Assembly: GCF_009789195.1 (NCBI RefSeq)
Contig: NZ_WSTC01000006.1
Location: 8,126-72,125 of the forward strand
Length of the DNA stretch: 64,000 bases
Direction: 5' to 3'
From: Paenibacillus sp. MMS18-CY102
GTDB taxonomy: Bacteria; Bacillota; Bacilli; Paenibacillales; Paenibacillaceae
Shown here: one piece after another, positions 1 through 64,000 of the stretch
Position numbering within the stretch: position 1 is the stretch's first letter
Layout: every line of letters begins with the position of its first letter
Notes under the pieces: generated by a model
The model's input: the letters and a program-made list of their open reading frames with translations, nothing else
The model's database searches: none
What the model was told of the DNA's origin: nothing
Position numbers and translations under genes: made by a program

Positions 1-47
1 ATGAATGGTTGCTGTTACCTAATAAACTTGAGGAGGAGCACTTAGAA

Positions 48-674
48 ATGAATAATACCGTATATCTTTATGTGTTTGATACCATGTCCGATTGGGAAAT
101 AGGTTATTTAACCGCCGAGCTGAACTCTGGAAGATACTTCAGACAGGGGCTGGCTCCCGCCAAAATAGTCACCGTTGGGATCGAAAAGACTCCAGTAACT
201 ACAGCGGGCGGATTGAAAATAATGCCTGACATCAAAGTGGATGAATGCAGCATTACAAGCGTAGGTGCACTGATTTTACCTGGTGGAGATACATGGGGAG
301 AAGCTGTTCACGTACCCCTATTAAAAATGGCCGAGATGTGTTTAAAGGAAGGGATCGTCGTTGGAGCAATTTGCGGTGCTACCTTCGGACTTGCTCAAGC
401 AGGATTGTTAGATTCACGTGGGCACACAAGCAATGATTTGGGCTACCTTAAAATGATCTGCCCTTCTTACACGGGCGAAGAATACTACAAAGCGGAATCC
501 GCTGTCACCGATGGGAAATTGATCACTGCAACCGGAGTAGCTCCGTTAGAATTTACTGTTCATGTTTTAAAAGCGCTAGATGTAGTTTCTCCAGAAACAT
601 TAGACGCTTGGTATCGTCTTAATAAAACGCATGAACCTAAATACTTCTACGAGCTAATGAGCTCAATCCAATGA
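48..674 (+). CDS. DJ-1/PfpI family protein (class I glutamine amidotransferase-like fold)
   Basis: Motif AICGATFGLAQAGLLD with the conserved Cys in the nucleophile-elbow position. The likely start is ATG at 48 (MNNTVYLYVF), preceded by a GAGGAGG RBS; the track's 9..47 extension lacks an RBS. Confidence 0.7.
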   Translation: MNNTVYLYVFDTMSDWEIGYLTAELNSGRYFRQGLAPAKIVTVGIEKTPVTTAGGLKIMPDIKVDECSITSVGALILPGGDTWGEAVHVPLLKMAEMCLKEGIVVGAICGATFGLAQAGLLDSRGHTSNDLGYLKMICPSYTGEEYYKAESAVTDGKLITATGVAPLEFTVHVLKALDVVSPETLDAWYRLNKTHEPKYFYELMSSIQ

Positions 675-758
675 CAGTATAGGGATACAAGGCATGTTGA
701 ATGCTGTTTGTCGCTTATCAGGAAATAGCGTGTCGGAGCCACATTTACCTATCTGACG

Positions 759-794
759 AAGCCCAAGCATAGTTAGCGCTTGGGCTTTTTGTTT
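759..794 (+). terminator. rho-independent terminator
   Basis: Stem gcccaagc...gcttgggc followed by a T-run, directly downstream of the DJ-1 gene. Confidence 0.5.
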
Positions 795-808
795 TGCCTA
801 ATTCCCCA

Positions 809-1312
809 CTATGGCGTGGAATCCCCACTATTGTGACCTTCATTCTGATTAAGCATCGTATGGAAAAACTTCAACGATGCCTGCAGCTCTGGCTCCGAGA
901 AAGTGTTCAAATCATCGAAAAATCTGCGCTTTATCTTTTCGTGCAGCATAGCGTGCACTTCGAAGACATGCCTGCCTTTGGGTGAGAGGCTGAAATAGAC
1001 TTCTTTCTTGTTGTCGTTCATTTGGCTTCGCTTTATGTAGCCATCTTTATGCAATTTAGTGCTGACATTCGTCACACTCGCCTTGGACAGATTCATTTTT
1101 TCTGCAGTAGACGTGTTGTTGATAGGTTCGTTTTTGCCAATGCAATCAATAATGTGTATGGCTGTCAAATTGCTCGGGAATGAGGTGAGCCCATGCACCC
1201 GTGCAAAATCAGCAAACTCTTCGGTCTCGGTCGAAGAGATCTGCTCGGCTAAATGCAAAAAATGAATAAAGCGATCGTACAATAATTCCTTAAGTCCCTC
1301 CGATGGATGCAT
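809..1312 (-). CDS. MarR-family winged-helix transcriptional regulator
   Basis: About 165 aa with a wHTH-like central region (LTAIHIIDCIGKNEPINNTSTAEKMNLSKASVTNVSTKLHKDGYIKR) of size and pattern typical of MarR proteins. Confidence 0.55.
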   Translation of the reverse strand: MHPSEGLKELLYDRFIHFLHLAEQISSTETEEFADFARVHGLTSFPSNLTAIHIIDCIGKNEPINNTSTAEKMNLSKASVTNVSTKLHKDGYIKRSQMNDNKKEVYFSLSPKGRHVFEVHAMLHEKIKRRFFDDLNTFSEPELQASLKFFHTMLNQNEGHNSGDSTP

Positions 1313-1677
1313 AATGCTGAGATCCCCCTTGTGACACTTTCATTGGTCAGATTACCCGAATTGTTAATGTGTAAACAAACATACCACATCAGCGATAAAC
1401 TATCAATTTCTGAACCAATTCTACGGCATTGACAGCACAGATCAGAGAAAATCCCATCAATAATGCAGCCCATCCACTCTAATAATAAGCCGAAAACAAT
1501 TTGACAAGCGAACTAAAACGGATTATTGTTTACTAATTAACAAAATAAAGTGATTGAATCGTATTCCTCATCAATTGTTTTATATAGCTTAATCTGCTTA
1601 TTGTTTATTCCTTAACAAAATGAGTCGTTTCTATAATCGAGCTGGAATAAGTGCGCTGTGCTAAGGGAGGAATACGA

Positions 1678-2700
1678 ATGAATATTGCCAAGACGATAAG
1701 AGAACGCAGAACGATTCGGAAATTTCATGAAACACCGATCGAACAAGAACGGATTCTTTCATTGCTGAATAACGCTGCAAGCTTGTATGAATCGGAGGAA
1801 ACGCCACATTGGCGTTGTGTTCATTACAGCACGTTCGAGTCGCGCCAAAGGCTGGCAGATAGCATGTTCGCTAGAATAAAGGAAAGCAAGCTGGGAAAGC
1901 TTATCCCCGCCCCAATAACGAATTTATTCAAGAAACAAGTATCCAATACGCCTGTTAACTTAGTCTTCATTGCAGAAGCCGCCGAAAATCAGCGACTGAG
2001 CGACAATAATTATGCAGCGGTATGCAGCATCATGCAAAACCTTCAATTGCTGGGCTGGGAGAGCGGGCTGGGCATGCTGTGGTTCACTGATCCAATGATT
2101 CAAGGCGAGTCATTTTTTAATGAAATAGGCTTGCGGGAGGGTGAACGGTTTGCAGGGATTTTGCATATGGGGTACTTTGATCAACCGCTAAGAGACCGGA
2201 GGAAAAGAACGCCGGCAGAAAAGAAATGGCTCGCTATGGACGGAGGGGTTCAGCGACATTCGGATGGCCATCAGGTGTCTTCGCAGAGCGTCCTGGATAT
2301 TCTGAATGAGGCAGTCTGGGCGCCAAACGATGGAATGCGGGAGCCTTGGCGTTTTATTTATGTTGCTGGGGACGATGCGGCCAGTAAACTCGGAGCTTCA
2401 TACGAGGATGCGTCACTGTCATTCCTGCTGGTTGTAGCAAAGGAGGAGGCGGATCCCCACAAGCGGGAAGAAGATTACGCTGCGGTATGCTGCTTGATCC
2501 AAAATTTTCGATTATTGACCGAATCGGTGCCATGGCATGTGCGCCGCATGATACCGGAATGGATTTATGATCGGGAACGATGCAAGCCATTTGGGATTCG
2601 GCCACAGGAACGGATCGTAGCTGTGTTGGAGCTCGGGGGAGATGCTCGTCAATCGAATGCCGCAACAACTTCCCCAGTGCTGAATATTACGCATTTATGA
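1678..2700 (+). CDS. tandem-domain nitroreductase-family protein
   Basis: There are two nitroreductase-like halves. The N-terminal half reads RRTIRKFHETPIEQERILSLLNNA. The C-terminal half reads VLDILNEAVWAPNDGMREPWRFIYV. The start is ATG at 1678 after an AAGGGAGG RBS. Confidence 0.6.
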   Translation: MNIAKTIRERRTIRKFHETPIEQERILSLLNNAASLYESEETPHWRCVHYSTFESRQRLADSMFARIKESKLGKLIPAPITNLFKKQVSNTPVNLVFIAEAAENQRLSDNNYAAVCSIMQNLQLLGWESGLGMLWFTDPMIQGESFFNEIGLREGERFAGILHMGYFDQPLRDRRKRTPAEKKWLAMDGGVQRHSDGHQVSSQSVLDILNEAVWAPNDGMREPWRFIYVAGDDAASKLGASYEDASLSFLLVVAKEEADPHKREEDYAAVCCLIQNFRLLTESVPWHVRRMIPEWIYDRERCKPFGIRPQERIVAVLELGGDARQSNAATTSPVLNITHL

Positions 2701-2802
2701 TCCAATGGACTGCCGCTGTAGAAACGAATGGAGTTACGTTAGGGCGGAAGGTGAACGAAAGGTTGCGAGACCTGAAAATTTATTTTATAAAGCCTTATAA
2801 GT

Positions 2803-2837
2803 AAAAAGGATACCCGATTAAGGAGTATCCTTTTTGC
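2803..2837. terminator. bidirectional rho-independent terminator between convergent genes
   Basis: aaaaaggataccc-gattaagga-gtatccttttt; a perfect hairpin flanked by an A-run and a T-run. Confidence 0.55.
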
Positions 2838-2853
2838 ATTCAATCTCTATAAT

Positions 2854-3603
2854 CTATAACTTAGCAACTAGTATAAAGCGTTCCGAATTTGTCTTAATGC
2901 CCTTCTGAGTTTGATTTTCCTTAATAAACTGTTGGAGTATTTGAAAATCAACATCAGTCCGTCCAAAGTCGGGAATAATTGGAGTGTGTTTTAGTAAAAA
3001 AATGAGGTCTTCAGCGGTTTGGTAATATTCAGTAACATTAAACTCAAATGCCTGAATGTCGCTAAAGCCTGCTTCGTTCAATTCAGTAATATATTGATGC
3101 TGTAATGTACCTGCCTTTGATCTAAATGCCTGTCCTCTTCCAAATGCTTCTTTAATATTTGATTTATCGTTTTCGCTCACTTGCTGAGTGAGGAAAGTAC
3201 CGCCCTTAATTAAAACTTTTGCAACTTCTCTAGCGGAAAATTCCGAATGTCTACAAGAGACTACATTAAAAAAGCAGTCAGGAAAACCCAAGTTTTCAGC
3301 TTCCATCTTTAGAAAGCGTACATTGGGTATGCCTGATTTAGCACAATTTCTAGTTGCGGTTTCAATCATTCCAGTGGATTGGTCAATCCCAACTAGAAGT
3401 AGTGCAGATGCAGCTATTGATAAGATCGCTTCTCCACCACCAGTACCAATATCAAGCAATATATCTGATTTCTTGCAGTTCTTCGTTACTTCACGATACA
3501 AATCCCATCTTGTTCCTTCAGAAACGCATTGCACATTGCTGAAATCCCAACCGTTGGTTTTGCCGACTTTATCATAAAATTCTTTGTATTCCAATGAATT
3601 CAT
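2854..3603 (-). CDS. class I SAM-dependent methyltransferase
   Basis: Motif I LLDIGTGGGEAIL and a Rossmann-like continuation. The start is placed at MNSLEY (3603) with an AAGGTGG RBS; the earlier in-frame Met codons lack an RBS. Confidence 0.65.
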   Translation of the reverse strand: MNSLEYKEFYDKVGKTNGWDFSNVQCVSEGTRWDLYREVTKNCKKSDILLDIGTGGGEAILSIAASALLLVGIDQSTGMIETATRNCAKSGIPNVRFLKMEAENLGFPDCFFNVVSCRHSEFSAREVAKVLIKGGTFLTQQVSENDKSNIKEAFGRGQAFRSKAGTLQHQYITELNEAGFSDIQAFEFNVTEYYQTAEDLIFLLKHTPIIPDFGRTDVDFQILQQFIKENQTQKGIKTNSERFILVAKL

Positions 3604-4305
3604 TTGTATTCCACCTTCTAATGAGAATAACATGTTGACCGATATCATTCATATGTTTAGTTTCATGAGACCAAAGGGCAGACTCCCCCCTCGATGGCTG
3701 GTACGCGTTTTATCCAGCCCGACAACTAAATACCTCGAACGATACGGAAAGACATCCAGTTCACCCCATTTGAAAGATTGGTTCAATTATAGTTCGAAGA
3801 GAGTTTGTGAATCAAGACTTGAAAACGAGTAAAAGGCAAAGAAGGGTGATGTAGTACCTATGGTTACAGAGCTGTCCTATTAGTAATAAGAAGCTGGTTT
3901 TGCTAGAATTTTTTTCCAACGCGACTTGTGAGTTGCTCGGAAAGAGGGTACTTAGTCTCATTGAGAACACAGTTTTATTTTTCAACGTTTTTAACAAACA
4001 GGTCTCGTTTCAAAAATTAGAGCTTGTCGAGCGAAGGGTGTTTATTATATATAAAGAGTGGTAAATATGTAACAATCACAAAAATTGTAAAGAAATCGTT
4101 CCATAGGAAGTGATGAAGAGAGGAGGTAGCTAAATTCATTTCATTAGGATAACTAGTCTAACTTTTTTACCAGATAACATAATATTGTCACTTTAACGTA
4201 TGCACAGTCAGGAATCAATAGCTAGTTGACTAGATGGCTAGGAAGCAAGACACCGATAATACAACATTGTACTAAATTTGGAATTAAAGGAAAAGAGGAA
4301 TGTAA

Positions 4306-5265
4306 ATGGGGATGATGATTTGTCTTTTAGATATGACAGATTCGCAGAAAGAGCGCATAAGGAGACAAGCACCGAATCTTGAAATTCATTTTGCTCCTGC
4401 TTCGGGCTTAGAGGATAAACTTTTTTTGGAGGCAGAAATCATTTTCGGCTGGGACCCCCGAATTGTGACCGAGACACTTTGCAAACCCTCGAAGTTGAAA
4501 TGGTTACAAAGCTGGTCGTCAGGTATTGAATATTTACCTCTGTCACTCCTCGAGGAACGGAATATACGAGTAACCGATGCGAGCGGAGTCCATGCAACAT
4601 CTGTATCTGAAACGATATTGGCGATGATGCTGGGCTTTTCCAGAGGAATTGTGTCGGCACTGCAGAATCAAGTTGATGCAAAATGGGAGAGCCCGCCAAC
4701 ATTAGTCGAAATGAACGGATGCACAGTATCAATCATTGGGGCAGGCGAGATCGGTAAGGAGGTTGCTAACTTATGTCGTGCGTTCGGAATGAAAATTATT
4801 GCAGTTCGGCGTTCCGGAGAACCTATTCCAGAAGCCGATTGGACTTATCCAACAACATCGCTTCAAAATGTGCTTAAGGAAAGTGACTTCATCATTAATA
4901 TCTTGCCATTGACTCAAGAAACTTACTATCTGTTTGACTATGAGAGATTCAGTCAGATGAAAAAAAGTGCATATTTTATCAATGTTGGACGTGGCTCAAC
5001 TGTGATAACGGATGATTTGGTTAGGGCGCTTAAAGAAGGTCTGATAGCAGGCGCAGGTCTTGATGTTTTTGAGGAGGAACCACTTCCTGCAGAGCATTCT
5101 TTATGGTCATTATCGAACGTCATACTCACACCTCATAATTCAGGTGGAAACACGGTAAAGAATAGGGAGCGTCTCGTTAATTTGTTCGTGATGAATTTAG
5201 AGTGTTATCTCAACGGTGAAGAGCATGTTATGAAAAACGTCCTAGATTATCGAAAAGGGTATTAA
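4306..5265 (+). CDS. D-isomer-specific 2-hydroxyacid dehydrogenase family protein (NAD-binding)
   Basis: GAGEIGKEVANLCRAFGMKIIAVRR nucleotide-binding motif, with the catalytic-domain layout of glycerate/phosphoglycerate dehydrogenase-like enzymes. Confidence 0.7.
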   Translation: MGMMICLLDMTDSQKERIRRQAPNLEIHFAPASGLEDKLFLEAEIIFGWDPRIVTETLCKPSKLKWLQSWSSGIEYLPLSLLEERNIRVTDASGVHATSVSETILAMMLGFSRGIVSALQNQVDAKWESPPTLVEMNGCTVSIIGAGEIGKEVANLCRAFGMKIIAVRRSGEPIPEADWTYPTTSLQNVLKESDFIINILPLTQETYYLFDYERFSQMKKSAYFINVGRGSTVITDDLVRALKEGLIAGAGLDVFEEEPLPAEHSLWSLSNVILTPHNSGGNTVKNRERLVNLFVMNLECYLNGEEHVMKNVLDYRKGY

Positions 5266-5377
5266 AAATCAGTAGTAAGAAAGACGCCACACCGAATCAG
5301 GTCGATTAGGAGCACTCCCATTCGACTTGAGGGTATGGCGTTTTTTTCTAGGTGAAATGCTAGGACTTGTCTATCTA

Positions 5378-6625
5378 TTAATGTTGCATCTTTTGAAGGT
5401 TCACCATTACATCGTTTTCAATTAATTGAATCAGATTTTCAATGCCGTTGGTGCGTTGCAGCAGATTGGCAACCTGAATACCTAATTGCGAATGATTAGA
5501 TTTTAAACGTTTCTCAATAGCAGAAGTAATTTTTGCTTCAATTTCATCCGGGTGAACGATTTCCCCAAGCTTTAATTGTACGGCTCTTTGTGCATTTAGC
5601 CTTTGTTCCTCGTGTTGTGGAATAACGATCATAGGAGTACCACACATTAACGCTTCCATGACCGTTGTATGGCCACCATGAATGATTGCCAAATCCGCAG
5701 CTTTCATTAGTTCTAAGGCTTGGTTTGTAAAGCTGATGATTTCAAGAATGGAGTCGGGATTGCTCCCTTTGAACTGTTTGATTTCTAGAGCTAATAAATC
5801 CGGATCAATATTTGGTCCAGTGATTACGTAATAATGAGCCTTTATGTTCCGAAGGCTATGAAGCAGTTTGATGTAATTCGCGAATCCCATCGCGGTTCCG
5901 CCGAATGTGATGAGGATTAGCGGCATTCCGTGGGGAGAAATAGAATTTTTCAACTGAGTCTTGGACGGTAGGTTATTCGGCTGATTTTTAATAAACGGAC
6001 CGGTATGATGGATTTCTCTAACTGAGTTTAGAACGATTTCTCTCATGCTTCGTGGCATGTGTGACAAATTATCAAAGGTTGAGAAGTCCGGAATAACCAT
6101 AATATCACCAAACAATTTTTGTATTGCATACTGTGGCGTCTCGAGCTCATTCAAGGTATCAATGACATCAGGGATCATTTGAGCTAAGGGATAAATAAAA
6201 AAATTCGTATTGTGCAGGGAGATGGATGGGATGTTATTCAAGGCAGAAGTTACGCCTGCAGACAGTCGGTAGTCGTGCAAAACCACATCAGGATTGAATT
6301 CCTTCATGAGCAATGTTTCTTCTTCGATACATCTTTTCAGATACTCGGGATTCGCTAATCGGCTCCTCGTCTTTGTCTGGCTTGAGGACTGCGTGCGTTT
6401 GGGTTCACGCTCAGGCGGCAAAGGCTCAATCTCTCGAATGGGCTTGCAAGTCAAGCCGGCTTGTTGAGGTATATGAAGAGCTTCTTCTGAACAGGCAAAT
6501 AGTACATCGTGTCCCCTATTTTTTAGGTGTACCGCGACTGACATGCTTCGGCTCAAATGACCGAGACCGTGGAAAAATGCTAGAACTAATATTTTTAGGT
6601 TGAGATTGGTTTCCATGATGATCAT
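5378..6625 (-). CDS. GT1-family glycosyltransferase (MGT/UDP-glycosyltransferase-like, GT28-type C-terminal domain)
   Basis: N-terminal region GLGHLSRSMSVAVHLKNRGHDVLF. C-terminal donor-binding region AADLAIIHGGHTTVMEALMCGTPMIVIPQHEEQRLNAQR. The gene follows the LLM gene at a 27-nt spacing on the same strand. Confidence 0.65.
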   Translation of the reverse strand: MIIMETNLNLKILVLAFFHGLGHLSRSMSVAVHLKNRGHDVLFACSEEALHIPQQAGLTCKPIREIEPLPPEREPKRTQSSSQTKTRSRLANPEYLKRCIEEETLLMKEFNPDVVLHDYRLSAGVTSALNNIPSISLHNTNFFIYPLAQMIPDVIDTLNELETPQYAIQKLFGDIMVIPDFSTFDNLSHMPRSMREIVLNSVREIHHTGPFIKNQPNNLPSKTQLKNSISPHGMPLILITFGGTAMGFANYIKLLHSLRNIKAHYYVITGPNIDPDLLALEIKQFKGSNPDSILEIISFTNQALELMKAADLAIIHGGHTTVMEALMCGTPMIVIPQHEEQRLNAQRAVQLKLGEIVHPDEIEAKITSAIEKRLKSNHSQLGIQVANLLQRTNGIENLIQLIENDVMVNLQKMQH

Positions 6626-6652
6626 AGCCTTTCTTAAGTGGTTTGGTCACTC

Positions 6653-8017
6653 CTATTTTAGGTACATTGACTGCTGTTTTTGATGGGCAGGATGTGACGG
6701 ACGCTTCAAACCGAGTGTACCTCGAAGCGTTTTTTCTGTGTATTCTGTCCGAAAAATTCCACGACGCTGCAACTCCGGTATAACGAGTTCTACAAAATCA
6801 TCGAGTCCGCCAGGTAAATATGGCGGCATGATGTTAAACCCATCAGCTCCTTCTTGCGTAAACCATTCTTCGAGTTTATCGGCGATTTGAACAGGTGTTC
6901 CGATGATTTCGCAATGTCCTCGAGCTCCTCCAATCCGTTTGCAAAGTTGACGGATTGTAAGCCCTTCCCGTTCGGCAAGATCTTTCAGTAACTTAAATCG
7001 GCTTTTGCCTCCGTTAACTTTCTCGATATCAGGGAGATCTGGCAAGGATCCATCTACTGGATACTCGGAAAGGTCAAAGCTGATTAGGGCCGACAGTAGA
7101 CTGATTGCGGCTTCATGTGGGACCAATTCGTCAAGACGAGCTTTTTTCTCCAATGCCTCCTCTTCAGTACTCCCAATAATAGGGAATACGCCTGGCATGA
7201 CGATTAAGTCGCCTCGCTGACGATTATACTTGTCTAATCTGCTTTTTATGTCACGATAATACGTTTGGGCATTCATTAAAGTCGAACATGCTGTAAAAAC
7301 GACATCCGCAGTACGTGCAGCTAATTCTTTTCCGACTTCAGAGGCTCCAGCTTGAATGATCACGGGGTAACCCTGAATGGGGCGGGCTACATTGAGTGGT
7401 CCACGAACCGAGAACCACTTTCCCTTGTGTTTAATCTTATGCAGTTTGTCGCTTTTTCCAAATATCGCGTTTTCTTTATCGCAAATGAAAGCATCATCTT
7501 CCCAGCTATCCCACAGCCCCGTTACAACATTAAAGAATTCCTCAGCTCGTTCATAGCGAACGGAATGCTGAACATGCTCCTCGAGATTAAAATTTTGCGC
7601 TTCCTCTGGGTTGACGGAAGTTACAATGTTCCATGCCGCACGTCCCTCGCTTAAATAGTCCAGGGAAGCCATTTTTCGAGCAAGATTAAAGGGCTCATTA
7701 TACGTCGTCGAAATTGTCGCTGCGAGCCCAATATGGGAAGTCACAGCTGAAAGTGCTGAAAGCAACGTCACTGGTTCAGGCCGAACGGTTATCGTTTGAG
7801 AAACAGATACAGGAAGTTTTTCAGATACTGCATAGCCTTCTGAGAGGGTGTCAGCTAAAAACAGCATGTCAAACTTCCCACGTTCGGCAGTAAGAGCCAA
7901 TTGTTTGTAATAACTTAAACTAAGTATATCCGCCGCATTCGTCTCCGGATATCGCCAAGCGGCTAAGTGATGACCTGGAGTCATTAAAAATGCAGCTAAC
8001 TTCATCTGTTTTCTCAT
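6653..8017 (-). CDS. LLM-class flavin-dependent monooxygenase (NtaA/SnaA/DszA family)
   Basis: N-terminus MRKQMKLAAFLMTPGHHLAAWRYPE is characteristic of the family. The true start is MRKQ (8017) with a GGAGG RBS; the track's MEVT start has this RBS inside the coding frame. Confidence 0.7.
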   Translation of the reverse strand: MRKQMKLAAFLMTPGHHLAAWRYPETNAADILSLSYYKQLALTAERGKFDMLFLADTLSEGYAVSEKLPVSVSQTITVRPEPVTLLSALSAVTSHIGLAATISTTYNEPFNLARKMASLDYLSEGRAAWNIVTSVNPEEAQNFNLEEHVQHSVRYERAEEFFNVVTGLWDSWEDDAFICDKENAIFGKSDKLHKIKHKGKWFSVRGPLNVARPIQGYPVIIQAGASEVGKELAARTADVVFTACSTLMNAQTYYRDIKSRLDKYNRQRGDLIVMPGVFPIIGSTEEEALEKKARLDELVPHEAAISLLSALISFDLSEYPVDGSLPDLPDIEKVNGGKSRFKLLKDLAEREGLTIRQLCKRIGGARGHCEIIGTPVQIADKLEEWFTQEGADGFNIMPPYLPGGLDDFVELVIPELQRRGIFRTEYTEKTLRGTLGLKRPSHPAHQKQQSMYLK

Positions 8018-8375
8018 CGTAACCTCCAAATTTGTCCATAGGTTTGTGTAAATAATTATATTAAAAAGTAAAAGTTAGTATATAGTCAACAACAAAAACG
8101 AATCGAAGGAAGAAGTAAAGCGCACAGTTATTCAGATTGTGAAGGGATATCAGGCAAGAATCGATCCCGGTATACGAGGCTGACACCATAGTAACTGAGG
8201 CTTTGAAATCTGTGAAGCACCGATTGGAGGCTGGTGGTAAAGTTTGAACTTGCGTCAGTAAAGAAAAAATTGATAATTCTTCAAATTTATCATGACTTCT
8301 CCTGATTGATTTGATATTATGTATAAATGTGAACTAAAGGATCATTTTTCCAATTGACTAAACGGAGGAAGTTGA

Positions 8376-9878
8376 GTGGCTTCTACAGAGAATGATGTAC
8401 GAGTGGCTATAGGAAGATGCCTAACGGAGGTGGTTTTTCATTTATCCGCCGAAATTAGCCCTTACTTTAAAAAGGGGGGGTTAGGGGATATGGTTCAGTC
8501 ATTACCCCGTGCATTGAGTAGACGAGAATTTTTGAATATTACGATCACACCTTACTACAGTACACTAAAAGGCAACCCCGAGCTGATCATTGAAGATTCA
8601 GTCGAATACAATGACCGAGTTTATACCTACCAGGTTTATGTTGCCATATCCGAAGGAGTTTATAGTCTATTTGTAAAAGTGAAAGACAGTTGGATTTTCG
8701 ACAAGATGTATAACACAGGATTGGACATCTATGATGGAAATGTAAATTTATCACACTTCTTATTCGGCAAAATAACGGCCATTGTAATCACCAAACTTAC
8801 TTCTTCACCCTGTACCCTTCTTACGCATGACTGGCACGTTGCATGTGTCTATCCCTACATAAAGCAGCTTGCTATTCCGGCAATGAAACTTCATGTGATT
8901 CATAACTTTCACTACCAGGGCGCACTAAACGAAGATATGCTCCATCTGGCAGAAGAAAATATAGAAGTGGATTTCAAGATCTTTCTCAATAAGTTCGGTC
9001 ATTGTTCCCTTTCTGGCATGGCAATTAACCAAGCAGATACAGTGATTACTGTAAGTCAGTCCTATGCGGAAGAACTATCAGGAAGGAGTGCGCCGCATCC
9101 AAATTTGCATGTTCTTGAGCTAGCAGATTTAAGGGGCATTGTAAACGGCTATGAGACTTCAATTTGGCACCCCGAATTAAGTGAATACGTAATTGTCCCC
9201 TATAATAAAAATTCCGTTACAGATAAGTTAAAGAACAAGAAATGGTTAATCAAAGAGCTTAGATTAGAAATAGACGAAACTAGACCGATTTTATTATTCT
9301 TAGGACGTCTGTCGCCCCAAAAGGGAATAGAATTGTTTTACAACGAAGGCGCGAATTTCTCTTTAAATATTGAAGCATTAATGGCCCTAGGTGCAGCATT
9401 TATTGTATGTGGCGAGCCACAAGAGAACGAAATTGATAAAAAATTTCAAAAGCTGGCGATGTCGATAGAGGGGGATTTCCGCTATATAGACCGCTACACC
9501 GAAGAGTTGGCACATCGATTATTGGCTGGCAGCGATATTTTAGTCCATCCATCCAAGTTTGAGCCTTGCGGTTTAACGCAGCTTTATGCCATGGCCTACG
9601 GGACAATTCCAATTGTTAATCCCGTTGGTGGTTTGAAAGATACTATTGTTTGCGAATTGAAAAATAATGGACAGGGCTGTGGGTTTTGGATGGAGGAGTA
9701 TAGTTTTAAAGGTTTATACGATGCTATCGAAACTACGATTTTCCATTATGAGCAAACCGATGTTTGGTCATCACTGATTGAGCGGGCAATGTCACAGCAG
9801 TACGATTGGGATCTTAGAATAGATCCTTATGTATCCATCATAAGCGAACATCAAAGGAGCAGACGACGTGAATTATAG
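8376..9878 (+). CDS. GT5-family glycogen/starch-synthase-like alpha-glucosyltransferase (GlgA-like, divergent)
   Basis: ISPYFKKGGLGDMVQSLPRAL corresponds to the GlgA K-T-G-G-L donor-binding motif. C-terminal GGLKDTIV corresponds to GlgA GGLADTV. GTG start with a GGAGG RBS. Confidence 0.55.
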   Translation: MASTENDVRVAIGRCLTEVVFHLSAEISPYFKKGGLGDMVQSLPRALSRREFLNITITPYYSTLKGNPELIIEDSVEYNDRVYTYQVYVAISEGVYSLFVKVKDSWIFDKMYNTGLDIYDGNVNLSHFLFGKITAIVITKLTSSPCTLLTHDWHVACVYPYIKQLAIPAMKLHVIHNFHYQGALNEDMLHLAEENIEVDFKIFLNKFGHCSLSGMAINQADTVITVSQSYAEELSGRSAPHPNLHVLELADLRGIVNGYETSIWHPELSEYVIVPYNKNSVTDKLKNKKWLIKELRLEIDETRPILLFLGRLSPQKGIELFYNEGANFSLNIEALMALGAAFIVCGEPQENEIDKKFQKLAMSIEGDFRYIDRYTEELAHRLLAGSDILVHPSKFEPCGLTQLYAMAYGTIPIVNPVGGLKDTIVCELKNNGQGCGFWMEEYSFKGLYDAIETTIFHYEQTDVWSSLIERAMSQQYDWDLRIDPYVSIISEHQRSRRREL

Positions 9879-11925
9879 AGTCGATCCTACCCAGTGGATC
9901 ATCTACCAAGTTCTAACTGACCGTTTTTATATTGGAAACTCCAAAGAAAATCAGATGTGTGCGCACCTAATCGATGATAGCGGTCATGACCTTTCGAAGT
10001 ACCTCGGTGGAGATTGGAGAGGGATTATCGAAAAAATTGAGGACGGTTATTTAACTGATATGGGTTTCAATGTAATCTGGATTTCTCAACCCGTTGAAAA
10101 TGTATTCGCCTTAAGAGAGAATGTGTCCTCGTATCATGGTTACTGGGCCCGGGATTTCAAACGGCCGAACCCGTTGTTTGGCTCCATGGAGGACTTCCGT
10201 GAATTGATTCGCATTGCTCATGAACATGATATGAAAATTGTAATTGATTTTGCCCCGCATCATACGTCTCCTGCGGAAGTTGGCGATCTCGGTTATATGG
10301 AAGATGGGGTCCTGCTTGATAATGGGAGAGCGATCGCTTCGTATAATTGGGATCCTCACAACTGTTTTCATCATGCTGGAGATAGTGATGAGGATTTTGA
10401 TACCTATGAAGATGGATTATACAAGAAGCTATACGGGTTAGCGGGCCTAAATGTTCAAAACGATATTGTGGATCGATACTTGAAAGAAGCAATATCGTTA
10501 TGGATCGACACTGGAATAGATGGAATTCGCATAGATGGGGTAAGGCACCTTCCGATTGGATGGTTAACGTCGTTTGTGCAAACGTTTGCTCGAGATGGAA
10601 GGCTATTTATTTTTGGTGAATGGTACCTTGGAAAGCATCGGAGGGATCCTCGAAACCCCCAGCTTGCAAATGAGAGTGGTATGGGGCTGCTGGATTTCAA
10701 GTTTGCAAACAAACTAAAGCAAATCATGCTTGAAAAAGAAGATGATTGGTCTGGTTTTGTGAGTATGCTCAACGTTACAGAGAAGGAGTATGAGCGTACG
10801 CATGAACTAGTTACGTTTATCGACAATCATGATTTGCCTAGATTTACAAGGGAGAATTCGATTGTTACGGACATTGCGCTTGTTGTTTTGTTAACAAGTC
10901 GAGGCATACCAAGTATTTATTATGGGACAGAGCAGTACATGACAGGTGCTTCTGATCCGGCTAATCGACAAATGATGAATTCATTCAATAAACAAACGCC
11001 AGCGTACAATATTATTCGGATTCTGTCCGGTTTGAGAAAACGGAATATGGCCATTGCTCAAGGGAAGACAAGTATACTGTATCATTCACCGGAAATCATA
11101 GTTTACCAAAGAGCATTTGGTGGGCACGTCGTTGTCGTTGCAACTAATCTGGGTACTACTAGCGTAGAGTTTATGTCCCTATACACGCAACTGCCTGAGG
11201 GAAGTTATAGCAATCTGGTTGGCGAATTTAGAGGTGAAAAGGAAGTAAATGTAGATAAGTTCGGTAAGATTGAAGCCATGGTACTTCACCCCTACGATAG
11301 TGTCGTTTTAGGAACAAGTGATCATTTTGAGTATCAGCCGGCAATCTCGCATATTTTCCCGGCGGTATCAAAGCGTGGAGACAAGGTTTGTATTTACGGA
11401 ACTGCTTTTGATAAGCAACAGGGAAGGGTCAAAGTAGGCACCGTTGAGGCTCATATACTGAACTGGCAAGATGACAGCATCGAAATTGTAGTACCGGAGC
11501 TTACTCCAGGGAAGCACCACGTTGAGATTACACGAATCGATACTGAATCGGCGGTGTATCAGCATTTTCGCATCAATACGGGCGAGCAAGTCTCTGTTCG
11601 CTTTATCGTTGATGAGGCATACGCGAATGATGATGAGCAAATCTACTTGATCGGAAACGTGTTTGAACTTGGAAATTGGGAACCGGCGAAAGCAATAGGA
11701 TCTTTCTTCAAAAAAGTGCTATATCAATATCCAACCTGGTATTACGACATAAGCGTACCGGCAGGAATAGAAATTCAATATAAATATATTAAGAAAAACT
11801 TCTCCGGGGAGGTCGTGTATGAAGACGGTGAAAATCATGTATGGGTTAGCCCAACTGATCAAACGGGAGAAGTTAGAGTTACATGGGGATGCCCAATAGG
11901 AGGTGAAGCGGATGATCGAAGTTAG
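9868..11925 (+). CDS. GH13 alpha-amylase-family enzyme with CGTase-like A-B-C-D(IPT)-E(CBM20) architecture, no signal peptide
   Basis: N-terminus YQVLTDRFYIGN is like the mature CGTase N-terminus. GH13 regions DFAPHHTSP, GIDGIRIDGVRHLP, GEWYLG and FIDNHD are present. The C-terminal domain looks CBM20-like (LIGNVFELGNWEPAKA...YPTWYYDISVPAG...EIQYKYIKK). The start overlaps the upstream gene by 11 nt. Confidence 0.7.
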   Translation: MNYRVDPTQWIIYQVLTDRFYIGNSKENQMCAHLIDDSGHDLSKYLGGDWRGIIEKIEDGYLTDMGFNVIWISQPVENVFALRENVSSYHGYWARDFKRPNPLFGSMEDFRELIRIAHEHDMKIVIDFAPHHTSPAEVGDLGYMEDGVLLDNGRAIASYNWDPHNCFHHAGDSDEDFDTYEDGLYKKLYGLAGLNVQNDIVDRYLKEAISLWIDTGIDGIRIDGVRHLPIGWLTSFVQTFARDGRLFIFGEWYLGKHRRDPRNPQLANESGMGLLDFKFANKLKQIMLEKEDDWSGFVSMLNVTEKEYERTHELVTFIDNHDLPRFTRENSIVTDIALVVLLTSRGIPSIYYGTEQYMTGASDPANRQMMNSFNKQTPAYNIIRILSGLRKRNMAIAQGKTSILYHSPEIIVYQRAFGGHVVVVATNLGTTSVEFMSLYTQLPEGSYSNLVGEFRGEKEVNVDKFGKIEAMVLHPYDSVVLGTSDHFEYQPAISHIFPAVSKRGDKVCIYGTAFDKQQGRVKVGTVEAHILNWQDDSIEIVVPELTPGKHHVEITRIDTESAVYQHFRINTGEQVSVRFIVDEAYANDDEQIYLIGNVFELGNWEPAKAIGSFFKKVLYQYPTWYYDISVPAGIEIQYKYIKKNFSGEVVYEDGENHVWVSPTDQTGEVRVTWGCPIGGEADDRS

Positions 11926-12907
11926 TCAACTAAGCAAAATGTACAAAATCGCGGATAAGAAGCCAGGGTTGATGGGAGCAGTTCAAAGCCTATTTCGACC
12001 GAAGTTTTATATTAAACAGGCCGTGGAAAATATTAGTTTTTCAATACAAAAAGGTGAGTTGGTCGGTTATATCGGAGCTAATGGAGCGGGGAAATCGACA
12101 ACGATAAAAATGTTATCGGGGATTATGACCCCTTCGTCGGGAGAGGTCCTGGTGAACGGCATTGAGCCGTATAAAAACCGGCAAAAGAATGCGGGGCAAA
12201 TCGGTGCTGTGTTCGGTCAACGAACGCAGCTGTTCTGGGACATTCCGGTTAGAGAATCCTACGAACTCCTAATGCACATCTATAAAGTTCCACCACAGCA
12301 GTTTAAACAAAATCTGGAGCAATTCGTGGAGACACTCGGATTGTCGTCTTTGTTAGGTATTCCCGTTCGTCAGCTTTCGCTCGGCCAAAAAATGAGATGT
12401 GAACTGGCTGCGGCTTTTTTACACGATCCATCGGTAGTCTTTCTCGACGAACCTACGATCGGGCTTGATATCTCCGTGAAATCGAAGATACGCTATTTTA
12501 TTCGTGAAATGAATCGTACGAGAGGGACAACTGTAATTTTAACCACACATGACATGCAGGATATCGAAGAGATTGTCAACCGTATCATTATTCTAGATCA
12601 AGGGAAAATCCTTTATGACGGCGACACTGGGGGCATTAAGGAGGACTTTGGAAATCAGCGTGTGATCGATTTCGATTTAACTTTTACAGATAACGACAGG
12701 ATCCCCATTGATATAACGGAGTTCGTATCGGTCATCCAGAAGGATCCTTCGAATGGGAAAATTACGCTATCATTCAATAATGGCGAAATAACGGCCGCGG
12801 AGGTTATTGCACGCATGATGTCCAAGTTTGAGGTTCATGATTTATCGATTACGGATACGCGGATCGAAGACATCGTAAAACGCTTGTATGAGAGAGAGGC
12901 ATCGTAA
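11912..12907 (+). CDS. ABC transporter ATP-binding protein
   Basis: Walker A GANGAGKST, signature LSLGQKMRCELAAAF and Walker B VVFLDEPT. ATG at 11912 after AGGAGGTG; it overlaps the CGTase-like gene end. Confidence 0.75.
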   Translation: MIEVSQLSKMYKIADKKPGLMGAVQSLFRPKFYIKQAVENISFSIQKGELVGYIGANGAGKSTTIKMLSGIMTPSSGEVLVNGIEPYKNRQKNAGQIGAVFGQRTQLFWDIPVRESYELLMHIYKVPPQQFKQNLEQFVETLGLSSLLGIPVRQLSLGQKMRCELAAAFLHDPSVVFLDEPTIGLDISVKSKIRYFIREMNRTRGTTVILTTHDMQDIEEIVNRIIILDQGKILYDGDTGGIKEDFGNQRVIDFDLTFTDNDRIPIDITEFVSVIQKDPSNGKITLSFNNGEITAAEVIARMMSKFEVHDLSITDTRIEDIVKRLYEREAS

Positions 12908-13697
12908 GTTGGGCGTTTATTGGAGATTTGCAAAGACCCAAGTGAAATTGGATGCGGCTTACTCGTTGTTGTACTGGTCCGGATTTTTGACCTCTCTAAT
13001 GAAGCTTTTCGTAATTTATTTTTTTTGGAGGGCCATTTTTGAATACCAGCCCACAATCAGTGGCATGTCATTCACCGAGACGTTGACGTACATGATTATC
13101 GCAACAGTTATCGTGAACTATGTATTCGGAGGCTCCAGTGATTTGGCCTCGATGATACGAGAGGGGAGTATTGCCATTGAATTGATGCGTCCCTATCATA
13201 CGCTACTTAAAATCATATCACTTGATATTGGAAGTAAAATTTCTCTGTTGGTCCGAGAGACACTACCAATGCTCGTGGTAGGGTATCTATTTTTACAAAT
13301 TGACTACCCACCGAGTATTGCACACATGCTGATATTTTTGGTTAGCCTGTTATTGGGTTTCTTTATTGGAAAAGAGTTTGAATTGTTGATTGGGTTAGCT
13401 TCCTTCTGGACGATCAATGATTGGGGGATGAGGCTGTTAAGAGGTGCTGTCGTCTTGTTTTTCTCCGGTGCGCTAATGCCTGTAAATTTATATCCACCCT
13501 GGCTAAAAAGTATTAATGCATATCTGCCTTTTCAGTCGATGGTATTTACACCGTCGGCCATTTATTCAGGCACAATGGAATGGGGGCAAATCGTTGTCGC
13601 CATGACTGCCCAAGTGGGTTGGCTTGTTATATTATTTTTCCTCGTTCGACTTATTTATAAAACTGCCTTGAAAAAAGTTGTCATCTTTGGCGGGTAG
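12888..13697 (+). CDS. ABC-2 family transporter permease
   Basis: Polytopic hydrophobic protein overlapping the ATPase stop. The true start may be TTG at 12909 (GAGAGAGG RBS). Confidence 0.5.
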   Translation: MRERHRKLGVYWRFAKTQVKLDAAYSLLYWSGFLTSLMKLFVIYFFWRAIFEYQPTISGMSFTETLTYMIIATVIVNYVFGGSSDLASMIREGSIAIELMRPYHTLLKIISLDIGSKISLLVRETLPMLVVGYLFLQIDYPPSIAHMLIFLVSLLLGFFIGKEFELLIGLASFWTINDWGMRLLRGAVVLFFSGALMPVNLYPPWLKSINAYLPFQSMVFTPSAIYSGTMEWGQIVVAMTAQVGWLVILFFLVRLIYKTALKKVVIFGG

Positions 13698-13713
13698 GGA
13701 GAGGTTGTCGCGG

Positions 13714-14499
13714 ATGTATTTACATTTGTATAGCCAGTTTTTTAAATGTCAGTTGAAAAACAAAATGGAGTTCAGAACAGATTTTCTGATCGGCATCCTA
13801 TCTGTACTTATCGTTCAGTCGACATCAATTTTGCTAATGAAGTTTGTTTTTGACCATATTCATTCGATTAAAGGCTGGACTTTTCAAGAGATTATGCTAA
13901 TTTACGGGGTCGCAGCAATGGGAAGGGCTATTCATCACGTGTTTTTTGATAATCTTTGGACGTTGGGCTCCCAGTATATTCGACCAGGAAACTTCGACCG
14001 GTTGTTAATTCGACCAATAAACCCGCTTTTTCATTTAATCGCCGAACGAGTTCAATTGGATGGAATCGGACAAATGGTCATGGGAATCATTATGCTAAGT
14101 TACTCATTATCCAATCTAGATTTGTCCTGGGGTTTTTTAGAGGTCACTATACTCCTCGTTATGATCGTTTCGAGTGGGTTAATCTTTGCTGCTGTTAACT
14201 TATTCGTGGCGACATTTTCTTTTTGGATGGTGGATAGTCTTCCTATTATGACGGCAGTTTTTCATCTAAGTGATTATGCTCGTTATCCAATTTCGATCTT
14301 TAACAAATGGATTCAACTGTTGTTGACATGGATAATTCCCTATGGTTTTGTTGCTTTTTATCCAGCAACGGTATTATTAAAATCCTCTGACTTTCAGTAC
14401 ATAGGTTTGTTGTCTCCACTAGTTGCAATCTTTTTATGTGGTTTTGCGTATTTGTTTTGGTTAGTTGGGCTTCGTTCGTTCACGTCGACAGGAAGTTAA
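13714..14499 (+). CDS. ABC-2 family transporter permease
   Basis: Second polytopic membrane protein. The start MYLHLYSQFF has a GGGAGAGG RBS. Confidence 0.5.
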   Translation: MYLHLYSQFFKCQLKNKMEFRTDFLIGILSVLIVQSTSILLMKFVFDHIHSIKGWTFQEIMLIYGVAAMGRAIHHVFFDNLWTLGSQYIRPGNFDRLLIRPINPLFHLIAERVQLDGIGQMVMGIIMLSYSLSNLDLSWGFLEVTILLVMIVSSGLIFAAVNLFVATFSFWMVDSLPIMTAVFHLSDYARYPISIFNKWIQLLLTWIIPYGFVAFYPATVLLKSSDFQYIGLLSPLVAIFLCGFAYLFWLVGLRSFTSTGS

Positions 14500-14887
14500 T
14501 CAACAGAAGGAAAATGTTAACGGGTTTGAAATGGCGATAAATGGTGTCTAAGAGGAGGGACTGATGAAGCGCGAGTTTTCGTAGGAATCGGTTGCTATAG
14601 CGTGTGACCTGTATTTAATAGCAAGATGAGTCAGTGAAAGGGGGTGATTAAACGAAAAAAATTATGTAAATTGTTCAGACAAAAAGCGACATGAGTGCAC
14701 CGCTCACGTTGGTAGAAACGATGTACTGTTCGGACCGAAAATCCTAAGGAGTGCGGACGAATTAACTAATTGATACCGGGTAGATTATTGAGTAGTATTT
14801 ATGAAACTTTCGAAAATCGGGTGTCAATATTGTACGTAAGTTGCGAATCACCTAACTTATAAAATGAATTAAAGGAGTTTACTCATT

Positions 14888-16036
14888 ATGGAGAACGTAC
14901 TTATCAATAAGGTAGATATGTTGGAGTCTTTGTACAATGAAAATGAAATTAAACAATTCTCAGCGTTAACGAATACGACAAGAAGATTATCAAATAAAGA
15001 TGAAATTACAATTCAAGCTAATCACCTTTGTCAATCAATCGATGTCGACATTTATTTGGAAGGAAACGTTACTGTTGACATGATTAATATGAAAGATTAT
15101 CCTTACCGTTCCATTGAAAACACGATAGAGTATATCTATGAAATCAAAAAATCCAATATAAACACCGTGCTGCTGCACCTTGTTGGAAATGAGTACGGTC
15201 AAGATCCATATAAGGTCCTTCAGGATCACGTACAGGCAATTCAACAAGTGCGTAAGCATTTCTCAAAAGAGGAATTGAACATTACGATTGATCCGTTCAT
15301 GACTGCATTCAACCAAGATGGCAGCTGGGGTGTTAAGGATGAATTCGGGAAATTAAAATATCTTGAAACCTTGAATCTATTGGCGGAAATTGCTACAGAT
15401 TATAGTTTAGCTGGCGCTGATGGGATTATCACCTTGGGAAGGGTCGAGGGTGAAGTAGAAGTAACCAAAAAAGCTTTAGCAAAGATCAGTTCCAACATGA
15501 AGATTAAGTCGTTCTCACAAAATACCGAAACTACGAATGCGTACATGTATCTTGAAAATTTACCCGATCAATTGGAAACAGGCCAAAAAATTTTAGTAGG
15601 CAACCTAACAGAGATGAATCTGCGAACGATTTTGGATATCCATGAAGGGGCAGATGTCATTATCGTAAAACCTATTGAAAACTTCCATCTCATTACGCTG
15701 ACTTTGGATTTCATTACGAATACGCAATCTGTAGCAGCATTTTTGAACAGCGCGAAGGCAAAAGAACTGCTTGAGGCTAATCCGTTCGTGAAACATAAAG
15801 TGGACCAAATCCTAGCTGACTTGGATGCTTTTGAGGCTAAGTGTGCAGGTGTAACGGTTGGAGCCTACTCTGTATCCGGAACTTATTTTATACATAAATC
15901 ATTCGAAAAAGAGAAGGGAGGCAGATTTTCGTTGGGATTAATGGATGAGCTTCTTAAGAACGCCATCTCAGCTGCAGGGGATCGTCTGGACAGTATTCTT
16001 GATCGTAATGCAATGTGGATTATCCAAAATAAATAG
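14888..16036 (+). CDS. divergent porphobilinogen-synthase (HemB/ALAD)-family protein; first Schiff-base Lys replaced
   Basis: The C-terminal half aligns with HemB. AGADGIITLGRVEG matches GADxxAPSDMMDGRV. EGADVIIVKPIENF matches GADxxMVKP. GAYSVSGTYF matches AYQVSGEYAM. DPFMTAFNQDGSWG resembles the Asp-rich Mg-type metal site. The SYSxK Lys position instead reads SFSQN. Confidence 0.5.
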   Translation: MENVLINKVDMLESLYNENEIKQFSALTNTTRRLSNKDEITIQANHLCQSIDVDIYLEGNVTVDMINMKDYPYRSIENTIEYIYEIKKSNINTVLLHLVGNEYGQDPYKVLQDHVQAIQQVRKHFSKEELNITIDPFMTAFNQDGSWGVKDEFGKLKYLETLNLLAEIATDYSLAGADGIITLGRVEGEVEVTKKALAKISSNMKIKSFSQNTETTNAYMYLENLPDQLETGQKILVGNLTEMNLRTILDIHEGADVIIVKPIENFHLITLTLDFITNTQSVAAFLNSAKAKELLEANPFVKHKVDQILADLDAFEAKCAGVTVGAYSVSGTYFIHKSFEKEKGGRFSLGLMDELLKNAISAAGDRLDSILDRNAMWIIQNK

Positions 16037-16097
16037 GAATAGCCACACTTCCTTAGGACTTAAAATGGCTAATACGTGATCGTATAGAGTAATACAA

Positions 16098-18326
16098 ATG
16101 AGTTGGCACGTTCAACGTAAAGGACGAGTCAACTCATTTGTATATGAGCCTTTAAATGAAAAACTATTAAGTGGGGTAATCGTTATTAAAACATTGATAA
16201 TTGATAACTACGATTCGTATACCTATAACATTTTTCAGCTTGTGGCCAAAATCAGTGGACAGGAACCGATCGTTATTCGTAACGATCAGATGAGCTTTGC
16301 TTCACTGCAACGTTTCGATTTTGATAACATTATCATTTCACCTGGACCAGGACGACCGGAAATTCCGATAGATGTCGGATTATCTGCTGAGGTGTTACTT
16401 CACATGGAAGTTCCGATATTAGGCGTGTGCCTGGGTCACCAAACGCTGGCTTACGTTTGCGGTGGCGAGGTAATGCATGCACCCGAGATCTTTCATGGTC
16501 GATTAAGTGAGGTGTTTCATGATGAATTGGGGCTGTTTACAAATATTCCTCAAGGCTTCAAGGTTGTTAGATATCATTCGCTGATCGTAAATGATGGTTT
16601 ACCCGCTAGCTTGGAGAAAACAGCGTGGACCTCGGATGGCGTGATAATGGGATTGAGACATAGAGAGAAACCTCAATGGAGTGTCCAGTTTCATCCAGAA
16701 TCTATTTGTACAGAATATGGTGAACAATTGTTTCAAAACTTCCACGATTTAACGATAAAGTATTATACGGATAAACAAATGATCGATCGGCTTGAGAAAG
16801 AGCAGGAAACTGCAGCATCCCGAGAAAACAGTGATGGCGATACGGATTCCAGCGGCAAATACGAAGTGATCGTAAGGGAACTGCCTGCTTACTATGATCC
16901 CGAAGAGGTATTTGTCCAACAGATGGCCGACCAGCCTTACGCTTTCTGGCTGGACAGCAGTAAAATAGAACCGGGGCGTTCAAGATATTCATTTATTGGG
17001 GCGAATACAGGGCCCTTCCGAAAAGTTATCCGATACCGTACAGCAGATCAACAGCTGGAAGTAACGACGTCCGAGGGAACGAAACAATGGACAGCTTCAA
17101 TCTTCGATTATTTAGAGCATGAACTTAAAGCATTTAGGTGCGACCAAAAGCTTCCGTTCGATTTTAACGGTGGGTTTGTAGGCTTCTTTGGCTATGAGCT
17201 TAAAGAAGAGTGTGGAGGCAATCGCGTTCATGCTTCAGATATCCATGACGCAATGTTTATCTTTGCTGATCAGTTTGTTGCGTTTGACCACGAACTTCGA
17301 AAAACTTACCTCGTTTCGTTAACCGATGATGTTACCCGGGCAGTAGCTCATACATGGTTAGATGAGTTTGAGCGGCATCTTCAAAACTTGTCCGCTTCAA
17401 AAGAATATTCACCGCAATATGTCAATCAAACGGTTGAGTTTCAATTAAGCAGGAGTTATAAGGAATATATCCAGGATCTCAATCAATTGAAGCAGTATTT
17501 AGTCGAAGGTGAGAGTTATGAAGTGAATCTGACAAACCGGATACACACAGGTCCAATCAAAGATACATTGCACACTTATCGCGTGTTACGCAAGGTAAAC
17601 CCAGCCCCTTATTCTGCATATTTACGTTTTGATCAAGTTGCTATTTTGTGCAGTTCTCCTGAAAAGTTCATTCAGGTCTCATCGGATCGAAGCGTGGAAG
17701 CAAAACCAATTAAGGGAACATTGCCACGTGGTAAATCGCCTGACGAGGATCAGACGCTGAAGCAGCAGCTTTTGACGAGTGTAAAGGATTTCTCGGAGAA
17801 TCTGATGATCGTCGATCTGATTCGAAATGATCTAGGTGTCGTTTGCGAAGTCGGATCGGTCCACGTGCCGAAATTGATGGAAGTAGAATCATTTGAGACG
17901 GTGCACCAGCTAGTTTCGACTATTAAAGGGAAATTGAAGCAAGAGGTGTCGGTCGTGGAATGCATTAAAGCGGGCTTTCCGGCCGGATCCATGACGGGTG
18001 CGCCGAAGATCAGAACGATGGAAATTATAGATACGTTAGAAAAGGAGCCAAGAGGAGTATATTCAGGTACCTTGGGATTACTTAGCTTAAATGGATCAGC
18101 GGATTTGAATGTCGTTATACGAACGATTGTTTGTACGCCTGAGAAAACAACGATTGGAGTTGGAGGCGGAATTACGATTCAGTCAAATGCAGATTCGGAA
18201 TACGAAGAAATGCTGCTTAAAGCGAAAGCGTTAATGAACGCTATAGTTGTCGCATTAAACGGAGAGAAAAGAGTAGTCAACTATGTTATTCATGGTGCCC
18301 GTGAGTTAGTAAGTTTCTTACATTAG
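16098..18326 (+). CDS. fused glutamine amidotransferase + chorismate-binding enzyme (PabA-PabB-type aminodeoxychorismate synthase-like)
   Basis: N-terminal class-I GATase (IIDNYDSYTYNIFQ, GVCLGHQ). C-terminal MST/chorismate-binding domain (SYEVNLTNR, GAPKIRTMEII, PRGVYSGTLG, GGGIT). Confidence 0.7.
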   Translation: MSWHVQRKGRVNSFVYEPLNEKLLSGVIVIKTLIIDNYDSYTYNIFQLVAKISGQEPIVIRNDQMSFASLQRFDFDNIIISPGPGRPEIPIDVGLSAEVLLHMEVPILGVCLGHQTLAYVCGGEVMHAPEIFHGRLSEVFHDELGLFTNIPQGFKVVRYHSLIVNDGLPASLEKTAWTSDGVIMGLRHREKPQWSVQFHPESICTEYGEQLFQNFHDLTIKYYTDKQMIDRLEKEQETAASRENSDGDTDSSGKYEVIVRELPAYYDPEEVFVQQMADQPYAFWLDSSKIEPGRSRYSFIGANTGPFRKVIRYRTADQQLEVTTSEGTKQWTASIFDYLEHELKAFRCDQKLPFDFNGGFVGFFGYELKEECGGNRVHASDIHDAMFIFADQFVAFDHELRKTYLVSLTDDVTRAVAHTWLDEFERHLQNLSASKEYSPQYVNQTVEFQLSRSYKEYIQDLNQLKQYLVEGESYEVNLTNRIHTGPIKDTLHTYRVLRKVNPAPYSAYLRFDQVAILCSSPEKFIQVSSDRSVEAKPIKGTLPRGKSPDEDQTLKQQLLTSVKDFSENLMIVDLIRNDLGVVCEVGSVHVPKLMEVESFETVHQLVSTIKGKLKQEVSVVECIKAGFPAGSMTGAPKIRTMEIIDTLEKEPRGVYSGTLGLLSLNGSADLNVVIRTIVCTPEKTTIGVGGGITIQSNADSEYEEMLLKAKALMNAIVVALNGEKRVVNYVIHGARELVSFLH

Positions 18327-18338
18327 GTTTTTGGTAAG

Positions 18339-18388
18339 TATGCGGTCCGTTTTCAGAAGAGGAAACGGGTCGCACACTTTTTCCAATT
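18339..18388 (+). terminator. probable rho-independent terminator
   Basis: Imperfect hairpin tgcggtccgttt...aaacgggtcgca followed by ctttttcc. Confidence 0.35.
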
Positions 18389-18399
18389 CAAAAATTCAG

Positions 18400-18792
18400 T
18401 TATTCAAAAGTCAGTTTTAGTCGGGGGCCAATCTCGCTAAATCCCATGTTCTTATAAAAAGAAAGTGTACGCCCCCACAGTTGGGCATTGGGTGCTCCGA
18501 CTTCAATACGTCTCCAACTATGGGTTTTTCCGTAATCGATGACGCATTGCAGCAGAACCTTCCCGACATGCATGGATCTATGCTCGGGGGCAACATAGAG
18601 CTCTTGAATGGTTCCAATTTTACCACAGGCATATAAAGCATACGTTTCAAAAGTAGTTATAACCCCGATACAAGTTTCTGAATGATCCAAAGCAACATAG
18701 GCTATATAATGATCGATGTTGGATAGCAGGGATTCACATGTTTGTTGGATAGAGAACTCGTCGATTATTATGCCCGACAATTCCTCCAGCAA
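18400..18792 (-). CDS. GNAT-family N-acetyltransferase (short; possibly 5'-truncated, TTG start)
   Basis: GNAT core QELYVAPEHRSMHVGKVLL. The open frame continues about 35 codons upstream with no ATG. Abuts the IS remnant. Confidence 0.4.
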   Translation of the reverse strand: MLEELSGIIIDEFSIQQTCESLLSNIDHYIAYVALDHSETCIGVITTFETYALYACGKIGTIQELYVAPEHRSMHVGKVLLQCVIDYGKTHSWRRIEVGAPNAQLWGRTLSFYKNMGFSEIGPRLKLTFE

Positions 18793-18949
18793 AAGCTTGA
18801 CGGCCCTAACGAGCGTTTGCGTGTCATGAATGGTTGCTCTTCGGTAAGTGAACAGTGGCGACTCCTCCTGACCCGATCGAATACGAATACAAGTGCCTGT
18901 AAAAGATAACTATTCAACTGCCTAATTCACTTGGACGCTTAACACGCTT

Positions 18950-19560
18950 CATATAGATTAGATAGAATTGTGTTGAGTGTCATTGAAAAGATGGTTTCGG
19001 TGTCCTATTGAATCGATAAGGGAGTATGTTGCCAAGGTGGTGTCGGGTTACCGAATGAAGGTTGTGGCCAGAAAACATGGATTTTCATCTAGCTCACTTA
19101 GAAAATGGTTATGCCATTACCGAGATGAGGTGGATGTGGCTATAGCTAAAAAGCACTAGAAAGACGAACAGCTACAGCAAGATGCAGCGGAATTCCGAGA
19201 CATGCAGAAGAAGTATAAGAAGCGACGAAACCGCTCGTAATTCGTCCCAATAAAGGCGCATAGTCATCAGTAAGGCATTTTACGCTTTCTGTGGACAAGT
19301 GGGTGTTGAGCATGAACGAATCCAACGAAAACACTGGATAAGAAGCGCCTACTTCGGGACTTTCTATAGTTTTCTGGAGAGGGAGCGTTACCAAAGACGT
19401 TGTTCTGAAACCTAAGACGAGGTGTATAAAGAGGTCGTTCGTTTTATCTGTTACTCCAACAAAGACCGAATCCACAACAGCCTCCATGACTGGCCTCAAG
19501 TCGAAAACCTTCGTTTAGTGGACGAGGGCTAGATAAAACAAGTAAGAGTGCGCTTAAAAA
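18950..19560 (+). mobile_element. degenerate IS3-family transposase remnant (frameshifted OrfA/OrfB fragments)
   Basis: An intact 60-aa piece resembles the IS3 OrfA HTH region (ARKHGFSSSSLRKW). Downstream frames carry a transposase C-terminus-like NKDRIHNSLHDWPQVENL. Multiple frameshifts and stops; no inverted repeats identified. Confidence 0.4.
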
Positions 19561-19664
19561 CGAGCTGCTTCAATTGAAAGTGGTTAGTGTCCAAATTTAT
19601 TAGGAGTTTAACCGCTAATAGCCGGATTGCTCCGAATATTAGCGGTATATGAATCTCAATAGGA

Positions 19665-21836
19665 TCAGCTGTACATGGTCACGACATTATGGATAATCTT
19701 CAATCCCGAATCCCCTCTAGTAGTCAAAATGGACTCCGGATGGAATTGAACTGCGGAAATTGGCAATGTTTTATGTTCGACAGCCATGACTACCTGATCA
19801 TCTGATACAGCAATTATCTTTAAGCAATCGGGGACTGTGCTGGCATGAATCGAATGATATCGGCTGGCCATAAATACTTTCGGTAAGTCATCCCACAATC
19901 GGCTTTCATTAGAGGTATGAATAGGCGAAGATTTCCCATGCATTGGATACTCAAGGTAATCTAGGGTTCCTCCGAAGTATTCGACAATGCCTTGAAGTCC
20001 GAGGCATACTCCGAAAATCGGGATGTTATTGCTGATACATAAACCTATTGTATCGTTTAGGGTGAATTCGCTAGGCGTACCGGGTCCGGGCGATAGTACG
20101 ACTAAATCGAATGACGAAGCAGGGTCTTCTAATATCTTCTTGGCAAGCGGTTGCCGAGCTGTCAAAATATCAGCACCTGTTTGTTTGAAGTAGTTGCCCA
20201 ATGTATGGACAAAGGAATCCTCGTGATCCACAATTAGAATTCTCTTTGCCGTTTTCTGTAACGGAAGCGGGGGAGCTTCATGCTTAAGATCGTGCTGGCT
20301 CCCCTTAATGGCCTGGACTAATGCAGCTGCCTTTGTTACGGTTTCTTCTTCTTCATCTGCGGGGATGGAGTCAAATAGAAGTGTCGCCCCAACGCGAATG
20401 TCTGCAATACCATTTTGAATTCGCATGGTCCGTAGCGTAAGTCCTGTATGCAAATCCCCGTTGAACGAATAGTATCCAACAGCGCCGCCATACCATCTTC
20501 GACGTGAACTTTCATTCTGTTCAATCCATTTAATTGCGTTGCGTTTAGGGGCACCAGTAACTGTTACGGCCCACATGTGGCTGATAAATGCGTCCAAAGC
20601 ATCCACCTCTGGCAAGAGATGACCCTCAACATGATCGACGGTATGAATAAGATGCGAGTACATTTCAAGCTGACGACGACCGATAACATTAACAGAGCCG
20701 GGGACACAAATTCTGGACTTATCATTTCTATCCACGTCTGTGCACATAGTTAACTCCGCTTCATCCTTCGTCGAACTTAGCAACTGCAATATCCGATCAG
20801 CATCCTCAATAGCGTTGCTGCCCCTTCTTACCGTGCCGGAAATTGGACAAGTTTCCACTCGGCTGCCTTTTACGCGGACATACATTTCCGGTGAAGATCC
20901 AACCAAATGCTCCGTGCCTAAATTAATAATAAACCCATAAGGGCTAGGATTAATTTCGCGGAGCCTTGAAAAAATGTTGGAGGGTGCGTCTTTGCATTTT
21001 TCGAAAAATGAGTGGGTTGGGACGACTTCAAACAAATCGCCACGTTTAAAGGATTCTACAGCTTTTTCGACAAGTTTTGCGTAATTTCCCTTTATGTACT
21101 GAGGTGGTAGGTTCCCATCTGTTGTCAATTGGGAAAGAACGTTAACTTCACTGGAGCGTTCTATTCCTTCCGTGCTAGCGCCCTGAAAGATAAAATCATA
21201 GGACAACAAGTAAGCACACTCTTTTTGATGATCAACAATTGTTAATTCATCAGGCAGGTAGAGTACCATATCTGGGAGCTTCTCTGAGCGATTCTGTGAT
21301 AGCTCCACCGATTCTAGATTAAACACCAAATCGTAGCCAAAAGCACCGTACAGACCTAAATAGGAATCCTCAGGAGCGTAGAAAAGTTCTTTAATAGCAC
21401 GTAGTACAGTAAATATAGAAGGCTGTTTCGTGCGGTCTTCTTCATTAAATAAGTCATCACTTGTCTTAATTGAGCCTTGAAGCAGGTAATTCGTAAAGGT
21501 AAGATGCTCAATGACAGAAAGGGCTTCGATATGTTTATGTAGTTCATTTAGAATTATTTCACCTCGGGAATTCAAGGCGCTAATTTCAAATTGCTTTCCA
21601 TATGAGCGGAGTTCGAGAGGAGGATTGATAAATCCGATATCCCAGCGTGAGTAACGGCCTGGATATTCATAACTACTGGAGAAGAGTGCTCCTTTTTGTT
21701 GATCGATGAAGGCTAGAATCCTGTCGGAAGCAGTTGTTGGTTCAATAGGGGTTGCGGCTCTCCTAATTTGAAATCCAGCCTGAGTTGTGTACAAAATTTC
21801 AGAGGGATTAACGACCAATTTGGAAACAATACTCAT
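19665..21836 (-). CDS. fused chorismate-binding (TrpE-like, N-terminal) + glutamine amidotransferase (C-terminal) enzyme; anthranilate synthase or PhzE-type ADIC synthase
   Basis: The N-terminal MST domain is about 500 aa. The C-terminal GATase has KRILIVDHEDSFVHTLGNYF and GVCLGLQG. AAAGGAGG RBS. Confidence 0.7.
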   Translation of the reverse strand: MSIVSKLVVNPSEILYTTQAGFQIRRAATPIEPTTASDRILAFIDQQKGALFSSSYEYPGRYSRWDIGFINPPLELRSYGKQFEISALNSRGEIILNELHKHIEALSVIEHLTFTNYLLQGSIKTSDDLFNEEDRTKQPSIFTVLRAIKELFYAPEDSYLGLYGAFGYDLVFNLESVELSQNRSEKLPDMVLYLPDELTIVDHQKECAYLLSYDFIFQGASTEGIERSSEVNVLSQLTTDGNLPPQYIKGNYAKLVEKAVESFKRGDLFEVVPTHSFFEKCKDAPSNIFSRLREINPSPYGFIINLGTEHLVGSSPEMYVRVKGSRVETCPISGTVRRGSNAIEDADRILQLLSSTKDEAELTMCTDVDRNDKSRICVPGSVNVIGRRQLEMYSHLIHTVDHVEGHLLPEVDALDAFISHMWAVTVTGAPKRNAIKWIEQNESSRRRWYGGAVGYYSFNGDLHTGLTLRTMRIQNGIADIRVGATLLFDSIPADEEEETVTKAAALVQAIKGSQHDLKHEAPPLPLQKTAKRILIVDHEDSFVHTLGNYFKQTGADILTARQPLAKKILEDPASSFDLVVLSPGPGTPSEFTLNDTIGLCISNNIPIFGVCLGLQGIVEYFGGTLDYLEYPMHGKSSPIHTSNESRLWDDLPKVFMASRYHSIHASTVPDCLKIIAVSDDQVVMAVEHKTLPISAVQFHPESILTTRGDSGLKIIHNVVTMYS

Positions 21837-22216
21837 GTTTTTCCTCCTTTGTGAGAGGGGGAACAGGAGGTATTAAGCCGAATAAAAAACAAATGATAGA
21901 ATAATTTGCTAGGCTCATCTCAGCTTATGCTCATCTCAACAACCTGTTCATCACTCATAAATATATATATTATATTAGATATTACTAGATTTTACAAGGG
22001 TGACACCTATCCAAAGCGTTAAGTTAGCTATCAAGTGGATTGAATCTTGATGAAGACTTGCTTATGAAGAAAACAGTCGGATCAGCTTTGTTTAGATTGC
22101 AATATAATGTAGATAAAGGTATAATTTACATGGAGCAACTTTATCTATTTAGCTATCGAATTCATTGGTAAATTATCTAAGTAAATCTACAATATATTAC
22201 ATATGGAGATGAAGTT

Positions 22217-22930
22217 ATGCAAGAAATTAGTGAATCAAGAGTGAACAATTTTGAAAATTCTCCGATTGAGGAAAATAGCTTTGAGCTAATGGAGAGCATG
22301 TATTTATCGGATGGAGAAATTCCATTATTGCCTTTGCATATGGTCCGATTGAAGGAGTCATCGAACAGCCTTAGCTACAACTATGATTATGATCGAATTA
22401 TTGGTGAAGTAAAGCGTAATTTAGATAACCTTCTTAGTGGAAATTATAAGTTTAGGGTGACGCTAAGTAAAGCAGGTATACCGACAATTACCTATGAGAA
22501 ATTGGATGGGACAAGACCATTTGCAAAGGAAGAAATTCCTCCTGATGCTAAGATATGTACGTTCTGTTTTGCCGCAGGACCTGTCGACTCCTCAAATCTG
22601 TTTCTTTACCACAAGTCTACAAACCGCCGGTTGTATGAACTGATTTATGAAGAAAGAAATGAAAATGACGATGTTTTAATGTATAACGAGAAGAACGAGA
22701 TTACCGAATTCACTAGAGGGAATATTGTAATTGAACTTGATTCGCAGTTAGTGACGCCACCTTACGAATGCGGTCTCATTCCTGGTGTTTTGAGGTCTCA
22801 GCTTCTTAACTCAGGCGTACTACAAGAAAAGAAACTTAGCTTCACTGATGTAAAACGAGCATCTAGAGTATGGCTCTTAAACAGTGTCGGTGGCTGGCAC
22901 AAGTTTAAAATCAACACCTCTTTGTTGTAA
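22217..22930 (+). CDS. class-IV (fold-type IV) PLP enzyme, aminodeoxychorismate-lyase-like
   Basis: 237 aa; LYHKSTNRRLY matches the conserved HKTxNR motif of PabC-type lyases/class-IV aminotransferases. Confidence 0.55.
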   Translation: MQEISESRVNNFENSPIEENSFELMESMYLSDGEIPLLPLHMVRLKESSNSLSYNYDYDRIIGEVKRNLDNLLSGNYKFRVTLSKAGIPTITYEKLDGTRPFAKEEIPPDAKICTFCFAAGPVDSSNLFLYHKSTNRRLYELIYEERNENDDVLMYNEKNEITEFTRGNIVIELDSQLVTPPYECGLIPGVLRSQLLNSGVLQEKKLSFTDVKRASRVWLLNSVGGWHKFKINTSLL

Positions 22931-22983
22931 TTCGCGTTTCGAAGAGAGTCTGCTGCCGTCCGAGTAAATAAGGGGGGGACATA

Positions 22984-23889
22984 TTGTATATTGCCGTCGG
23001 GGATCTTATAAAGAATAGCAGAACGGTGGGGGTCTCGGCTTTTGATCATGGTCTATTATACGGATTGACAATATTTGAATCATTTCGCACCTATAATCGC
23101 ATCCCATTTTTACTAGGTGATCATTTAACCCGCATGAATAATGCTTTGCGTGACTTGAGAATCAGCTACATAGCTTCTGAAGTAAAAGTTCAAGAGCGAA
23201 TCAACAAACTGCTGGACATGAATAACCTAAGAGATGCTTATTTCCGTTTTATCGTGACGCCCGGTGAACAATCCCTCGAGTTGCCTATTCAGCCCTATAA
23301 CAAACCTGTAGATATCCTTTTGATCCAGCCACTAGAACCTTACAAAACGCGCCTATATAATGAAGGTATAACTTTAAAATTATTGAATCAACGAGCCGGC
23401 AGGGTAGATGGACATCAGAGTTTTAGAACGAGTAGTTGGTTTAATACCATCTTGGGTAGAAGAGAGTTATATCAATTGTGTGAAAAAAAACCATCAGGAT
23501 GGCTGATGCTGGATTCTTTGGAAGGACTACAGCTTACTTTGGATGGCTCAATTATCGGGGGGATTTCCTCCAATGTGTTATTTAGAATAGGTAATGTTTG
23601 GTATACGCCTGCTATAGAGACAGGTGCATTGCCTGGTATTACGCGTTCTTGGGCAATCCAAACATTAAAGAATGAGGGAATAGAAGTATATGAGGGCTTC
23701 TATCAATGGGAAGATATTCTTCACGCTGATGAAATCATGCTTACAAACTCTAACTATGAACTAATACCAGTAAACAAGTTAATGGGGATTGATGGTAGTG
23801 AGGTGAGTGTAGGTAACGGCATGGCGGGGCTGATTACCCGGAAGCTACTTAAAAAGTACAGTGATGAAGCTACAAGTAACTGTCCCTAA
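22984..23889 (+). CDS. class-IV aminotransferase family protein (branched-chain aa aminotransferase/ADC lyase-like)
   Basis: 301 aa; FDHGLLYGLTIFE matches the FDHGxxYGDGVFE N-terminal motif. TTG start after a G-rich RBS. Confidence 0.6.
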   Translation: MYIAVGDLIKNSRTVGVSAFDHGLLYGLTIFESFRTYNRIPFLLGDHLTRMNNALRDLRISYIASEVKVQERINKLLDMNNLRDAYFRFIVTPGEQSLELPIQPYNKPVDILLIQPLEPYKTRLYNEGITLKLLNQRAGRVDGHQSFRTSSWFNTILGRRELYQLCEKKPSGWLMLDSLEGLQLTLDGSIIGGISSNVLFRIGNVWYTPAIETGALPGITRSWAIQTLKNEGIEVYEGFYQWEDILHADEIMLTNSNYELIPVNKLMGIDGSEVSVGNGMAGLITRKLLKKYSDEATSNCP

Positions 23890-24173
23890 TTGCATCAGCC
23901 CAAACTATGATTCAACCTACTAAATTCAAACATTACTTCACTGATGACTTATTTGATTGAAGAAGAGTTTAAACTACTCTGTACCCTGACGAGTCATTCT
24001 AGCAGAAAGGTTGGTGGTCAAACCCCATTTAGCGGACAATGAATAAAACACTATCTTGTGAGTTGACCTTGGTACATTACCGGAGTCAGCTTTTATAGTG
24101 CGCCCAGTTTTACTTACCTATAACTAGGTCTTTGCATAGGATACATGGTCGATCAGAACATTCGGAGAGGAGC

Positions 24174-24722
24174 ATGAGTATGTACGCGAATTCATGCTAT
24201 CCCTATACAGGGCATTATCCTATGCAAGACCACTGGAGCAGCGATTGGAGATACTATTGGCATCCTCAATATTACCATTGGAGCAACCATGCCTATAGCC
24301 CGCAAGGTGCTATCTTACTGCAAGATTACGGGCCAAAACCGTTAGTCCTCAACATCGCCCGAGCATCGAAGCAAAACAACAACTACCGCACAACTTTATG
24401 GACCGGCAAATATTTTCAAGTAACGGTGATGAGCATTAATGTCGGTGACGACATCGGGTTGGAGGTCCATCCGACAACGGACCAGTTCATTCGGATAGAA
24501 GAGGGCCAGGGAATGGTTCAAATGGGCGACAGCAAGGATAAACTGGATTTTCAAGCGTTCGCTACGGTTGATTCTGCGATTATGGTTCCAGCGGGAAAAT
24601 GGCATAATGTGACGAATACAGGCAATCGTCCTATGAAGGTTTCCGTCATCTATGCCCCGCCTGAGCATCCGCATAGCACAGTACATGCAACGAAAGCCAT
24701 TGCGCAAGAAATGCAGGATTAG
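24174..24722 (+). CDS. cupin-domain protein with Tyr/His/Trp/Pro-rich N-terminus (spore-coat-like)
   Basis: C-terminal cupin_2-like core GDDIGLEVHPTTDQFIRIEEGQGMV...VPAGKWHNVTNTG. The N-terminus (YPYTGHYPMQDHWSSDWRYYWHPQYYHW) is low-complexity. The start is ATG at 24174 with a GGAGAGGAG RBS. Confidence 0.5.
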   Translation: MSMYANSCYPYTGHYPMQDHWSSDWRYYWHPQYYHWSNHAYSPQGAILLQDYGPKPLVLNIARASKQNNNYRTTLWTGKYFQVTVMSINVGDDIGLEVHPTTDQFIRIEEGQGMVQMGDSKDKLDFQAFATVDSAIMVPAGKWHNVTNTGNRPMKVSVIYAPPEHPHSTVHATKAIAQEMQD

Positions 24723-24828
24723 AAAAAGTAGGCGTAAGCGCGACAAGGTGCCGTACCCGTATGCTGCGCATGTGGAGTGCTGCTCACTGTTGGCCAGGAA
24801 AGACTATTCGTTGAGGTGTATTGGCGGG

Positions 24829-24858
24829 AATAGGAAAGAGGGGCAATCGCCCCTCTTT
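24829..24858. terminator. bidirectional rho-independent terminator
   Basis: agaggggcaatcgcccctct followed by T8, between convergent genes. Confidence 0.55.
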
Positions 24859-24911
24859 TTTTGTCTTATGAACTATCGTTCGCACATGATGTTATGTGAA
24901 GGCTACGGCTT

Positions 24912-25553
24912 TTATGAAACGCTGACACTGCTTTTATTTAACTTCTTGAAAGCAGCGTATTCACGATTTGATCGAATAAAATCTAATATTAAATCGGCGC
25001 ATTCATTTGGGCTCAAGGCTTCGGTATTTAGTTCAATGTCATACTCATTAAAGCGATAGATTGCATCATACTGTGCGATTGCTAATCCACTCTGTCGATC
25101 TCCCCGCAGATTTTCTCTTCTCATAAGTTCCTCTTTCGAGCAAGTTACGCCTACGAATAGTACAGGACGATCGTTTAATAAATCTAGACAAGCATTAAAC
25201 CGCGCTTCATTATCATTGACTGTATCTACAACGACGTGGATCCCCTTTTCCGACATAAATTTAACGGTTGAATAAAATAAAGTAACTAATGAATCAATAA
25301 TTAATTGAATCGAAACCTCCACATCATCTTCGCCATCGGCTGATGTTGAGCATTTAGTATTAATAAAATCAATGTAGTCATGAAACATTCCGTGAATAAA
25401 ATCATCAATGGATAAATGGCGAAATGAGATTTCTTTTTGATTTAATAGCTCTGTCGATATGGAAGTCTTTCCGGAACTTGAAGTTCCATTTAGAAAAACG
25501 ATTATCCCTTGCTTCAATTTAGTCACCCCTGCGAATGTAGTAAAATTATCCAT
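24912..25553 (-). CDS. chloramphenicol-phosphotransferase-like (CPT family) P-loop kinase
   Basis: N-terminal Walker A IIVFLNGTSSSGKTSI and an about 200-aa size typical of CPT-like AAA kinases. Confidence 0.55.
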   Translation of the reverse strand: MDNFTTFAGVTKLKQGIIVFLNGTSSSGKTSISTELLNQKEISFRHLSIDDFIHGMFHDYIDFINTKCSTSADGEDDVEVSIQLIIDSLVTLFYSTVKFMSEKGIHVVVDTVNDNEARFNACLDLLNDRPVLFVGVTCSKEELMRRENLRGDRQSGLAIAQYDAIYRFNEYDIELNTEALSPNECADLILDFIRSNREYAAFKKLNKSSVSVS

Positions 25554-25709
25554 ATGTAAAGTTTTCGTGTAGTGATTAAGTAATCCTGCTAGATTGCTTC
25601 AAATGGGCGACAGCAATAGAGGTAGGGTTACATTTTATGGTAATATATTGATAGGCATTATTTATTGTCGAAATCACAAGATGAGAGTTATTGTGGGAGG
25701 AGAAGCAAA

Positions 25710-26092
25710 ATGGGAAAATTATTATTGGAATCACACTGTGTATTTCCTACACCAGATATAATTAAAACTGCAAATTTCTATGAACAAATAATGGGGTTTA
25801 GAGCTGTCAGCTATTTGGATGCAAATGAACCCCATATCTGTTTATACCGTGATACAACGGAGATCATTTTAACTAAGACGAATGGACAAAAAAGTAATTC
25901 CCAATAGAGAACTCTATGGATATGGGTATGACGCGTACTTTATAACAAAAAATCAAGAGGAACTCCTCGAAGAGTTTATTAACTCGAATGTAAAATAGTC
26001 CGTTCATTAGATCATACGGATTACAATAACAAAGAATTTGTAATTGAAGATATAGATGGGCGATGGATAGGATTTGGGATTAAAGTCGGATA
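25710..26092 (+). pseudogene. VOC/glyoxalase-bleomycin-resistance family gene disrupted by frameshifts
   Basis: The N-terminal 66 codons (MGKLLLESHCVFPTPDIIKTANFYEQIMGF...) stop at 25907. VOC-like C-terminal segments (ELYGYGYDAYFITKNQEEL; EFVIEDIDGRWIGFGIKV) continue in two other frames. Confidence 0.5.
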
Positions 26093-26108
26093 AAAAAGAT
26101 GTATATCG

Positions 26109-26603
26109 CTATATTTTTTCAATCGGGAAGTATAAGTACAAATCGCTGTTATTATTATCTTTGGGATTGAAAAACTCATGAACGGCCCCAACGATCTTGT
26201 AATGATGTTGAGGCAAGTAATCAGTAATCATATGATGAAAGGTGTCTTGATAGGAGGCTTGTGTGCATTTAACTACACAATATTTATAAGCAGGAATGAC
26301 CCATTTTGTCCATCCGGTCGGTGCCATAGCATCGTCGTTGACTTCGCATCCTGCTAAATATTTGCCTTCTTCTTTCCACCTTTCAAACTTCTCATCCACA
26401 TCGCTCATTGCACCCCATATTCCAACAAGGTTGCCTTGCTCATCGAGCTTAGCGAGATTGCTAATCTCATTAAAGTTATGGTTCGCCTCTTGCCATAACG
26501 GCGAGATCCACATTGCGGCCTCAGCGGCAAGCCCTTCCCCTAGTTTGCCAATCACGGAAAATTGCTGTTTTTCAATGATTTCTATCAATGCAGCACCCTC
26601 CAA
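26109..26603 (-). CDS. GyrI-like small-molecule/effector-binding domain protein
   Basis: About 160 aa; size and pattern (WQEANHNFNEI...GIWGAM...WTKWVIPAYKYCVV) resemble GyrI-like/AraC-effector-binding domains. TTG start 2 nt after the upstream stop. Confidence 0.45.
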   Translation of the reverse strand: MEGAALIEIIEKQQFSVIGKLGEGLAAEAAMWISPLWQEANHNFNEISNLAKLDEQGNLVGIWGAMSDVDEKFERWKEEGKYLAGCEVNDDAMAPTGWTKWVIPAYKYCVVKCTQASYQDTFHHMITDYLPQHHYKIVGAVHEFFNPKDNNNSDLYLYFPIEKI

Positions 26604-26605
26604 GG

Positions 26606-27367
26606 TTAACCGGCACAGGACCGCTTAATGATTGCTTGATAAAAAAACTTCGGTAACGCGGACTGTCGCCGCCACCGTGATTTTTGTCCTTTTGCAACAG
26701 GAACAGTAAGTAACCGATGAAGCCATTCTAAGTGAAATGTTTTCCAAATAGCAGGTGTAGGCTTTACTTTTCCTGCAATTACGTCAAGACTCCCTCCAAC
26801 ACCAAAAACAACATTAACACCTTCAAGTTTTTGTTTGTTCTTATATATCCACTTGTCAGAGTAAGGTGCACCCATCGCAAGGATCAGTACATTAGGTTTG
26901 GATTGCTGAATATCTTTAAGGATGGATGTTTCTTCCTCATCGGAGAAAAAGCCGTTATGCCGGCCTGCAACCACTACATTGGGATAGCGGCTGCGTATCT
27001 CTTCAACAGCCTTATGGTTTGTCACTTCATCTGTTCCAAGGAAATAGAAACTCCAGCCCTGCTCATTGCCTCTTTCTAATAGCCTAAGCAGTAAATCAAA
27101 GCCTGTGACACGTTCTGCAATTGGTTCACCTTTTCTTTTTGCAGCCATCACAATGCCTACTCCATCTGGTGTAATCAAATCTGCCTCTTTTATAATAGTT
27201 TGAAGCATTTGATCGGTTTGGTGAGCGATTGTAATCTCAGGGTTTGCTGTAATTAAGTGAAACAATTTCGATTGTTCGGTTTGGATATGTTCACCAAGTT
27301 GGTGGACCGTTTCATTAAGCGTTAATTTGGAAAAGGGAACGCCTAGTATATTGATTGTGCCTGTCAT
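26606..27367 (-). CDS. WecB/TagA/CpsF-family glycosyltransferase (GT26)
   Basis: INILGVPFSKLTLNETV N-terminus, DGVGIVMAAKRKG, and NVLILAMGAPYSDKWIYKN, typical of TagA-type N-acetylmannosaminyltransferases. Confidence 0.65.
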   Translation of the reverse strand: MTGTINILGVPFSKLTLNETVHQLGEHIQTEQSKLFHLITANPEITIAHQTDQMLQTIIKEADLITPDGVGIVMAAKRKGEPIAERVTGFDLLLRLLERGNEQGWSFYFLGTDEVTNHKAVEEIRSRYPNVVVAGRHNGFFSDEEETSILKDIQQSKPNVLILAMGAPYSDKWIYKNKQKLEGVNVVFGVGGSLDVIAGKVKPTPAIWKTFHLEWLHRLLTVPVAKGQKSRWRRQSALPKFFYQAIIKRSCAG

Positions 27368-27754
27368 CTACTCACCTTCCAGTACGAAAAATATAGAGCT
27401 ATTTTACCACACATGGCGAGAGTTTTTGAAATTTATTCCACTGGAAACGTCGATTTACAGTGCGTGAGTATTCCAAAAATTATAAAATGTTTTGGAAATA
27501 TATGAGGTATGATAGCTAAATGAGCTTTCACTAACAGGAGGGACAGGGCATGGGCCAGCTAATCAACATTCGGGGAAAAGGCTTGTATGTGGGATCCTTC
27601 GGACTCCGTCTAATTACATTCGACCAACGTGGGCTGATGATTCTGGCGGGTATCGAATTATTAAGCTTGCTGAGACAGCCATTCGTATTCTCTATGATCG
27701 GGATGGTTTAAGCGGAGCATAAGTGAAAAGTTGGCATGTTAGGAGGGGGATATT

Positions 27755-28195
27755 TTGAACATTATTGTTGCACAAGATCAGCTTTTATTAGAGAAAGCTG
27801 ACAAGTTCTTATACGACGAAATGTGGAAGCCTTTTGGGATGGATGAGTCAATAAGGAATGAGTTAAAACTGAATGGGGAAGAGATTTCTTTTGTAGCAGT
27901 TGAAAAAGAAATGGTTATCGGCGTTTTTGTATTAGTGATAACCAAGGAAGCGATCGAGTTAAGGCATGCGGCGGTATCATCACAGAAACGAAACAGAGGC
28001 ATTGGTAACGCGATATGGCATAATGTTTTGAAGTATATTGAGGTTAATGCTATCAGTAAAGTAGAGTTATACGCTAGGAACAGTTCTATTCATTTTTGGC
28101 AGAAACTTGGCTTTCAAGAAGTATCAGACTGGCTTGACCATCCGCTATTCGTTAATCATGGCGTACGCTTTAAGAAAATGGAGATTAATATCTAG
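27755..28195 (+). CDS. GNAT-family N-acetyltransferase
   Basis: Acetyl-CoA-binding motif QKRNRGIGNAIWHNVLKYIE. Confidence 0.6.
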   Translation: MNIIVAQDQLLLEKADKFLYDEMWKPFGMDESIRNELKLNGEEISFVAVEKEMVIGVFVLVITKEAIELRHAAVSSQKRNRGIGNAIWHNVLKYIEVNAISKVELYARNSSIHFWQKLGFQEVSDWLDHPLFVNHGVRFKKMEINI

Positions 28196-28650
28196 TTCAA
28201 GCAAGCCTCATAGATCTTAGTAGCATCTCCATTAAAAATGTAGCCAGTGCTCAAAAGTGTCCAATCATATTTCTCGTAATATCCTTCTAGATCAGTTGAG
28301 AGATATAGTTTAGTTAGGCCTAACTTTCTCGTTTCCTCTTGGGCATGCCGCAAAAGAATAGAGCCTACTCGGTTGCCTCGCAATTGTGGAACAACATACA
28401 AACAAGCAAGCCAAGGAAATAAATCCTGGCGGCTGATTAGGTCATTTCTTAAGAGTGCATACGTGCCTACAATGGAATTATTGTGGAGAGCAATATAAAA
28501 CCGTGGCAATTCACAATCCGTTGTACATGAGTGGAACATACAATCATAGTAAAACGTAAAGTTGCTTTCACTTCCCCACTGATTCCAGTACATCGTAACG
28601 GCGTCATCAAAAAACTCCATCTTATTTCGTAATTCGTATACTTCAATCAT
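28192..28650 (-). CDS. GNAT-family N-acetyltransferase
   Basis: Motif PQLRGNRVGSILLRHAQEETRKLG. The stop overlaps the convergent GNAT gene by 4 nt. Confidence 0.6.
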   Translation of the reverse strand: MIEVYELRNKMEFFDDAVTMYWNQWGSESNFTFYYDCMFHSCTTDCELPRFYIALHNNSIVGTYALLRNDLISRQDLFPWLACLYVVPQLRGNRVGSILLRHAQEETRKLGLTKLYLSTDLEGYYEKYDWTLLSTGYIFNGDATKIYEACLN

Positions 28651-28752
28651 TTCTCGTCATCCCCCTATCAGAAGCATATTCCCTAATTGTAAAGGAATTA
28701 GAGATAAGTTTCCAGGTGCGACGGATAGAGGGAAGCAACGGGGAGTTTACAG

Positions 28753-29664
28753 TTGGTGTATACTGTAGAGAAAAAGGAAGCGAGCATAGATGCTGTGGAA
28801 GAGACTTGGCTAAAAAATAAGCTTTCGAATCTATCAATTTGGAAGAAGAATGGGCAGCGGGCTCCGCATAAGCCTTTGTTAATTCTTCTGGCGCTTGCTC
28901 AGCTGCAGCAGCACAAGACGGTCTTGCCCTATGAAGAAGCACGTGTAAAATTAAGAAAGCTGCTTATGGAGTTTGGTCCTCCAAGAAAGTCCTATCACCC
29001 GGAAGAGCCGTTTGTTCGGCTTACGACTGACGGGATTTGGAGCTTAACCAGCACAGTTGACAAAAAGAACTTTTCGGATAAGCAGCTTTTAACGGAGCAA
29101 GTATCGGCAGGGTTTACAGATGAAGTGCTCGTGCTGCTTCAAAATAATGAACGCCTTATTCAAGAGCTGGTTGAAGCGTTGTTGAATGAGCATTTTCCAG
29201 AGAGCATTCATCAGGATATTCTCGACGAGATCGGGCTAGATTGTTCCATTAGAAGAAAGCGGAAGCGCGATCCGCACTTTAGGGATCGAATTTTGAAAGC
29301 GTATGAATTCAGCTGTGCGGTGTGCGGGTTTAATGTCCGATTAGGGCATCAATTGGTCGGCATTGACGCGGCCCACATTCAATGGCATCAAGCAGGCGGT
29401 CCCGACTCGGAAGAGAATGGGATTGCATTATGCTCGTTGCATCATAAATTGTTTGATCGCGGCGTATTTACAATAACGGGTGAGCGGGAGCTGCTAGTGG
29501 CGGAACAAGCGCATGGCACGCATGGTTTTGAGGAGTGGCTGATGCGTTATCACGGCAAACAGGTACGTTCTCCGATAAACCCTGTTTATACGCCAAAAGA
29601 GAGTTTTGTAAACTGGCATATCAGGGAAGTATTTAGAGGGCCAGCTAGGTATCGTGCTTTTTAA
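28753..29664 (+). CDS. HNH-nuclease-domain protein (restriction-endonuclease-like) with N-terminal wHTH-like domain
   Basis: HNH core CAVCGFNVRLGHQLVGIDAAHIQWHQAGGPDSEENGIALCSLHHKLFDRG. The N-terminal region contains RAPHKPLLILLALAQL. Confidence 0.55.
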   Translation: MVYTVEKKEASIDAVEETWLKNKLSNLSIWKKNGQRAPHKPLLILLALAQLQQHKTVLPYEEARVKLRKLLMEFGPPRKSYHPEEPFVRLTTDGIWSLTSTVDKKNFSDKQLLTEQVSAGFTDEVLVLLQNNERLIQELVEALLNEHFPESIHQDILDEIGLDCSIRRKRKRDPHFRDRILKAYEFSCAVCGFNVRLGHQLVGIDAAHIQWHQAGGPDSEENGIALCSLHHKLFDRGVFTITGERELLVAEQAHGTHGFEEWLMRYHGKQVRSPINPVYTPKESFVNWHIREVFRGPARYRAF

Positions 29665-29696
29665 CATTACCTGTACCACACAACATAGGAGGATTC

Positions 29697-30266
29697 ATGT
29701 CCTGGAGCAAAATGAAGCAGCAGCTAGAGAGCTTTCTCAGTCCTGCGTTAGCTGAACGGTTCGAGTACCGTGCCACCAGCTATCGGTATTTACCGGACAA
29801 AGCAGGCCAATGTTACATCACAGTCGATAAGAAGAACGTCCTCAATATGATTGATACAACGACCTACATCCGATGGTATCAGTCTGAACTGGAAATTAAG
29901 AATGACCCAGCTATCCAGATACCGATCAGTGATGAAGAGTTGGAAACAGTCAGAAAGGAAGCCAATGGAAAAATTCCGGAGGATCGGCTGATCGTCATTG
30001 CAAGAAGCCGCAAAATTACAGAGCTTGCAAAGGAGCTTATGTCAGCCCAGTCTGCCTTAAGCAAATCTAATTTCGTTGTTGTAGCGAATAAGTTTCTGTC
30101 CACCTCAATCGAGGAAAGCATGGAGAGCAATGATATCTTGTTGAATATTTTAGCTTTGGTGGACAGGCGGGTTGGCAAAAAACGAATTTTGAACATGTCC
30201 GAGCAAATCAAGCTAAAGCATCCATGTGTGCAGTATTTTTATGAGCTGCGTCGCAGACTGGTGTGA
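29697..30266 (+). CDS. hypothetical protein (189 aa), 32 nt downstream of the HNH gene
   Basis: No recognisable catalytic motif. Good coding potential; co-oriented with the HNH gene. Confidence 0.4.
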   Translation: MSWSKMKQQLESFLSPALAERFEYRATSYRYLPDKAGQCYITVDKKNVLNMIDTTTYIRWYQSELEIKNDPAIQIPISDEELETVRKEANGKIPEDRLIVIARSRKITELAKELMSAQSALSKSNFVVVANKFLSTSIEESMESNDILLNILALVDRRVGKKRILNMSEQIKLKHPCVQYFYELRRRLV

Positions 30267-30298
30267 TTAACAATTCCCTCTCGAGGGATGGAGGCAGT

Positions 30299-30847
30299 AT
30301 GACTAGACGAGAACGAGTGACAGCAGGTTTTTTATATGGCATTTTCATTTGTTACATCATTTTTTTAATTAAATTGTTGTTCTTATCAAGAGTTTCACTT
30401 GTGGATTTGTTTGATAGCCAAAGGGCTGCCATTCGATCGATCAATCTTATCCCCTTTAAGAGTATCAAGGATTATATGGTTGACGACCCTGCGACGATAA
30501 GAAGATTCGCATTTAGTAATGTGGTTGGCAATATCGTTATTTTTATCCCTCTTGGCATCTTTTTGTTAGTATTCAAAAATGGTAAACGAATAATGGCCAA
30601 TGTGTTATTACTATTCCTAGTGAGTTTATTCGTTGAAATTATGCAGTGGCTGTTAGGCATTGGCGTAGCGGACATTGATGACATCATTTTAAATAGTTTG
30701 GGCGGATGGATTGGCATTGTAGGATGTAAGTTGTTATTCGTTATATTACGGGATAAGAGAAGAGTACGTACTGTAATCACCATGCTGTCTGCCATAGGAT
30801 TGCCTGCTATATTGTACATACTATTTATGGTGAAATTGCGCCTCTAA
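30299..30847 (+). CDS. VanZ-like family membrane protein
   Basis: Four to five TM segments with the conserved VanZ core VEIMQWLLGIGVADIDDIILNSLGGWIG. Start MTRRE with a GGATGGAGG RBS. Confidence 0.6.
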   Translation: MTRRERVTAGFLYGIFICYIIFLIKLLFLSRVSLVDLFDSQRAAIRSINLIPFKSIKDYMVDDPATIRRFAFSNVVGNIVIFIPLGIFLLVFKNGKRIMANVLLLFLVSLFVEIMQWLLGIGVADIDDIILNSLGGWIGIVGCKLLFVILRDKRRVRTVITMLSAIGLPAILYILFMVKLRL

Positions 30848-30857
30848 AGCTCCACCA

Positions 30858-30892
30858 TGTAAGCCCGACCATAAGGCCTGGGCTTTTTTGTG
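30858..30892 (+). terminator. probable rho-independent terminator
   Basis: aagcccgacc...ggcctgggc followed by T6. Confidence 0.4.
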
Positions 30893-31086
30893 TGCGGCAA
30901 AATAGAAAACTTTTCCCCGTCGTAATACTTTCGCCATGTTCGCCGTTGCCAAAATAAGCGAATATAGGATACGAGTGATGACACGGAAACGTTACCTCGG
31001 CTGGGATCTCCAAATGATCCGGCAGTGCTTGCCACGCTGTGAGCAAGTATCCTGTAACGCTGCTTCCGGCATTTCTCACACAATGC

Positions 31087-31155
31087 ATGGGTTCGAATCC
31101 CATATCGCTATTCCAGCGATTAACTCAGTGGTAGAGTACTCGACTGTTAATCGAG
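31087..31155 (+). other. rearranged tRNA-like element: T-arm + 3' acceptor fragment fused to the 5' acceptor-D-anticodon(GTT, Asn) portion; not an intact tRNA
   Basis: 31087-31110 reads atggg-TTCGAAT-cccat-atcgcta (canonical T-arm plus a 3' acceptor strand). 31114-31155 reads cagcgat-ta-actc-agtggta-gagt-a-ctcga-CTGTTAA-tcgag (5' acceptor, D-arm GTGGTAGAG, anticodon loop with GTT). There is no T-arm after the anticodon arm and no CCA. Confidence 0.45.
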
Positions 31156-31451
31156 AGAAACGACAATCCTATTAGGCCTGTTAGCGGGAATCCTCGGCCA
31201 GCCTTCGGGCAGGCGCTGGTCAAGTTGCTATGCAGCCTGCGGATACCGGGTGGGAGAAAGGTACTGAGCCACGTAATGGCAAGATGGTCGAGGCCGGGCT
31301 GAAAGCGAGCGCGTCGTCATCATCTACAACATTCCATGTGCAGGTACAGCTATTCCATCCTTAAGCTAGGCTCCGCATCTGGATCAGGGGGATTTCCATA
31401 TCAAGGCCGCACACGAACAACAAGCAGGGTTATGAAATGAGGGGATTAAAG

Positions 31452-32564
31452 ATGTTTAAGAAGATGATCGTCAAAACGGACGAACGGGGATTATTGTTTA
31501 AGAAGGGCAGCTATGTGAAGCATTTGCAGCCCGGCGTGCATCGTCTGGCTACATTTTCCGATGATGAAGTTGTGCTATTGAATGTGACGAAGCCTTTCGC
31601 CGTGCAGGGGAAGGATCTGAATTTATTTCTTAAGGATGAGCAATTGCTAACGGAGCTGACCGTTATTAACGTGCAGGACCATGAGTACGTGCTTCATTAC
31701 GAGGATGGCAAGTTCGTTGCGCTGCTTACTCCGGGCAAATACGCTTTCTGGAATGTGCTGAAGCAGCATGATTTTAAGCGAGTCGATATCCGCCAGCCGA
31801 TGGTTGGCGCCGAGATCGATGAAGCCATATTTGCCAAAGTCGTGGGCTACCTCTACGCGTCCGAAGTGGCGAGCCACGAGACGGGCGTGCTGTTCTACAA
31901 CAATGTGATGCAGAGGGAGCTTGCGCCGGGGAAATACTATTTCTGGAGAGGGCCTGTGCAGGCAGCTGTAAAGACGGTGGATTTGCGCCACCAACAGCTG
32001 GACATGACGGGGCAAGAGATTATGACGGAGGATAAGGTGACGCTTCGCTTAAACTTCGTCTGCCAGTACAAAATCGTTGAGCCGCTGCGCGCACTGGAGT
32101 TCAAAGCGTTCGAGGATCAGGTGTATATTCTGTTGCAGCTGATTTTGCGGGAATATGTCGGGACCTTGAAGCTCGATGACCTGTTGCGGATGAAGCAAGA
32201 GATCGCGGCGTTCGTGCTGTCCCGCCTGAATGAGAAGAGCGAGGAGTACGGGGTGAAATTTTTTGCTGCTGGCGTGAAAGATATTATTTTGCCGGGGGAC
32301 ATCAAGGAGATTCTGAACACGGTGCTGCTGGCAGAGAAGAAGGCGCAAGCGAACCTGATTACCCGTCGCGAGGAAACAGCGTCCACCCGCAGCCTGCTTA
32401 ACACAGCGAAGCTGATGGATGAGAACCAGACGTTGTTCCGCTTGAAGGAGCTGGAGTTCCTTGAGAAAATTTGCGAGAAGATCGGGACGATCTCGCTCAC
32501 GGGCGGAGGCAATCTGCTGGAGCAGCTGAATTCGTTGCTTGCAGGGGCGGGTGCGAAGCAGTAG
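31452..32564 (+). CDS. SPFH/band-7 (stomatin/flotillin-like) domain protein with about 170-aa N-terminal extension
   Basis: The C-terminal half has a band-7 signature (ILPGDIKEILNTVLLAEKKAQANLITRREETAS) and a coiled-coil tail. Start MFKKMIV with a GAGGGGA RBS. Confidence 0.55.
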   Translation: MFKKMIVKTDERGLLFKKGSYVKHLQPGVHRLATFSDDEVVLLNVTKPFAVQGKDLNLFLKDEQLLTELTVINVQDHEYVLHYEDGKFVALLTPGKYAFWNVLKQHDFKRVDIRQPMVGAEIDEAIFAKVVGYLYASEVASHETGVLFYNNVMQRELAPGKYYFWRGPVQAAVKTVDLRHQQLDMTGQEIMTEDKVTLRLNFVCQYKIVEPLRALEFKAFEDQVYILLQLILREYVGTLKLDDLLRMKQEIAAFVLSRLNEKSEEYGVKFFAAGVKDIILPGDIKEILNTVLLAEKKAQANLITRREETASTRSLLNTAKLMDENQTLFRLKELEFLEKICEKIGTISLTGGGNLLEQLNSLLAGAGAKQ

Positions 32565-32615
32565 CGGCAATAGAGTAGAGCTGGTGGAAGGTGGTTGCTT
32601 TCGGGACATTTTTTC

Positions 32616-32798
32616 TAACGGACTCAGGAGCCGTTATTCCCCTCCAAAAGCACCCGTTACAAATGTAACGGACCCAGCAGCCGTTATTTAGCGATTTTGC
32701 TGCCTCGTGGGGGGCGAATTGGCCAAATAGCGGCGCCTCGGTCCGTTAGCGCGAAAAAGTGACTGATTTTGATCAAATAAGGGCTGCTGGGTCCGTTA
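32616..32798. repeat. array of four TAACGG-N9-CCGTTA palindromic units (copy A of an about 190-bp element)
   Basis: Units at 32616-32636, 32666-32686, 32728-32748 (tagcgg variant) and 32778-32798 (taaggg variant). A 26-nt stretch, ttctaacggactcaggagccgttatt, is identical to the second locus. Confidence 0.6.
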
Positions 32799-32990
32799 GA
32801 ATCTCCAACATACGGTTTCTGTTTGTTTTACAACTCAAATAAGGGTGTCCTAAAGTCTACGCTTTCGGGACACTCTTATTTGTTTGTCTTCAAAAAAAGC
32901 TGGTTTTGCACGATAATAAAGAATATTCCTCTTACTGGAAATGACCGTTTAGAAAAGGAATCGAGAAATTGTGTTTAAGGAGGAACTGAG

Positions 32991-34058
32991 ATGAACGAGG
33001 AAGTAAACGCTAGCGGGTGGGACGCCATTGAACATGCGGTGTCGAAGCTGTATGGCGATCAGGAGCCGAAGCATTATGGGACGCTTGTTTCCTATCGGCT
33101 GGGCGGGAACGATCCGCTTGATGGCATCAGTGCCTATAGGGCGGAGCAGCCTTTCCCTCATTGGCATTTTGTTACGTATGGATTTTCGGAGCTGTATGAT
33201 AAGGAACTGGACGATGCCAAGACCAGCGGTTACGGGTTTGAGCTGACTTTTCGGCTCGCGCGCGAGGATTCGGAAGAAGAGCCTCCGGCTTGGGCGCTGA
33301 GCTTGCTGCAAAATATGGGGAGATATGTGTTCAGGAGCGGGAACGTTTTTCGGGCGGGCGATTATTTGGATGCGAATGGGCCGATCTGCCTGGGAGCCGA
33401 CACGCAGCTGACAGCGCTAGCGTTCGTTGAGGACCCGGAGCTTCCGGCGATGGATACGCCCAATGGCCATGTCCAGTTTTTGCAAATGGCTGGCATTACA
33501 GGCAGTGAGCTCGAAGCGATGCAGGCGTGGAATACGCTCGGCGTACTGAATGCTTGCGAGGCATACAAGCCTAGCCGTTATATGACGGATCTGGCGCGGG
33601 GCTGCTTCACAGAGGTTCCGGTTATTACGGAGATGGTGCAAAACGGGATGGAGCGGGACGGCTCCAACACGGGCTTTTTATACGTGGACCAATTGGGGTG
33701 GGAGCCGCCTAAGAAGCGCTTGCTCAGTAAGGCACCAGCCGTGCTGAAGCTAGGGGCCAAGCAGGCCGGAATCGTCGGCAAGCTGCTGGCAGGCCGCATT
33801 CGTAAAGGGAAATCCCTTTATTTATCAGGTCCGGGCATTCGGGTGGTGTTGGAGCCGGGGGAGAAAGCAGGCTTCGAGGATAAAGGAGAGGACGGGGTCC
33901 GCATTACGCTGGATGAGGCGAGCGCCATCGAATGGTCCCAGAAGCTACAGCCGAAGGAAGGCATGGTTGAGTTGTCTGCTTTCAAAGGGATGGTCTTGCA
34001 AGTTGTGAAAACCTACATAAAAGATGAGGCCGGAAATGTTGTTTCAACGATTGGCTAG
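32991..34058 (+). CDS. SUFU-like (suppressor-of-fused family) protein, putative polymorphic-toxin immunity protein
   Basis: N-terminus SGWDAIEHAVSKLYGDQEPKHYGTLVSYRLGGNDPLDGISAYRAEQPFPHWHFVTYGFSEL matches the bacterial SUFU domain signature (GWDAI...LY...EP.H.GT...GG.DPLDGISvY). Confidence 0.6.
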   Translation: MNEEVNASGWDAIEHAVSKLYGDQEPKHYGTLVSYRLGGNDPLDGISAYRAEQPFPHWHFVTYGFSELYDKELDDAKTSGYGFELTFRLAREDSEEEPPAWALSLLQNMGRYVFRSGNVFRAGDYLDANGPICLGADTQLTALAFVEDPELPAMDTPNGHVQFLQMAGITGSELEAMQAWNTLGVLNACEAYKPSRYMTDLARGCFTEVPVITEMVQNGMERDGSNTGFLYVDQLGWEPPKKRLLSKAPAVLKLGAKQAGIVGKLLAGRIRKGKSLYLSGPGIRVVLEPGEKAGFEDKGEDGVRITLDEASAIEWSQKLQPKEGMVELSAFKGMVLQVVKTYIKDEAGNVVSTIG

Positions 34059-34110
34059 CTGTAGGTTTGTGAAGGAGCCCGCACTCCAACAGCAAATCGA
34101 AGCATTCCTG

Positions 34111-34359
34111 ATGGATGGCTCAACGAAGTATGATGCTTATAGCTCGATGTATGTGTGTCCGGCTTGCCGGGGCATTCAAAATGAATTGTACATTGAGATG
34201 CAGTCGGATACGTCTGCGTACAAACATGTTTGTAGTTGCAAAAGGTGTGGAATGGTTATGGAGCAGGCGGAGGTTGAGCATAGTGGACCTGTTCTTGTAA
34301 GTTGCCCGGAATGTAGCGAAGGCAAGCTGACGGCTGAGTTTTATATGGATAGGGATTAA
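34111..34359 (+). CDS. small Cys-rich zinc-ribbon protein (start uncertain; ORF open from 34024)
   Basis: Three CxxC pairs (CPACRG, CSCKRCG, CPECSEG). Overlaps the SUFU gene end. No convincing RBS. Confidence 0.35.
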   Translation: MDGSTKYDAYSSMYVCPACRGIQNELYIEMQSDTSAYKHVCSCKRCGMVMEQAEVEHSGPVLVSCPECSEGKLTAEFYMDRD

Positions 34360-34451
34360 TGAGGTGCAAGCCACAAAGAAACCCCCGCGTCTAAATAATG
34401 CGAGGGTCTCTTTGCATGCAATAGGGCCATTCAAAACACTCGGATGGTCTC

Positions 34452-35684
34452 TTAAAACGCCCAATTCCCCTTACGGAACACCGGCTCGGCCTTGCCATCC
34501 TTCGTAATGCCGTCAATATCCATCTCGGCTGAGCCGATCATGAAGTCAACATGCAGGATGCTCTGGTTAAGACCGGCTTGCTCCAGCTCTTCGCGAGACA
34601 TGGCGGTGCCGCCTTGCACGCAGGTTGGATAAGCATTGCCCAAGGCTAGATGGTTGGAAGCATTTTCGTCGAACAGCGTGTTGAAGAAAATGATGTTCGA
34701 ATCGGAGATTGGCGACCGATGTGGAACGAGCGCAGCTTCCCCTAGGTAACGCGAGTGGTTATCCAAGTCCAGCATCGTCTTAAGCGATTCGTAGCCTTTC
34801 TCGGCTTCGAAATCGACTACGCGGCCATCAGCGAACGTCAGGCTGAAGTTCTCGATCAGGCTTCCTTGGTAGCTCAGCGGCTTAGTGCTTCGCACGGTTC
34901 CGTTCGAGCCGTTTCGATGCGGCGCCGTATAAACTTCCTCGGTAGGCACGTTCGGGTTGAACGTATTGCCTCGCTCGTTTTTCGAAATGCCCCCGTTCCA
35001 CAGGTGATTGTCCGGCAGCTCGATAATAAGATCCGTTCCGGGAGCCCGGTAATGAAGCTTCTTGTACTGTTTGCTGTCCAAATAAGCGCGCTTGGCGAGC
35101 AAGAAGTTGTTATGCTCCTCCCAGGCAAGCACGGGATCGTCCAGTTTGACGCGAACCGCGCGGAAAATCGCTTCCCATAACGCTTCGACAGCCGCTTGCG
35201 TATCCAGCTCGGGGAAGACGAGCTTCGCCCAGTTGTCCGAAGGAGCCGCAACGATCGACCAAGTCATTCGTTTCGAAGACATGTAGGTTCTAAACGTGGA
35301 GAGAGCAGCGGAGGCGACACGCGAATAGTCCGCAAGCCGCTTAGGGTTGACGCCTTTGAGCAGCTCGGGATCGTCGGACTTGATAAGCAAATAAGCGCCG
35401 CCTTGCTCCGCTAATTCGGTCATAGCTGCCGCCCGCCACGCCGGATATTGCTCGAACGCTTCGTTCGGGGCAAGGCCGTAGGTTAGCTTCGAAAGCTGCT
35501 CGTCCTGCCATTCGACATGGATGCGTTTTGCCCCCTCTTCATAGGCCCGCTTCACAATGAGGCGCACGAGGTCCGGAAGATGGATGGGCGCGTTGATCCA
35601 AAGATCTTGTCCCCGTTGAATATGTATCGCTGTTCGGACGATGAGGTCGGCGTATTTTTCCAAATCTGCGTTTGTTGGCATCAT
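34452..35684 (-). CDS. M29-family aminopeptidase (AmpS/PepS-like)
   Basis: N-terminus MPTNADLEKYADLIVRTAIHIQRGQDLWI is typical of thermophilic-metalloprotease M29 family enzymes. Start ATG after an AAAGGAGG RBS. Confidence 0.7.
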   Translation of the reverse strand: MMPTNADLEKYADLIVRTAIHIQRGQDLWINAPIHLPDLVRLIVKRAYEEGAKRIHVEWQDEQLSKLTYGLAPNEAFEQYPAWRAAAMTELAEQGGAYLLIKSDDPELLKGVNPKRLADYSRVASAALSTFRTYMSSKRMTWSIVAAPSDNWAKLVFPELDTQAAVEALWEAIFRAVRVKLDDPVLAWEEHNNFLLAKRAYLDSKQYKKLHYRAPGTDLIIELPDNHLWNGGISKNERGNTFNPNVPTEEVYTAPHRNGSNGTVRSTKPLSYQGSLIENFSLTFADGRVVDFEAEKGYESLKTMLDLDNHSRYLGEAALVPHRSPISDSNIIFFNTLFDENASNHLALGNAYPTCVQGGTAMSREELEQAGLNQSILHVDFMIGSAEMDIDGITKDGKAEPVFRKGNWAF

Positions 35685-35972
35685 GCATTCCTCCTTTATT
35701 AAGGAGAGTGTACCACTCTTGGGGATGGTGAACCAGTTTAAGGTTAGTTGCACCAACAACCACTATCCCTTATATTATTCTCAAGTGGGGGGTGTTAAAC
35801 ATGGCAGTTCGCGATTGCCAGATTGCACTGTCTCGTGCAAAGCCTATGAAATAGGGCGATACTTTGCATGGGGCGTAACGATGATAGAATCGCCCAGACG
35901 AGCATTTGTCGTTTCTAATAATGGGTTTTGCACCTTATTTCTTGTGCTAACACAAAATAAGGAGCTGAGAAC

Positions 35973-36626
35973 ATGAACGTACCATTTATTAGAAACCATC
36001 AATATAACTTCATGAAGAAGCATGTTGATAAATTGCAGCAAGCTTGCCAAGCGGCGACTGATCCTAAAGTGGTGGAAGCGATACGGTCCAGCGCGATATT
36101 CGAGATTATGGAACAGTTTCCGGATGCAACAGATTGGCAAAAGGAACTGGTCGAGCGAATAGCGGAGCTGCGGTCGAGCGAAGATTGCCGGAAGTATATA
36201 AGCGCGTTGGAGCCGTATATGATGGAGTTTCCGCGTGTAACGGAGAAGCAGATTCAGAAGCTATTTCCGAAAGTGAAGAAGCTCAAGGTTCCGAACTTAG
36301 CCTCGATTGATTACCGTTATGTGACTTATCTCAGTTGGATCGATATTGGAACGAATAAGCTGTTCATCGTCTATCCTCGCGATGGGCAATGGATCGGCAT
36401 CGAGGGCAGGAATACGCCGACCAACAAGAAGGGCTACTGCTGCATCTGTAATCGGCACGGGGAGCTTAGCTTGGTAACGGCCATAACCAAAACAAAACCG
36501 TCCAATGCCTCACCTGACTATTACAAAGCGGTTGGCAATTATATGTGCTCGAATAGTGAGTCGTGTAATAAGAATATTTCGGATCAAGCGAGTTTGGAAC
36601 GGTTTATCGATAATGTTATAGGATAA
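35973..36626 (+). CDS. FusB/FusC-family elongation-factor-G-binding protein (fusidic-acid-resistance type)
   Basis: N-terminus PFIRNHQYNFMKKHVDKL, central KLFPKVKKLKVP, and a C-terminal 4-Cys zinc-binding region (GYCCICNRHG...YMCSNSESCNK), as in FusB-type proteins. Confidence 0.6.
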   Translation: MNVPFIRNHQYNFMKKHVDKLQQACQAATDPKVVEAIRSSAIFEIMEQFPDATDWQKELVERIAELRSSEDCRKYISALEPYMMEFPRVTEKQIQKLFPKVKKLKVPNLASIDYRYVTYLSWIDIGTNKLFIVYPRDGQWIGIEGRNTPTNKKGYCCICNRHGELSLVTAITKTKPSNASPDYYKAVGNYMCSNSESCNKNISDQASLERFIDNVIG

Positions 36627-36645
36627 TCAATGTGATGCGTTAAAA

Positions 36646-36685
36646 TAGAAGGAGCGGGCCTGTTAGGCTGCGCTCCTTTTTGTGT
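36646..36685 (+). terminator. rho-independent terminator
   Basis: aggagcgggcctgttaggctgcgctcct followed by ttttg. Confidence 0.5.
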
Positions 36686-36817
36686 GACAATACTTGTGTG
36701 CCGCTGGCATACAGTCACCCTGGATTTTTAAATATAAGCAGAACGCGTTGCAAACGCCCAGCTCCATCGTTTATTCTGGTAGAACCATCTCAATGCTTAG
36801 GAGTTGTCTGAAACGTT

Positions 36818-37987
36818 ATGATAAAAAAAGAACTCGCGCATATTCGTAAGCAGTTTAAGCTGGATCACGAGATGCTGCATCTCTACGAAATTCTCAACGT
36901 GTATATTATGAAGGAAACGAACGAGATTTATCATTACGAACGCCAGCCGTTCGCGATGTTGGAGCGGGAGAAGCAAGAGCTGTACATGGGCAATTTCAAA
37001 AAGCTGCTGACCGGCGAATTAGACCAGAAGATGTTCGAGCTAACGTTTCAGGCAGAGGCGGAGGAGGGTGAGCTTTCGCGCATCCTGCTTCATCAAGCGC
37101 TTGTAACTGGCGACCCTGATGAATGGCATGATTTGATGATCCTTCTGGTGGAAAAAATGATGGCGAATACGGCTTATGAGCGGGATACGGTCATTACGTT
37201 CGTCCGTGGCCAGTATTCTCGTCCGACCCAGGCTCGCAACGACGAAGCAGAGACGACCGGCAAGGATGAAATGTTTTCCCATCCGTTCATCCTGTGCAGC
37301 GTAAATTCCACGGAGCATCACCGCAAAACGCTCATGTTTGACTATGTCGAGCGGGAATATAAATATAATGTTTTCGTAGATCCGATCGTTAAATTAAACA
37401 CACCGGAGCAAGGCTTCTTCTTCCCGAGCGTGACGGATAACTATTCCGACATTAATCGGATTCTGTATTGTTCAGGGAAAGCGAATGAACCGAATTGGCA
37501 TTTCATCGATAAGGTGTTGAATGCGGAGAAGACGGTGACGGCGTATGAAGAACGGGCTATTTTCGAGGAAATTGTGAAGGAAGTGGCTGGGGAGCAGTTC
37601 GACGCCTCAACGATTGCGCAGGTGTATGAGGAAATTCATCAGTTGATCGAGGACCATGAGGGGGAAGAGCCTCCAAAGCTGGATTATACCGATGTGGAGC
37701 GCGTGCTAACGGTAAGCGGCGTCGAAAATGTGACGAAGGAAAAGGTGGAGCAAGCTTTCCAAACGATCACCGACGACAAATATTATGAGATGAAAGCGAG
37801 CAGCGTCATTCCGAAGTTTACCTCGAAATCGATTAAGATTGAGACGAAGGTAGCGACGATTTCGATCAGCCCGCAAGATTTGAGATATGTGAAGCAAGTG
37901 AATTATCAAGGAAAACGATGCATCCTCATCGAGGTTGATGAAGATGCAGTAATTGAAGGGTTTACGTTAAATACGGAGACGTTGTAG
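36818..37987 (+). CDS. hypothetical protein (389 aa; Firmicutes DUF-type, possibly DUF4317-like)
   Basis: Strong coding signal, no catalytic motifs recognised. The family assignment is from memory only. Confidence 0.4.
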   Translation: MIKKELAHIRKQFKLDHEMLHLYEILNVYIMKETNEIYHYERQPFAMLEREKQELYMGNFKKLLTGELDQKMFELTFQAEAEEGELSRILLHQALVTGDPDEWHDLMILLVEKMMANTAYERDTVITFVRGQYSRPTQARNDEAETTGKDEMFSHPFILCSVNSTEHHRKTLMFDYVEREYKYNVFVDPIVKLNTPEQGFFFPSVTDNYSDINRILYCSGKANEPNWHFIDKVLNAEKTVTAYEERAIFEEIVKEVAGEQFDASTIAQVYEEIHQLIEDHEGEEPPKLDYTDVERVLTVSGVENVTKEKVEQAFQTITDDKYYEMKASSVIPKFTSKSIKIETKVATISISPQDLRYVKQVNYQGKRCILIEVDEDAVIEGFTLNTETL

Positions 37988-38305
37988 CCTTCATATATCG
38001 GTTATTATTGCCTCGGCGCTGGCGCGTTGAGGCTTATTTGTCGTATTTTGTCGCGATAGGTCCATAGATGGCCGTCATGATCGCTCATGCGCTTAAGCTG
38101 CCTGTCGAATCGCAAGTAGAGGTAGGGAATTTGATTTCATCTCGCAATCTTTGGCATAACTAACATGCTAGAGCAGCTCCCGTCATGGGGGCTCTCTTTT
38201 GTTTCGTTGCATCCATTAACTATGATACGATAGGCGATAATGGCAGCATCGCTGGCTTTTACGATAAGGGAACCATCCTAGAAGATAAGGAAGTGTTATC
38301 CAACA

Positions 38306-39013
38306 ATGGATTTCGAAACAGTTATGCAGGAGCTAGAGGCGCTAGGCAAGGAAAGGACCAAAAAAATATATGTATCCAACGGCGCGCATGAACCAGTGTT
38401 CGGCGTGGCTACTGGTGCGATGAAGCCGATCGCTAAGCAAATCAAAATCAATCAGCCTTTGGCTGAGCAGCTCTATGCTACAGGGAACTATGACGCCATG
38501 TACTTCGCCGGCATTATTGCTGATCCCAACGGAATGGCTGCAGCCGATTATGACCGTTGGCTGGATACGGCTTATTTTTATATGCTGTCGGATTATGTAG
38601 TTGCCGTCACCTTGGCTGAGGCGAATATTGCGCAGGAAGTAGCGGATCGCTGGATTGCAAGCGGCGAGGAGCTGAGAATGTCAGCGGGCTGGAGCTGTTA
38701 CTGCTGGATGCTGGGAAACCGCAAAGACAGTGAGTTTTCGGAGAGCAAGCTTGCCGGGATGCTTGAGCAGGCGGCTGATACGATCCACGCTGCACCCGAA
38801 CGGGCAAAATATGCAATGAACAATTTCATTTACACGGTTGGCGTATCGTATGTGCCGCTCCATGAGAAGGCCGTGGAGACCGCGAAGGCAGTTGGCCCGG
38901 TTGAGGTGAATAAGGATGCGAAGGCCAGCAAATGGCTGAACGCTTCGGACAACATCCAGAAAGCAATCGATAAAAACCAGATTGGTTTTAAGCGCAGGCA
39001 TGTAAGGTGTTAA
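38306..39013 (+). CDS. DNA alkylation repair enzyme (AlkC/AlkD-like HEAT-repeat glycosylase family)
   Basis: About 235 aa; helical-repeat composition and overall pattern resemble the DNA_alkylation family. Confidence 0.5.
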   Translation: MDFETVMQELEALGKERTKKIYVSNGAHEPVFGVATGAMKPIAKQIKINQPLAEQLYATGNYDAMYFAGIIADPNGMAAADYDRWLDTAYFYMLSDYVVAVTLAEANIAQEVADRWIASGEELRMSAGWSCYCWMLGNRKDSEFSESKLAGMLEQAADTIHAAPERAKYAMNNFIYTVGVSYVPLHEKAVETAKAVGPVEVNKDAKASKWLNASDNIQKAIDKNQIGFKRRHVRC

Positions 39014-39029
39014 ATGATCGGCATTTCAA

Positions 39030-39062
39030 CTCCCCTTGGGGAAGTTGGAATGCTTTTTTTGT
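39030..39062 (+). terminator. rho-independent terminator
   Basis: caactcccc-ttg-gggaagttg hairpin followed by T7. Confidence 0.45.
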
Positions 39063-39064
39063 TC

Positions 39065-39247
39065 TAACGGACTCAGGAGCCGTTATTATGCTGAAAAAGT
39101 AACGTTTGCGGCTGTAACGGATCCCAGCGCCGTTATTTGGCGTGTAAATGAACATTGGAGGCACATTTGAGTGAAATAGCGGCATCTGGGTCCGTTAGAT
39201 TTTGAATTCGTGTGTTTAGCGTCCAATAACGGCTCTGGAGTCCGTTA
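39065..39247. repeat. array of four TAACGG-N9-CCGTTA palindromic units (copy B of the about 190-bp element)
   Basis: Units at 39065-39085, 39115-39135, 39177-39197 (tagcgg variant) and 39227-39247. The unit order and spacing are colinear with copy A. Confidence 0.6.
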
Positions 39248-39569
39248 GGTTAGGTGGTTGCGGGCGATTAGGCCAGAATGCATCATGCTGTGCTGCATGA
39301 TACGAAGCAATATAATGCCAAGCAACATAATGCCAACAAGGTGCACAACGTACGCTGGGATGGGGGATTTCGCTGCGGGCGAATCGTCATCGGCGATAAG
39401 TGACAGCCCAGGGAATATCCGCACCGCGCCTGTCTCCTGGCGTGTGGTGCCATCGCGGCAGACTGTGCTGAGTCTTGGACCGGTGGCCTACCCATGCGGA
39501 TTGTCATAACCGACATGTGACCAAGCATAAACCATGTATAAGGGACTAATCTGTATACATGGGAGGGCC

Positions 39570-41045
39570 ATGATGCACGAAAACAATGGGAACGATGCGA
39601 ACGGTGCAATTGATGCGAACAACGCGTACAACACAAGCGACGCGCACAACACAAGCAATGCGCACAACACAAGCAACGCCGCGCACAATGCAAACCACGC
39701 AACTCGCGCGGACAAGTGGGCGGGGGATCGGCCGGCGGCCTTTCATTCGCAGACAGTAGGTGACCGGGGGCCAGTAGTGGAGCAGGATTCGGTGCTGCAC
39801 GAAACGCTGGAGGAATTTATTTCTGCCAAACCAATCGAGAGGCCGGTGCATGTGAAGGGTGCAGGAGCTTTCGGATACTTCCAGGCGACGCATGCCATGA
39901 CGGAGTTTACGAAGCTGTGTTTCCTGCAACATCCGGGCCAGCAAGTTCCGGTCACGGTCCGCTTCTCGCTTGCTGTGAGCAATAGAGGAACGCCGGACAC
40001 GTCGCGGAACGTGCGAGGCTTCTCCACGAAATTTTATACGCCGCATGGCGTGTTCGATTTGCTGTGCAATCATATTCCCGTATTCTCCGTGCGGGATGCG
40101 ATTCGCTTCCCTGAGTCGATCAAGGCATTCCTGCCTTCGCCAAGAAACAACCTGCTTGATCCCGAAAGGTTCTGGAGCTTCGTGGCGAGAGCGCCGGAAT
40201 CGACGAACTTCCTCGTGTGGCTATACTCTGATGTCGGTACAGTAAAGAGCTTCCGCCACATTCGGGGACATGGCGTGAACACCTACGTTTGGCGGAATGC
40301 GCAAGGCGTTCGCCGATATGTCAAATATCACTGGATGCCGCTGGCTGGCGTGCAGTATATCGATCGGCAGGAGGCTGCACGGTTGGCCGGCGAGAATCCG
40401 GACATTGCGGCCAAGGATCTCTATGATACGCTAGCGACAGGAAAGACTGTTGAATATGGGCTTTATGTGCAGTTGATGAACCCTGAGGACGAAGCAACGC
40501 TGCCGTTCGACCCGTTGGATGATACGAAAATTTGGGACGAACAGAAATATCCGATGCAGCCCGTTGGCCGGCTCGTATTAAACCGCAATCCAGAAAACTA
40601 TATGGAGCAGGTGGAGAAAATCGCATTCTCGCCGTCTAACTTACTGGAAGGCGCGGAATTGTCGGATGATAAAATGCTGCAGGGCCGTGCTAATATTTAC
40701 TCGGATTCGCAGCGCAGGCGGCTGGGGCCAGAGTTTCGCAAAATCCCGATCAACCACCAGAAAGATTGGACGCCTGCCTCGCAGGTAACGAGCGGAAGCG
40801 GCCAATTCGTGGAGGGGCGGCTCATTCGGTACCATACCAATAAACCGGATAATTTTACGCAAGCAGGCGAATTTTATCGCTCGCTCTCGCCCGCGCAGCA
40901 GGAGAACCTGGTAGGCAATCTTGCTGGAGACTTGGCGGGCATATCGCATGAAACGCAAAGCATTGTACTCAGTTATTTGGCGCTTGCTTCGCCGGAGCTG
41001 GGAGAGCGGGTTACCCGGCAAATCGGCCTGCAAGCGAAGAGGTAA
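39570..41045 (+). CDS. katA: monofunctional heme catalase with Asn/His/Ala-rich N-terminal repeat extension
   Basis: Catalase core VHVKGAGAFGYFQATH, RERIPERVVHA-like region and the FDRERIPERVVH-equivalent segments. Start ATG at 39570 after a GGGAGG RBS. The N-terminal approximately 60 aa (YNTSDAHNTSNAHNTSNAAHNANH) is encoded by 18-bp tandem repeats. Confidence 0.85.
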   Translation: MMHENNGNDANGAIDANNAYNTSDAHNTSNAHNTSNAAHNANHATRADKWAGDRPAAFHSQTVGDRGPVVEQDSVLHETLEEFISAKPIERPVHVKGAGAFGYFQATHAMTEFTKLCFLQHPGQQVPVTVRFSLAVSNRGTPDTSRNVRGFSTKFYTPHGVFDLLCNHIPVFSVRDAIRFPESIKAFLPSPRNNLLDPERFWSFVARAPESTNFLVWLYSDVGTVKSFRHIRGHGVNTYVWRNAQGVRRYVKYHWMPLAGVQYIDRQEAARLAGENPDIAAKDLYDTLATGKTVEYGLYVQLMNPEDEATLPFDPLDDTKIWDEQKYPMQPVGRLVLNRNPENYMEQVEKIAFSPSNLLEGAELSDDKMLQGRANIYSDSQRRRLGPEFRKIPINHQKDWTPASQVTSGSGQFVEGRLIRYHTNKPDNFTQAGEFYRSLSPAQQENLVGNLAGDLAGISHETQSIVLSYLALASPELGERVTRQIGLQAKR

Positions 41046-41112
41046 TTGAGGCATCCGGGCGGGAGAAGGAACGAAACCTAATGGCGATGGGTGATCAACG
41101 AATGGGCAGGCA

Positions 41113-41150
41113 GTGGGCGGACACTTTGCGAAAAGTGACCGCTTTTTTTA
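41113..41150 (+). terminator. rho-independent terminator after catalase
   Basis: gcggacactttgcgaaaagtgaccgc followed by T7. Confidence 0.5.
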
Positions 41151-41228
41151 AAAAATATGTCATAATAGTTGAAATGATAGAGACTCCTTAATGGAAAAGG
41201 CAGTTTTATAGAGAGGAGCTTAGTTGGC

Positions 41229-41690
41229 ATGATACATGTTCAGAAGGCAGGATTGGAGCATATTGCGCAGATGTGTGAGCTGCTAACGGAACTATTCCGT
41301 TTAGAGAAAGATTTTACGCATAGCAATCAGGTTGACAAATACAAGGCCGGACTAGAGATGATTATTCGCCACCCGGATATGGGCCAGCTGTTCGTGTTGC
41401 TAAATGGAGATAGCGTAATCGGCATGGCGAATCTGCTCTTTACGATTAGTACGGCAGAAGGAGGCAGAGTCATTACGTTAGAAGATTATATTCTAGCTGC
41501 GAGCGAGCGCGGCAAAGGCTACGGTTCATATTTTATGCAAGAGCTTGTCCAATACGGGCGGGATCATGGCTTCCTGCGAATGACATTGCTAGTGGATATA
41601 GATAACGAGGGGGCACAGCGTTTTTATGCAGGAGAGGGCTATCAGCCCTCTAATATGAAGTGTATGCGTTTAAACTTGGATGATCATTAA
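41229..41690 (+). CDS. GNAT-family N-acetyltransferase
   Basis: SERGKGYGSYFMQELVQYGRDHGF acetyl-CoA-binding motif. Confidence 0.6.
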   Translation: MIHVQKAGLEHIAQMCELLTELFRLEKDFTHSNQVDKYKAGLEMIIRHPDMGQLFVLLNGDSVIGMANLLFTISTAEGGRVITLEDYILAASERGKGYGSYFMQELVQYGRDHGFLRMTLLVDIDNEGAQRFYAGEGYQPSNMKCMRLNLDDH

Positions 41691-41718
41691 CTGAAAAAAT
41701 TAACGTAGAAGCGGGCAC

Positions 41719-41765
41719 TTTCACTTTGTGATAAGTGCTCGCTATTTTTCTTGAGTATGTAATAA
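41719..41765 (+). terminator. rho-independent terminator
   Basis: agcgggcactt...aagtgctcgct followed by attttt. Confidence 0.45.
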
Positions 41766-42099
41766 TGGAAAAAAATGATGATAGTTAGTGAAGTAGGTAG
41801 GTTTATAGGAGGATTCTGAGCTGATTTCGTGAATTTATTAGTTGATTCGACATATTTCCAGATAGTATGACAATATTCGCTAATGATTTATTTTATAATG
41901 TAATGGTATACTTTTCTATGTAAATGCTTCCAATAGTAGATCGGGATTAGGTCATAGGGGCTAATTTGATGTCCAACCCACATCATTTTTTTTCGCCCTA
42001 TTAAGCAAACGTTTGCACAACATATTGCACAAGCTTATTCTGTACGAAACCAGAAAAAAGAGGGTCTTATTTCAATCGATTATTGCAAGGAGGAAGGCT

Positions 42100-42798
42100 G
42101 TGAAGGGTCAGTTAATCATCTTCGAAGGAACTTGCTGCACGGGTAAAACTACGGTTTTACATCCGGTATGTAAAGAATTTCCGCATGTCATAAAGTACGA
42201 AGAATCGATCCACATGACCGAAAACCCGCTTCCGCCCCCATCCAATCGGATGGAAGCGATCAGAAATGATAAATATTACCTTTCAATTGACGAACAAAGG
42301 TGGGGAAAGGCAATACAGTCTACCCATAATGGGCACCATGTGATCGCAGAACGTTGTGTAATTGGTACGCTTTCAATTTGTTATGGTTACCATAATATTT
42401 TTAGATCATTTCCCCAAGCGGCCAATTTTTTAATTGAAAGCCTCGCTTCAGGCTGGTTCGCCGCACCAAGCGCTTATATATGGTTTAAAGCGGATGCGGA
42501 GGTTATTAAAGAACGGCTAAGCGGGAAGAACTCCAGAAAGCATTTAATAGGGGAAGGGTGGACGAACCCAGAAGCTTTGGAGCGCCAAAATCAATTTTTA
42601 GAGCATTTCTTTTCGCAGACCCAAACTCCGGTTTTTGTGGTGGACAGCAATGAAACAATAAGCAGACGTTTGGAAGTCGTATCTTCCTATATTAAATCGA
42701 TCTTGGAACAGCCTAAGATCGAGCATTATGAAAGCAGTCGCTTACATAGTGAGAAGATTATCTCTTTTATTAAACAGAGTGTGAGGCATTTGGAATAA
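42100..42798 (+). CDS. P-loop nucleoside/nucleotide-kinase-like protein (dNK/dTMP-kinase fold)
   Basis: Walker A IIFEGTCCTGKTT close to the N-terminus. Probable GTG start at 42100 after an AGGAGG RBS; the track ORF starts at 42013. Confidence 0.5.
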   Translation: MKGQLIIFEGTCCTGKTTVLHPVCKEFPHVIKYEESIHMTENPLPPPSNRMEAIRNDKYYLSIDEQRWGKAIQSTHNGHHVIAERCVIGTLSICYGYHNIFRSFPQAANFLIESLASGWFAAPSAYIWFKADAEVIKERLSGKNSRKHLIGEGWTNPEALERQNQFLEHFFSQTQTPVFVVDSNETISRRLEVVSSYIKSILEQPKIEHYESSRLHSEKIISFIKQSVRHLE

Positions 42799-42827
42799 GA
42801 AGAACGGGCAATGAAGAGAACAAACGG

Positions 42828-44423
42828 TTGGTGGTGACGGACATACATTTCTTGGCATTAAAGGATGCATACGACACCTCGTTAGTCGGGGGCAAGGCAG
42901 GTATGCTGGGAAGGCTGATTCGAGCGGGCGTACCGGTACCTGATGGATGGGTGATTTCTACTCAATATTTGGTCAGTTTTTTAACGGGATCGGGATTTCT
43001 TCCAGGGGACTATTCTGGCTTGGTCCAGCTGAATTCCGAGTGTGTGGGCAAAGCTCGAACTATCATACAAACTAGTGCCTGGACGGAAGAACAATTGCAG
43101 GAACTATACCAGCTCTTTAAAAAAATTGAGTTGCCCATGTGCTTGCGGTCATCAGCTGTTTCGGAAGATGGGGAGTATGGAAGCTACGCAGGCATCTATC
43201 GGTCTGAGCTAAATATACGAACCTTTGGGGAGTTTCTGGAGGCTATAAGGGAAGTTTGGTTCAGTGCATTCGATGGCCAAGCCATTACCTACCTCCAAGG
43301 GATAAAACATGCACTGCCTTTAATGGCAATCATCATTCAGCCGCTTAGTGGCGTGTCGTGCGCAGGTGTAGCCATATTGGAAAATGGCCATCTGCAAATA
43401 TCGGCGGCATTTGGTCTCGGATTAGGCGTTGTTTCCGGAAGAGTGCCATCGGATAGTTACAACTTGTATCCTAATGATGCTCACCCCGAAATCATCGTGG
43501 GATACAAAAATGCATGTTATCTCGCTAATCCAGATTCGGGCTTCATTACGGAGCAAGATTCCATCTTGTATCCACCGAAGCAAACCCTGTTGCAGGTAAT
43601 GGAGACGGACGATCGGCATGCGATTGTGAAGTGCCGCATCGAAGATGGGATGGCTTCTGAACGAGTACTGGATGAGAGCAGGCTGGGCAATCTTGTACAA
43701 AGGATCAAGAAGGTCGCCTGCGATGTCCTCCAGGGTGGGTCATGGGATTTTGAGTGGTTCTTCGATATCTCGGGACGGCTCTATTTTACACAGGCGAGAC
43801 CCCTTACCGTGTCTTTCATTACATATGCGGAACAAATGGACCGCAGTGGATCTTATCTGAAAGGGCAGCCAATTGCACCTGGAACGGGAACGGGAAGAGC
43901 GACTTTCATTCGAACGGATGCTGATTTGGCAAATGTTTTGGAAGGGGACGTTCTAGTCATGGCATATATCCCGGACTATTACATGGGCGTTCTGTCCAAA
44001 GCTTCGGGAGTAATTCTTAAGGAAAGCTCCTCACTTAGCCATTGTGCGATCGTTGCGAGAGAGTGGAAGATTCCATGTGTCGGCGGGATATCTCCGGAGA
44101 GTATTTCTCCAAAGTGCATATATACCGTGAACGGCTGGACAGGAGAAGTCAGCATAGAAGAGATAGCGAACGCGAGAGGGCTTCACGAGATTGCATCACC
44201 AGGTATTAACCTGCTGCCGTGGCTGATTGCATCTTCCGTTTTAATTTTTAATAACCCTGCGAGGCAAAGGCCTGTTCAAAATATGCTTATGCCGCTGTAC
44301 CGAGAACGGAGCCAGCCTGACTATGGAACCATTACCCCTTTTTTGGACAACAGAACGGAACATGGACGTATATGTTCGGCGTTGCTATCGCATCTGTCGG
44401 CTGCAGGAAAGGAGCATCAGTAA
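42828..44423 (+). CDS. PEP-synthase/pyruvate-phosphate-dikinase-like phosphotransferase (ATP-grasp-type N-domain + phosphohistidine swivel domain, no PEP-binding barrel)
   Basis: N-terminal LVGGKAGMLGRLIRAGVPVPDGWVIS (PPDK_N-like). C-terminal mobile domain GVILKESSSLSHCAIVAREWKIPCVGG with the conserved phospho-His. Confidence 0.6.
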   Translation: MVVTDIHFLALKDAYDTSLVGGKAGMLGRLIRAGVPVPDGWVISTQYLVSFLTGSGFLPGDYSGLVQLNSECVGKARTIIQTSAWTEEQLQELYQLFKKIELPMCLRSSAVSEDGEYGSYAGIYRSELNIRTFGEFLEAIREVWFSAFDGQAITYLQGIKHALPLMAIIIQPLSGVSCAGVAILENGHLQISAAFGLGLGVVSGRVPSDSYNLYPNDAHPEIIVGYKNACYLANPDSGFITEQDSILYPPKQTLLQVMETDDRHAIVKCRIEDGMASERVLDESRLGNLVQRIKKVACDVLQGGSWDFEWFFDISGRLYFTQARPLTVSFITYAEQMDRSGSYLKGQPIAPGTGTGRATFIRTDADLANVLEGDVLVMAYIPDYYMGVLSKASGVILKESSSLSHCAIVAREWKIPCVGGISPESISPKCIYTVNGWTGEVSIEEIANARGLHEIASPGINLLPWLIASSVLIFNNPARQRPVQNMLMPLYRERSQPDYGTITPFLDNRTEHGRICSALLSHLSAAGKEHQ

Positions 44424-45472
44424 TGGGCTGGTCGTTCAGGGAGGATTCCGTAATCGTTGAAGAAGAATACAGAAGCCGGTTTTGTTGCGAGTTGTATCAA
44501 GCGGGGACTAATAACGTGCCTAATCTTTTCTTTCAACAAAATGAACCTTACGGAGAATGCATCAGTTACCGGTCGCTGGTTATTCCTAAGGACCGATATA
44601 TGAGTGTTTCCGGTGAGTTGAGGAACCTTATTAAATCGGATTTGGCTTACAAAAGAGAGCTTCATTCGATTACGTGGAGTACGCTGAAGAAATTTTCTAA
44701 AATGGCCTACGCCTTGGAGAGAGGCGTAAAATCAGAGACGGTGACCCCTGAATTTTTGGATTATGCTGTGCGTATATGTGGGGAGACATTAGGGTTGTGT
44801 GAGTTTAACGGCGCATTGCCAGTCACATGGTATCGCTCCAAGCTTGAGGAAATCAGTGCGATGGGACCTCATAACATTGAATTAGAACATTTTTATTACT
44901 CAGAAGTCATGCCTCACCGGCTGCTGGTGCGCATGGGAAAACTATTGCTCTTGAAGGAATACTTTTCTCACAATGGCCAAGTATCTGGGGATGCCATCGA
45001 GCATTTCATCCGAAGGTTTGGGCTACATGATCCAGAGTGGTCCGATCCATTGGCTTTGAGGCAGTGGCAGAGAAAAGAATATATCGTTCGGGAGATTCAA
45101 ACTATGGCTAAGCAAATGTCGATGGAGATGGTTAAGTTCGAGCTTGATCAGCTAATAAGCAATCGAATCGACAGCACAATCAGATATCGGCAGAAGCTGG
45201 CACAAGTCGCTGAAAATATGCTGGCCAACGATAGGAGCAAGGCAGAAATCTATAATTTTATTAGCGCGTTGGCCGTCGTCTCTTTAGCGACTACGGAAGA
45301 GGAGTATCGGCATATTATTCAAGACCATTTTTGGCGAAGTATCGGACAAATCGCTAGAGCGCTTGATCTGCCTACCGCAGTCATTTCCCGTGAAGATTTG
45401 TTGAGTTCGTTTGCGAAGCGAAGGAGAACGGCGTTTCATTTCTCGCGTAACCCTCGAATGGAGTGTGTGTAG
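44423..45472 (+). CDS. hypothetical protein (349 aa), translationally coupled to the upstream phosphotransferase
   Basis: ATG overlaps the upstream stop; AGGAAAGGAG RBS. No motif recognised. Confidence 0.4.
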   Translation: MGWSFREDSVIVEEEYRSRFCCELYQAGTNNVPNLFFQQNEPYGECISYRSLVIPKDRYMSVSGELRNLIKSDLAYKRELHSITWSTLKKFSKMAYALERGVKSETVTPEFLDYAVRICGETLGLCEFNGALPVTWYRSKLEEISAMGPHNIELEHFYYSEVMPHRLLVRMGKLLLLKEYFSHNGQVSGDAIEHFIRRFGLHDPEWSDPLALRQWQRKEYIVREIQTMAKQMSMEMVKFELDQLISNRIDSTIRYRQKLAQVAENMLANDRSKAEIYNFISALAVVSLATTEEEYRHIIQDHFWRSIGQIARALDLPTAVISREDLLSSFAKRRRTAFHFSRNPRMECV

Positions 45473-46471
45473 ATGAGCAAAGTATTAGTCGTCGGTGGAG
45501 CCGGTTATATTGGCTCAGTTTTGTTGGAGCAACTAGTGGAGCAAAACTATGAAGTTACCATTGTGGATACTTTTTTGTATGGCAAAACGGCTATTCCCAA
45601 AGCATGTGTGACTGTGCAGTCCGATATGAAGCATCTGGATCCGAATATCATGCGGGATCATGAGGCGGTTATTAATTTAGGAGGCTTTTCGAATGATCCG
45701 ACAGCTAACTACAATCCCGAAACGAATTGGGAGTTAAACACCCATTGTGCTGTCGCATTAGCTGAAATGTGCAGGAGCCAGGGGATACCGAAATATATTT
45801 TGGCAAGTTCCTGTTCGTTATATGACCGTCAAAACCTGGACAGTGATTCGGATGAGTTGTTGTCGGAGACCAGCCGGATTCAACCGGTCGGCCATTATTC
45901 GCAATCGAAATTCGCAGCGGAGAACAGCATTAACCGTTTGCGAACGGCCGAATTTACGCCCATCATCCTGAGGAAAGGGACAGTGTTTGGGCTTTCGCCG
46001 CGCATGAGGTTTGATCTTGTGGTGAACACGATGATCAAAGATGCCATTGTAAAGGGCAAAATCTGCTTGCACAAAGGGGGCGAAATGTGGCGCCCAATGA
46101 TCGAGGTAAAAGATGTTGCCCATGCGTATATCCGAGCACTTCAAACCAATATTGGGCTAGAAGATAATATTTTTAATATAAGTTATAAGAATTTTCGGAT
46201 TTCTGAAGTAGGTCTTCGAGTCATTAACGAATTGAAACGGCAAGGATGCGAATGCGAGATCGAAATGGACTATTCCCTCGAAACGACACGCAATTATCGG
46301 GTTAATAACAGCAAAGCTAGGGAAGTTCTTGGTTTCTCGCCTTCTATTGAAATCGAACAGGCCGTCGCGGACATCTATCAAAAATATAAAGCGAATTTTG
46401 AAGAACTGATGCATCCGAGACAATACAATATCGAGTGGATGAAATTGGTCAGTCTCGTAAAATCTTCGTAA
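45473..46471 (+). CDS. NAD-dependent epimerase/dehydratase (extended SDR; nucleotide-sugar 4-epimerase/4,6-dehydratase-like)
   Basis: N-terminal VLVVGGAGYIGSVLLEQL Rossmann motif and a YxxxK-type active-site region (YSQSK). Confidence 0.7.
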   Translation: MSKVLVVGGAGYIGSVLLEQLVEQNYEVTIVDTFLYGKTAIPKACVTVQSDMKHLDPNIMRDHEAVINLGGFSNDPTANYNPETNWELNTHCAVALAEMCRSQGIPKYILASSCSLYDRQNLDSDSDELLSETSRIQPVGHYSQSKFAAENSINRLRTAEFTPIILRKGTVFGLSPRMRFDLVVNTMIKDAIVKGKICLHKGGEMWRPMIEVKDVAHAYIRALQTNIGLEDNIFNISYKNFRISEVGLRVINELKRQGCECEIEMDYSLETTRNYRVNNSKAREVLGFSPSIEIEQAVADIYQKYKANFEELMHPRQYNIEWMKLVSLVKSS

Positions 46472-46487
46472 TAGGAGAGAGGGCATT

Positions 46488-46994
46488 ATGGATCACATGA
46501 CATTCGAAAATAAAGCATTATATAAACAAAAACCGAATCATGCCACCATACAAGGGGTGAAGTTTAAAGAACTGGCCGCCCGAACGGATAACCGAGGCTG
46601 GCTAACGGAACTGTTGAGGGAAGATTCAGAGGATTATATTCCTTTTGGGCAACTTTATCTCGTTAACAATTATCAGGCTAATGTTATTCGCGCATTTCAT
46701 ATGCATTTTGAACAAGATGAGGTGTTTTTCGTTACAAACGGCGTGATTCAATTCATTCTTGTGGACGAACGGGCAGAGAGTCCCACGTATAAGCATTTGA
46801 ATAGTTTTGTGATGGATGCAAGCCGGCCAATGGCTCTATGGGTGCCAAGAGGAATTCAGCACGGTTCAATGGCTTTGATGAATGGATCACAAATTACAGC
46901 AGTTACAACGCAGCCTTACAATGCTGAAAAGCCGGATGAGTTGAGGAGGCCATCTGATTATTATGGGCAAATATGGGGGCTAGGCGGATGGTGA
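46488..46994 (+). CDS. cupin-fold nucleotide-sugar epimerase/ketoisomerase (RmlC/FdtA/WxcM-like)
   Basis: QLYLVNNYQANVIRAFHMH and a cupin barrel; size (168 aa) fits the dTDP-sugar 3,5-epimerase / 3,4-ketoisomerase families. Confidence 0.5.
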   Translation: MDHMTFENKALYKQKPNHATIQGVKFKELAARTDNRGWLTELLREDSEDYIPFGQLYLVNNYQANVIRAFHMHFEQDEVFFVTNGVIQFILVDERAESPTYKHLNSFVMDASRPMALWVPRGIQHGSMALMNGSQITAVTTQPYNAEKPDELRRPSDYYGQIWGLGGW

Positions 46995-47851
46995 AAAAAA
47001 TTGCGATTCTTGGAGCAGCCGGAATGCTTGGAAAAGCGTTTGCCCAGAGGCTTGAACCTGGAAAATTTCATGTGACGGCGTTGGCTAAAAACCAATTGGA
47101 TGTAACGGATGCAATAGCTGTTGCGGATGCCCTGCGATCACTAAAGCCCGACTTGGTGATCAACGTGTCCGCTTTTATGAATGCTGACCGCTGCGAGAAA
47201 TTCCCGGAAAAAGCATTTCTCGTGAATGCGTTGGGCGCAAGAAACGTTTCAAATATATGTGAGGAAATTAAAGCGGCGCATCTTTGGTTCAGTTCCGATT
47301 TTGTATTCGATGGTTATACCAACAAGCCATACAGTGAGCATGATGGGACAAACCCGTTATCGGTCTATGGCATGACCAAATTAAACGGCGAGACTGCGAT
47401 TAAGAATCATTGTTCCAGGCATTTTATTATCAGAACGTCCTCGCTGTACGGTGTCCAAGGGAGTAATTTCATTGAACGAATGCTGGAGCGCGTTCAGCAA
47501 GGATTGAACGTCGAAGTTGTGGATGATTTGTTTATTTCACCAACCTATGTCGAGGACTTGGTTCGCATCTCCATTGATATTTGGGAGCAGGGTTTAAGCT
47601 ACGGCACCTACCACGCAGCCAATGAAGGCGTGACATCCTGGCATGGCCTTTTAGAGGAAGTTTTTCGTTTCTTGGATCTAAAGCAGAGAATCGAGCCTAT
47701 TTCAATAAGCCAACGTGTTAACGATTTGAATCTTGCGCGAAGACCGATTTATTCGGCACTCAGCAGCAAAAAGCTGAGTGAAGCAGGCATTGCAAACGCC
47801 AGTTGGCAGGAAAGTGTCGGCCGGTATTTGATCGCCAGAAATTATAGATGA
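46988..47851 (+). CDS. dTDP-4-dehydrorhamnose-reductase-like (RmlD-type SDR)
   Basis: KKIAILGAAGMLGKAF N-terminus and RmlD-like length. The start overlaps the upstream gene. Confidence 0.6.
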   Translation: MVKKIAILGAAGMLGKAFAQRLEPGKFHVTALAKNQLDVTDAIAVADALRSLKPDLVINVSAFMNADRCEKFPEKAFLVNALGARNVSNICEEIKAAHLWFSSDFVFDGYTNKPYSEHDGTNPLSVYGMTKLNGETAIKNHCSRHFIIRTSSLYGVQGSNFIERMLERVQQGLNVEVVDDLFISPTYVEDLVRISIDIWEQGLSYGTYHAANEGVTSWHGLLEEVFRFLDLKQRIEPISISQRVNDLNLARRPIYSALSSKKLSEAGIANASWQESVGRYLIARNYR

Positions 47852-47864
47852 AGGATGGTGCCGC

Positions 47865-48644
47865 TTGAAAGTAGGGTTGATTGTGAGCACGGGATTTGAC
47901 CTATCGAAAATAGCAGAGCAATGGGATGGCATCAATTGTGAGACGCAATGGGGCAATATCCCTTTCCGTAAAGCTAACGTAGGCGACCTAACGATCTATG
48001 CGGCTACCCGGAACGGGGCAAGCTCATGCGTCCCTCCGCATAAGGTCAATTACAAGGGAATTATGGCATCCTTTAAGAAACTCGGCATAGCCCAGATTGT
48101 ATCCTCTTCCGTTGTAGGTTCGTTAAATCCGGATATTCGGCCAGGAGACGTTGTAATACTAGATCAGTTTTTGGATTTTACTAAACGTACGCCGTTTACG
48201 GCTTTTGAGCATGAGTTTGCCTTTTGCGATTTTACGGAGCCCTACTGTTCGCGCCTACGAGCGCTTCTGATTGGCGTGTGTGGCCAATTAGAAATCGAGC
48301 ATCATAAGTCGGGCTGTTATGTCGGCGTTGATGGTCCAAGGTATGAGACCGCTGCTGAAGTTAGGATGTTTCACCGGCTTGGAGGAGACGTAGTAGGCAT
48401 GACCAATGTGCAAGAATGCATCATGGCCCGTGAGAGTGGGATTTGTTACTCCTCTGCTGCTTTAGTGGTGAATTATGGGGCTGGCATTGCTGGTCCAGTA
48501 ACGAGAAAGGATTGTTATGAACAAACATTAAAAAAGATCGGTGAACTGGAGGATCTCATAGCCGGGGTAATCGTTCAATTGAGAAACGTTCATGTTGAAT
48601 GCAGTTGTTCGCAAGTGCCATTGGATTTGATTACATACAAATAA
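47865..48644 (+). CDS. 5'-methylthioadenosine/purine-nucleoside phosphorylase family protein (MTAP/MtnP-like)
   Basis: Long collinear match to MTAP. HKVNYKGIMASFKKLGIAQIVSSSVVGSLNPDIRPGDVVILDQFLDFT aligns with [48 protein letters not shown]. Also GVDGPRYETAAEVRMFHRLGGDVVGMTNVQE. Confidence 0.75.
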   Translation: MKVGLIVSTGFDLSKIAEQWDGINCETQWGNIPFRKANVGDLTIYAATRNGASSCVPPHKVNYKGIMASFKKLGIAQIVSSSVVGSLNPDIRPGDVVILDQFLDFTKRTPFTAFEHEFAFCDFTEPYCSRLRALLIGVCGQLEIEHHKSGCYVGVDGPRYETAAEVRMFHRLGGDVVGMTNVQECIMARESGICYSSAALVVNYGAGIAGPVTRKDCYEQTLKKIGELEDLIAGVIVQLRNVHVECSCSQVPLDLITYK

Positions 48645-48696
48645 AGGCTGGAGGCTTGCTTGGATGCAGGCGAAAAAGTACAAGGGAGGAACCCCC

Positions 48697-50670
48697 ATGG
48701 AGCCCATGTTACAATCGCTTCTTGATCCTGCCGTCATGGAGTTGCGTGATCGAACAGGCAATAAAGCTTACTTCCTGAGTGTCATGCTGCAAGGAGGTTA
48801 CCGTGTTCCCGAGGGTTATGTGCTGCGCAATGATTTTCTCGACCAGCTAATCGCCAAGGCAGGGTTAACTGAGGAATTCCAACTGCTGTTGCGCTCGGAA
48901 CAGGTTCTTAACCGGTTTGCCAAGCTGCAGAAGATGATTGCCAGCCTCCCCTACGCTGATGAAGATAGGATGATGCTGCTAGAAGTGAAAAGAAAGCTCG
49001 GAGGGAATATAGTCATTCGAAGCTCGGCGCCAGGAGAAGATGGAGCCAACTCCAGCATGGCGGGCTTATATACCTCCTATACGAATATTACAGATGATAA
49101 CGAATGCCTGCAGTGTGTGTTGAATTGTTTTGCTTCGGCCTATACGCAAGGAGTGTATACACAAAATCATTTTGGCGAAGGTACGGCTATCGTGATGCAA
49201 ACGTTTGTTGATTTTGAAATTGGCGGCGTGGCTTTTAGCCAAGATATATATAGCGATGGAAACGAAATGCTGCTCAATTACAAAGTTGGCGGTATCGAAG
49301 GGGTCGTTAGCGGCCAGCATTCGGGATTTTCTGCCAGAGTTCCACGAACAGGCGATATGCCAATCCTTGCGCATTTGGAACGTGAACAGGTTGCCATGCT
49401 TCTGAATTGGGGACAGGAATTCGAACAACTCGTTGGAGGGGCGGTTGATTTTGAATGGGGGCTCTGTGAGGGGAATTTATACTGCGTGCAGTTGCGCCCG
49501 GTTACATCACTCCGAGGATCGCTGGATGTTCCTGCCATTGTAGATATTGATGACGTAAAGGCTTGCTCACGTTTAAATCTAGGTGTTTTGAAAGAAAAGC
49601 ATATGCGTTGGTTTGATAAGAAGCATCATGTTCGTAAAATGTGTAAGGCATTAGGCATTCGAGTGACGAACGTGCGTTACGTAATTAGCCCTGCTGGGGA
49701 GCCTGCTATTGTGGGTGCCATCAATGATGTGCTGTCGGCTATGGAAACTCCTTATATCGAAGCGTATGATGGTGATCGTTTCACGATCCTTTGTAGAGAA
49801 CAATTATTGCAATATGCCAAAGACAAAAGCCAGGGTTTCCAAGAAGAACTTAAAATACTCGTTCAAGAGTTTACGAGTACAGTCTATTGCGGTTATGCCA
49901 GCATCGATAAGGATGGGCTCGTTTACGTTGAAACCTTGCCTGGAGGATTTCGGACGTTCTGGCTAGATGGGGCAACGCCCACCACATATTTAGTAACGGT
50001 TGACGGCGAGGCGGTAAAAGAAAAAATACAGACTGTTACTGGATATTTTGATTTTTGTTCTGAATCCAAAGATTTTGAACCTATTCATCCAGAAAAACCG
50101 TTCATGCATGGCTTAGAAGAAAAACAATTAAAAGAAATAGCTGATATGACAGGGAATCTTTCCCGCAAACTGGGGGAGGTTCGCATTGAATGGGTATTTG
50201 ATGGCAATCACATTCGGTTCTTTGATCTATCGGAGGAGACCAGGCCGCTGGTTGAAACGTTGGGATTGGGCAATATGTTGTCGACAGGTTTTGCAGCGGG
50301 ACAGGTTTGTATTCTTGATGATATCGATACCTTCGATGTTCTCTTCAACGACATTATTAGCGAGATTGATGTCGTGCCTAAAGCGTCTTTTAACAAGACG
50401 GTTCATTCGGATCGTTGCCAAGCGATGATTGAGGAGCTGCTGCAAGGCAAGGAGAGCCCAATCGTCGTCGCGGAATACCCTAAACGGACGCTTGCTGTAT
50501 TGGCGGACTACGTATCAGGGTTTATTTTCGAACGTGGGGCTCTTCTATGCCATCTCGCAATTATTTTGAGAGAGAAACAAGTGCCAGCGGTCGTGGTTGA
50601 AGATGCAAGGGAGACCTTGCGTACGATCAAAAATGTACGCATTGCCGAAGGGGATGTCGCAGTTTTCTGA
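48697..50670 (+). CDS. second PEP-synthase-like phosphotransferase (ATP-grasp-type N-domain + phosphohistidine swivel domain)
   Basis: N-terminal GNKAYFLSVMLQGGYRVPEGYVL. C-terminal VVAEYPKRTLAVLADYVSGFIFERGALLCHLAIILREKQVPAVVV with the conserved His. Start MEPML after an AAGGGAGGAA RBS. Confidence 0.6.
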   Translation: MEPMLQSLLDPAVMELRDRTGNKAYFLSVMLQGGYRVPEGYVLRNDFLDQLIAKAGLTEEFQLLLRSEQVLNRFAKLQKMIASLPYADEDRMMLLEVKRKLGGNIVIRSSAPGEDGANSSMAGLYTSYTNITDDNECLQCVLNCFASAYTQGVYTQNHFGEGTAIVMQTFVDFEIGGVAFSQDIYSDGNEMLLNYKVGGIEGVVSGQHSGFSARVPRTGDMPILAHLEREQVAMLLNWGQEFEQLVGGAVDFEWGLCEGNLYCVQLRPVTSLRGSLDVPAIVDIDDVKACSRLNLGVLKEKHMRWFDKKHHVRKMCKALGIRVTNVRYVISPAGEPAIVGAINDVLSAMETPYIEAYDGDRFTILCREQLLQYAKDKSQGFQEELKILVQEFTSTVYCGYASIDKDGLVYVETLPGGFRTFWLDGATPTTYLVTVDGEAVKEKIQTVTGYFDFCSESKDFEPIHPEKPFMHGLEEKQLKEIADMTGNLSRKLGEVRIEWVFDGNHIRFFDLSEETRPLVETLGLGNMLSTGFAAGQVCILDDIDTFDVLFNDIISEIDVVPKASFNKTVHSDRCQAMIEELLQGKESPIVVAEYPKRTLAVLADYVSGFIFERGALLCHLAIILREKQVPAVVVEDARETLRTIKNVRIAEGDVAVF

Positions 50671-50694
50671 TGCCACTGGGGAGAGTGAACAAGC

Positions 50695-51354
50695 ATGACA
50701 TGGAACGAATTCATTAAAGGTTTAGAAAGCTTGGATTGGAAGCAAGACACGCCTGAAACCTTCAATAAAGTGGAGGCACTCTTAAAAGGCATCTCACAAA
50801 ATCCCGAAGAGTTGGAGAAGAGATGCCAAGAAATTGTTTCTAATCCAGATCTCTTGCAGAACTATAAACCTCACATGAGCTATCCTAACAAGATCATGGA
50901 TATATTTGTTCTTTATCTTGCGCCTGACAACGGTTTCGCAGTACGGATGCACAGGCTGAAGACGAAGCAGGATAACGCTCATAAAATCCCTCAAGTGCAC
51001 AGCCATGAATGGTCCTATTCGACTCTTATACTGAAAGGTTCTTATCAGGAAAGAAACTATCAGGTAAATTCGATGTCGGAGGAAAACCATACGGCGCAAT
51101 TGGCGTTAATCGAGGATCACGTATTAACAGCAAACGAAATCAATACGGGCATGGCGGGCACCCCGCATATCACTATTAATCATGAAGAAGAGAGCTGCAT
51201 CACTTTATTTGTAAGAGGGAACTTCCAAGGGACAGGCTTTAAAGTCTATCAAATGGAAGAGGGTACCTTCACGTTTAGCGATGGAAAATTCAAGCAGGCA
51301 GAGGAGACTGTCCTTTGCCGGGAACTTATGCGCATCGGCCGACTACAATCTTGA
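50695..51354 (+). CDS. cupin-fold protein, cysteine-dioxygenase-type-I-like (HxH motif)
   Basis: IPQVHSHEWSYSTLILKGSYQE resembles the CDO-type metal-binding HxH...L.G motif. Weak assignment. Confidence 0.35.
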   Translation: MTWNEFIKGLESLDWKQDTPETFNKVEALLKGISQNPEELEKRCQEIVSNPDLLQNYKPHMSYPNKIMDIFVLYLAPDNGFAVRMHRLKTKQDNAHKIPQVHSHEWSYSTLILKGSYQERNYQVNSMSEENHTAQLALIEDHVLTANEINTGMAGTPHITINHEEESCITLFVRGNFQGTGFKVYQMEEGTFTFSDGKFKQAEETVLCRELMRIGRLQS

Positions 51355-51373
51355 CAGAAGTGGAGAGCACATC

Positions 51374-53011
51374 ATGTATGTACTTGGATTGAATTGCGGC
51401 AAACATGACTCTTCTGCCGCATTGGTAAAGGATGGGCAGTTGATCGCTATGGCTGAGCAGGAACGATTCAGCCGGAATAAAAGGGCTGTGGGTGAAGCGC
51501 CGGTTGATGCGATTTTATTTTGTCTCACTAAAGCTGGAATCGGGCTGGAGGACGTGAACGCTGTTGCTTTGGGCTGGAATTATTCCCGCACGCGTGAATT
51601 GTACAACGAGCCGGCGGATGGAAGGGACCAGAGAGAGGTTCTGTTTCCTAAATCAGTGTTTAAGGCAACGGCGATTCCTCCGATTATGCCTGTCGATCAT
51701 CATTTAGCCCATGCAGCTAGTGCATTCTGGCCAAGCGGGTTTAAGGAATCTGCCATTCTGGTTGTTGACGGCGGTGGGGAAACGGAATCAACAACAATCG
51801 CATACGGAAATGGAAACGGCATTCAGGTTCTTGAATCTCTTCCCTTGCCAGGTTCATTGGGACACTACTATGCAGCGGCGACCCGTTATGTTGGCATGAA
51901 GGCAAGGCATGCCGGGAAGATGATGGGGCTTGCTGCATACGGGAAGCCGGATCAGGCTATGCCGCTTTCTGTCGATGAAACTGGCCTGAATTGGCGGGGG
52001 TTATCTGAGTTAGAGCATTCTGGATCCTACTCCGCAATGGAGTCGTTTCGAGCAGCATTGGAAGACCATTTCGAACAGAATTGTTTTCCTTTTAAAAAAG
52101 GGACAGGAGAAGATCTATTCGCCTATGTATCCTTTGCAGCATCTGCCCAGAAGTCGTTAGAAGAGGCAATTTTGTCGTTGGCGGAACGGGCATGTTCCTT
52201 AACGAAACAGCGAAATATCGTGCTTGCCGGCGGGGTAGCGCTGAACTGCAGCGCCAATGGCAAGCTGGCCCGATCTGGCATTGCCAATAACCTATTTGTT
52301 CAACCTGCAGCGAGTGATTCAGGTGTTTCTTGGGGGGCTGCGCTAGTACTATCGCAGCGATTGGGCGTTAATATGCAGAGTGAAGCGATGCGGCATGCCT
52401 ATTGGGGACCAGATTATAGCCACTGTGACATCGAGGCCAGCCTGAATGATGCACAACTTAAATTTGAACGGCTTACCCATGAAGAGCTCATCGAACAGGT
52501 TGCTATGTGCCTACATCATAAAAAGATCGTCGGGTGGTTTCAGGGTCGAGCGGAAATCGGGCCGCGTGCCCTGGGGGCGCGGAGCATTCTCGGAAATCCA
52601 ACTGACCGGGATACACTAATTCGTTTAAATAGAATCAAGTGCCGTGAGATGTGGCGGCCTTTTGCGCCTAGTGTGGCAGAAGAGAGTTTCCATCACTATT
52701 TTGACAGCCCTCATCCTTCTCCGTTTATGATTGTCGCCGCCAAGGTTCATGAATCCATGCGCAAGAGAATTCCTGCAGTCGTACACGCAGATGGCACAGC
52801 ACGCCCTCAATCGGTACGCAGGGAAGATAATGAACTTTATTGGAAACTGCTTCAGAAATTCGGCGAATACAGTGGAATGCCGGTCCTTGTGAACACCTCG
52901 TTTAATTTGGATAAAGAACCGATCGTACACACGCCGGGGCAAGCAATAACTGATTTTATCAATACGGAGATGGACGTGCTGGCCATCGGCAACTATATAG
53001 TGAGGAAGTAA
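51374..53011 (+). CDS. NodU/CmcH-family carbamoyltransferase (TobZ/NovN-like)
   Basis: N-terminus MYVLGLNCGKHDSSAALVKDGQLIAMAEQERFSRNK and a C-terminal YrdC-like region, typical of O/N-carbamoyltransferases. Confidence 0.75.
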   Translation: MYVLGLNCGKHDSSAALVKDGQLIAMAEQERFSRNKRAVGEAPVDAILFCLTKAGIGLEDVNAVALGWNYSRTRELYNEPADGRDQREVLFPKSVFKATAIPPIMPVDHHLAHAASAFWPSGFKESAILVVDGGGETESTTIAYGNGNGIQVLESLPLPGSLGHYYAAATRYVGMKARHAGKMMGLAAYGKPDQAMPLSVDETGLNWRGLSELEHSGSYSAMESFRAALEDHFEQNCFPFKKGTGEDLFAYVSFAASAQKSLEEAILSLAERACSLTKQRNIVLAGGVALNCSANGKLARSGIANNLFVQPAASDSGVSWGAALVLSQRLGVNMQSEAMRHAYWGPDYSHCDIEASLNDAQLKFERLTHEELIEQVAMCLHHKKIVGWFQGRAEIGPRALGARSILGNPTDRDTLIRLNRIKCREMWRPFAPSVAEESFHHYFDSPHPSPFMIVAAKVHESMRKRIPAVVHADGTARPQSVRREDNELYWKLLQKFGEYSGMPVLVNTSFNLDKEPIVHTPGQAITDFINTEMDVLAIGNYIVRK

Positions 53012-53025
53012 GGGGTGATTTTACG

Positions 53026-53997
53026 GTGTTCGATCGTATCATCGACCGGGTGGGAAACACTCCGTTGCTTAAAATTCCGATTCAGGATTTGCCCACGGTG
53101 AATGTTTACAGCAAGTTGGAATTTCATAATCCGACAGGCAGCGTTAAAGATAGAGCGGCAAGTTATATCCTTCACAAATTAATAGAAGACAAAGAAATTG
53201 TGCCTGGCGATACGATAATCGAGTCTACTTCGGGAAATTTCGGAATTGCTCTGGCCGTTTTCACGCAAGCTTTGGGCTACAGATTTATTTGTGTAATCGA
53301 CCCGAATATTTCGGAAGTAAATGAATTTTTGATCCGAAAATTTTGTCCGAATGTAATAAAGGTATCCGAGGTCGACGAGAATGGCGGTTATTTGCTAAGT
53401 CGGATTAAAAAGGTGAAACAGTTGCTGAGGGAGATCCCGAATTCGTATTGGATCAATCAGTACAGCAGCGAATATAACGCGGATGCTTATTGCGATACGT
53501 TAGGTGAAGAACTAATAGGTGAGATAGGCCGAATCGACTATTTGTTTTTAGGAGTGAGTTCAGGGGGGACTATTACCGGGGTGTCCCGAAAAATTAAGCA
53601 AATGTTTCCGGATTGTAAGGTCATCGCTGTGGACATTTATGGTTCCGTCATATTCGGGCAGCCTCCAAAGAAACGATACATACCGGGGATTGGCTCCAGT
53701 ATGGTTCCAGAAATTTTGAAGAATGCCCTGATCGACGACGTCATTTATGTTGATGAAGTCGAAACGGTGGAAGGATGTCACGAACTGCTGCAAAGCCATT
53801 ATATTTTTGCAGGAGGCTCGTCGGGATCTGTCTATGTCGCCATAAAAAAATATTTTAAGGATGCAAACATTCAAAATGCGCCTAATGTTGTTACGATTTT
53901 TCCTGATAAGGGAGAGCGTTATTTAAACACCATCTATAACAATGAGTGGTGCAGGCGGCTTATTGCCAATGCATCGAATGAAATCAAATACAGCTAG
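53026..53997 (+). CDS. PLP-dependent cysteine-synthase-family enzyme, SbnA-like
   Basis: NTPLLKI...SKLEFHNPTGSVKDRAASYIL (PLP-Lys motif). Pairs with the next gene. Confidence 0.65.
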   Translation: MFDRIIDRVGNTPLLKIPIQDLPTVNVYSKLEFHNPTGSVKDRAASYILHKLIEDKEIVPGDTIIESTSGNFGIALAVFTQALGYRFICVIDPNISEVNEFLIRKFCPNVIKVSEVDENGGYLLSRIKKVKQLLREIPNSYWINQYSSEYNADAYCDTLGEELIGEIGRIDYLFLGVSSGGTITGVSRKIKQMFPDCKVIAVDIYGSVIFGQPPKKRYIPGIGSSMVPEILKNALIDDVIYVDEVETVEGCHELLQSHYIFAGGSSGSVYVAIKKYFKDANIQNAPNVVTIFPDKGERYLNTIYNNEWCRRLIANASNEIKYS

Positions 53998-54007
53998 GAG
54001 ATGCGCA

Positions 54008-54967
54008 ATGCGCTACTTGAACGAAGAGGATATCAAGTCGATTGGGATGCCGTGGGAAGATCTGATCGCAGCCATTGAGGCTACAGTCGATTGTATGAGA
54101 GCGCATGACTATGTCCAGCCTGTCAAACCGTATTTGAGATACCGTAACCCTGATAATCGAATTATTGCAATGCCTGCATTTGTAGGGGGGGCGGTTGAGG
54201 CGGCGGGCATCAAGTGGATATCTAGCTTTCCAGACAATCATCAAATGCAGCTTCCCAGAGCGCATAGTGTAGTGATACTCAATGAGCCAGATACAGGGCA
54301 ACCTCTAGCCATTATTAATACAGCATTGCTGAGCATTATGAGGACGGTGGCAGTATCCGGTTTCTTCGTCAAGGGCTATATGGCGGCAAGAAAGCCGTGC
54401 AAGGTTAAAGTCGGCATAATAGGCCTTGGCCCGATTGGAACGCATCATTTGAAGTTTTTTGAGGACATTTACGGACAATGGATAGATGCTTTTTTGCTTT
54501 ATGACGAAAACCCGATGAAGCTGGACGGCTTAATGGATAGGGATCGCATGACAATAACACCAACATGGGAAGAAGCGTACATTGAGGCTGACATTGTATT
54601 AACATGTACAACAGCTAAGAGGCCTTATATTTGCCTTCCACCCAAGAAAGGGGCGCTTCTCTTAAATGTATCGCTGCGAGATTATGGATCGCAAATATTT
54701 GATTCTGTCGAACATGCAATTATTGTCGATAACTGGACTGAGGTTTGCAGGGAGAATACGGATATTGAAAAGATGCATCTTGAACGAGGATTAAAGGAAG
54801 AGGATACATGCAGCATCACGGATCTGGAGCAGGGCATATGGCATCAATGGCTTGGCGCCGATCACCCGATTATGGTGAACCCGATGGGAATGGCGTCTTT
54901 CGATATTGCAATCGGCAAGTATTATTTGAACAAGGCCATAGAGAAGGGAATTGGAACCATACTTTAG
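54008..54967 (+). CDS. ornithine-cyclodeaminase/mu-crystallin family NAD enzyme, SbnB-like
   Basis: OCD-family size and Rossmann region (KVGIIGLGPIGTHH). Start MRYLNEED after an AGGAG RBS. Confidence 0.65.
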   Translation: MRYLNEEDIKSIGMPWEDLIAAIEATVDCMRAHDYVQPVKPYLRYRNPDNRIIAMPAFVGGAVEAAGIKWISSFPDNHQMQLPRAHSVVILNEPDTGQPLAIINTALLSIMRTVAVSGFFVKGYMAARKPCKVKVGIIGLGPIGTHHLKFFEDIYGQWIDAFLLYDENPMKLDGLMDRDRMTITPTWEEAYIEADIVLTCTTAKRPYICLPPKKGALLLNVSLRDYGSQIFDSVEHAIIVDNWTEVCRENTDIEKMHLERGLKEEDTCSITDLEQGIWHQWLGADHPIMVNPMGMASFDIAIGKYYLNKAIEKGIGTIL

Positions 54968-54983
54968 GACGGAGGATAAAAAG

Positions 54984-56780
54984 GTGGTATCTGTAGACAG
55001 TTCTGCACCCCAACGCATGAAAGAACGGATGATTTTGCGCATCTACTGGTGGGTTCTTTCGTTCTTGTTTCCTTACAAATGGCAGCTGTTAACTGTGCTC
55101 GCATGCAGCATGGTGATTTCTGGAATTGAGCTCGCCATCCCTAAATTTATCGAGCATTTAATTGACCAAATTATGTCCGTCGGCCATTTTTCGAATTTTG
55201 GCGAAACACTCGCTGTGATGGCGGGTTTGCTCATTATTATGTTCGGCATATCTGCCCTGCGGATGCTCGTTCAGCGCCACATGCAGGAAAAGGCTGCTAG
55301 CGATTTGCAATTCCGGATTATTCAGCAACTGCGTACGTTAGGCTATTCTTATTTTGAAAAGCATGCCGTAGGCGAGAGCCTGTCACTCGTGAACACGGAA
55401 TTAAACGCTGTACAAAACATATATCGCAGTGCATTCCCAAGCATGGTCAATGAATTAATATTTGCCGCACTCTCGTTCGGGTTTATGTTTTCGATCCATG
55501 CGGGGTTGTCCTTATTGATCATCCCGTTTTTCGGCCTGTATTATGTGATGGGCCCTTATTTCGAGAAGAAGGCAGCTAACGCGCAAGCGGAATGGGGAGA
55601 GAATCGGATCCGCTACAACCGCAAGATTTACGAGAGCGTGTCGGCGATCTCGGAGCTAAGGGCGAACGGCGCCCAGCCGTGGGACTATCGCCAATTTATG
55701 GACAAGCGCCAGGCGATGGATGACGGGATGGTTCGAACGTTCTGGTATTCCTTCCTGCGCGGTTCTGTACGCCGGTTTTGCAATAATCTCGGGGCTATCG
55801 CAATCTTCATAGTTGGCTTCTATCTCATCAAAGACGGGGCGATCAGCATCGGGGCTTTTACAGCCTTTATGCTGTACTATTTCAACTCGATCTTTAAGCT
55901 AACGGTCGTAGTCACCCTGATCACCGAGCAAAGGCTGCAAATGGTTCAAGCTAAGCGGATTTATGATTTCATGCATCTTGAACCGGAAGTGAAGGAGAAA
56001 GAGAATGCTCGGGCTATTGGCCATGTCGAGGGCAAGATTGATTTTGACCGGGTTTCGTTTCACTATGGCGATGGAAGCCATGCGATTATTCATGATTTTT
56101 CGTTATCGGTCCAAAGCGGGGAGAAGGTTGCGTTGGTTGGATTAAGCGGTGGCGGAAAGTCGACGCTTACTAAATTAATTGGCCGTTTCTATGATCCGAA
56201 ACAGGGTGAGATTCGTCTCGACAATGTCCCCCTGGCCGACATGAAGCTGTCGGATCTGCGAAACAGCATGGGTTTTGTGTTCCAAGATACCTTCTTGTTC
56301 GGAAGCACGATTGAAGAGAACATCAGGTTCGGCAACCCGGATGCATCCGATGAAGAGGTTATAGCAGCGGCTAAGGCAGCGTATGCAGATGAATTTATCC
56401 AACAGCTGCCTATGGGATACGCCACGGTTGTGGGCGAGAGAGGGGTCAAGCTATCTGGCGGCCAGAAACAGCGGATATCAATTGCGCGCATGTTTGTCAA
56501 AAATCCTTCGATCGTCGTTTTGGATGAAGCGACCTCCGCACTCGACAATATAAGCGAGTTAGAAGTGAAGAAAGCATTGGACGCCTTGCTGCAGGGCAGG
56601 ACGACCATTGCTGTCGCACATCGGTTGTCTACGATTGCTAATTACGACCGGATCGTCGTTGTTCATGAGGGGAAAGCAGCCGAGGTTGGCAGCTATAACG
56701 AGTTGCTTGCGTTAGGCGGCATTTTTTATCAAATGGTTCATGGCAACGATTCGACTGCAATACTGCCGGAGGTGATGTGA
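54984..56780 (+). CDS. ABC exporter, fused TMD-NBD (type I exporter half-transporter)
   Basis: Six TM segments then Walker A GLSGGGKST, signature LSGGQKQR and Walker B VVLDEATSALD. GTG start after a GGAGGA RBS. Confidence 0.75.
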   Translation: MVSVDSSAPQRMKERMILRIYWWVLSFLFPYKWQLLTVLACSMVISGIELAIPKFIEHLIDQIMSVGHFSNFGETLAVMAGLLIIMFGISALRMLVQRHMQEKAASDLQFRIIQQLRTLGYSYFEKHAVGESLSLVNTELNAVQNIYRSAFPSMVNELIFAALSFGFMFSIHAGLSLLIIPFFGLYYVMGPYFEKKAANAQAEWGENRIRYNRKIYESVSAISELRANGAQPWDYRQFMDKRQAMDDGMVRTFWYSFLRGSVRRFCNNLGAIAIFIVGFYLIKDGAISIGAFTAFMLYYFNSIFKLTVVVTLITEQRLQMVQAKRIYDFMHLEPEVKEKENARAIGHVEGKIDFDRVSFHYGDGSHAIIHDFSLSVQSGEKVALVGLSGGGKSTLTKLIGRFYDPKQGEIRLDNVPLADMKLSDLRNSMGFVFQDTFLFGSTIEENIRFGNPDASDEEVIAAAKAAYADEFIQQLPMGYATVVGERGVKLSGGQKQRISIARMFVKNPSIVVLDEATSALDNISELEVKKALDALLQGRTTIAVAHRLSTIANYDRIVVVHEGKAAEVGSYNELLALGGIFYQMVHGNDSTAILPEVM

Positions 56781-56784
56781 GGCT

Positions 56785-58497
56785 ATGAAATGGTTATTAA
56801 CGTTCATGATGCCAAGGAAATGGTTTCTGTTGTTGTCGATCGGCGTAATGGCCCTAGAATCGATATGCGGCATTCAAGCCGTCGCGCTACAGCAGAAATT
56901 CATTGATTCCGTCATTATTAATCAACAATATGGCCTATTTTGGCCTACGCTTGGGTGGATTTCCGCCGCATTTTTACTTCACGCCTTATTGTTCACGTTA
57001 GGGCCGCACACGACCCATCTGAATATGGCTTACTTTCATAAAAGGCTGGCGGGGCAGTTTATGAAAACGATCTATCGGCTGCCGATGTCCAAATTACGCA
57101 AAGAACGGTCCGGCAGCTATGTGCAATTTTTCTCTAACGATATCGAGAACGTGTATGGATTGCTAGGCAGCGACATCGCGCGGGGCATGCAGCAGCTTAT
57201 TGCGGCCGTCTTGTTAATTGCCATTGTAGCGAAGGCCAATATGATGATGCTAGTTGCCTTATTCTTGTTTATCGTTGTTTACATCGGAATGGGCAAGTAC
57301 TTTTCCTCCAGAATGAAGAAGGCAGCAAGAGCGGTGCAGGAGAATCGGTCGGCACTCGTCGTTCAATTGGAAGAATCGATCTCAGGTACACGGGAAGTTA
57401 TTGCGTTCCACCGGGAAGAGTGGGAGAGAACCCAGTACAAGAACGTATTCCAGCGATACTACGAGAGCATCATGAACGAGGGCAAATGGCTGAATAAACA
57501 GATGCTTGCAACAGATCCTTTTAAATGGGCGATGAAGCTGCTCGTGATCGTATATGGCGGATACCTTGTCATCAATCATTCGTTGTCTATCGGCATGTTT
57601 GTTGTTGTCTTTCAGCTTACTTCTATGCTGGGGGACACCTGCCAAAGCTTGTTCAACACCGTCATGGGATTGTCTGGAAGAATGGCGAGCGTGGAGAGGG
57701 TTAGAGAGGCGTTAGAGGAAAATATGTTTGATCCTGGCTCTGAGCCTTTAGAAGGTAAAGTATCCTCCTTACGGTTTCAACAGGTTGGCTTTACGTACGA
57801 ATCCGAGGAACAGCAGGTGCTGCATGAGGTTACCTTGGATATGCCGATGGGCAAAAAGATCGCGTTCGTTGGGGCGAGCGGCAGCGGCAAATCAACGGTT
57901 GCCCACTTGCTCTCGCGTTTCTTTGAACCTGGTTCGGGCGAGATTGTTGTCAATGGGATGGATTTAAAAGACATTCGGCGGGATGCGTGGACGGAGCATA
58001 TCGGCATCGTGTTTCAGGACCCGTATATTTTCCCGGATTCCATCGCTAACAATATTAAGCTAGGGCTTGATGCAACTGAGGAGCAAATCACAAAGGTTTG
58101 CCAAGCGGTTGAAATTGATGAACATATCCGCAGCCTTCCGCTGCAGTATGAAACGCCGCTCGGGGAGAGAGGAATGACCTTGTCTGGCGGGCAGCGCCAG
58201 CGAATTGCGCTAGCGCGGGCCCTGCTTCGGGATCCTGAAATATTGATTTTGGACGAAGCCACGTCAGCGCTTGATCTCGAAACGGAGCGAACGTTCCAGC
58301 GAAACCTGGATACGTTAAGGGAAGGCAAGACGACAATCATAATCGCGCATCGGCTGTCGACCATCGAGAATGCAGATGTCATTTATGTCATGCAGAAGGG
58401 CCGGATTGTAGATGCAGGAACGCATGAGGAGCTTATGAGCGAGAGCCGGGCATATCATTCGCTGCTAGCGGCTCACGCGGAGCTGCAGGTGTCTTGA
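56785..58497 (+). CDS. ABC exporter, fused TMD-NBD (partner half-transporter)
   Basis: Walker A GASGSGKST, LSGGQRQR and ILDEATSALD. The gene lies 4 nt after the previous gene. Confidence 0.75.
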   Translation: MKWLLTFMMPRKWFLLLSIGVMALESICGIQAVALQQKFIDSVIINQQYGLFWPTLGWISAAFLLHALLFTLGPHTTHLNMAYFHKRLAGQFMKTIYRLPMSKLRKERSGSYVQFFSNDIENVYGLLGSDIARGMQQLIAAVLLIAIVAKANMMMLVALFLFIVVYIGMGKYFSSRMKKAARAVQENRSALVVQLEESISGTREVIAFHREEWERTQYKNVFQRYYESIMNEGKWLNKQMLATDPFKWAMKLLVIVYGGYLVINHSLSIGMFVVVFQLTSMLGDTCQSLFNTVMGLSGRMASVERVREALEENMFDPGSEPLEGKVSSLRFQQVGFTYESEEQQVLHEVTLDMPMGKKIAFVGASGSGKSTVAHLLSRFFEPGSGEIVVNGMDLKDIRRDAWTEHIGIVFQDPYIFPDSIANNIKLGLDATEEQITKVCQAVEIDEHIRSLPLQYETPLGERGMTLSGGQRQRIALARALLRDPEILILDEATSALDLETERTFQRNLDTLREGKTTIIIAHRLSTIENADVIYVMQKGRIVDAGTHEELMSESRAYHSLLAAHAELQVS

Positions 58498-58522
58498 GTG
58501 GGATTAAATTAAATGTATTGAG

Positions 58523-60070
58523 GTGAACGTGTTGAGGCAGTTACTGTTACATATAAAAAATGTTAAAGACAGTTATCCATTAGATTATGTAACCTGTTTC
58601 GAAAAGCCGGTAGCTATTGCAGCAGAAGGAATGAAGAGAGATTCATTCTTTCTGGTGTATATGTATCTGAAGTTTATGCGGGCGTATCATACTAATCTAG
58701 CTTCAGAACAGCACATAGACCGTTGGTCCAATACTTTCCCGCATTTAGGGCTAAAAGTTAATGTCATTCCGGTTAATGCCGCGAATCTGATCGACAACAT
58801 TGTGAAAGAGCTCGATGAGGGGCGCCCTGTTTTGGTGGGGGGCGACTTAAATCAATTGTATTATTCCTATCACTACGAAGAATCACATTGGCCTCATTTG
58901 TTTTTGATCCGGGGGTATGAAGACAAAAAGAAAGTATTGCATATTATCGATGGCTGCCAGAAGAAAACAGATGAGCACTTGTATGAAGAATTTGTAATGG
59001 AATATGAGACGCTTCATAAAGTGTTTCAAGCTGGTGCGGAATCTTACGGATACGATGTAATTTACTCGATTGAGGCGGATCCCAAGCAATACTCGATAAA
59101 GGAAAAGCTCATTCAATTTATCGATTTTATGGATCAATACCGTACGGACCAACCTTTCAAAGAGTTAGATATTATGAAAAAAAATGTGGCTAATTCTGCA
59201 TCCCTTGCCAAAGGGGATTTGGATAAAGTGAATTTTGAACTGATGAAGATTACTAAGCATAAGAAAGTGCTGTACAGTGAGTTGTTTCGAATGCTGGAAG
59301 GGACACTGCCGGATGAGGCACGTAATGGCCTGGACCAGCTTCTGGCTGCCTGGAAACTTGCTATTAGCAAGTTTGTCCTAGCTTGCCATAGGAAAAAAGA
59401 GATCGATTGCGCGGAATTAGTACAGTTACCGCTTCAATATGAACAAATGGTGTATGATGCTGTTCTAACAGCGAGAAGTGTTCTTGAGAGGGAACAAGAG
59501 CGGGTGGAACCTTCTCAAACCGAGTGGATGACTGAAAATAACGAAGATGGTATCCTCCATATCCTCCATAACAGAAGTTTTCACTTTCATTTTCGTGGCG
59601 ATAAAACCTATAACTCATGGATCACCGATGACTCACCGAAGTTATTTTTTAAATCCTTACAAAACAATAATCTAGCAAAAGATTTTACTATTCAGGTTGA
59701 GTTGGAAGTTGTCGGCAAGAGCAGGGATTTGTCCTATCATGCAGGTTTTGTGCTCAGAACAAAGACGGGGGACATGTACTTTTGGGGGATGAATTGCGGG
59801 GAGTCTTTGATGCTTTCGCATATTGGCAACACCAATATTGCTGTTGAGGTACTGGAACATGACTCGGTTGGGCTGCTAATTGAAAAAGAGCACGACTGTT
59901 ACCATTTCAGCTATAGGCAAGAGGGCAAAGTGAATCGTATTAGTGCTTTGAACAATTTGGATGTTGCTGAAATTGGCCTCGTCTGCAAAACCTGGGATGA
60001 AGCAAACGAACTTAGCGTCCATTTTACAGGGCTAACAGCTACATCTTCTTTGAATGAAACGCTTATTTAG
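58523..60070 (+). CDS. hypothetical protein (515 aa); possibly a BtrH-like carrier-protein-dependent acyltransferase
   Basis: Only its position, immediately upstream of the PCP/A/dehydrogenase genes, and vague similarity to the BtrH_N family support this. Low confidence in the family call. Confidence 0.35.
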   Translation: MNVLRQLLLHIKNVKDSYPLDYVTCFEKPVAIAAEGMKRDSFFLVYMYLKFMRAYHTNLASEQHIDRWSNTFPHLGLKVNVIPVNAANLIDNIVKELDEGRPVLVGGDLNQLYYSYHYEESHWPHLFLIRGYEDKKKVLHIIDGCQKKTDEHLYEEFVMEYETLHKVFQAGAESYGYDVIYSIEADPKQYSIKEKLIQFIDFMDQYRTDQPFKELDIMKKNVANSASLAKGDLDKVNFELMKITKHKKVLYSELFRMLEGTLPDEARNGLDQLLAAWKLAISKFVLACHRKKEIDCAELVQLPLQYEQMVYDAVLTARSVLEREQERVEPSQTEWMTENNEDGILHILHNRSFHFHFRGDKTYNSWITDDSPKLFFKSLQNNNLAKDFTIQVELEVVGKSRDLSYHAGFVLRTKTGDMYFWGMNCGESLMLSHIGNTNIAVEVLEHDSVGLLIEKEHDCYHFSYRQEGKVNRISALNNLDVAEIGLVCKTWDEANELSVHFTGLTATSSLNETLI

Positions 60071-60092
60071 AAAATAACGGTAAGGTGATGGG

Positions 60093-60329
60093 ATGATGAC
60101 TCCACAATTTTTTGAAATTATTAGCCAGTATTTAGAGAAGGCAGATGAGATCGATCCTGAAGAAGAACTCGTTTCATTGGGCCTAGACTCCTTGAAGGTG
60201 ATCAACCTCGTGTTGGATCTTGAGGATGCGTTTGGCATTGAGTTTCCCGACCGCTATCTTAATGAGGAGACTTTCCGGACTTCAATATCTTTATGGAATA
60301 CGATAACTGCGATCAAAGACAATCAGTAA
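60093..60329 (+). CDS. stand-alone peptidyl/acyl carrier protein
   Basis: 78 aa; phosphopantetheine attachment motif LGLDSLKVINL. Confidence 0.65.
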   Translation: MMTPQFFEIISQYLEKADEIDPEEELVSLGLDSLKVINLVLDLEDAFGIEFPDRYLNEETFRTSISLWNTITAIKDNQ

Positions 60330-60332
60330 CCA

Positions 60333-62504
60333 ATGTGGACAAACGTAAAGGGGAAACCATATTTGAACTTATATCCGTTGAAGGATGACTCGGTCGCAAA
60401 TTATTTGATGAAAGAAACTGTTCCATGCGGCAATGATAAACAATTCGAATTGAGGATCCAATGGCAAGATGGGCTTGAAGTGTTGGCGGCTGAGCCGGGG
60501 GTTTCAATAGATGAGGTGCTTCTAGCCGTAATTTGTATTGTTCTTGCAAAATATACCTATCAGAAGCAAATAACAGTTAACGTACGTACTGATGCTGTAG
60601 AGAAGCAGATAGGCTGCAAATTGGACGGGCGTCAGCCTTTTGCTTCCCTGCTCCGTCAGGTCGGGGAACAGATGAACAGTCAAAATGTCGCTGATCGTGT
60701 GGATTCGTGCGTGGAACGAATTGTTTTCTGCAGTTCAGGAAGAGAAACTGTCGATCAACATTTAAAATTCACGCCACTAAGTGGGAAGTTCGGGGTAACT
60801 CTTAAAATTGAGTATAAAGACGTTTTATCATCTGAGAGTGTCTGGCGTATGGGAGAGCATATCCTTCATGTTTTAAACAAGGTTGCTGATCAGCCGGATA
60901 TACTGCTGGAAGCAATTGAGATGGTTTCGCCAATTGAGAAAGATTTATTATTGACACGATTTAACCGAACGGAATCAAGCATTTTGGATCAAACCTTTAT
61001 TCCGCAATTCGAACATATGGTTGAGTGTTACCCTGAGCGAATCGCAATGAAGCATAATGACATTGAAATTAGTTATGCGCATGCAAACCGTGCAGCGAAT
61101 CAGTTGGCTCGTTATTTCCTGGATCAGGGAATAACAACGCAGGCGTTTGTTGTCATTGCGATGCCGCGATCCCATCTTTTTGGAATCTGTGTATTGGCTT
61201 TATGGAAAATACGAGCGATATATGTGCCGGTAGAACATGATTACCCGAAAGAGAGACTGGCCCAAATACTAGGTGAATGTGAAGCTGCTCATATTCTGAC
61301 ATCATCCCATTCGGTGCGGCACGAAGGCGTTACGGCTATCCAAATAAATGATGAACTGCTTCAGGCCATTGCTTTGCTGGATGATAAGAACGTGGTACAG
61401 AATTATTTAATGGAAGATATATCCTATGTTATATATACTTCTGGATCCACTGGAAAACCAAAAGGCGTGATGATCGAACATCGGGGAATGATGAATCATC
61501 TGCTTGCCAAAATTGAGGATTTCAGCATTACAGAGCAAACCGCCGTTGCGCAGATGGCCTCCCAGTGCTTTGACATATCGGTTTGGCAACTGTTCGCACC
61601 GCTGATAGCTGGCGGAAGGACGGTTATTTATGAAAAGCAGGCCGTAACGGCAGTGAAGACGCTTGTCCACCAACTTATTGCTGACCGGATTTCAATTTTG
61701 GAGATTGTCCCTTCCTACCTTGCGGCGATGCTAGAGTTTCTAAAGAGAAGAACCGTCAAGTTGGAACATTTGCAACTGCTGATGGTCACTGGTGAGATTG
61801 TAAAGCCGTTTTTGCTCGAAACGTGGTTTCAGCTCTACCCAGAGATTCCTTTCGCCAATGTTTATGGACCGACAGAAGCCTCAGATGATATAACGCACTA
61901 TTTCTCGGATAAAGCCTTGCTGGCTGATTATGTTCCGATTGGGAAGCCGATTCGAAATATGACTGTGTACATCTTTGATCGATTTGATAACCTGTGCCCG
62001 GTTGGGGCAGTAGGTGAGATATGTGTTGCCGGAGATGGGGTTGGACCGGGGTATGTCCGTAATATAGAGAAAACTAATGCGGTCTTTGGCATTGCTCCAT
62101 TTCAGAATGAATGTGTCCGAATGTACAGAACAGGCGATCTCGGATACTGGCTGTCGGACGGAAATATTCGTTTTATAGGGCGTAAGGATAATCAAGTAAA
62201 GGTTAAGGGGTACCGAATCGAATTGGAAGAAATAGAGAATACCTTCATGAGGATTGCAAATGTTCAGGAGATCGCTGCCGACGTGATCAATCATGATGGC
62301 GGCAATGCAATTGCCGTATATTATGTACATGATCGGGAAATGGATATTCCAGCAGTCATTCAAGCAGCCAGACAGGTGTTGCCTGAATACATGATACCAA
62401 TCCGATTTATCCGAATGGAGCATATGCCAACATTAGTAAGCGGGAAATTGGATAGAAAACAACTTCAGAAACATGCGCTTGCTTATAGCCTGGGGGATTC
62501 ATGA
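60333..62504 (+). CDS. stand-alone adenylation (AMP-binding) protein with about 230-aa N-terminal condensation-domain-remnant-like extension
   Basis: A-domain cores YTSGSTGKPKGV (A3), YGPTE (A5), YRTGDL (A7) and GRKDNQVKVKGYRIELEEIE (A8). The N-terminal region EVLLAVICIVLAKYT resembles the C-domain segment that precedes A domains. Confidence 0.75.
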   Translation: MWTNVKGKPYLNLYPLKDDSVANYLMKETVPCGNDKQFELRIQWQDGLEVLAAEPGVSIDEVLLAVICIVLAKYTYQKQITVNVRTDAVEKQIGCKLDGRQPFASLLRQVGEQMNSQNVADRVDSCVERIVFCSSGRETVDQHLKFTPLSGKFGVTLKIEYKDVLSSESVWRMGEHILHVLNKVADQPDILLEAIEMVSPIEKDLLLTRFNRTESSILDQTFIPQFEHMVECYPERIAMKHNDIEISYAHANRAANQLARYFLDQGITTQAFVVIAMPRSHLFGICVLALWKIRAIYVPVEHDYPKERLAQILGECEAAHILTSSHSVRHEGVTAIQINDELLQAIALLDDKNVVQNYLMEDISYVIYTSGSTGKPKGVMIEHRGMMNHLLAKIEDFSITEQTAVAQMASQCFDISVWQLFAPLIAGGRTVIYEKQAVTAVKTLVHQLIADRISILEIVPSYLAAMLEFLKRRTVKLEHLQLLMVTGEIVKPFLLETWFQLYPEIPFANVYGPTEASDDITHYFSDKALLADYVPIGKPIRNMTVYIFDRFDNLCPVGAVGEICVAGDGVGPGYVRNIEKTNAVFGIAPFQNECVRMYRTGDLGYWLSDGNIRFIGRKDNQVKVKGYRIELEEIENTFMRIANVQEIAADVINHDGGNAIAVYYVHDREMDIPAVIQAARQVLPEYMIPIRFIRMEHMPTLVSGKLDRKQLQKHALAYSLGDS

Positions 62505-63673
62505 TAATGATCGATTTAAAAAATAAACTGTCTCACGCCGTCGATAATATTATTGCTAAACATGCTGCCGATGTAGATAGACAGTCAAGATTTCCATTGG
62601 AATCTATCAACGCTTTGAAGGATATTAAGCTATTGGGCGCTTATATTAAGCGAGAAGATGGCGGGCTAGGCTGCACGTTGTCTGACATTGCCGGCATGAC
62701 CATGATGATCGCCCAAAAATGCGCGTCTACCGCCATGATTTTTGCCATGCACCACATTCAAGTCGCGTGTATCATGCATCACGAGGAGAGTAGCAGCTTT
62801 AAGGGGTATTTGAAGGAAATCGCTGACAAGCAATTGCTGCTTGCTTCGAATACGTCTGAGGTAGGCACAGGAGGAGATAATGGGCGGAGTATCGCAGGTG
62901 TCGAGTATGTGGGTCCAAGATGCACGCTTCTCAAAGATGCTTCGATTATTTCCTATGGCGCTTACGCGGATAGCATTTTGGTCACGGCCAAGAAATCCCC
63001 GGACGCGCGCACGACAGATCAAGTGCTGATATTAATGAAAAAGGAAGAGACTGAGCTTACAGAGACCGGAGTATGGGACACTCTTGGGATGCGGGGCACA
63101 TGCAGCCCGCCATTTCAAATAAAGGGTTCCTTTCCCATAGAAAATATTTTTAATACGCAATTCAAAACCGTGCTTTCCCAAACAATGGTGCCGGTATCCC
63201 ATATTCTATGGTCGTCCTGCTGGCTGGGAATCGCAACTGATGCTGCCGACACGGCGAGAAAGTATGTGCAATCCAAAGCGCGGAAAAGCAAGCCCTATCT
63301 TCCAGATACGAGATTGGCGGAAATGAACAATAGTTTGCAGTTACTAAACAGCCAATTGATTCATTGTTTGGACACATATAAAGCGTTGCTTGAATTGCCA
63401 GAAGAGCATCGGAAGAGTGAACTAACCAGCACACCTGTTTTGTTGAAGTGGAATGCTTTAAAGATGAATGTTTCGAACGATGCAGCAGGGATTGTGCATC
63501 GTGCGATGCAGATTTGTGGCATTTCATCTTACCAAAATAACGGTCAATACACCTTGGCCAAACATCTGCGTGACATTCATTCGGCGAGCTTGATGATCAA
63601 TAACGAGCGTTTAATGGAAACCAATGCATCTTTATTATTAATTTATAAAAATTCTGATCATCCATTGTTCTAA
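62501..63673 (+). CDS. acyl-CoA-dehydrogenase-family flavoenzyme (acyl/aminoacyl-S-carrier-protein dehydrogenase-like)
   Basis: ACAD fold, about 390 aa. The start ATGA overlaps the A-protein stop. Confidence 0.65.
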   Translation: MIMIDLKNKLSHAVDNIIAKHAADVDRQSRFPLESINALKDIKLLGAYIKREDGGLGCTLSDIAGMTMMIAQKCASTAMIFAMHHIQVACIMHHEESSSFKGYLKEIADKQLLLASNTSEVGTGGDNGRSIAGVEYVGPRCTLLKDASIISYGAYADSILVTAKKSPDARTTDQVLILMKKEETELTETGVWDTLGMRGTCSPPFQIKGSFPIENIFNTQFKTVLSQTMVPVSHILWSSCWLGIATDAADTARKYVQSKARKSKPYLPDTRLAEMNNSLQLLNSQLIHCLDTYKALLELPEEHRKSELTSTPVLLKWNALKMNVSNDAAGIVHRAMQICGISSYQNNGQYTLAKHLRDIHSASLMINNERLMETNASLLLIYKNSDHPLF

Positions 63674-63690
63674 GAAAGCGGGGAAGTGGC

Positions 63691-64000
63691 ATGGGCATCA
63701 CCTTGGAAGCGAGACTGTTAATTATTCTAGGTAAATCGACACTTAGTTACGAGGAGATCGAAGAAGCCAAACACATTATGGAAAACCGGCACTTTCACAT
63801 ACCGCGATTTTTTAGGTTAATATTCGAACATAAAGTGGCTACGTTTGTCTATCAGAATTTGCTCCGCCATGAGCTTACTAATTATATAAAGCGTAAATAC
63901 CGTCATGTTCTGGAAATTTATTGCGCGGACATAACAAGACGATTTACGGCCATTAATAGGGAAGTGGATTGCTTAGTTCGCAATTTCGCAGAAAAGCAAG
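63691..64000 (+). CDS. hypothetical protein, 3'-truncated by the window end
   Basis: The open frame begins MGITLEARLLIIL and runs to the window edge. Confidence 0.3.
   Translation, partial: MGITLEARLLIILGKSTLSYEEIEEAKHIMENRHFHIPRFFRLIFEHKVATFVYQNLLRHELTNYIKRKYRHVLEIYCADITRRFTAINREVDCLVRNFAEKQ

Follow-up and report, generated by a model that had tools for sequence, protein, structure and literature searches.

The 64,000-nucleotide stretch of Paenibacillus sp. MMS18-CY102 analysed here (the window) carries a gene cluster of antibiotic type that is genuine, very rare and uncharacterised; its product is probably a molecule in which phosphate groups and L-2,3-diaminopropionate (Dap) are combined with a modified sugar or nucleoside. 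Sequence comparison across related loci indicates that a ten-gene cassette, with a PF14907 enzyme and a pair of exporters, is coupled to an aminoacyl-carrier module that can be exchanged. We found no match to a characterised cluster, either in the literature or by tblastn against the agrocin 84 plasmid, and no paper on strain MMS18-CY102 or on this gene combination.

Gene content and borders of the array

From position 42,100 to the end of the window, the + strand carries 19 genes, none separated from the next by more than 29 nt (Table 1). According to the ORF list and translation of the window, the run is unbroken from 42013 (the longest ORF of the first gene) or 42100 (its start supported by a ribosome-binding site, RBS) to 63673, and is followed by a nineteenth ORF that is incomplete at the window end. 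With RBS-supported starts (42100, 44423, 46988, 51374 and 54008), junctions range from −17 to +29 nt, bearing out the dense co-directional array, with overlaps or spacings below 40 nt, described in the initial annotation. Gene families were assigned directly by Pfam and NCBIfam profile searches of the array proteins, which upheld nearly all of the gene order and families proposed from the sequence alone. The genes upstream (catalase, DNA-alkylation repair and GNAT genes) are unrelated and place the left border at about 41.7-42.1 kb, whereas the right border lies beyond the window, as had been anticipated, the PF14907 gene being cut by the window end.

The block has two parts, separated by 14 nt: part 1 comprises ten genes (42,100-53,011), and part 2 comprises SbnA/SbnB, the BtrH-like protein, the carrier protein (PCP), the adenylation (A) protein and the ACAD-like flavoenzyme, with the ABC exporter pair located within its stretch. 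The profile searches detected no glycosyltransferase, NRPS or PKS among the 22 kb of genes, in agreement with the earlier statement that no multimodular NRPS or PKS was in view. The window version also has no sugar-1-phosphate nucleotidyltransferase; such a gene may follow after 64 kb, or the function may fall to a housekeeping enzyme.

Table 1. Genes of the array, with the evidence for each assignment
Feature	Coordinates	Strand	Evidence
P-loop kinase-like protein	42100..42798	+	Walker A GTCCTGKTT; profile searches
Dikinase 1, 531 aa	42828..44423	+	PPDK_N (ATP-grasp) and phospho-His swivel (PEP-utilizers), SHCAIVAR
Unknown, mostly helical 349-aa protein	44423..45472	+	Conserved TEEEYRHI motif (alignment)
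GalE-like SDR epimerase/oxidoreductase	45473..46471	+	SSCS...YSQSK; profile searches
RmlC-family cupin	46488..46994	+	Pfam/NCBIfam
RmlD-type 4-ketosugar reductase	46988..47851	+	TIGR01214 265.8 bits, cut-off 224
MTAP-family nucleoside phosphorylase	47865..48644	+	181 bits, under 274.85 cut-off (NCBIfam)
Dikinase 2, 668 aa	48664..50670	+	PPDK_N ATP-grasp, ~300-aa middle domain, C-terminal His swivel
3-His cupin, 219 aa, thiol-dioxygenase (CDO/MDO) fold	50695..51354	+	Predicted structure, pLDDT 96
NodU/CmcH/TobZ-type carbamoyltransferase	51374..53011	+	Carbam_trans_N and Carbam_trans_C
SbnA, PLP enzyme, L-Dap step 1	53026..53997	+	TIGR03945 398.8 bits, cut-off 350
SbnB-like NAD-dependent dehydrogenase, L-Dap step 2	54008..54967	+	TIGR03944 299.6 bits, under 326.9 cut-off
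ABC exporter half-transporter 1	54951..56780	+	Pfam/NCBIfam
ABC exporter half-transporter 2	56785..58497	+	Pfam/NCBIfam
BtrH-like protein, 515 aa	58523..60070	+	BtrH_N 39.6 bits, cut-off 29.7
Peptidyl/acyl carrier protein, 78 aa	60093..60329	+	GLDSL
Condensation-domain remnant and adenylation domain	60333..62504	+	Pfam/NCBIfam, specificity code
ACAD-fold flavoenzyme	62501..63673	+	Pfam/NCBIfam
PF14907 (NTP_transf_5) nucleotidyltransferase-fold gene, 5' part	63691..64000	+	E 2.9e-5 on 103 aa

The conserved cassette

Far from being accessories, the two PEP-synthase-like enzymes probably carry out the central chemistry of the cassette, namely phosphoryl transfer and possibly N-P bond formation. 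Both keep the catalytic His of the swivel domain. Dikinase 1 has no third, substrate-binding domain, and its orthologues occur in metagenome contig L004 (41% identity), Paenibacillus sp. 598K (locus L005, 37%) and a Deinococcus plasmid (L012, 38%). Its stop is overlapped by the start of the gene for the 349-aa protein, which matched nothing in Pfam, NCBIfam or the PDB, and the predicted model of which (pLDDT 67) gave no informative match in fold searches; this family yielded three matches in 5.8 billion proteins, the window protein included, and BLAST adds the L004 orthologue as a fourth member. The two genes are adjacent and overlapping in the window, in 598K and on the Deinococcus plasmid, which also encodes a carrier protein, and we propose that the 349-aa protein may be a partner or substrate subunit of dikinase 1. 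Dikinase 2 follows a domain order (ATP-grasp, middle, His) that we take to be that of rifampin phosphotransferase; residues C629-H630 of its swivel are invariant, only three close family members exist in 5.8 billion proteins, and L004 encodes a paralogue of the middle domain as a separate protein. The P-loop protein (37% identical to its L004 orthologue) shows a weak dTMP-kinase/AAA_18 likeness in the profile searches.

As read from the translation, the GalE-like SDR (orthologues at 46% in L004 and 53% in 598K) is missing the T-D-E triad of 4,6-dehydratases. The RmlC-like cupin, the most conserved gene of the cassette (69% in L004, 62% in 598K), has the catalytic His, with Glu in place of Lys73 of RmlC and Ala in place of Tyr133, and RmlD is 40% identical to its L004 orthologue. 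Because two catalytic residues are missing from the RmlC-like protein and the SDR is not a dehydratase, the classical 6-deoxyhexose route is not demonstrated, and the analogy with noviose drawn previously is weak, there being no 4,6-dehydratase and no glycosyltransferase. In the MTAP-family phosphorylase (orthologues at 35% in L004 and 42% on the Deinococcus plasmid) the base pocket is non-canonical, NYG replacing DYD and RNG replacing RHG. The phosphorylase, the RmlC-like protein and the SDR are thus all non-canonical, which corrects the original list of families.

The 219-aa protein had been called CDO-like, a description that holds by fold but not by sequence: it has no Pfam or NCBIfam match, its model matches thiol dioxygenases, including PCO entries, and residues H102, H104, H158 and R84 are invariant. 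There is no obvious source for the thiol substrate that this fold implies. The carbamoyltransferase is 59% identical to its L004 orthologue, and its place in the conserved cassette makes the sugar or nucleoside a more probable target than Dap.

The aminoacyl-carrier module

The SbnB-like protein carries an OCD_Mu_crystall domain (Pfam). The A domain lies near SbnA/SbnB and has the specificity code DIWEMTVDDK, with three acidic pocket residues from which activation of L-Dap or a similar short diamino acid is predicted. This protein had been described as stand-alone; the adenylation assignment stands, but the chain also includes a condensation-domain remnant of ~200 aa without the HHxxxDG motif. 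The 515-aa protein, formerly listed as hypothetical, consists of an N-terminal papain/C39-like BtrH_N domain and a C-terminal beta-rich domain and conserves Cys25, His125 and Asp143; its only relative in 5.8 billion proteins is 32% identical. By analogy with BtrH, we propose the 515-aa protein as a putative carrier-protein-dependent acyltransferase. The ACAD-fold flavoenzyme is either a dehydrogenase or a group-D monooxygenase, and a 42% homologue sits beside a carrier protein in the polysaccharide-type locus of a Pseudomonadales MAG (L003).

Distribution of the cluster

All ten cassette genes have orthologues in metagenome contig L004/L010 (35-69% identity), in shuffled order. The 598K locus holds at least six of them and both exporters (35-62%) before it ends; the two half-transporters are each 42% identical to their 598K orthologues, and half-transporter 1 was noted in the same order. 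Part 2 (SbnAB, A, PCP, ACAD and BtrH) is strain-specific: 598K carries a class-II aaRS-core protein and a 95-aa carrier in its place, and the 22.7 kb seen of L004 contain no aminoacyl-carrier module and instead encode an M16 peptidase together with a GNAT and an MFS protein. L004 also has a sugar-1-phosphate nucleotidyltransferase and a 504-aa PF14907 protein. A PF14907 nucleotidyltransferase is present in all three loci (window, L004 and 598K), and the family also occurs in locus L001. Dikinase 2, the 349-aa protein and the BtrH-like protein have only 1-3 relatives each in 5.8 billion proteins.

Linkage, conservation of the cassette, swapping of the module and rarity are thus directly observed, and we read the cassette as mobile. 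In the few related loci found, the genes stay together instead of being dispersed, and neither the literature nor, apart from a dikinase and an ABC protein, the agrocin 84 plasmid offers a characterised match, which agrees with the coherent uncharacterised cluster envisaged initially. Rather than being one indivisible unit, the block divides into a ten-gene cassette, accompanied by the exporters and the PF14907 enzyme, and an interchangeable module.

Proposed pathway and alternative explanations

We give about an even chance to an operon-like orphan cluster of at least 22 kb, open at its 3' end, that is built in two parts and makes an exported small molecule by the mechanism outlined here; the chemical steps, their order and the product are what we infer from the gene families. 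The cassette would supply a modified sugar or nucleoside unit. The phosphorylase, with its non-adenine-type pocket, would interconvert nucleoside and pentose-1-phosphate, the SDR, RmlC-like cupin and RmlD would reconfigure the sugar via a keto intermediate, the NodU-type enzyme would add a carbamoyl group and the thiol-dioxygenase-like iron cupin would oxidise some group. The P-loop kinase and the two dikinases may install phosphates, the latter converting ATP to AMP and Pi and passing phosphate through a phospho-His, and at least one phosphate would probably become a phosphoramidate or phosphodiester bridge, as with the PPDK-like TalE in phosphoramidon. The PF14907 enzyme, of a family to which PsmN presumably belongs, would probably couple the sugar or nucleotide to that phosphate, which would explain the absence of a glycosyltransferase; in the precedent for this step, PsmN, a protein of an uncharacterised nucleotidyltransferase family, is needed for attaching a hexose to a phosphate (PMC6993621). 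In part 2, SbnA/SbnB would make L-Dap, the A domain would load it onto the PCP, the flavoenzyme would modify the tethered Dap, the BtrH-like Cys-His-Asp transferase would move the acyl group onto the scaffold and the heterodimeric ABC exporter would secrete the product. By analogy with TalE, PsmN and BtrH, the product that we favour is an exported carbamoylated sugar/nucleoside phosph(oramid)ate with a Dap-derived acyl group. The tailored sugar/nucleoside-type molecule suggested earlier is supported, having survived the linkage and known-cluster checks.

A nucleotide 'Trojan horse' inhibitor of an aaRS, comparable to agrocin 84, microcin C and ascamycin, would be built around a nucleoside, with the dikinases forming its two phosphoramidate or phosphate links, a sugar serving as the handle for uptake and a warhead that resembles an amino acid. 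It would account for the two dikinases (PPDK homologues agnD1/agnD2 occur in the agrocin 84 cluster), the nucleoside phosphorylase and NMP-kinase-like P-loop protein, the aaRS-like enzyme of 598K and the GNAT genes beside the window cluster and in L004, GNAT being a means of self-protection in microcin C/puromycin-type systems. We consider it unlikely, however: in tblastn of all cassette proteins against pAgK84 (CP000632) only the split dikinase agnD1/agnD2 (27-31% identity) and an ABC protein matched, the 22 kb hold no resistant aaRS copy, and the 598K aaRS-like protein looks biosynthetic, since it has no anticodon-binding domain and its gene adjoins that of a carrier protein. Phosphorylation of a ribosomal peptide followed by sugar addition, as in phosphorylated and glycosylated lasso peptides, with the window using a carrier-bound amino acid instead, is improbable, given that carrier-protein chemistry is plainly at work in the window and 598K versions and that neither a precursor peptide nor a lasso cyclase or RiPP recognition element was found in the window or in the L004/L010 flank; consistent with it are the M16 peptidase and 504-aa PF14907 protein of the L004 cassette, the action of PsmN-type enzymes on phospho-peptides (PMC6993621) and thiol-dioxygenase relatives that include enzymes acting on the N-terminal Cys of proteins (the PCO matches).

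There is similarly little to recommend the view that the genes modify a polymer of the cell surface, such as teichoic acid, an S-layer glycan or an exopolysaccharide, with a carbamoylated deoxysugar phosphate and an aminoacyl group, much as DltA/DltC bring about D-alanylation, and make no diffusible metabolite. The RmlC/RmlD-type genes, MsbA/PglK-like ABC proteins and DltA/DltC-like A and carrier pair would suit it, as would the polysaccharide-type locus of the Pseudomonadales MAG, where the closest genomic relative of the ACAD-like gene lies with a carrier protein; against it stand the lack of a glycosyltransferase, polyprenyl-phosphate transferase, polymerase, Wzx/Wzy or MBOAT in the 22 kb, the extremely sporadic distribution, Deinococcus plasmid included, and the interchangeable amino-acid module. 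Chance juxtaposition of sugar/nucleoside salvage, siderophore Dap supply and a small NRPS-like unit is very improbable. The parts do differ in distribution, part 2 being missing in L004 and replaced in 598K, and promoter and terminator scans were uninformative, but no junction exceeds 29 nt, even at the part boundary, part 2 encloses exporters whose orthologues lie inside the 598K cassette, every cassette version with enough flank has a PF14907 gene, the window and 598K versions both have an amino-acid/carrier module, and profile searches of the array found no siderophore synthetase genes.

Comparison with known systems

Like rifampin phosphotransferase and the Cj1418 glutamine kinase, which act on non-pyruvate substrates, the dikinases combine an ATP-grasp domain with a phospho-His swivel, but similarity is low outside the ATP-grasp and the substrate domains are not recognisably related. 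The adjacent SbnA/SbnB pair, with SbnA above its equivalog cut-off, corresponds to the L-Dap supply of staphyloferrin B, also used in zwittermicin and viomycin/capreomycin; the window has no NIS synthetases or multimodular NRPS, and Dap is predicted to enter a single A-PCP pair. As with butirosin BtrI/BtrH, a carrier-bound aminoacyl group is predicted to be moved to a sugar-type scaffold by a BtrH_N protein. Equivalents of BtrJ, BtrK, BtrO/V and BtrG are absent from the window, however, an A domain is predicted to load the acyl group, which would come from Dap, and the BtrH-like protein has an extra C-terminal domain.

Agrocin 84, a nucleotide antibiotic, contains a sugar phosphate as well as two phosphoramidate links, and its agn cluster likewise encodes a split PPDK-like enzyme, an SDR and an efflux protein, but no homologue of the remaining cassette genes, and the window lacks a LeuRS-type immunity gene. 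PPDK homologues are present in both the agrocin 84 and phaseolotoxin clusters, and a PPDK-like enzyme, TalE, makes the N-P bond of the deoxysugar phosphoramidate phosphoramidon (PMC6482885). Compared by description, the phosphoramidon/talopeptin pathway (talCDE; Baulig et al. 2019, PMC6482885) resembles the window cluster in using a PPDK-like kinase for a small molecule, in joining an amino-acid unit to a 6-deoxy-L-hexose via phosphate, in needing no NRPS and in its implied RmlD-type sugar supply. Its three genes encode an ATP-grasp dipeptide ligase, a kinase and a rhamnosyltransferase; the window has neither ligase nor glycosyltransferase, and instead has two dikinases together with a phosphorylase, a carbamoyltransferase, a cupin, a PF14907 enzyme and a carrier module.

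Cluster organization and borders

Listing and translation of open reading frames (ORFs) delineate an unbroken run of genes on the forward strand, followed by a further ORF that extends past the end of the window, which cuts the 3′ end of the cluster. With start codons chosen by their ribosome-binding sites (42100, 44423, 46988, 51374 and 54008), the junctions range from -17 to +29 nt throughout, and no ORF on the opposite strand of the region has a family match. Pfam and NCBIfam searches bear out nearly every entry of the gene list in the initial annotation; a protein of 100% identity assigns the host as Paenibacillus sp. MMS18-CY102. The searches support two proteins with PPDK_N and PEP-utilizers domains (dikinases 1 and 2), a NodU/CmcH carbamoyltransferase, two ABC half-transporters, a 78-aa carrier protein, an adenylation (A) domain and an ACAD-fold protein; the P-loop protein gives weak dTMP-kinase/AAA_18 matches. 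The genes upstream (catalase, DNA-alkylation repair, DUF4317, M29 peptidase and GNAT) are unrelated and therefore place the left border at ~41.7-42.1 kb, in agreement with the start proposed from the sequence alone. Rfam yielded no match anywhere in the window, promoter and terminator scans stayed at chance level, and of ten proteins compared with the PADLOC anti-phage models, nine had no match; for the tenth, the P-loop protein, VakA scored below threshold.

Coordinates of the cluster, its neighbors and related loci
Feature	Sequence	Coordinates	Remarks
HNH_2 endonuclease-domain protein, then SF0329-family protein	Window	28753-30266	
GNAT acetyltransferase	Window	41229-41690	+ strand; 153 aa
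Unbroken ORF run	Window	42013/42100-63673	+ strand
Ten-gene cassette	Window	42100-53011	+ strand
Dikinase 1	Window	42828..44423	531 aa
Dikinase 2	Window	48664..50670	668 aa
Dikinase 2 middle domain	Window	49576-50229	Residues ~305-522
PF14907 (NTP_transf_5) gene	Window	63691-64000	Continues past window end
Separate gene for dikinase 2 middle domain	Metagenome contig L004	9297-10001	234 aa
Locus L001	Paenibacillus stellifer CP009286	1-11530	
Locus L003	Pseudomonadales MAG OZ253950	8674-13049	
Locus L012	Deinococcus sp. QL22 plasmid NZ_CP097150	12000-30400	669-kb plasmid
Locus L014	Nocardia terpenica plasmid NZ_CP023779	11230-14859	71-kb plasmid

The GNAT gene lies directly 5′ of the cluster, across a gap of ~400 nt, and may either serve self-protection or have no link to the cluster; the GNAT gene of the metagenome contig L004 adjoins an MFS gene, and its product is not homologous by BLAST to that of the window. 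G+C content is 0.38-0.45 in the first 30 kb, 0.47-0.53 between 30000 and 42000, where the gene content is unremarkable (SPFH, SUFU-like, M29 peptidase, FBP, DUF4317, catalase), and 0.43-0.49 in the cluster. The HNH_2 and SF0329 genes may form a small mobile or defense-related pair unconnected with the cluster.

Conservation and modular make-up

The metagenome contig L004 (GC 56%) encodes orthologues of all ten cassette genes, from the P-loop protein to the carbamoyltransferase, at 35-69% identity and in a changed order. It also carries an RmlA-type NTP_transferase, a second thymidylate-kinase-like protein, a stand-alone dikinase 2 middle domain, and a divergent unit of M16 peptidase, 504-aa PF14907 protein, GNAT and MFS protein. 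A metagenome scan returned no new relative, recovering the same organism (identical contig L010) and one fragment. In Paenibacillus sp. 598K (L005), the stretch examined, which ends at the RmlC-like gene, comprises in order dikinase 1, the 349-aa protein, PF14907, a class-II aaRS core with a 95-aa carrier, dikinase 2, the cupin, both ABC exporters, the SDR and the RmlC-like protein. The dikinase 1 and 349-aa genes overlap here as they do in the window, and the exporters share 42% identity each with their window counterparts, in the same order. The Deinococcus plasmid (L012) carries the dikinase 1/349-aa pair, with adjoining IS elements, among genes for a carrier protein, an ABC-2 transporter, an acyl-CoA ligase, a glycosyltransferase and hydrolases; 8 kb away lies an MTAP-family gene with 42% identity to that of the window, with a nucleoside deaminase nearby.

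Judging from these three comparisons, the block is composed of a conserved cassette, co-travelling exporters and PF14907 gene, and an interchangeable amino-acid/carrier module. On the same sequence basis, SbnA/SbnB, the A domain, the peptidyl carrier protein (PCP), the ACAD-fold protein and the BtrH-like protein are specific to the MMS18-CY102 version. No glycosyltransferase is found in the window or 598K versions of the cassette, and none is called in the metagenome contig; a glycosyltransferase does occur in the Deinococcus locus, which has only the dikinase 1/349-aa pair.

Dikinases and the 349-aa protein

Both dikinases possess an ATP-grasp domain and the swivel His, and the solved structures nearest to them are those of PEP synthases and rifampin phosphotransferase. 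In such enzymes, the ATP beta-phosphate reaches an acceptor by way of a phospho-His. Among 5.8 billion proteins, the close family of dikinase 2 has three members, namely itself, the 598K protein (51%) and a metagenome protein (47%), and the 349-aa protein has the same handful of relatives. The separate gene for the dikinase 2 middle domain lies just upstream of full-length dikinase 2 in the metagenome contig, and its product is 32-34% identical; the existence of this gene points to the middle domain being an autonomous module, probably ligand-binding. Its derivation from a duplicated part of the ATP-grasp domain fares poorly (hhalign E 7e-4, probability 27%). The 349-aa protein might be conceived as a detached substrate domain, an idea for which gene adjacency is the sole support: hhalign detects no homology to the dikinase 2 middle domain, and a pLDDT-67 model matches rifampin phosphotransferase with a Foldseek E of only 0.04.

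Sugar and nucleoside enzymes

The RmlD reductase scores above the TIGR01214 equivalog cut-off (265.8 vs 224.05 bits). The RmlC-like protein keeps the catalytic His, shows Lys73 to Glu and Tyr133 to Ala replacements in alignments to 3RYK and 2B9U, and reaches 46.5 bits against a TIGR01221 cut-off of 155.75. No RmlA nucleotidyltransferase is encoded between 42 and 64 kb or by the ten genes that precede this stretch, and no RmlB 4,6-dehydratase with a T-D-E triad was found; the sole other SDR (Epimerase family) has its best NCBIfam score with GalE and the motifs SSCS...YSQSK, and is therefore not a 4,6-dehydratase. Lacking RmlA and RmlB, with an atypical RmlC and RmlD as the only conforming member, the gene set is not a canonical dTDP-L-rhamnose (RmlABCD) operon.

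The phosphorylase attains 181 bits against an equivalog cut-off of 274.85 and carries NYG in place of the adenine-binding DYD (Asp220/Asp222) and RNG in place of the RHG phosphate motif, the orthologue in the metagenome contig having NLV and RSG at these motifs. These sequence features assign it to the MTAP fold family, though not as a canonical MTAP. Its pocket Asn is, we presume, reminiscent of 6-oxopurine phosphorylases.

The CDO-like cupin

The 219-aa cupin yields a confident model (pLDDT 96) with the cupin fold, helices at the N terminus and an iron site of three His residues. All of its top Foldseek matches belong to the thiol dioxygenases (mercaptosuccinate, cysteine and 3-mercaptopropionate dioxygenases and plant cysteine oxidases; TM 0.6-0.7, 12-16% identity), and each of 25 relatives keeps H102, H104, H158 and R84. 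Sequence searches of Pfam and NCBIfam gave no match, and hence no membership in CDO_I or PCO_ADO; the designation as a CDO-like cupin stands on the fold matches and the invariant His set. The family comprises 43 representatives in 1.84 billion proteins. A cupin dioxygenase, SbzM, converts cysteine to a sulfonamide building block (PMC6331615), a precedent showing that enzymes of this kind can produce groups that mimic phosphate.

A JGI metagenome contig (L006, GC 37%) encodes a homologue with 40% identity immediately 3′ of a 2129-aa NRPS (A-PCP-C-A-PCP-C) and directly followed by a 378-aa Pol-beta-type nucleotidyltransferase, a gene order by which the cupin/nucleotidyltransferase pairing occurs outside the cassette. 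Association with NMP kinases is unreliable, because the kinases encoded beside cupin homologues in two further loci (L007 and L008) resemble the housekeeping enzymes cmk and tmk, and a fixed pair of this kind was rejected. In the Nocardia terpenica plasmid, an operon of five genes for hypothetical proteins, one P-loop-like and one methyltransferase-like, includes a homologue with 31% identity and adjoins an IMP cyclohydrolase gene.

Predicted diaminopropionate supply and carrier-protein module

SbnA exceeds the TIGR03945 cut-off (398.8 vs 349.95 bits) and has a readable SVKDR PLP-lysine motif; the adjoining SbnB-like gene product matches TIGR03944 over its full length at 299.6 bits against a cut-off of 326.9. 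The A protein contains a condensation-domain remnant of ~200 residues without the HHxxxDG motif, and its specificity code reads DIWEMTVDDK when aligned to a GrsA fragment, a procedure that reproduces the canonical DAWTIAAICK. The three acidic pocket residues and the SbnA/SbnB neighbors point to a predicted preference for L-Dap or a similar short diamino acid. The similar DIWELTADDK may be a Dab code, although a literature search gave no confirmation of this.

The 515-aa protein, initially annotated as hypothetical, instead contains a BtrH_N domain above the Pfam gathering cut-off (39.6 vs 29.7 bits). Its only relative in 5.8 billion proteins, in P. stellifer, is 32% identical and keeps Cys25, His125 and Asp143. 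BLASTP detects no similarity to the DUF1839 protein of the Pseudomonadales locus or to a divergent 528-aa protein of 598K, itself without Pfam match. The P. stellifer homologue adjoins a different orphan cluster (PF14907 protein, carrier protein, ketosynthase, two radical-SAM enzymes, Orn/DAP decarboxylase, APH-type kinase and SDR), in which the trio of BtrH-like, PF14907 and carrier protein thus recurs.

The ACAD-fold protein is equally close to "type 2" ACAD-fold monooxygenases/nitrososynthases and to true dehydrogenases, lacks the MCAD-type Glu by eye, and matches the PigA model with E 4e-6 and 26 bits against a cut-off of 500. A prolyl-PCP dehydrogenase triad (PltF/L/E, PigI/G/A) converting prolyl to pyrrolyl is excluded by the acidic pocket of the A domain. 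The formation of beta-ureido(dehydro)alanine by SbnAB, carbamoyltransferase and ACAD, as in viomycin or zwittermicin, was down-weighted because the carbamoyltransferase goes with the cassette in the metagenome contig, which shows no Dap genes. Among genomic relatives of the ACAD-like gene, the closest (42% identity) is that of the Pseudomonadales locus; it lies directly 3′ of a carrier-protein gene, with the DUF1839 gene two genes downstream; alpha/beta hydrolases and a polysaccharide-export-type gene are also present.

Discussion

The region is a genuine, coherent and very rare orphan biosynthetic cluster. Its initial interpretation as a co-directional biosynthetic cluster unlike any described pathway is supported and refined. 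The genes are linked, rare and without match to the characterized pathways compared, and the literature searched contains no paper on MMS18-CY102, on this set of genes or on the A-domain code.

Several precedents bear on its chemistry. The PEP-synthase/PPDK-like TalE generates the phosphoramidate of phosphoramidon by phosphorylating Leu-Trp at its N-terminal amine, and the phosphate then receives L-rhamnose; the clusters for agrocin 84 and phaseolotoxin also contain PPDK homologues, and Cj1418 is an amide kinase (PMC6482885). PsmN, of an uncharacterized nucleotidyltransferase family, is needed for a phosphorylated lasso peptide to receive a hexose on its phosphate (PMC6993621), and in one family of phosphonate gene clusters PEP mutase is flanked by a PF14907 gene together with a thymidylate kinase (PMC8942020). 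From the observed families, linkage, conservation and module swapping we infer a chemical model, the most economical given the TalE, PsmN and PF14907 precedents and the lack of a glycosyltransferase in the window, 598K and metagenome versions. The phosphorylase, SDR, RmlC-like, RmlD and carbamoyltransferase enzymes would build and carbamoylate a reconfigured sugar or nucleoside unit, the kinases would add one or more phosphates, at least one as a bridge, and the PF14907 enzyme would couple to phosphate. L-Dap supplied by SbnA/SbnB would be loaded onto the PCP by the A domain, modified there by the ACAD-fold enzyme and handed to the scaffold by the BtrH-like transferase, much as BtrH delivers the butirosin side chain, and the product would be exported by the ABC pair. 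We consider the chances of this general scheme of product class, reached by reasoning, to be roughly even, and those of any specific structure to be much poorer.

A broader proposal, which we regard as rather unlikely, is that the cassette and PF14907 define a class of conjugates not previously known, in which a phosphate or phosphoramidate bridge joins an amino acid to a carbamoylated sugar or nucleoside; these would form a family of protease or aaRS inhibitors. Dikinase 1 and the 349-aa protein would act as a two-subunit enzyme, and the amino acid would be swapped by host, with Dap installed through A-PCP here and another residue through an aaRS-like ligase in 598K. If true, three features would be new: P-N or P-O links made by the two dikinases, attachment of sugar to phosphate by an NTase-fold enzyme instead of a glycosyltransferase, and an unusual group added by the cupin. 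Phosphoramidon, agrocin 84, microcin C and phosmidosine represent the few natural products with P-N bonds or phosphate-linked sugars, and several of these compounds potently inhibit proteases or tRNA synthetases; two dikinases and a carrier-protein module without glycosyltransferase would broaden the known routes to such links. First functions would also come for several orphan families (the 349-aa protein, the dikinase 2 middle domain, the CDO-like cupin, PF14907 and the BtrH-like branch). The combination of cassette and swappable amino-acid module suggests a natural system for product diversification, which NRPS/PKS-centered mining is unlikely to rank high.

Among known systems, a staphyloferrin-type siderophore cluster was excluded. 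When all proteins from the window, P. stellifer, metagenome and 598K loci were compared by tblastn with pAgK84, only the split dikinase agnD1/agnD2 (27-31% identity) and an ABC ATPase of agrocin 84 were matched, and the lack of other agn biosynthetic homologues excludes an agn-type cluster. The PPDK-like kinase of phosphoramidon biosynthesis (talCDE) is paralleled here by two swivel-His proteins, which resemble TalE at the family level, but the tal system has an ATP-grasp dipeptide ligase and a rhamnosyltransferase, families absent from the window, and a tal-type cluster is excluded on these grounds. With butirosin the cluster has in common a BtrH_N protein with Cys/His/Asp; of the partners BtrJ/BtrK/BtrO/BtrV/BtrG, it lacks the ATP-grasp ligase, PLP decarboxylase, LLM monooxygenase and gamma-glutamyl cyclotransferase, and without BtrJ, BtrK, BtrO and BtrG a butirosin-type side-chain pathway is excluded. 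The gene set is unlike any characterized pathway among those compared, and the logic of the cluster resembles that of known phosphate-bridged conjugates.

Follow-up and report, generated by a model that had tools for sequence, protein, structure and literature searches.

A predicted L-2,3-diaminopropionate module set among carbamoyltransferase-linked sugar/nucleoside genes in Paenibacillus sp. MMS18-CY102

The enzymes SbnA and SbnB, which were originally defined in the siderophore operon for staphyloferrin B in Staphylococcus aureus (PDB 5D84 and 4M54, respectively), constitute a two-enzyme route to L-2,3-diaminopropionate (L-Dap), an unusual amino acid, and the roles of SbnA residues Lys47, Arg132, Tyr152, and Ser185 have been described (PMC12414870). 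The zwittermicin A cluster (B. thuringiensis pBMB426 and B. cereus pBCA1) ends in a trio in which sbnA and sbnB follow a gene for a carbamoyltransferase of approximately 310 aa from the ornithine carbamoyltransferase (OTCase) family and whose product is beta-ureidoalanine; Dap carbamoylation in both zwittermicin and viomycin biosynthesis is assigned to this family. In the L-alanosine cluster, the SbnAB homologues AlaA and AlaB are accompanied by a free-standing Dap adenylation (A) domain (AlaC), a PCP (AlaL), and a flavoenzyme (AlaD). Carbamoyltransferases of another, unrelated type include TobZ, the nebramycin/tobramycin 6''-O-carbamoyltransferase (PDB 3VEN), and NovN, the noviose 3-O-carbamoyltransferase (PDB 9S2T), while the acyltransferase BtrH of butirosin biosynthesis moves its cargo from a carrier protein to an aminoglycoside. 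Here, we describe a locus that brings relatives of these systems together.

The window, which refers to the entire 64,000-nucleotide stretch of Paenibacillus sp. MMS18-CY102 DNA analyzed here, contains a gene trio on the + strand, on which the other window features described below are also encoded: a TobZ/NodU/CmcH-type carbamoyltransferase (51374-53011), SbnA, a PLP-dependent N-(2-amino-2-carboxyethyl)-L-glutamate synthase (53026-53997), and an SbnB-family NAD-dependent enzyme of the OCD/mu-crystallin family (54008-54967). Because the intergenic gaps are small (14 and 10 nt), each holds a Shine-Dalgarno-like sequence, and the trio is part of a same-strand array, this adjacency is real and operonic rather than a chance reading-frame artefact, and the three genes are translationally coupled. 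The array extends from 42013 to the window end, with a sole sizeable gap of 262 nt (60071-60332); in a consensus scan, promoter-like and terminator-like sites were no more numerous than expected from shuffled sequence. Read from the ATG at 51374, the carbamoyltransferase comprises 545 aa and matches the NCBI protein from this strain at 100% identity. The longest sbnB reading frame starts at 53942; since the match to SbnB, and likewise to the SbnB model TIGR03944, begins only at residue 23, and the ATG at 54008 is preceded by an AGGAG box at a distance of 7 nt, the true gene most likely spans 54008-54967.

As judged from its sequence, the SbnA/SbnB pair almost certainly makes L-Dap, and this part of the original prediction held up well. 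SbnA, which also carries that name at NCBI, matches PALP (3.6e-61) and passes the equivalog cutoff of TIGR03945 (398.8 bits versus 349.95), compared with 203.6 and 162.3 bits for the CysK and CysM models, so that it does not group with the housekeeping cysteine synthases. Among PDB chains, it scores 278 bits on S. aureus SbnA (5d84; 45% identity over 307 aligned residues) and at most 172 bits on any CBS or CysK chain. The PLP lysine and all three residues for O-phosphoserine selectivity are kept, with K41, R126, Y146, and S178 corresponding to K47, R132, Y152, and S185 of the S. aureus enzyme. For SbnB, the TIGR03944 score of 299.6 bits against 32 bits for the true ornithine cyclodeaminase model sets it apart from genuine ornithine cyclodeaminases, although in contrast to S. 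aureus SbnB it falls slightly (27 bits) short of the equivalog cutoff of 326.9. S. aureus SbnB is its closest solved relative (147.5 bits on 4m54, 5e-42; next family 65 bits, 4e-17), and a dinucleotide-binding motif, GLGPIG in the window protein, is common to both. Its identity to SbnB from B. cereus, B. thuringiensis, and B. laterosporus is 48-50%, and four further contexts (L018/L020, L019, L022, and L023) show the SbnA-then-SbnB order, which is also that of S. aureus. Unlike the staphyloferrin B operon, the window lacks NIS siderophore synthetases, and the pair sits inside an NRPS-like/sugar cluster.

The carbamoyltransferase, with its Kae1-like and YrdC-like domains (Pfam Carbam_trans_N, 8e-48; Carbam_trans_C, 6e-66), has TobZ (1e-110), NovN (2e-87), and GdmN (2e-77) as its best PDB relatives. 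The alignments to TobZ and NovN are full-length and cover both domains; the His/His/Asp metal site and the YrdC-like motifs are conserved (HHLAH and SD, both metal-site motifs, align with TobZ, as does an NTSFN motif), and sugar-tailoring genes lie alongside. Among 66 homologues, the enzyme forms a four-member clade with its three closest homologues, P0002, P0003, and P0106 (57-59% identity), each of which is linked to a sugar/nucleoside cassette, and the next relatives (52-53%) adjoin GT4 glycosyltransferases. In place of the aminoglycoside or aminocoumarin genes that go with TobZ and NovN, this small, separate clade is linked to PPDK-like, MTAP-like, and P-loop genes. At the confidence that we give to our model as a whole, the enzyme probably belongs with the sugar/nucleoside cassette rather than with the Dap genes.

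In the window, this cassette begins with a P-loop nucleoside/nucleotide-kinase-like protein of 261 aa (42013-42798), which has weak matches only (AAA_18, E 0.001; dTMP kinase, 6.5e-4) and homologues in the related loci L011 (37%) and L015 (32%). The adjoining PEP-synthase/rifampin-phosphotransferase-like enzyme (42828-44423; PPDK_N, 5e-35; PEP-utilizers, 1.3e-11) has homologues in L011 (41%) and L021 (37%), and a second such enzyme (48664-50670) carries PPDK_N at residues 30-219 and PEP-utilizers at residues 597-653, flanking a long middle section without a match, with homologues in L011 (47%), L021 (51%), and L015 (27%). Like rifampin phosphotransferase (RPH-Lm, PDB 5HV3/5FBT), both combine an ATP-grasp domain with a swivelling His domain, N-terminal and C-terminal, respectively, in the second enzyme, and both lack the PEP-binding barrel, yet they score far below the RPH family cutoffs. 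Between them lies a conserved unknown protein (44423-45472; 349 aa by the NCBI start; L011, 36%; L021, 35%) without a sequence match in Pfam, NCBIfam, or the PDB; a search of 5.8 billion clusters found just three proteins. Its predicted model is mostly helical (pLDDT 66.6) and has rifampin phosphotransferase as its top fold matches, weakly resembling the RPH helical substrate domain (E 0.03), and the protein may bind the substrate for the phosphotransferase encoded just before it.

Three sugar genes follow: an NAD-dependent epimerase/dehydratase of the SDR type (45473-46471; Epimerase, 4.7e-32; L011, 46%; L021, 53%), an RmlC-like cupin resembling a divergent sugar 3,5-epimerase (46488-46994; dTDP_sugar_isom, 9.7e-19; just 46.5 of the 155.75 bits required by TIGR01221; L011, 69%; L021, 62%), and an RmlD-type 4-ketoreductase (46973-47851; TIGR01214, 265.8 bits, above the cutoff of 224.05; L011, 40%). 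An MTAP-like nucleoside phosphorylase (47865-48644; PNP_UDP_1, 2.7e-37) has MTAP 2a8y as its top PDB chain (6e-38), scores 181 bits on TIGR01694, below the cutoff of 274.85, and has homologues in L011 (35%) and L015 (44%). A conserved unknown protein of 219 aa (50695-51354; L011, 38%; L021, 47%), with no family match, precedes the carbamoyltransferase. Several cassette proteins have no family assignment, and no recognizable glycosyltransferase is encoded within 42013-64000.

The cassette recurs with the clade-mates of the carbamoyltransferase. L011 holds P0002 (59%) and homologues of ten genes that the window encodes at 42013-53011, and has no SbnA or SbnB in the 20.6 kb read, and L015 combines P0003 (57%) with PPDK-like, P-loop, and MTAP-like genes; both are metagenomic contigs, and Dap genes may sit elsewhere in those genomes. 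In Paenibacillus sp. 598K, P0106 shares a contig with both PPDK-like genes, unknowns of 366 and 219 aa, an ABC pair, SDR, and RmlC, in a reading that left out about four genes between RmlC and the carbamoyltransferase. This ABC pair corresponds in order to the half-type ABC exporter pair of the window (54951-56780 and 56785-58497, each with ABC_membrane and ABC_tran), with identities of 42% and 41% and cross-matches of only 26% and 32%, a pattern that is suggestive of orthology. Homologues of SbnA and of the BtrH_N, A-domain, and acyl-CoA-dehydrogenase (ACAD)-fold proteins described below were found in none of the 17 related loci, in the parts read. At the equivalent position, the 598K cassette has a class II aaRS-like gene and a 95-aa PP-binding carrier, a non-homologous amino-acid-loading module, and it also contains a full NTP_transf_5 gene.

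Downstream of the exporters, a papain/C39-like protein (58523-60070) carries a BtrH_N domain that clears the Pfam threshold (7.6e-10; 39.6 versus 29.7 bits), has no PDB sequence relative, and is a candidate carrier-protein-to-acceptor acyltransferase. The butirosin cluster likewise joins a core of the sugar type to an amino acid bound to a carrier; in contrast to BtrH, the window protein has 515 aa with a match confined to residues 44-143, and equivalents of BtrG, BtrI, and BtrJ are absent. A stand-alone adenylation enzyme without a carrier domain (60333-62504; AMP-binding, 7.9e-70) begins with a degenerate C-domain remnant that covers only 50 residues of Condensation. Its pocket code, DIWEMTVDDK, was extracted by a procedure that, for two zwittermicin-cluster A domains, recovered the canonical codes for Ser and Asn; it resembles DIWQSTADDK from an sbnA/sbnB-containing NRPS cluster of B. 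laterosporus and is unlike DVFYFGLVCK and DVFYLGGVCK of the last zwittermicin NRPS. Because a pocket with three acidic residues suits a cationic side chain, the enzyme is predicted, from the pocket residues only, to activate free L-Dap, a substrate that published tools miss for known Dap A domains. The ACAD-fold flavoenzyme (62501-63673; Acyl-CoA_dh_N and Acyl-CoA_dh_1) weakly matches Rv1679-type ACAD, HpaB-type, DszC-type, and nitrososynthase-type enzymes and probably acts on a carrier-bound amino acid, either as a dehydrogenase or as a group-D monooxygenase. Compared by logic rather than by sequence, SbnAB, a stand-alone A domain, and a flavin enzyme for Dap bound to a carrier recall L-alanosine biosynthesis, although its nitrite-forming CreD/CreE homologues and thioesterase are not seen in the window. 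The start of an NTP_transf_5-like gene (63691-64000; E 2.9e-5; 24.2 bits, below the cutoff, over the 103 aa within the window) is cut by the window end, and the cluster thus runs past 64000.

It had originally been proposed that the carbamoyltransferase acts on Dap. In this model, the NodU-type enzyme would place a carbamoyl group on the beta-amine of L-Dap, either free or tethered to a carrier, and so produce beta-ureidoalanine; it would then stand in, as a non-homologous enzyme, for the Dap transcarbamylase of the OTCase type known from zwittermicin and viomycin. The gene context differs from that of zwittermicin, as had been claimed, though the order of the trio mirrors the zwittermicin cluster end (SbnA, 52% identity; SbnB, 48-49%); the remainder of that cluster does not correspond (ACAD, 25% over 144 aa; different A-domain codes). 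This order, the direct and coupled adjacency to sbnA, the absence of any OTCase-family gene from the window, and the precedent of NodU-like StdF, which carbamoylates the epsilon-amine of lysine (PMC13174530), keep the idea alive as an unlikely alternative. Carbamoyl-Dap is not the likeliest product because the carbamoyltransferase elsewhere travels with the cassette without sbnA/sbnB: all three clade-mates are cassette-linked, SbnA was found in none of the 17 loci in the parts read, and no Carbam_trans gene accompanies the close SbnA/SbnB pairs elsewhere. Moreover, the closest solved and best characterized relatives O-carbamoylate sugars or polyketide hydroxyls, the known Dap carbamoylases are OTCase-type, and the acidic A-domain pocket fits a cationic side chain and departs from the zwittermicin codes. 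Of the overall reading proposed at the outset, then, the L-Dap route is supported and the carbamoylation of Dap is not. Carbamoylation could instead come late, on a modified Dap. The ACAD-fold enzyme might, for example, add an N-hydroxyl group to Dap on its carrier, as has been suggested for AlaD (which offers the precedent of Dap-S-PCP and a flavin N-hydroxylase), after which the carbamoyltransferase would either O-carbamoylate the hydroxylamine or act on the Dap part of the assembled conjugate. The weak group-D monooxygenase and nitrososynthase matches and the proximity to sbnA are compatible with this scheme, which we regard as quite improbable: nothing favors monooxygenase over dehydrogenase chemistry, and the clade-mates occur in clusters where no Dap module was found.

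A different objection is that two independent clusters merely abut, with the cassette and carbamoyltransferase making one product, SbnA/SbnB, the A-domain, and the ACAD making a separate NRPS-type product, and no functional meaning in their adjacency. L011 and L015 have the cassette without any Dap or NRPS genes, SbnA/SbnB serve NRPS clusters elsewhere, and the 262-nt gap lies ahead of the A-domain gene. These features accord with this view, which is nonetheless unlikely. The case for a single cluster is that sbnA/sbnB are nested rather than at an edge, flanked by the carbamoyltransferase upstream and by the ABC pair with its ordered 598K counterpart downstream, with tight coupling (10-14-nt gaps or overlaps); in addition, an NTP_transf_5-like gene follows the ACAD gene as one occurs inside the 598K cassette, which has an analogous amino-acid-loading module. 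That the pair provides Dap to general metabolism or to a siderophore of the staphyloferrin B type, unconnected to its neighbors, would accord with the siderophore origin of the SbnA/SbnB definition but is highly improbable, as no IucA/IucC-type synthetase or siderophore-uptake gene occurs among window ORFs of at least 150 aa, the pair lies inside a secondary-metabolite operon, and the A-domain pocket type recurs in another sbnA/sbnB-carrying cluster.

We therefore favor, as the probable explanation, one cluster with two modules for a carbamoylated sugar/nucleoside-like core to which a carrier-tethered Dap unit is appended. The analysis shows which families the proteins belong to, that catalytic residues are conserved, and how the genes travel together in other loci; the substrates, the carbamoyl acceptor, and the order of steps are inferred. 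The rare conserved core cassette (the P-loop kinase-like protein, two phosphotransferases, MTAP-like, SDR, RmlC-like, and RmlD proteins, two unknowns, the carbamoyltransferase, and probably the ABC exporter pair) would yield a phosphorylated or activated core that is 6-deoxy-sugar-like or nucleoside-derived, and the carbamoyltransferase would convert carbamoyl phosphate and ATP to carbamoyl-AMP and transfer the carbamoyl group to a core hydroxyl, as in TobZ and NovN. In the Dap module, which appears particular to this genome, SbnA would join O-phospho-L-serine and L-glutamate into an adduct that SbnB would oxidatively cleave, releasing 2-oxoglutarate along with L-Dap; free L-Dap would be loaded by the stand-alone A domain onto a carrier protein encoded presumably beyond the window end, the ACAD-fold flavoenzyme would modify the tethered Dap, and the BtrH_N protein would move the Dap unit onto the core. 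With the same probability as the model as a whole, the stretch that starts at 42013 and continues past 64000 is thus a single orphan biosynthetic cluster of the antibiotic type.

The gene trio described in the original prediction is present, with domains and plus-strand coordinates that match those reported: a two-domain carbamoyltransferase at 51374–53011 (Carbam_trans_N, 8e-48; Carbam_trans_C, 6e-66), a PLP-enzyme-family protein matching the SbnA model at 53026–53997, and an OCD/mu-crystallin-family enzyme (SbnB). The longest ORF of the last gene is homologous only from residue 23, and an AGGAG box lies 7 nt ahead of the ATG at 54008; therefore, based on the extent of homology and this box, the gene most likely spans 54008–54967. 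A Shine-Dalgarno-like box is found at each of the three starts, with gaps of 19, 14, and 10 nt, the last of these separating sbnA from sbnB. Exact (100% identical) counterparts of the 545-aa carbamoyltransferase and of the 323-aa PLP enzyme are on record for Paenibacillus sp. MMS18-CY102, the second of them already named SbnA at NCBI. The trio belongs to a plus-strand array that starts at 42013, reaches the window end, and has short or overlapping intergenic gaps, the sole sizeable one being 262 nt (60071–60332); a promoter and terminator scan yielded results at chance level.

The PLP enzyme scored 398.8 bits against the SbnA equivalog model TIGR03945 (cutoff, 349.95), and its scores on the CysK (203.6 bits), CysM (162.3 bits), and CBS (202.3 bits) models were each far under their own cutoffs. 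In a PDB search, S. aureus SbnA was the best match (278 bits), with a CBS chain next (172 bits) and capreomycin CmnB at 143.5 bits. When counted through the alignment, K41, R126, Y146, and S178 correspond to Lys47, Arg132, Tyr152, and Ser185 of SbnA and are all kept; in SbnA, Lys47 bears PLP, and the other three residues have been reported to give selective O-phospho-L-serine binding (PMC12414870). The activity of the TIGR03945 family, in which O-phospho-L-serine and L-Glu yield ACEGA, is predicted for this enzyme. Its OCD-family partner scored 299.6 bits against the SbnB model TIGR03944, 27 bits below the equivalog cutoff of 326.9; this is by far its best model, followed by tyramine oxidase subunit B (93 bits), and the ornithine cyclodeaminase model gave 32 bits. 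The closest solved relative is SbnB itself (4m54, 5.1e-42), with pyrroline-2-carboxylate reductase/alanine dehydrogenase at 4e-17, and the dinucleotide-binding (NAD(H)) motif GLGPIG aligns with GCGLIG of SbnB.

The pairing of SbnA with an SbnB-type partner recurs in other loci (the zwittermicin loci L018 and L020, as well as L022 and L023), and an OCD-family gene directly follows sbnA both in close homologs from elsewhere (61–63% identity) and in the zwittermicin copies. The original prediction had read the two genes as a route to L-2,3-diaminopropionate (Dap), naming a grouping with CysK/CysM or with ornithine cyclodeaminases as the outcomes that would speak against it; both comparisons speak for a real Dap route. 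This assignment is well supported, and the annotation already exists. In one of these other loci (L022, Bacillota MAG DATALN010000468.1, 3961–12914), SbnA and SbnB are followed by a gene of no assigned function, a GNAT gene, argininosuccinate-lyase-like and -synthase-like genes, and a PCP ahead of a large NRPS-PKS. The lyase/synthase-like pair points to conversion of a ureido to a guanidino group on a unit derived from Dap, yet the part of this contig that was read contains no carbamoyltransferase.

The carbamoyltransferase combines a Kae1/ASKHA-like N-terminal domain with a YrdC-like C-terminal domain and gives secondary matches to TsaD and Sua5_yciO_yrdC. Its closest solved relatives are, in order, TobZ (1e-110, full length), NovN (2e-87), and GdmN (2e-77), all of which are O-carbamoyltransferases. 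In the alignment, the motifs HD, HHLAH, SD(S/I)GVS, and NTSFN are identical to those of TobZ, and the PDB variant 3vf4 departs from them only in reading NTAFN; from the TobZ structure, we take them to supply the metal-site His/Asp and the YrdC-site Ser. The NodU equivalog model NF041651 gave 183.7 bits, below its cutoff of 1000, and the enzyme is a member of the TobZ/NodU/CmcH family rather than NodU itself.

Among 5.8 billion protein clusters, the closest homolog of the carbamoyltransferase (P0002, 59% identity) lies on a metagenomic contig (L011) that carries homologs of ten genes from 42013–53011: those for the 219-aa protein (50695–51354) and the 366-aa protein (44423–45472, 349 aa, with the NCBI start), the two rifampin-phosphotransferase-like enzymes PPDK1 (42828–44423) and PPDK2 (48664–50670), and the P-loop, MTAP-like, SDR, RmlC-like, RmlD, and carbamoyltransferase proteins. 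This contig further holds an NTP-transferase, and neither SbnA nor SbnB was found within the 20.6 kb read. The second closest homolog (P0003, 57%) is accompanied on contig L015 by PPDK2-like, P-loop, and MTAP-like genes, together with radical-SAM, GFO/IDH, Zn-ADH, APH-kinase, and methyltransferase genes. The third (P0106, from Paenibacillus sp. 598K, 57% identical across 77% of the query) shares its contig with PPDK1, the 366-aa protein, PPDK2, the 219-aa protein, an ABC pair, SDR, and RmlC-like genes, in a comparison that covers the contig up to its last ~13 kb, where about four genes separate RmlC from the carbamoyltransferase. A neighbor-joining tree of 66 homologs placed these three proteins and the window enzyme in a single four-member clade, and the next relatives (52–53% identity) sit beside GT4 glycosyltransferases. 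A scan of genome contigs with the carbamoyltransferase returned solely distant, high-GC Actinomycetota loci (36–49% identity) with no other genes in common, and homologs of SbnA, the BtrH_N protein, the A domain, and the ACAD-fold enzyme were absent from all 17 related loci. The window carbamoyltransferase thus both lies with PPDK2-like, MTAP-like, and P-loop genes and clades with other enzymes found in that setting; its conserved partners are therefore sugar/nucleoside genes and not Dap genes, which corrects the tempting inference of function from adjacency.

With its PPDK-like, MTAP-like, and P-loop kinase-like proteins, the SDR/RmlC-like/RmlD set, and the carbamoyltransferase, the cassette formed by these genes (42013–53011) seems to lead to a deoxy-sugar or nucleoside-derived unit that is carbamoylated and either phosphorylated or activated. 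Both PPDK_N/PEP-utilizers proteins are devoid of the PEP-binding barrel, as is rifampin phosphotransferase. The 366-aa protein belongs to no family and has three detectable relatives among the 5.8 billion protein clusters. A PDB sequence search with it gave one chance-level match, to a carboxylesterase (E 0.089), and its predicted model is mostly helical (pLDDT 66.6); the only fold hit of note from this low-confidence model was rifampin phosphotransferase (E 0.03), which offers a hint only of a resemblance to that fold. No glycosyltransferase was identified for the cassette in the cluster as read. The cassette is very rare, with about four known loci. Two metagenome scans with the RmlC-like marker returned nothing and then solely the L011 contig itself, a PPDK2 tblastn against plasmids gave only partial matches of about 30% identity, and literature searches on strain MMS18-CY102 and on the gene combination found nothing relevant.

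Variants of the cassette differ in what accompanies the core. That of Paenibacillus sp. 598K also holds (L021, BFBX01000054.1, 11050–13590) an NTP_transf_5 gene, a truncated class II aaRS-like gene (tRNA-synt_2b), and a 95-aa PP-binding carrier; this set looks like an amino acid:carrier-protein ligase module located where the window has Dap, A-domain, and ACAD genes, so that the 598K loading module is built from different parts. In another related locus (L013), the gene after the carbamoyltransferase homolog is again of the tRNA-synt_2b type. The L015 variant (Logan SRR25547260_89852, 328–11119) keeps PPDK-like, P-loop, MTAP-like, and carbamoyltransferase genes and adds others, which include a GFO/IDH/MocA gene and a dethiobiotin-synthetase-like gene (weak AAA_26), in a set reminiscent of cyclitol or aminoglycoside tailoring.

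Downstream of sbnB, the array continues with two ABC half-transporters, a BtrH_N-domain protein (with no PDB sequence match), a stand-alone A domain, an ACAD-fold flavoenzyme, and the start of an NTP_transf_5-like ORF. The last of these begins 17 nt past the ACAD-fold gene and, with a sub-threshold match, is visible for its first 103 residues (63691–64000); it runs off the window, whose end therefore truncates the cluster. The half-transporters are, in order, 42% and 41% identical to those of the 598K cassette, compared with 26% and 32% for the cross-matches. Counterparts of 598K cassette genes consequently flank the carbamoyltransferase, sbnA, and sbnB on both sides, and a single cluster is on this ground favored over two adjoining ones.

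The stand-alone A domain retains a remnant of a C domain and has no carrier domain. Its pocket code was read by alignment to motif anchors, a procedure that, on two A domains of the zwittermicin cluster, gave DVWHFSLIDK (ZmaJ) and DLTKIGEVGK, which we take to be the canonical Ser and Asn codes, respectively. The window code, DIWEMTVDDK, contains three acidic pocket residues, and such a pocket would suit free Dap, with its cationic side chain, rather than a neutral ureido-Dap; Dap specificity of A domains is missed by published prediction tools. The nearest code type, DIWQSTADDK, comes from a B. laterosporus NRPS cluster with sbnA/sbnB. This unannotated cluster (L019, Brevibacillus laterosporus B9 plasmid unnamed2, 13000–40924) has sbnA (20001–20924) and sbnB (33529–34491) about 12.6 kb apart with NRPS genes in between, and the A domain in question (38941–40644) is 40% identical to that of the window. 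A precedent is provided by the L-alanosine cluster, in which SbnAB homologs occur with a PCP, an A domain for Dap that stands alone, and a flavoenzyme whose substrate is tethered Dap.

The original prediction had further suggested a carbamoylated Dap building block, with the carbamoyltransferase placed to carbamoylate an amine or hydroxyl; on this reading, the TobZ-like enzyme would be a non-homologous N-carbamoylase of Dap. The best remaining argument for this is the order carbamoyltransferase, sbnA, sbnB, which the window shares with the end of the zwittermicin cluster on B. thuringiensis pBMB426 and B. cereus pBCA1, where the first gene is an 'ornithine carbamoyltransferase'. A second argument comes from a 2026 preprint on a NodU-like enzyme shown to carbamoylate the epsilon-amine of lysine (PMC13174530), which puts N-carbamoylation within the chemical reach of this family. 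The zwittermicin carbamoyltransferase, however, is unrelated to that of the window: Dap in zwittermicin, viomycin, and capreomycin is carbamoylated by OTCase/ATCase-family transcarbamylases (PMC4581275, PMC6022934), and the window enzyme has no OTCase domain, nor was any OTCase-family gene found among window ORFs of at least 150 aa. With clade-mates that reside in sugar/nucleoside cassettes, solved relatives that act on oxygen, and an acidic A-domain pocket that would favor free Dap, we consider carbamoyl-Dap formation the less likely reading, and indeed an improbable one.

A zwittermicin cluster was likewise rejected as an explanation for the whole region, because SbnA (52% identity) and SbnB (48–49%) are the sole matches between the two clusters, the ACAD and A domains differ (DVFYFGLVCK and DVFYLGGVCK in the last zwittermicin NRPS, compared with DIWEMTVDDK), and the window contains no PKS. 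A siderophore reading was rejected because no siderophore-synthetase (NIS) gene was present among the window ORFs searched.

The genes at 1–42000 are unrelated to the cluster, and no OTCase-type or siderophore-synthetase genes occur among them. Another small pathway, of aminobenzoate type, may be encoded at 14888–23889, where a GATase/chorismate-binding fusion (16098–18326, plus strand) is accompanied by a fusion with the reverse domain order (19665–21836, minus strand), two class IV aminotransferase (ADC-lyase-like) genes (22217–22930 and 22984–23889), and a weak ALAD-like gene (14888–16036). A FusB/FusC/FusD/FusF-family EF-G-binding protein at 35973–36626 (EF-G-binding_N, 7.5e-21; fusF, 106.7 bits, far under the cutoff of 435) could be a homolog of fusidic-acid-type target-protection proteins; a chloramphenicol-phosphotransferase-like P-loop kinase lies at 24912–25553 (minus strand); and a small GNAT acetyltransferase at 41229–41690 (plus strand), about 320 nt upstream of 42013, lacks counterparts in the related loci and could confer self-resistance to the cluster product. 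The segment 32001–40000, which encodes SUFU-like, M29 peptidase, DUF4317, DNA-alkylation-repair, and catalase proteins, has a G+C content of 0.51–0.53, compared with 0.38–0.47 across most other parts of the window. A GT28/EryCIII-like glycosyltransferase (5378–6625) adjoins a luciferase-like monooxygenase (6653–8029) on the minus strand, about 34 kb upstream of 42013 and with no established link to the cluster.

Taken together, the region is probably an orphan cluster that combines a rare carbamoyltransferase-containing core cassette with a module for Dap supply and loading, for which we infer all substrates and the order of steps. More tentatively, the window may hold most of an uncharacterized hybrid pathway in which the rare cassette, with its split rifampin-phosphotransferase-like enzymes, MTAP-like protein, 6-deoxy-sugar enzymes, and own TobZ-like clade, captured a Dap-supply and carrier-loading module; its product could then belong to a new metabolite class: sugar- or nucleoside-derived, carbamoylated and aminoacylated, and with swappable amino-acid modules. 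The cluster may also illustrate the exchange of amino-acid-loading modules on a fixed core, with an NRPS-type A domain here and an aaRS-like ligase and carrier in 598K. Several antibiotics and siderophores contain L-Dap as a building block, and SbnA/SbnB pairs offer a reliable handle for such pathways. Since the pair found here lies nested among the genes of an orphan Paenibacillus cluster, and no characterized relative of its core cassette exists, the cluster is a reasonable target for natural-product discovery.

What the first reader, a model, noticed from the sequence alone, without database searches (positions are those of the whole stretch)
60093..63673. Translationally coupled PCP - adenylation - ACAD-like dehydrogenase triad
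A 78-aa carrier protein, a free-standing A protein and an acyl-CoA-dehydrogenase-like flavoprotein lie together; stop and start codons abut or overlap at 60329/60333 and 62501/62504. This is the canonical arrangement that converts L-prolyl-S-PCP to pyrrolyl-2-carboxyl-S-PCP in pyoluteorin, prodiginine and clorobiocin-type pathways. The A protein also carries an about 230-aa N-terminal segment resembling a condensation-domain remnant. The substrate cannot be assigned from what I can read.
Basis: partly seen in the sequence, partly recalled or inferred. Interest (0 to 1): 0.6.

Follow-up and report, generated by a model that had tools for sequence, protein, structure and literature searches.

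The report
Diaminopropionate carrier-protein oxidation module, not pyrrole
The three genes load the unusual amino acid L-2,3-diaminopropionate onto a small carrier protein and oxidise it there with a flavoenzyme, most like the first steps of L-alanosine biosynthesis; this is not the proline-to-pyrrole pathway, and the flavoenzyme belongs to a widespread family whose role is still unknown.

Summary
The three ORFs are real and tightly packed, but they are not a proline-to-pyrrole module.

- **Substrate.** The A protein's specificity code is DIWEMTVDDK. It nearly matches AlaC (DIWELTAD), the free-standing A domain of L-alanosine biosynthesis that was shown experimentally to load L-Dap. SbnA/SbnB-type L-Dap synthase genes lie 5 kb upstream in the same gene string.
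- **Flavoprotein.** The ACAD-like protein has the ACAD fold and flavin-contact motifs. It lacks the catalytic glutamate at both known positions and scores far below the PigA/RedW models.
- **Family.** It belongs to a large clade (at least 596 hits in species genomes). This clade almost always sits beside a carrier protein, a SerRS-like amino acid:carrier-protein ligase and a papain-like DUF1839 protein. A 2022 review states that the role of these ligases is unknown. On a Streptomyces plasmid the same clade occurs as PCP-ACAD-SbnA-SbnB-A(Dap).
- **Context.** Directly upstream lie a BtrH/CtaG-type Cys-His-Asp ligase, two ABC exporters, a carbamoyltransferase and NDP-sugar genes.

Best reading: L-Dap is tethered and oxidised on the carrier, either by N-hydroxylation as proposed for AlaD or by desaturation as proposed for VioJ. 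It is then transferred to an amino-sugar-type acceptor. This is a new variant of a known kind. The flavoenzyme's chemistry is unproven.

The parts
60093..60329 (+). Free-standing 78-aa carrier protein (ACP/PCP), Ser33 in GLDSL
   Evidence: PP-binding 4.7e-11. Its best NCBIfam model is NF005480, the carrier of the aa:CP-ligase cassette, at 53 bits against a cut-off of 72. Cassette carriers score 99-102 bits on that model. It shares the (V/I)EFP(D/A)..L motif with the cassette carrier and the S. anulatus PCP.
60333..62504 (+). Free-standing truncated-C + adenylation protein with no carrier domain. Predicted substrate L-2,3-diaminopropionate. The true start is probably TTG 60363.
   Evidence: AMP-binding 7.9e-70, TIGR01733 at 364 bits, a Condensation fragment only. 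Stachelhaus code DIWEMTVDDK, against AlaC DIWELTAD, which is proven for L-Dap. Same-architecture homologues lie directly next to SbnA/SbnB genes.
62501..63673 (+). ACAD-fold flavoprotein of a glutamate-less, carrier-protein-linked clade. The true start is probably ATG 62507.
   Evidence: Pfam N- and C-terminal ACAD domains. Model pLDDT 89.9, TM-score 0.78-0.86 to ACADs, TcsD, DszC and KijD3. The catalytic Glu is replaced by I/V. It is 45-50% identical to cassette ACADs, with 65 invariant columns shared.
58523..60070 (+). BtrH/CtaG-type papain-like ligase that uses carrier-bound donors (C25, H125, D143), with a helical region and a C-terminal beta-sandwich
   Evidence: BtrH_N at 39.6 bits against a cut-off of 29.7. 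The triad residues are conserved in its only homologue, P0242. A low-confidence model (pLDDT 59) finds CtaG at E=1e-7 and then AziU2/U3 and CcbD. The class is described in PMC12865890.
53026..53997 (+). SbnA-type PLP enzyme (first step of L-Dap synthesis)
   Evidence: TIGR03945 at 398.8 bits, above the cut-off of 349.95
53942..54967 (+). SbnB-type dehydrogenase (second step of L-Dap synthesis). The likely start is Met23, about 54008.
   Evidence: TIGR03944 at 299.6 bits, the best hit but just below the cut-off of 326.9; the match starts at residue 23
54951..58497 (+). Two fused permease/ATPase ABC exporters
   Evidence: ABC_membrane + ABC_tran in both. A similar pair follows the S. anulatus Dap module.
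51281..53011 (+). NodU/CmcH-type carbamoyltransferase
   Evidence: Carbam_trans_N and Carbam_trans_C, 6e-66; NodU model 184 bits
45473..47851 (+). NDP-sugar tailoring genes: epimerase/dehydratase, RmlC-like cupin and RmlD-like reductase. They probably make the acceptor.
   Evidence: Epimerase, dTDP_sugar_isom and RmlD_sub_bind hits
63691..64000 (+). Start of an NTP_transf_5 gene, cut by the window end
   Evidence: PF14907 at 24 bits, below the cut-off. The same family lies next to an ACP near the only homologue of the BtrH-like protein.

Best explanation
The triad is an L-2,3-diaminopropionate (L-Dap) loading and on-carrier oxidation module, of the kind that starts L-alanosine biosynthesis (AlaA/B/C/L/D).

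1. Inferred from strong homology: the SbnA/SbnB homologues 5 kb upstream make L-Dap.
2. Inferred from a near-identical specificity code: the free-standing A protein adenylates L-Dap and thioesterifies it to the 78-aa carrier.
3. The fold and the missing catalytic base are shown here; the reaction is inferred. The ACAD-fold flavoprotein oxidises the tethered Dap and is not a classical alpha,beta-acyl dehydrogenase. My preferred chemistry is flavin-dependent N-hydroxylation of the beta-amine, as proposed for AlaD/AlnG (about 45%). The second choice is C2-C3 desaturation or amine oxidation, as proposed for VioJ (about 35%).
4. Inferred: the BtrH/CtaG-type Cys-His-Asp ligase encoded directly upstream takes the acyl group from the carrier and forms an amide with a free amine. 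That acceptor is probably an NDP-amino-sugar-like scaffold made by the upstream genes. The carbamoyltransferase may add a carbamoyl group, and the two ABC pumps export the product.
For: **Substrate.**
- Code DIWEMTVDDK against AlaC DIWELTAD, proven for L-Dap by ATP-PPi exchange and loading on the PCP AlaL.
- A Streptomyces A protein that sits beside SbnA/SbnB has the code DIWEITADDK.
- Paenibacillus homologues with the same C-remnant+A build (DIWEVTADDK) lie directly before SbnA/SbnB genes.
- The window SbnA scores above the equivalog cut-off.

**Flavoprotein.**
- ACAD fold at pLDDT 89.9. The flavin-contact Ser151 and the RD motif are kept, but both catalytic-Glu positions are lost.
- The clade is carrier-linked: 72 of 80 loci have an ACP within 5 kb, and 69 of 80 keep the order ACAD>ligase>DUF1839.
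- A clade member (35.5% identical) lies in PCP-ACAD-SbnA-SbnB-A on an S. anulatus plasmid.
- A flavin reductase gene is adjacent in L073, L083 and Streptomyces sp. M54, and sits beside ACPS-ACP in L025 and L026.
- AlaD is an 'acyl-CoA dehydrogenase' that is essential for alanosine and is proposed to N-hydroxylate PCP-bound Dap.

**Off-loading.**
- BtrH_N above the Pfam cut-off; C25, H125 and D143 conserved; fold hits to CtaG and CcbD. BtrH and AsbE take PCP-bound donors and free acceptors.
- The S. anulatus module likewise has NDP-sugar dehydratase/epimerase genes, a transferase (a C-domain protein) and two ABC pumps.
Against: - No flavin reductase, nitrite-forming CreE/CreD-type genes or thioesterase are present anywhere in the window, so this is not an alanosine cluster as such.
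- I could not retrieve AlaD's sequence, so orthology is untested. The two AlaD peptides recoverable from knockout primers fit the Streptomyces M54-type protein better than the window protein.
- The code differs from AlaC at two pocket positions (L299M, A322V), so L-Dab or another short basic amino acid is not excluded.
- The family profile scores higher on true short-chain ACADs (90 bits) than on the N-oxygenase KijD3 (68 bits), so a dehydrogenase or oxidase remains quite possible.
- The BtrH-like model is of low confidence (pLDDT 59) and the protein has no sequence hit in the PDB.
- The cluster continues beyond the window end, and the downstream sequence could not be obtained.
Confidence: 0.6

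Rival explanations
1. One reading: the triad converts L-prolyl-S-PCP to pyrrolyl-2-carboxyl-S-PCP, as PltF/L/E, RedM/O/W or PigI/G/A do.
For: The gene content is the same at domain level: a free-standing carrier, an A protein and an ACAD-fold protein, tightly packed.
Against: - The code DIWEMTVDDK has three acidic pocket residues and matches a proven Dap code.
- The PigA and RedW equivalog models give 26 and 15 bits against cut-offs of 500 and 650.
- Both catalytic-Glu positions are lost.
- Prolyl-ACP dehydrogenase 4irn is only a marginal hit, and the prolyl-carrier ligase 7thn_B is the weakest listed A-domain hit.
- L-Dap synthase genes are in the operon.
- No pyrrole-accepting KS, halogenase or acyltransferase is in the window.
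Confidence: 0.03
2. VioJ-type chemistry. The flavoprotein desaturates carrier-bound Dap to beta-amino-dehydroalanine. The neighbouring carbamoyltransferase then makes beta-ureido-dehydroalanine, as proposed for viomycin and capreomycin, before transfer to the scaffold.
For: - Dap supply, a Dap-type A domain, a carrier, an ACAD-fold enzyme and a carbamoyltransferase all lie in one gene string.
- VioJ (an FAD dehydrogenase) and VioL are proposed to do exactly this on a protein-tethered Dap unit.
- The family profile's best solved-structure hits are true ACADs, and TcsD, an acyl-ACP dehydrogenase, gives the best TM-score.
- No flavin reductase is present in the window.
Against: - No catalytic base sits at either ACAD position.
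- The carbamoyltransferase is NodU/CmcH-type. From general knowledge, that type is mostly O-carbamoylating, whereas VioL is ornithine-carbamoyltransferase-type.
- Several relatives are linked to flavin reductases.
- From general knowledge, cassette relatives are loaded with Gly or Ala by aa:CP ligases, and glycine has no beta-carbon to desaturate.
Confidence: 0.25
3. The triad is only a trans-acting starter or building-block supplier for an NRPS or PKS encoded beyond the window end. The BtrH-like gene is unrelated to it.
For: - The closest same-architecture A proteins (P0124-P0127) lie next to giant NRPS genes.
- The window ends 327 bp after the triad.
- The P. stellifer relative of the BtrH-like protein lies near an ACP and a KS.
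Against: - Those NRPS-linked homologues lack the carrier and the ACAD partner.
- Here the carrier follows the BtrH-like gene after 22 nt in one gene string.
- No NRPS or PKS gene lies in the 64 kb.
Confidence: 0.1
4. Extender-unit pathway of the zwittermicin type (ZmaH/J/I): seryl-S-ACP is oxidised to aminomalonyl-ACP for a PKS.
For: It is also an ACP + A + ACAD-like set. From general knowledge, Bacillus-group organisms make zwittermicin, which also uses Dap and a carbamoyl group.
Against: - The code is Dap-type, not Ser-type.
- No 3-hydroxyacyl-CoA dehydrogenase partner and no PKS is in the window.
- The ACAD clade is defined by the aa:CP-ligase cassette, not by PKS contexts.
Confidence: 0.02

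Closest known systems
L-alanosine early pathway (AlaA/AlaB SbnAB homologues, AlaC free-standing A, AlaL free-standing PCP, AlaD/AlnG ACAD-type flavoenzyme, AlaH reductase), Streptomyces alanosinicus (bioRxiv 10.1101/763607; reviews PMC11705231, PMC7347517)
   Same: - SbnA/SbnB genes in the cluster.
- A free-standing A domain with an almost identical pocket code (DIWEMTVD against DIWELTAD).
- A free-standing carrier.
- A ~385-390-aa protein annotated as acyl-CoA dehydrogenase that acts on carrier-bound Dap.
   Different: - No flavin reductase, no nitrite-forming AlaI/AlaJ and no thioesterase.
- Release is instead by a BtrH/CtaG-type ligase.
- The A protein carries a dead C-domain half.
- The host is a Paenibacillus.
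- NDP-sugar, carbamoyltransferase and PEP-utilising genes surround it.
- Orthology of the flavoprotein to AlaD could not be tested.
Amino acid:[carrier protein] ligase cassette (carrier NF005480, ACAD-like, SerRS-like ligase NF005479, DUF1839); from general knowledge described by Mocibob et al. 2010/2013; biological role unknown per PMC9437257
   Same: The flavoprotein is a clear member of this cassette's ACAD clade (45-50% identity, 65 shared invariant columns). The carrier's best model is the cassette carrier. The logic is the same: loader + carrier + flavoprotein + papain-fold enzyme, next to sugar-related genes.
   Different: - The loader is an NRPS A domain, not a SerRS-like ligase. The same swap occurs independently in L067.
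- The papain-fold enzyme is BtrH_N, not DUF1839.
- No GH2-like protein or double alpha/beta-hydrolase partner is present.
- The substrate is Dap rather than Gly or Ala.
Pyrrole-forming triads PltF/PltL/PltE, RedM/RedO/RedW, PigI/PigG/PigA
   Same: Free-standing A, carrier and ACAD-fold flavoprotein acting on an aminoacyl thioester.
   Different: A different substrate code, a different ACAD clade and no catalytic glutamate. The model scores are 20- to 40-fold below the cut-offs, and no pyrrole-consuming enzymes are present.
Tuberactinomycin beta-ureidodehydroalanine formation (VioB/VioK Dap synthesis, VioJ dehydrogenase, VioL carbamoyltransferase)
   Same: Dap synthesis genes, an FAD enzyme proposed to act on protein-tethered Dap, and a carbamoyltransferase in one cluster.
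   Different: In viomycin the Dap is part of an NRPS-bound peptide. From general knowledge, VioL is of a different carbamoyltransferase family. The relationship to VioJ is untested.
CtaG/BtrH/AsbE-type thiotemplated papain-like ligases and the lincosamide condensation enzyme CcbD/LmbD (PMC12865890, PMC4351081)
   Same: Cys-His-Asp enzymes that take a carrier-bound acyl or aminoacyl donor and acylate an amine. In butirosin and the lincosamides the acceptor is an amino sugar. An A + carrier pair is encoded nearby.
   Different: The window protein is 515 aa, with an extra C-terminal beta-sandwich. It has only one detectable sequence homologue and no sequence hit to any solved structure.

Membership tests
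Prolyl-carrier to pyrrolyl-2-carboxyl triad (PltF/L/E type) | A domain specific for L-proline | tested here: not met
   The code DIWEMTVDDK has E278, D330 and D331 and matches the proven L-Dap code of AlaC. The prolyl-carrier ligase 7thn_B is the weakest of the 60 listed structure hits.
Prolyl-carrier to pyrrolyl-2-carboxyl triad (PltF/L/E type) | Flavoprotein orthologous to PigA/RedW/PltE | tested here: not met
   NF053553 PigA gives 26.2 bits against 500; NF045652 RedW gives 15.4 bits against 650. Prolyl-ACP dehydrogenase 4irn scores 37.5 bits, near the bottom of the 60 structure hits listed.
Prolyl-carrier to pyrrolyl-2-carboxyl triad (PltF/L/E type) | Free-standing carrier protein with a phosphopantetheine serine | tested here: met
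   PP-binding 4.7e-11, GLDSL motif
Classical acyl-CoA/acyl-ACP dehydrogenase | Catalytic glutamate (the MCAD Glu376 'YEG' position or the IVD Glu254 position) | tested here: not met
   The profile alignment puts 'lmisnd' against 'IYEGTN', so Glu aligns with I/V. The IVD position is Ser233-His234. Both hold across 29 family members.
Classical acyl-CoA/acyl-ACP dehydrogenase | ACAD three-domain fold and flavin-contact motifs | tested here: met
   pLDDT 89.9; TM-score 0.78-0.86 to MCAD, SCAD and TcsD. Ser151 of 'ISYG' aligns with the Thr of 'ITNG'; G340 and Y344 lie in the GGxGY-like motif. Binding of FAD or FMN was not tested experimentally.
L-alanosine-type Dap module (AlaA/B/C/L/D/H) | SbnA/SbnB L-Dap synthase pair in the cluster | tested here: met
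   TIGR03945 at 398.8 bits, above 349.95. TIGR03944 at 299.6 bits, the best hit but just below 326.9.
L-alanosine-type Dap module (AlaA/B/C/L/D/H) | Free-standing A domain with the AlaC-type pocket (DIWELTAD) | tested here: met
   6 of 8 positions are identical and the two changes are conservative (L->M, A->V). Substrate preference itself cannot be tested here.
L-alanosine-type Dap module (AlaA/B/C/L/D/H) | ACAD-type flavoenzyme orthologous to AlaD/AlnG | not testable with these tools
   The AlaD sequence could not be fetched. Only two 13-aa primer-encoded peptides were available, and these fit the Streptomyces M54 protein (8/13 and 6/13) better than the window protein. The window protein is 33% identical to the M54 protein and 35.5% to the S. 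anulatus PCP-ACAD-SbnAB-A protein.
L-alanosine-type Dap module (AlaA/B/C/L/D/H) | Partner flavin reductase, nitrite-forming CreE/CreD homologues and a thioesterase | tested here: not met
   None found among the ORFs of the window that were scanned. The flavin reductase query from L073 has no hit in the window.
aa:CP-ligase cassette | ACAD-like protein of the cassette clade | tested here: met
   45-50% identity to members. 75 of 80 best genome loci carry the SerRS-like ligase within 5 kb. 65 invariant columns include the window protein.
aa:CP-ligase cassette | SerRS-like amino acid--[ACP] ligase (NF005479) and DUF1839 | tested here: not met
   The window has an NRPS A domain and a BtrH_N protein instead. 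Profile comparison of the BtrH-like protein with DUF1839 is weak: probability 12%, E=0.0024, colinear.
aa:CP-ligase cassette | Carrier of family NF005480 | tested here: inconclusive
   It is the best model, but at 53 bits against a cut-off of 72. True cassette carriers score 99-102 bits.
CtaG/BtrH-type thiotemplated ligases | Papain-like N-domain with a Cys-His-Asp triad, followed by a helical region | tested here: met
   BtrH_N at 39.6 bits, above 29.7. C25, H125 and D143 are conserved in both known sequences. The predicted secondary structure puts Cys at a helix N-terminus and His and Asp on adjacent strands, followed by helices 192-326. The fold search puts CtaG on top at E=1e-7, but the model's pLDDT is only 59.

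The most novel reading that the evidence does not exclude
The glutamate-less ACAD clade may be a family of carrier-protein-dependent flavin oxygenases that N-oxygenate tethered small amino acids.

If so, the widespread aa:CP-ligase cassette (hundreds of species in many phyla, role stated to be unknown in a 2022 review) would make N-oxidised Gly/Ala units for glycan decoration. The Paenibacillus cluster here would make an N-hydroxy-Dap unit, possibly carbamoylated or diazeniumdiolate-type, amide-linked to an amino sugar or nucleoside by a CtaG/BtrH-type ligase. That would be a natural-product class not yet described.
Probability: 0.25. Interest if true: 0.8.

Novelty: new variant of a known kind. 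Interest (0 to 1): 0.6.

Why it matters
- **Substrate and annotation.** The analysis gives a concrete, testable substrate (L-Dap) and corrects a tempting mis-annotation as a pyrrole pathway.
- **A link between three systems.** One enzyme family connects the alanosine-type Dap-PCP oxidation step, whose enzyme AlaD has no demonstrated reaction; the orphan aa:CP-ligase cassette found in hundreds of species; and papain-fold ligases that use carrier-bound donors. The window's version has a defined amino acid supply and a compact gene set, so it is a good place to establish what this flavoprotein family does.
- **Product.** The cluster probably encodes an undescribed Dap-acylated sugar-type metabolite from a Paenibacillus.

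Tried and rejected
- **Parent contig beyond 64000.** Exact-protein look-ups for the window ACAD, P0001 and P0241 found nothing. The genome is not among the species-representative genomes.
- **First hand-derived code.** My initial code had Ser at position 278. It was corrected to Glu by a formal alignment to GrsA.
- **Literature search for code strings** (DIWELTADDK and similar) found nothing in main texts. The code turned up in a supplement.
- **BtrH-like protein against DUF1839.** The profile comparison is only weakly supportive, so I do not claim homology beyond both being papain-like.
- **PDB entries 5gj7 and 5z8t**, the best single-sequence hits, could not be traced to a paper.
- **Structure of the BtrH-like protein.** It came out at pLDDT 59 from a two-sequence alignment. 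I use its fold hits only as corroboration. It has no sequence-level PDB hit.
- **Promoter and terminator scan** shows nothing above shuffled background.
- **Paper look-ups.** Mocibob 2010 (PMC2930448) and the published alanosine paper (PMC7176540) are not held.
- **Considered and rejected.** A nitrososynthase-like enzyme acting on the dTDP-sugar: rejected because the clade is carrier-linked in 72 of 80 loci. An FkbI/ZmaI extender-unit enzyme: rejected because there is no PKS and the code is Dap-type.

Full report
**Observation.**
- 60093-60329 encodes a 78-aa carrier protein (PP-binding 4.7e-11; GLDSL serine motif).
- 60333-62504 encodes a 723-aa protein. Residues 226-705 form a complete adenylation domain (AMP-binding 7.9e-70; TIGR01733 364 bits against a cut-off of 317; motifs A3, A4, A5, A7 and A8 intact).
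- Its first ~215 residues are the C-terminal half of a condensation domain. The Pfam match covers only profile positions 226-276 of 456, the LgrA alignment begins at residue 149, and there is no HHxxxDG motif.
- 62501-63673 encodes a 390-aa ACAD-fold protein.

The 3-nt gap and the ATGA overlap exist for the longest ORFs. The database versions from Paenibacillus sp. MMS18-CY102 are 713 and 388 aa. Shine-Dalgarno placement favours their starts, TTG 60363 and ATG 62507. Either way the genes are tightly packed, and all 19 genes from 42013 to the window end form one same-strand string with gaps of at most 29 nt.

**Substrate.** I aligned the A protein to GrsA-PheA. The specificity code that results is D I W E M T V D D K. 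Three acidic pocket residues (E278, D330, D331) do not suit proline.

The supplement of the L-alanosine paper lists the 8-residue code of AlaC as D I W E L T A D. AlaC was shown by ATP-PPi exchange and by loading on the PCP AlaL to prefer L-Dap. The window code matches in 6 of 8 positions, with L->M and A->V changes.

Three further facts point to L-Dap.
- The gene at 53026 passes the SbnA equivalog model (398.8 bits, above 349.95). The next gene is best matched by the SbnB model (299.6 bits, just under 326.9). This pair makes L-Dap for NRPS pathways (PMC10906522).
- The only proteins sharing the unusual C-remnant+A architecture (P0124-P0127, 37-39% identical, code DIWEVTADDK) lie immediately upstream of SbnA/SbnB genes in other Paenibacillus.
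- A Streptomyces anulatus plasmid carries PCP, ACAD, SbnA, an unannotated SbnB-like ORF and an A protein with the code DIWEITADDK.

**The flavoprotein.** It is not a PltE/RedW/PigA-type enzyme.
- The PigA and RedW equivalog models give 26 and 15 bits against cut-offs of 500 and 650.
- An AlphaFold model built from 29 family members is confident (pLDDT 89.9). It superposes equally well on true ACADs, on the acyl-ACP dehydrogenase TcsD, and on ACAD-fold oxygenases (DszC/TdsC, KijD3), with TM-scores of 0.78-0.86 and at most 22% identity.
- Profile alignment to solved ACADs puts the family's 'L-M-I/V-x-N-D-R' against 'I-Y-E-G-T-N', so the catalytic glutamate is a hydrophobic residue. The alternative isovaleryl-CoA-dehydrogenase position is Ser233-His234.
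- The flavin-contacting Thr/Ser (Ser151), the RD motif and a GGxGY-like motif are kept.
- The solved prolyl-ACP dehydrogenase (4irn) scores 37.5 bits with the family profile, against 90 for an ordinary short-chain ACAD.

**What family it is.** All close homologues are 44-50% identical. In the best 80 loci:
- 75 have a SerRS-like gene within 5 kb,
- 72 have a carrier protein,
- 72 have a DUF1839 protein,
- 69 keep the order ACAD>ligase>DUF1839, often preceded by a phosphopantetheinyl transferase.

The ligase is NF005479, 'amino acid--[acyl-carrier-protein] ligase', and the carrier is NF005480. From general knowledge this is the aa:CP-ligase system of Mocibob et al.; a 2022 review states that its biological role is unknown. 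DUF1839 is a papain-like family of unknown function. Frequent neighbours are a GH2-like ~850-aa protein (40 loci), a double alpha/beta-hydrolase (44 loci) and glycosyltransferases.

The window protein shares all 65 invariant columns of this family. The window carrier's best model is the cassette carrier, though below its cut-off. The loader can be swapped:
- In L067 a 512-aa AMP-binding protein replaces the SerRS-like ligase in an otherwise canonical cassette.
- On Streptomyces plasmids the clade sits with NRPS A domains.

**Dehydrogenase or oxygenase?** This is unresolved.

In favour of a two-component oxygenase:
- No catalytic base is present.
- Flavin reductase genes lie directly beside the ACAD in L073 and L083, beside the ACPS-ACP pair in L025 and L026, and in the Streptomyces sp. 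M54 locus.
- AlaD/AlnG is a 385-aa 'acyl-CoA dehydrogenase' that is essential for alanosine. It is proposed, together with the reductase AlaH, to N-hydroxylate PCP-bound Dap.

In favour of a dehydrogenase or oxidase:
- The best profile hits are true ACADs.
- No reductase is present in the window.
- VioJ provides a precedent. It is proposed to desaturate protein-tethered Dap before carbamoylation, and a carbamoyltransferase lies in this cluster.

I could not obtain the AlaD or VioJ sequences, so the key phylogeny remains to be done. Two AlaD peptides recovered from knockout primers resemble the M54-type protein more than the window protein.

**Off-loading and context.** The gene ending 22 nt before the carrier gene encodes a 515-aa BtrH_N protein (39.6 bits, above 29.7).
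- Only one homologue exists among 5.8 billion sequences: P. stellifer, 32% identical, next to an ACP, an NTP_transf_5 gene and other tailoring genes.
- Cys25, His125 and Asp143 are conserved.
- A low-confidence model (pLDDT 59) nevertheless retrieves CtaG first (E=1e-7; its triad is C11/H128/D144), then AziU2/U3 and CcbD.
- A 2026 study defines CtaG, BtrH and AsbE as papain-like ligases that take carrier-bound donors. It also cites CcbD as acylating an amino sugar in lincosamide biosynthesis.

Upstream lie two ABC exporters, the Dap genes, a NodU-type carbamoyltransferase, two PEP-utilising ATP-grasp proteins, an MTAP-like phosphorylase and three NDP-sugar tailoring genes. The S. anulatus Dap module is likewise followed by NDP-sugar dehydratase/epimerase genes, a transferase (there a C-domain protein) and two ABC pumps. 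I therefore infer that the oxidised Dap unit is amide-linked to an amino-sugar-type acceptor and exported.

**Verdict.** The pyrrole interpretation is not supported, although the general logic of a carrier-tethered amino acid oxidised by an ACAD-fold enzyme is right. The closest known system is the start of L-alanosine biosynthesis. The flavoprotein's clade is that of the orphan aa:CP-ligase cassette, and the release enzyme is of the BtrH/CtaG kind. This combination is a new variant of known kinds. The substrate assignment is well supported. The flavoprotein's reaction and the acceptor are inferences.

Noticed in passing
window 16098-18326 (+) and 19665-21836 (-), with 22217-23889 and 24912-25553: Two fused glutamine-amidotransferase/chorismate-binding proteins with opposite domain order sit 1.3 kb apart on opposite strands. 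They are followed by two class-IV aminotransferases (PabC-like), a cupin and a chloramphenicol-phosphotransferase-like kinase. This may be a second, aminobenzoate/aminophenylalanine-type pathway.
   Followed up: no
L092 (Priestia aryabhattai plasmid p-LAD4) 8358-16917: A cassette variant without DUF1839: acpS, ACP, ACAD (41% identical to the window's), aa:ACP ligase, DMT transporter, ATP-grasp, alpha/beta-hydrolase, alanine permease and alanine racemase. This suggests alanine as substrate and a small exported product.
   Followed up: partly
L094/L096 (Streptomyces anulatus plasmid NZ_CP108693.1) 175176-190185 in the record: PCP, ACAD (35.5%), SbnA, an unannotated SbnB-like ORF and an A protein (DIWEITADDK). 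These are followed by an epimerase/dehydratase, a PseB-like dehydratase, a 967-aa C-domain protein and two ABC transporters. It is an uncharacterised Dap module with sugar genes, parallel to the window.
   Followed up: partly
L073 and L083 (Steroidobacteraceae MAGs) 5700-11814: The ACAD-clade gene has no carrier, SerRS-like ligase or DUF1839 nearby. It is preceded by a sugar transferase, a 597-aa AMP-binding enzyme and a 361-aa flavin-reductase-domain protein.
   Followed up: partly
L067 (Gammaproteobacteria MAG) 4334-12739: A canonical extended cassette (ACP, ACAD, DUF1839, GH2-like, double alpha/beta-hydrolase) in which a 512-aa AMP-binding protein (code DNFFIAMVDK) replaces the SerRS-like ligase.
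   Followed up: yes
L086 (Paenibacillus stellifer) 1-11530: The only homologue of the BtrH-like protein lies beside a divergent cluster. That cluster has an Orn/DAP decarboxylase, two radical-SAM enzymes, an APH-type kinase, an epimerase, NTP_transf_5, an ACP and a ketosynthase.
   Followed up: no
window 42828-44423 and 48664-50670: Two PPDK_N + PEP-utilizer proteins (531 and 668 aa) lack the usual third domain. Their N-terminal parts resemble the PigC/RedH and rifampicin-phosphotransferase models. Their role in the cluster is unknown.
   Followed up: no
window 32000-40000: GC content rises to 0.51-0.53, against 0.38-0.47 elsewhere in the window. The region holds housekeeping-type genes: an M29 peptidase, DUF4317, a DNA alkylation repair protein and a catalase.
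   Followed up: no
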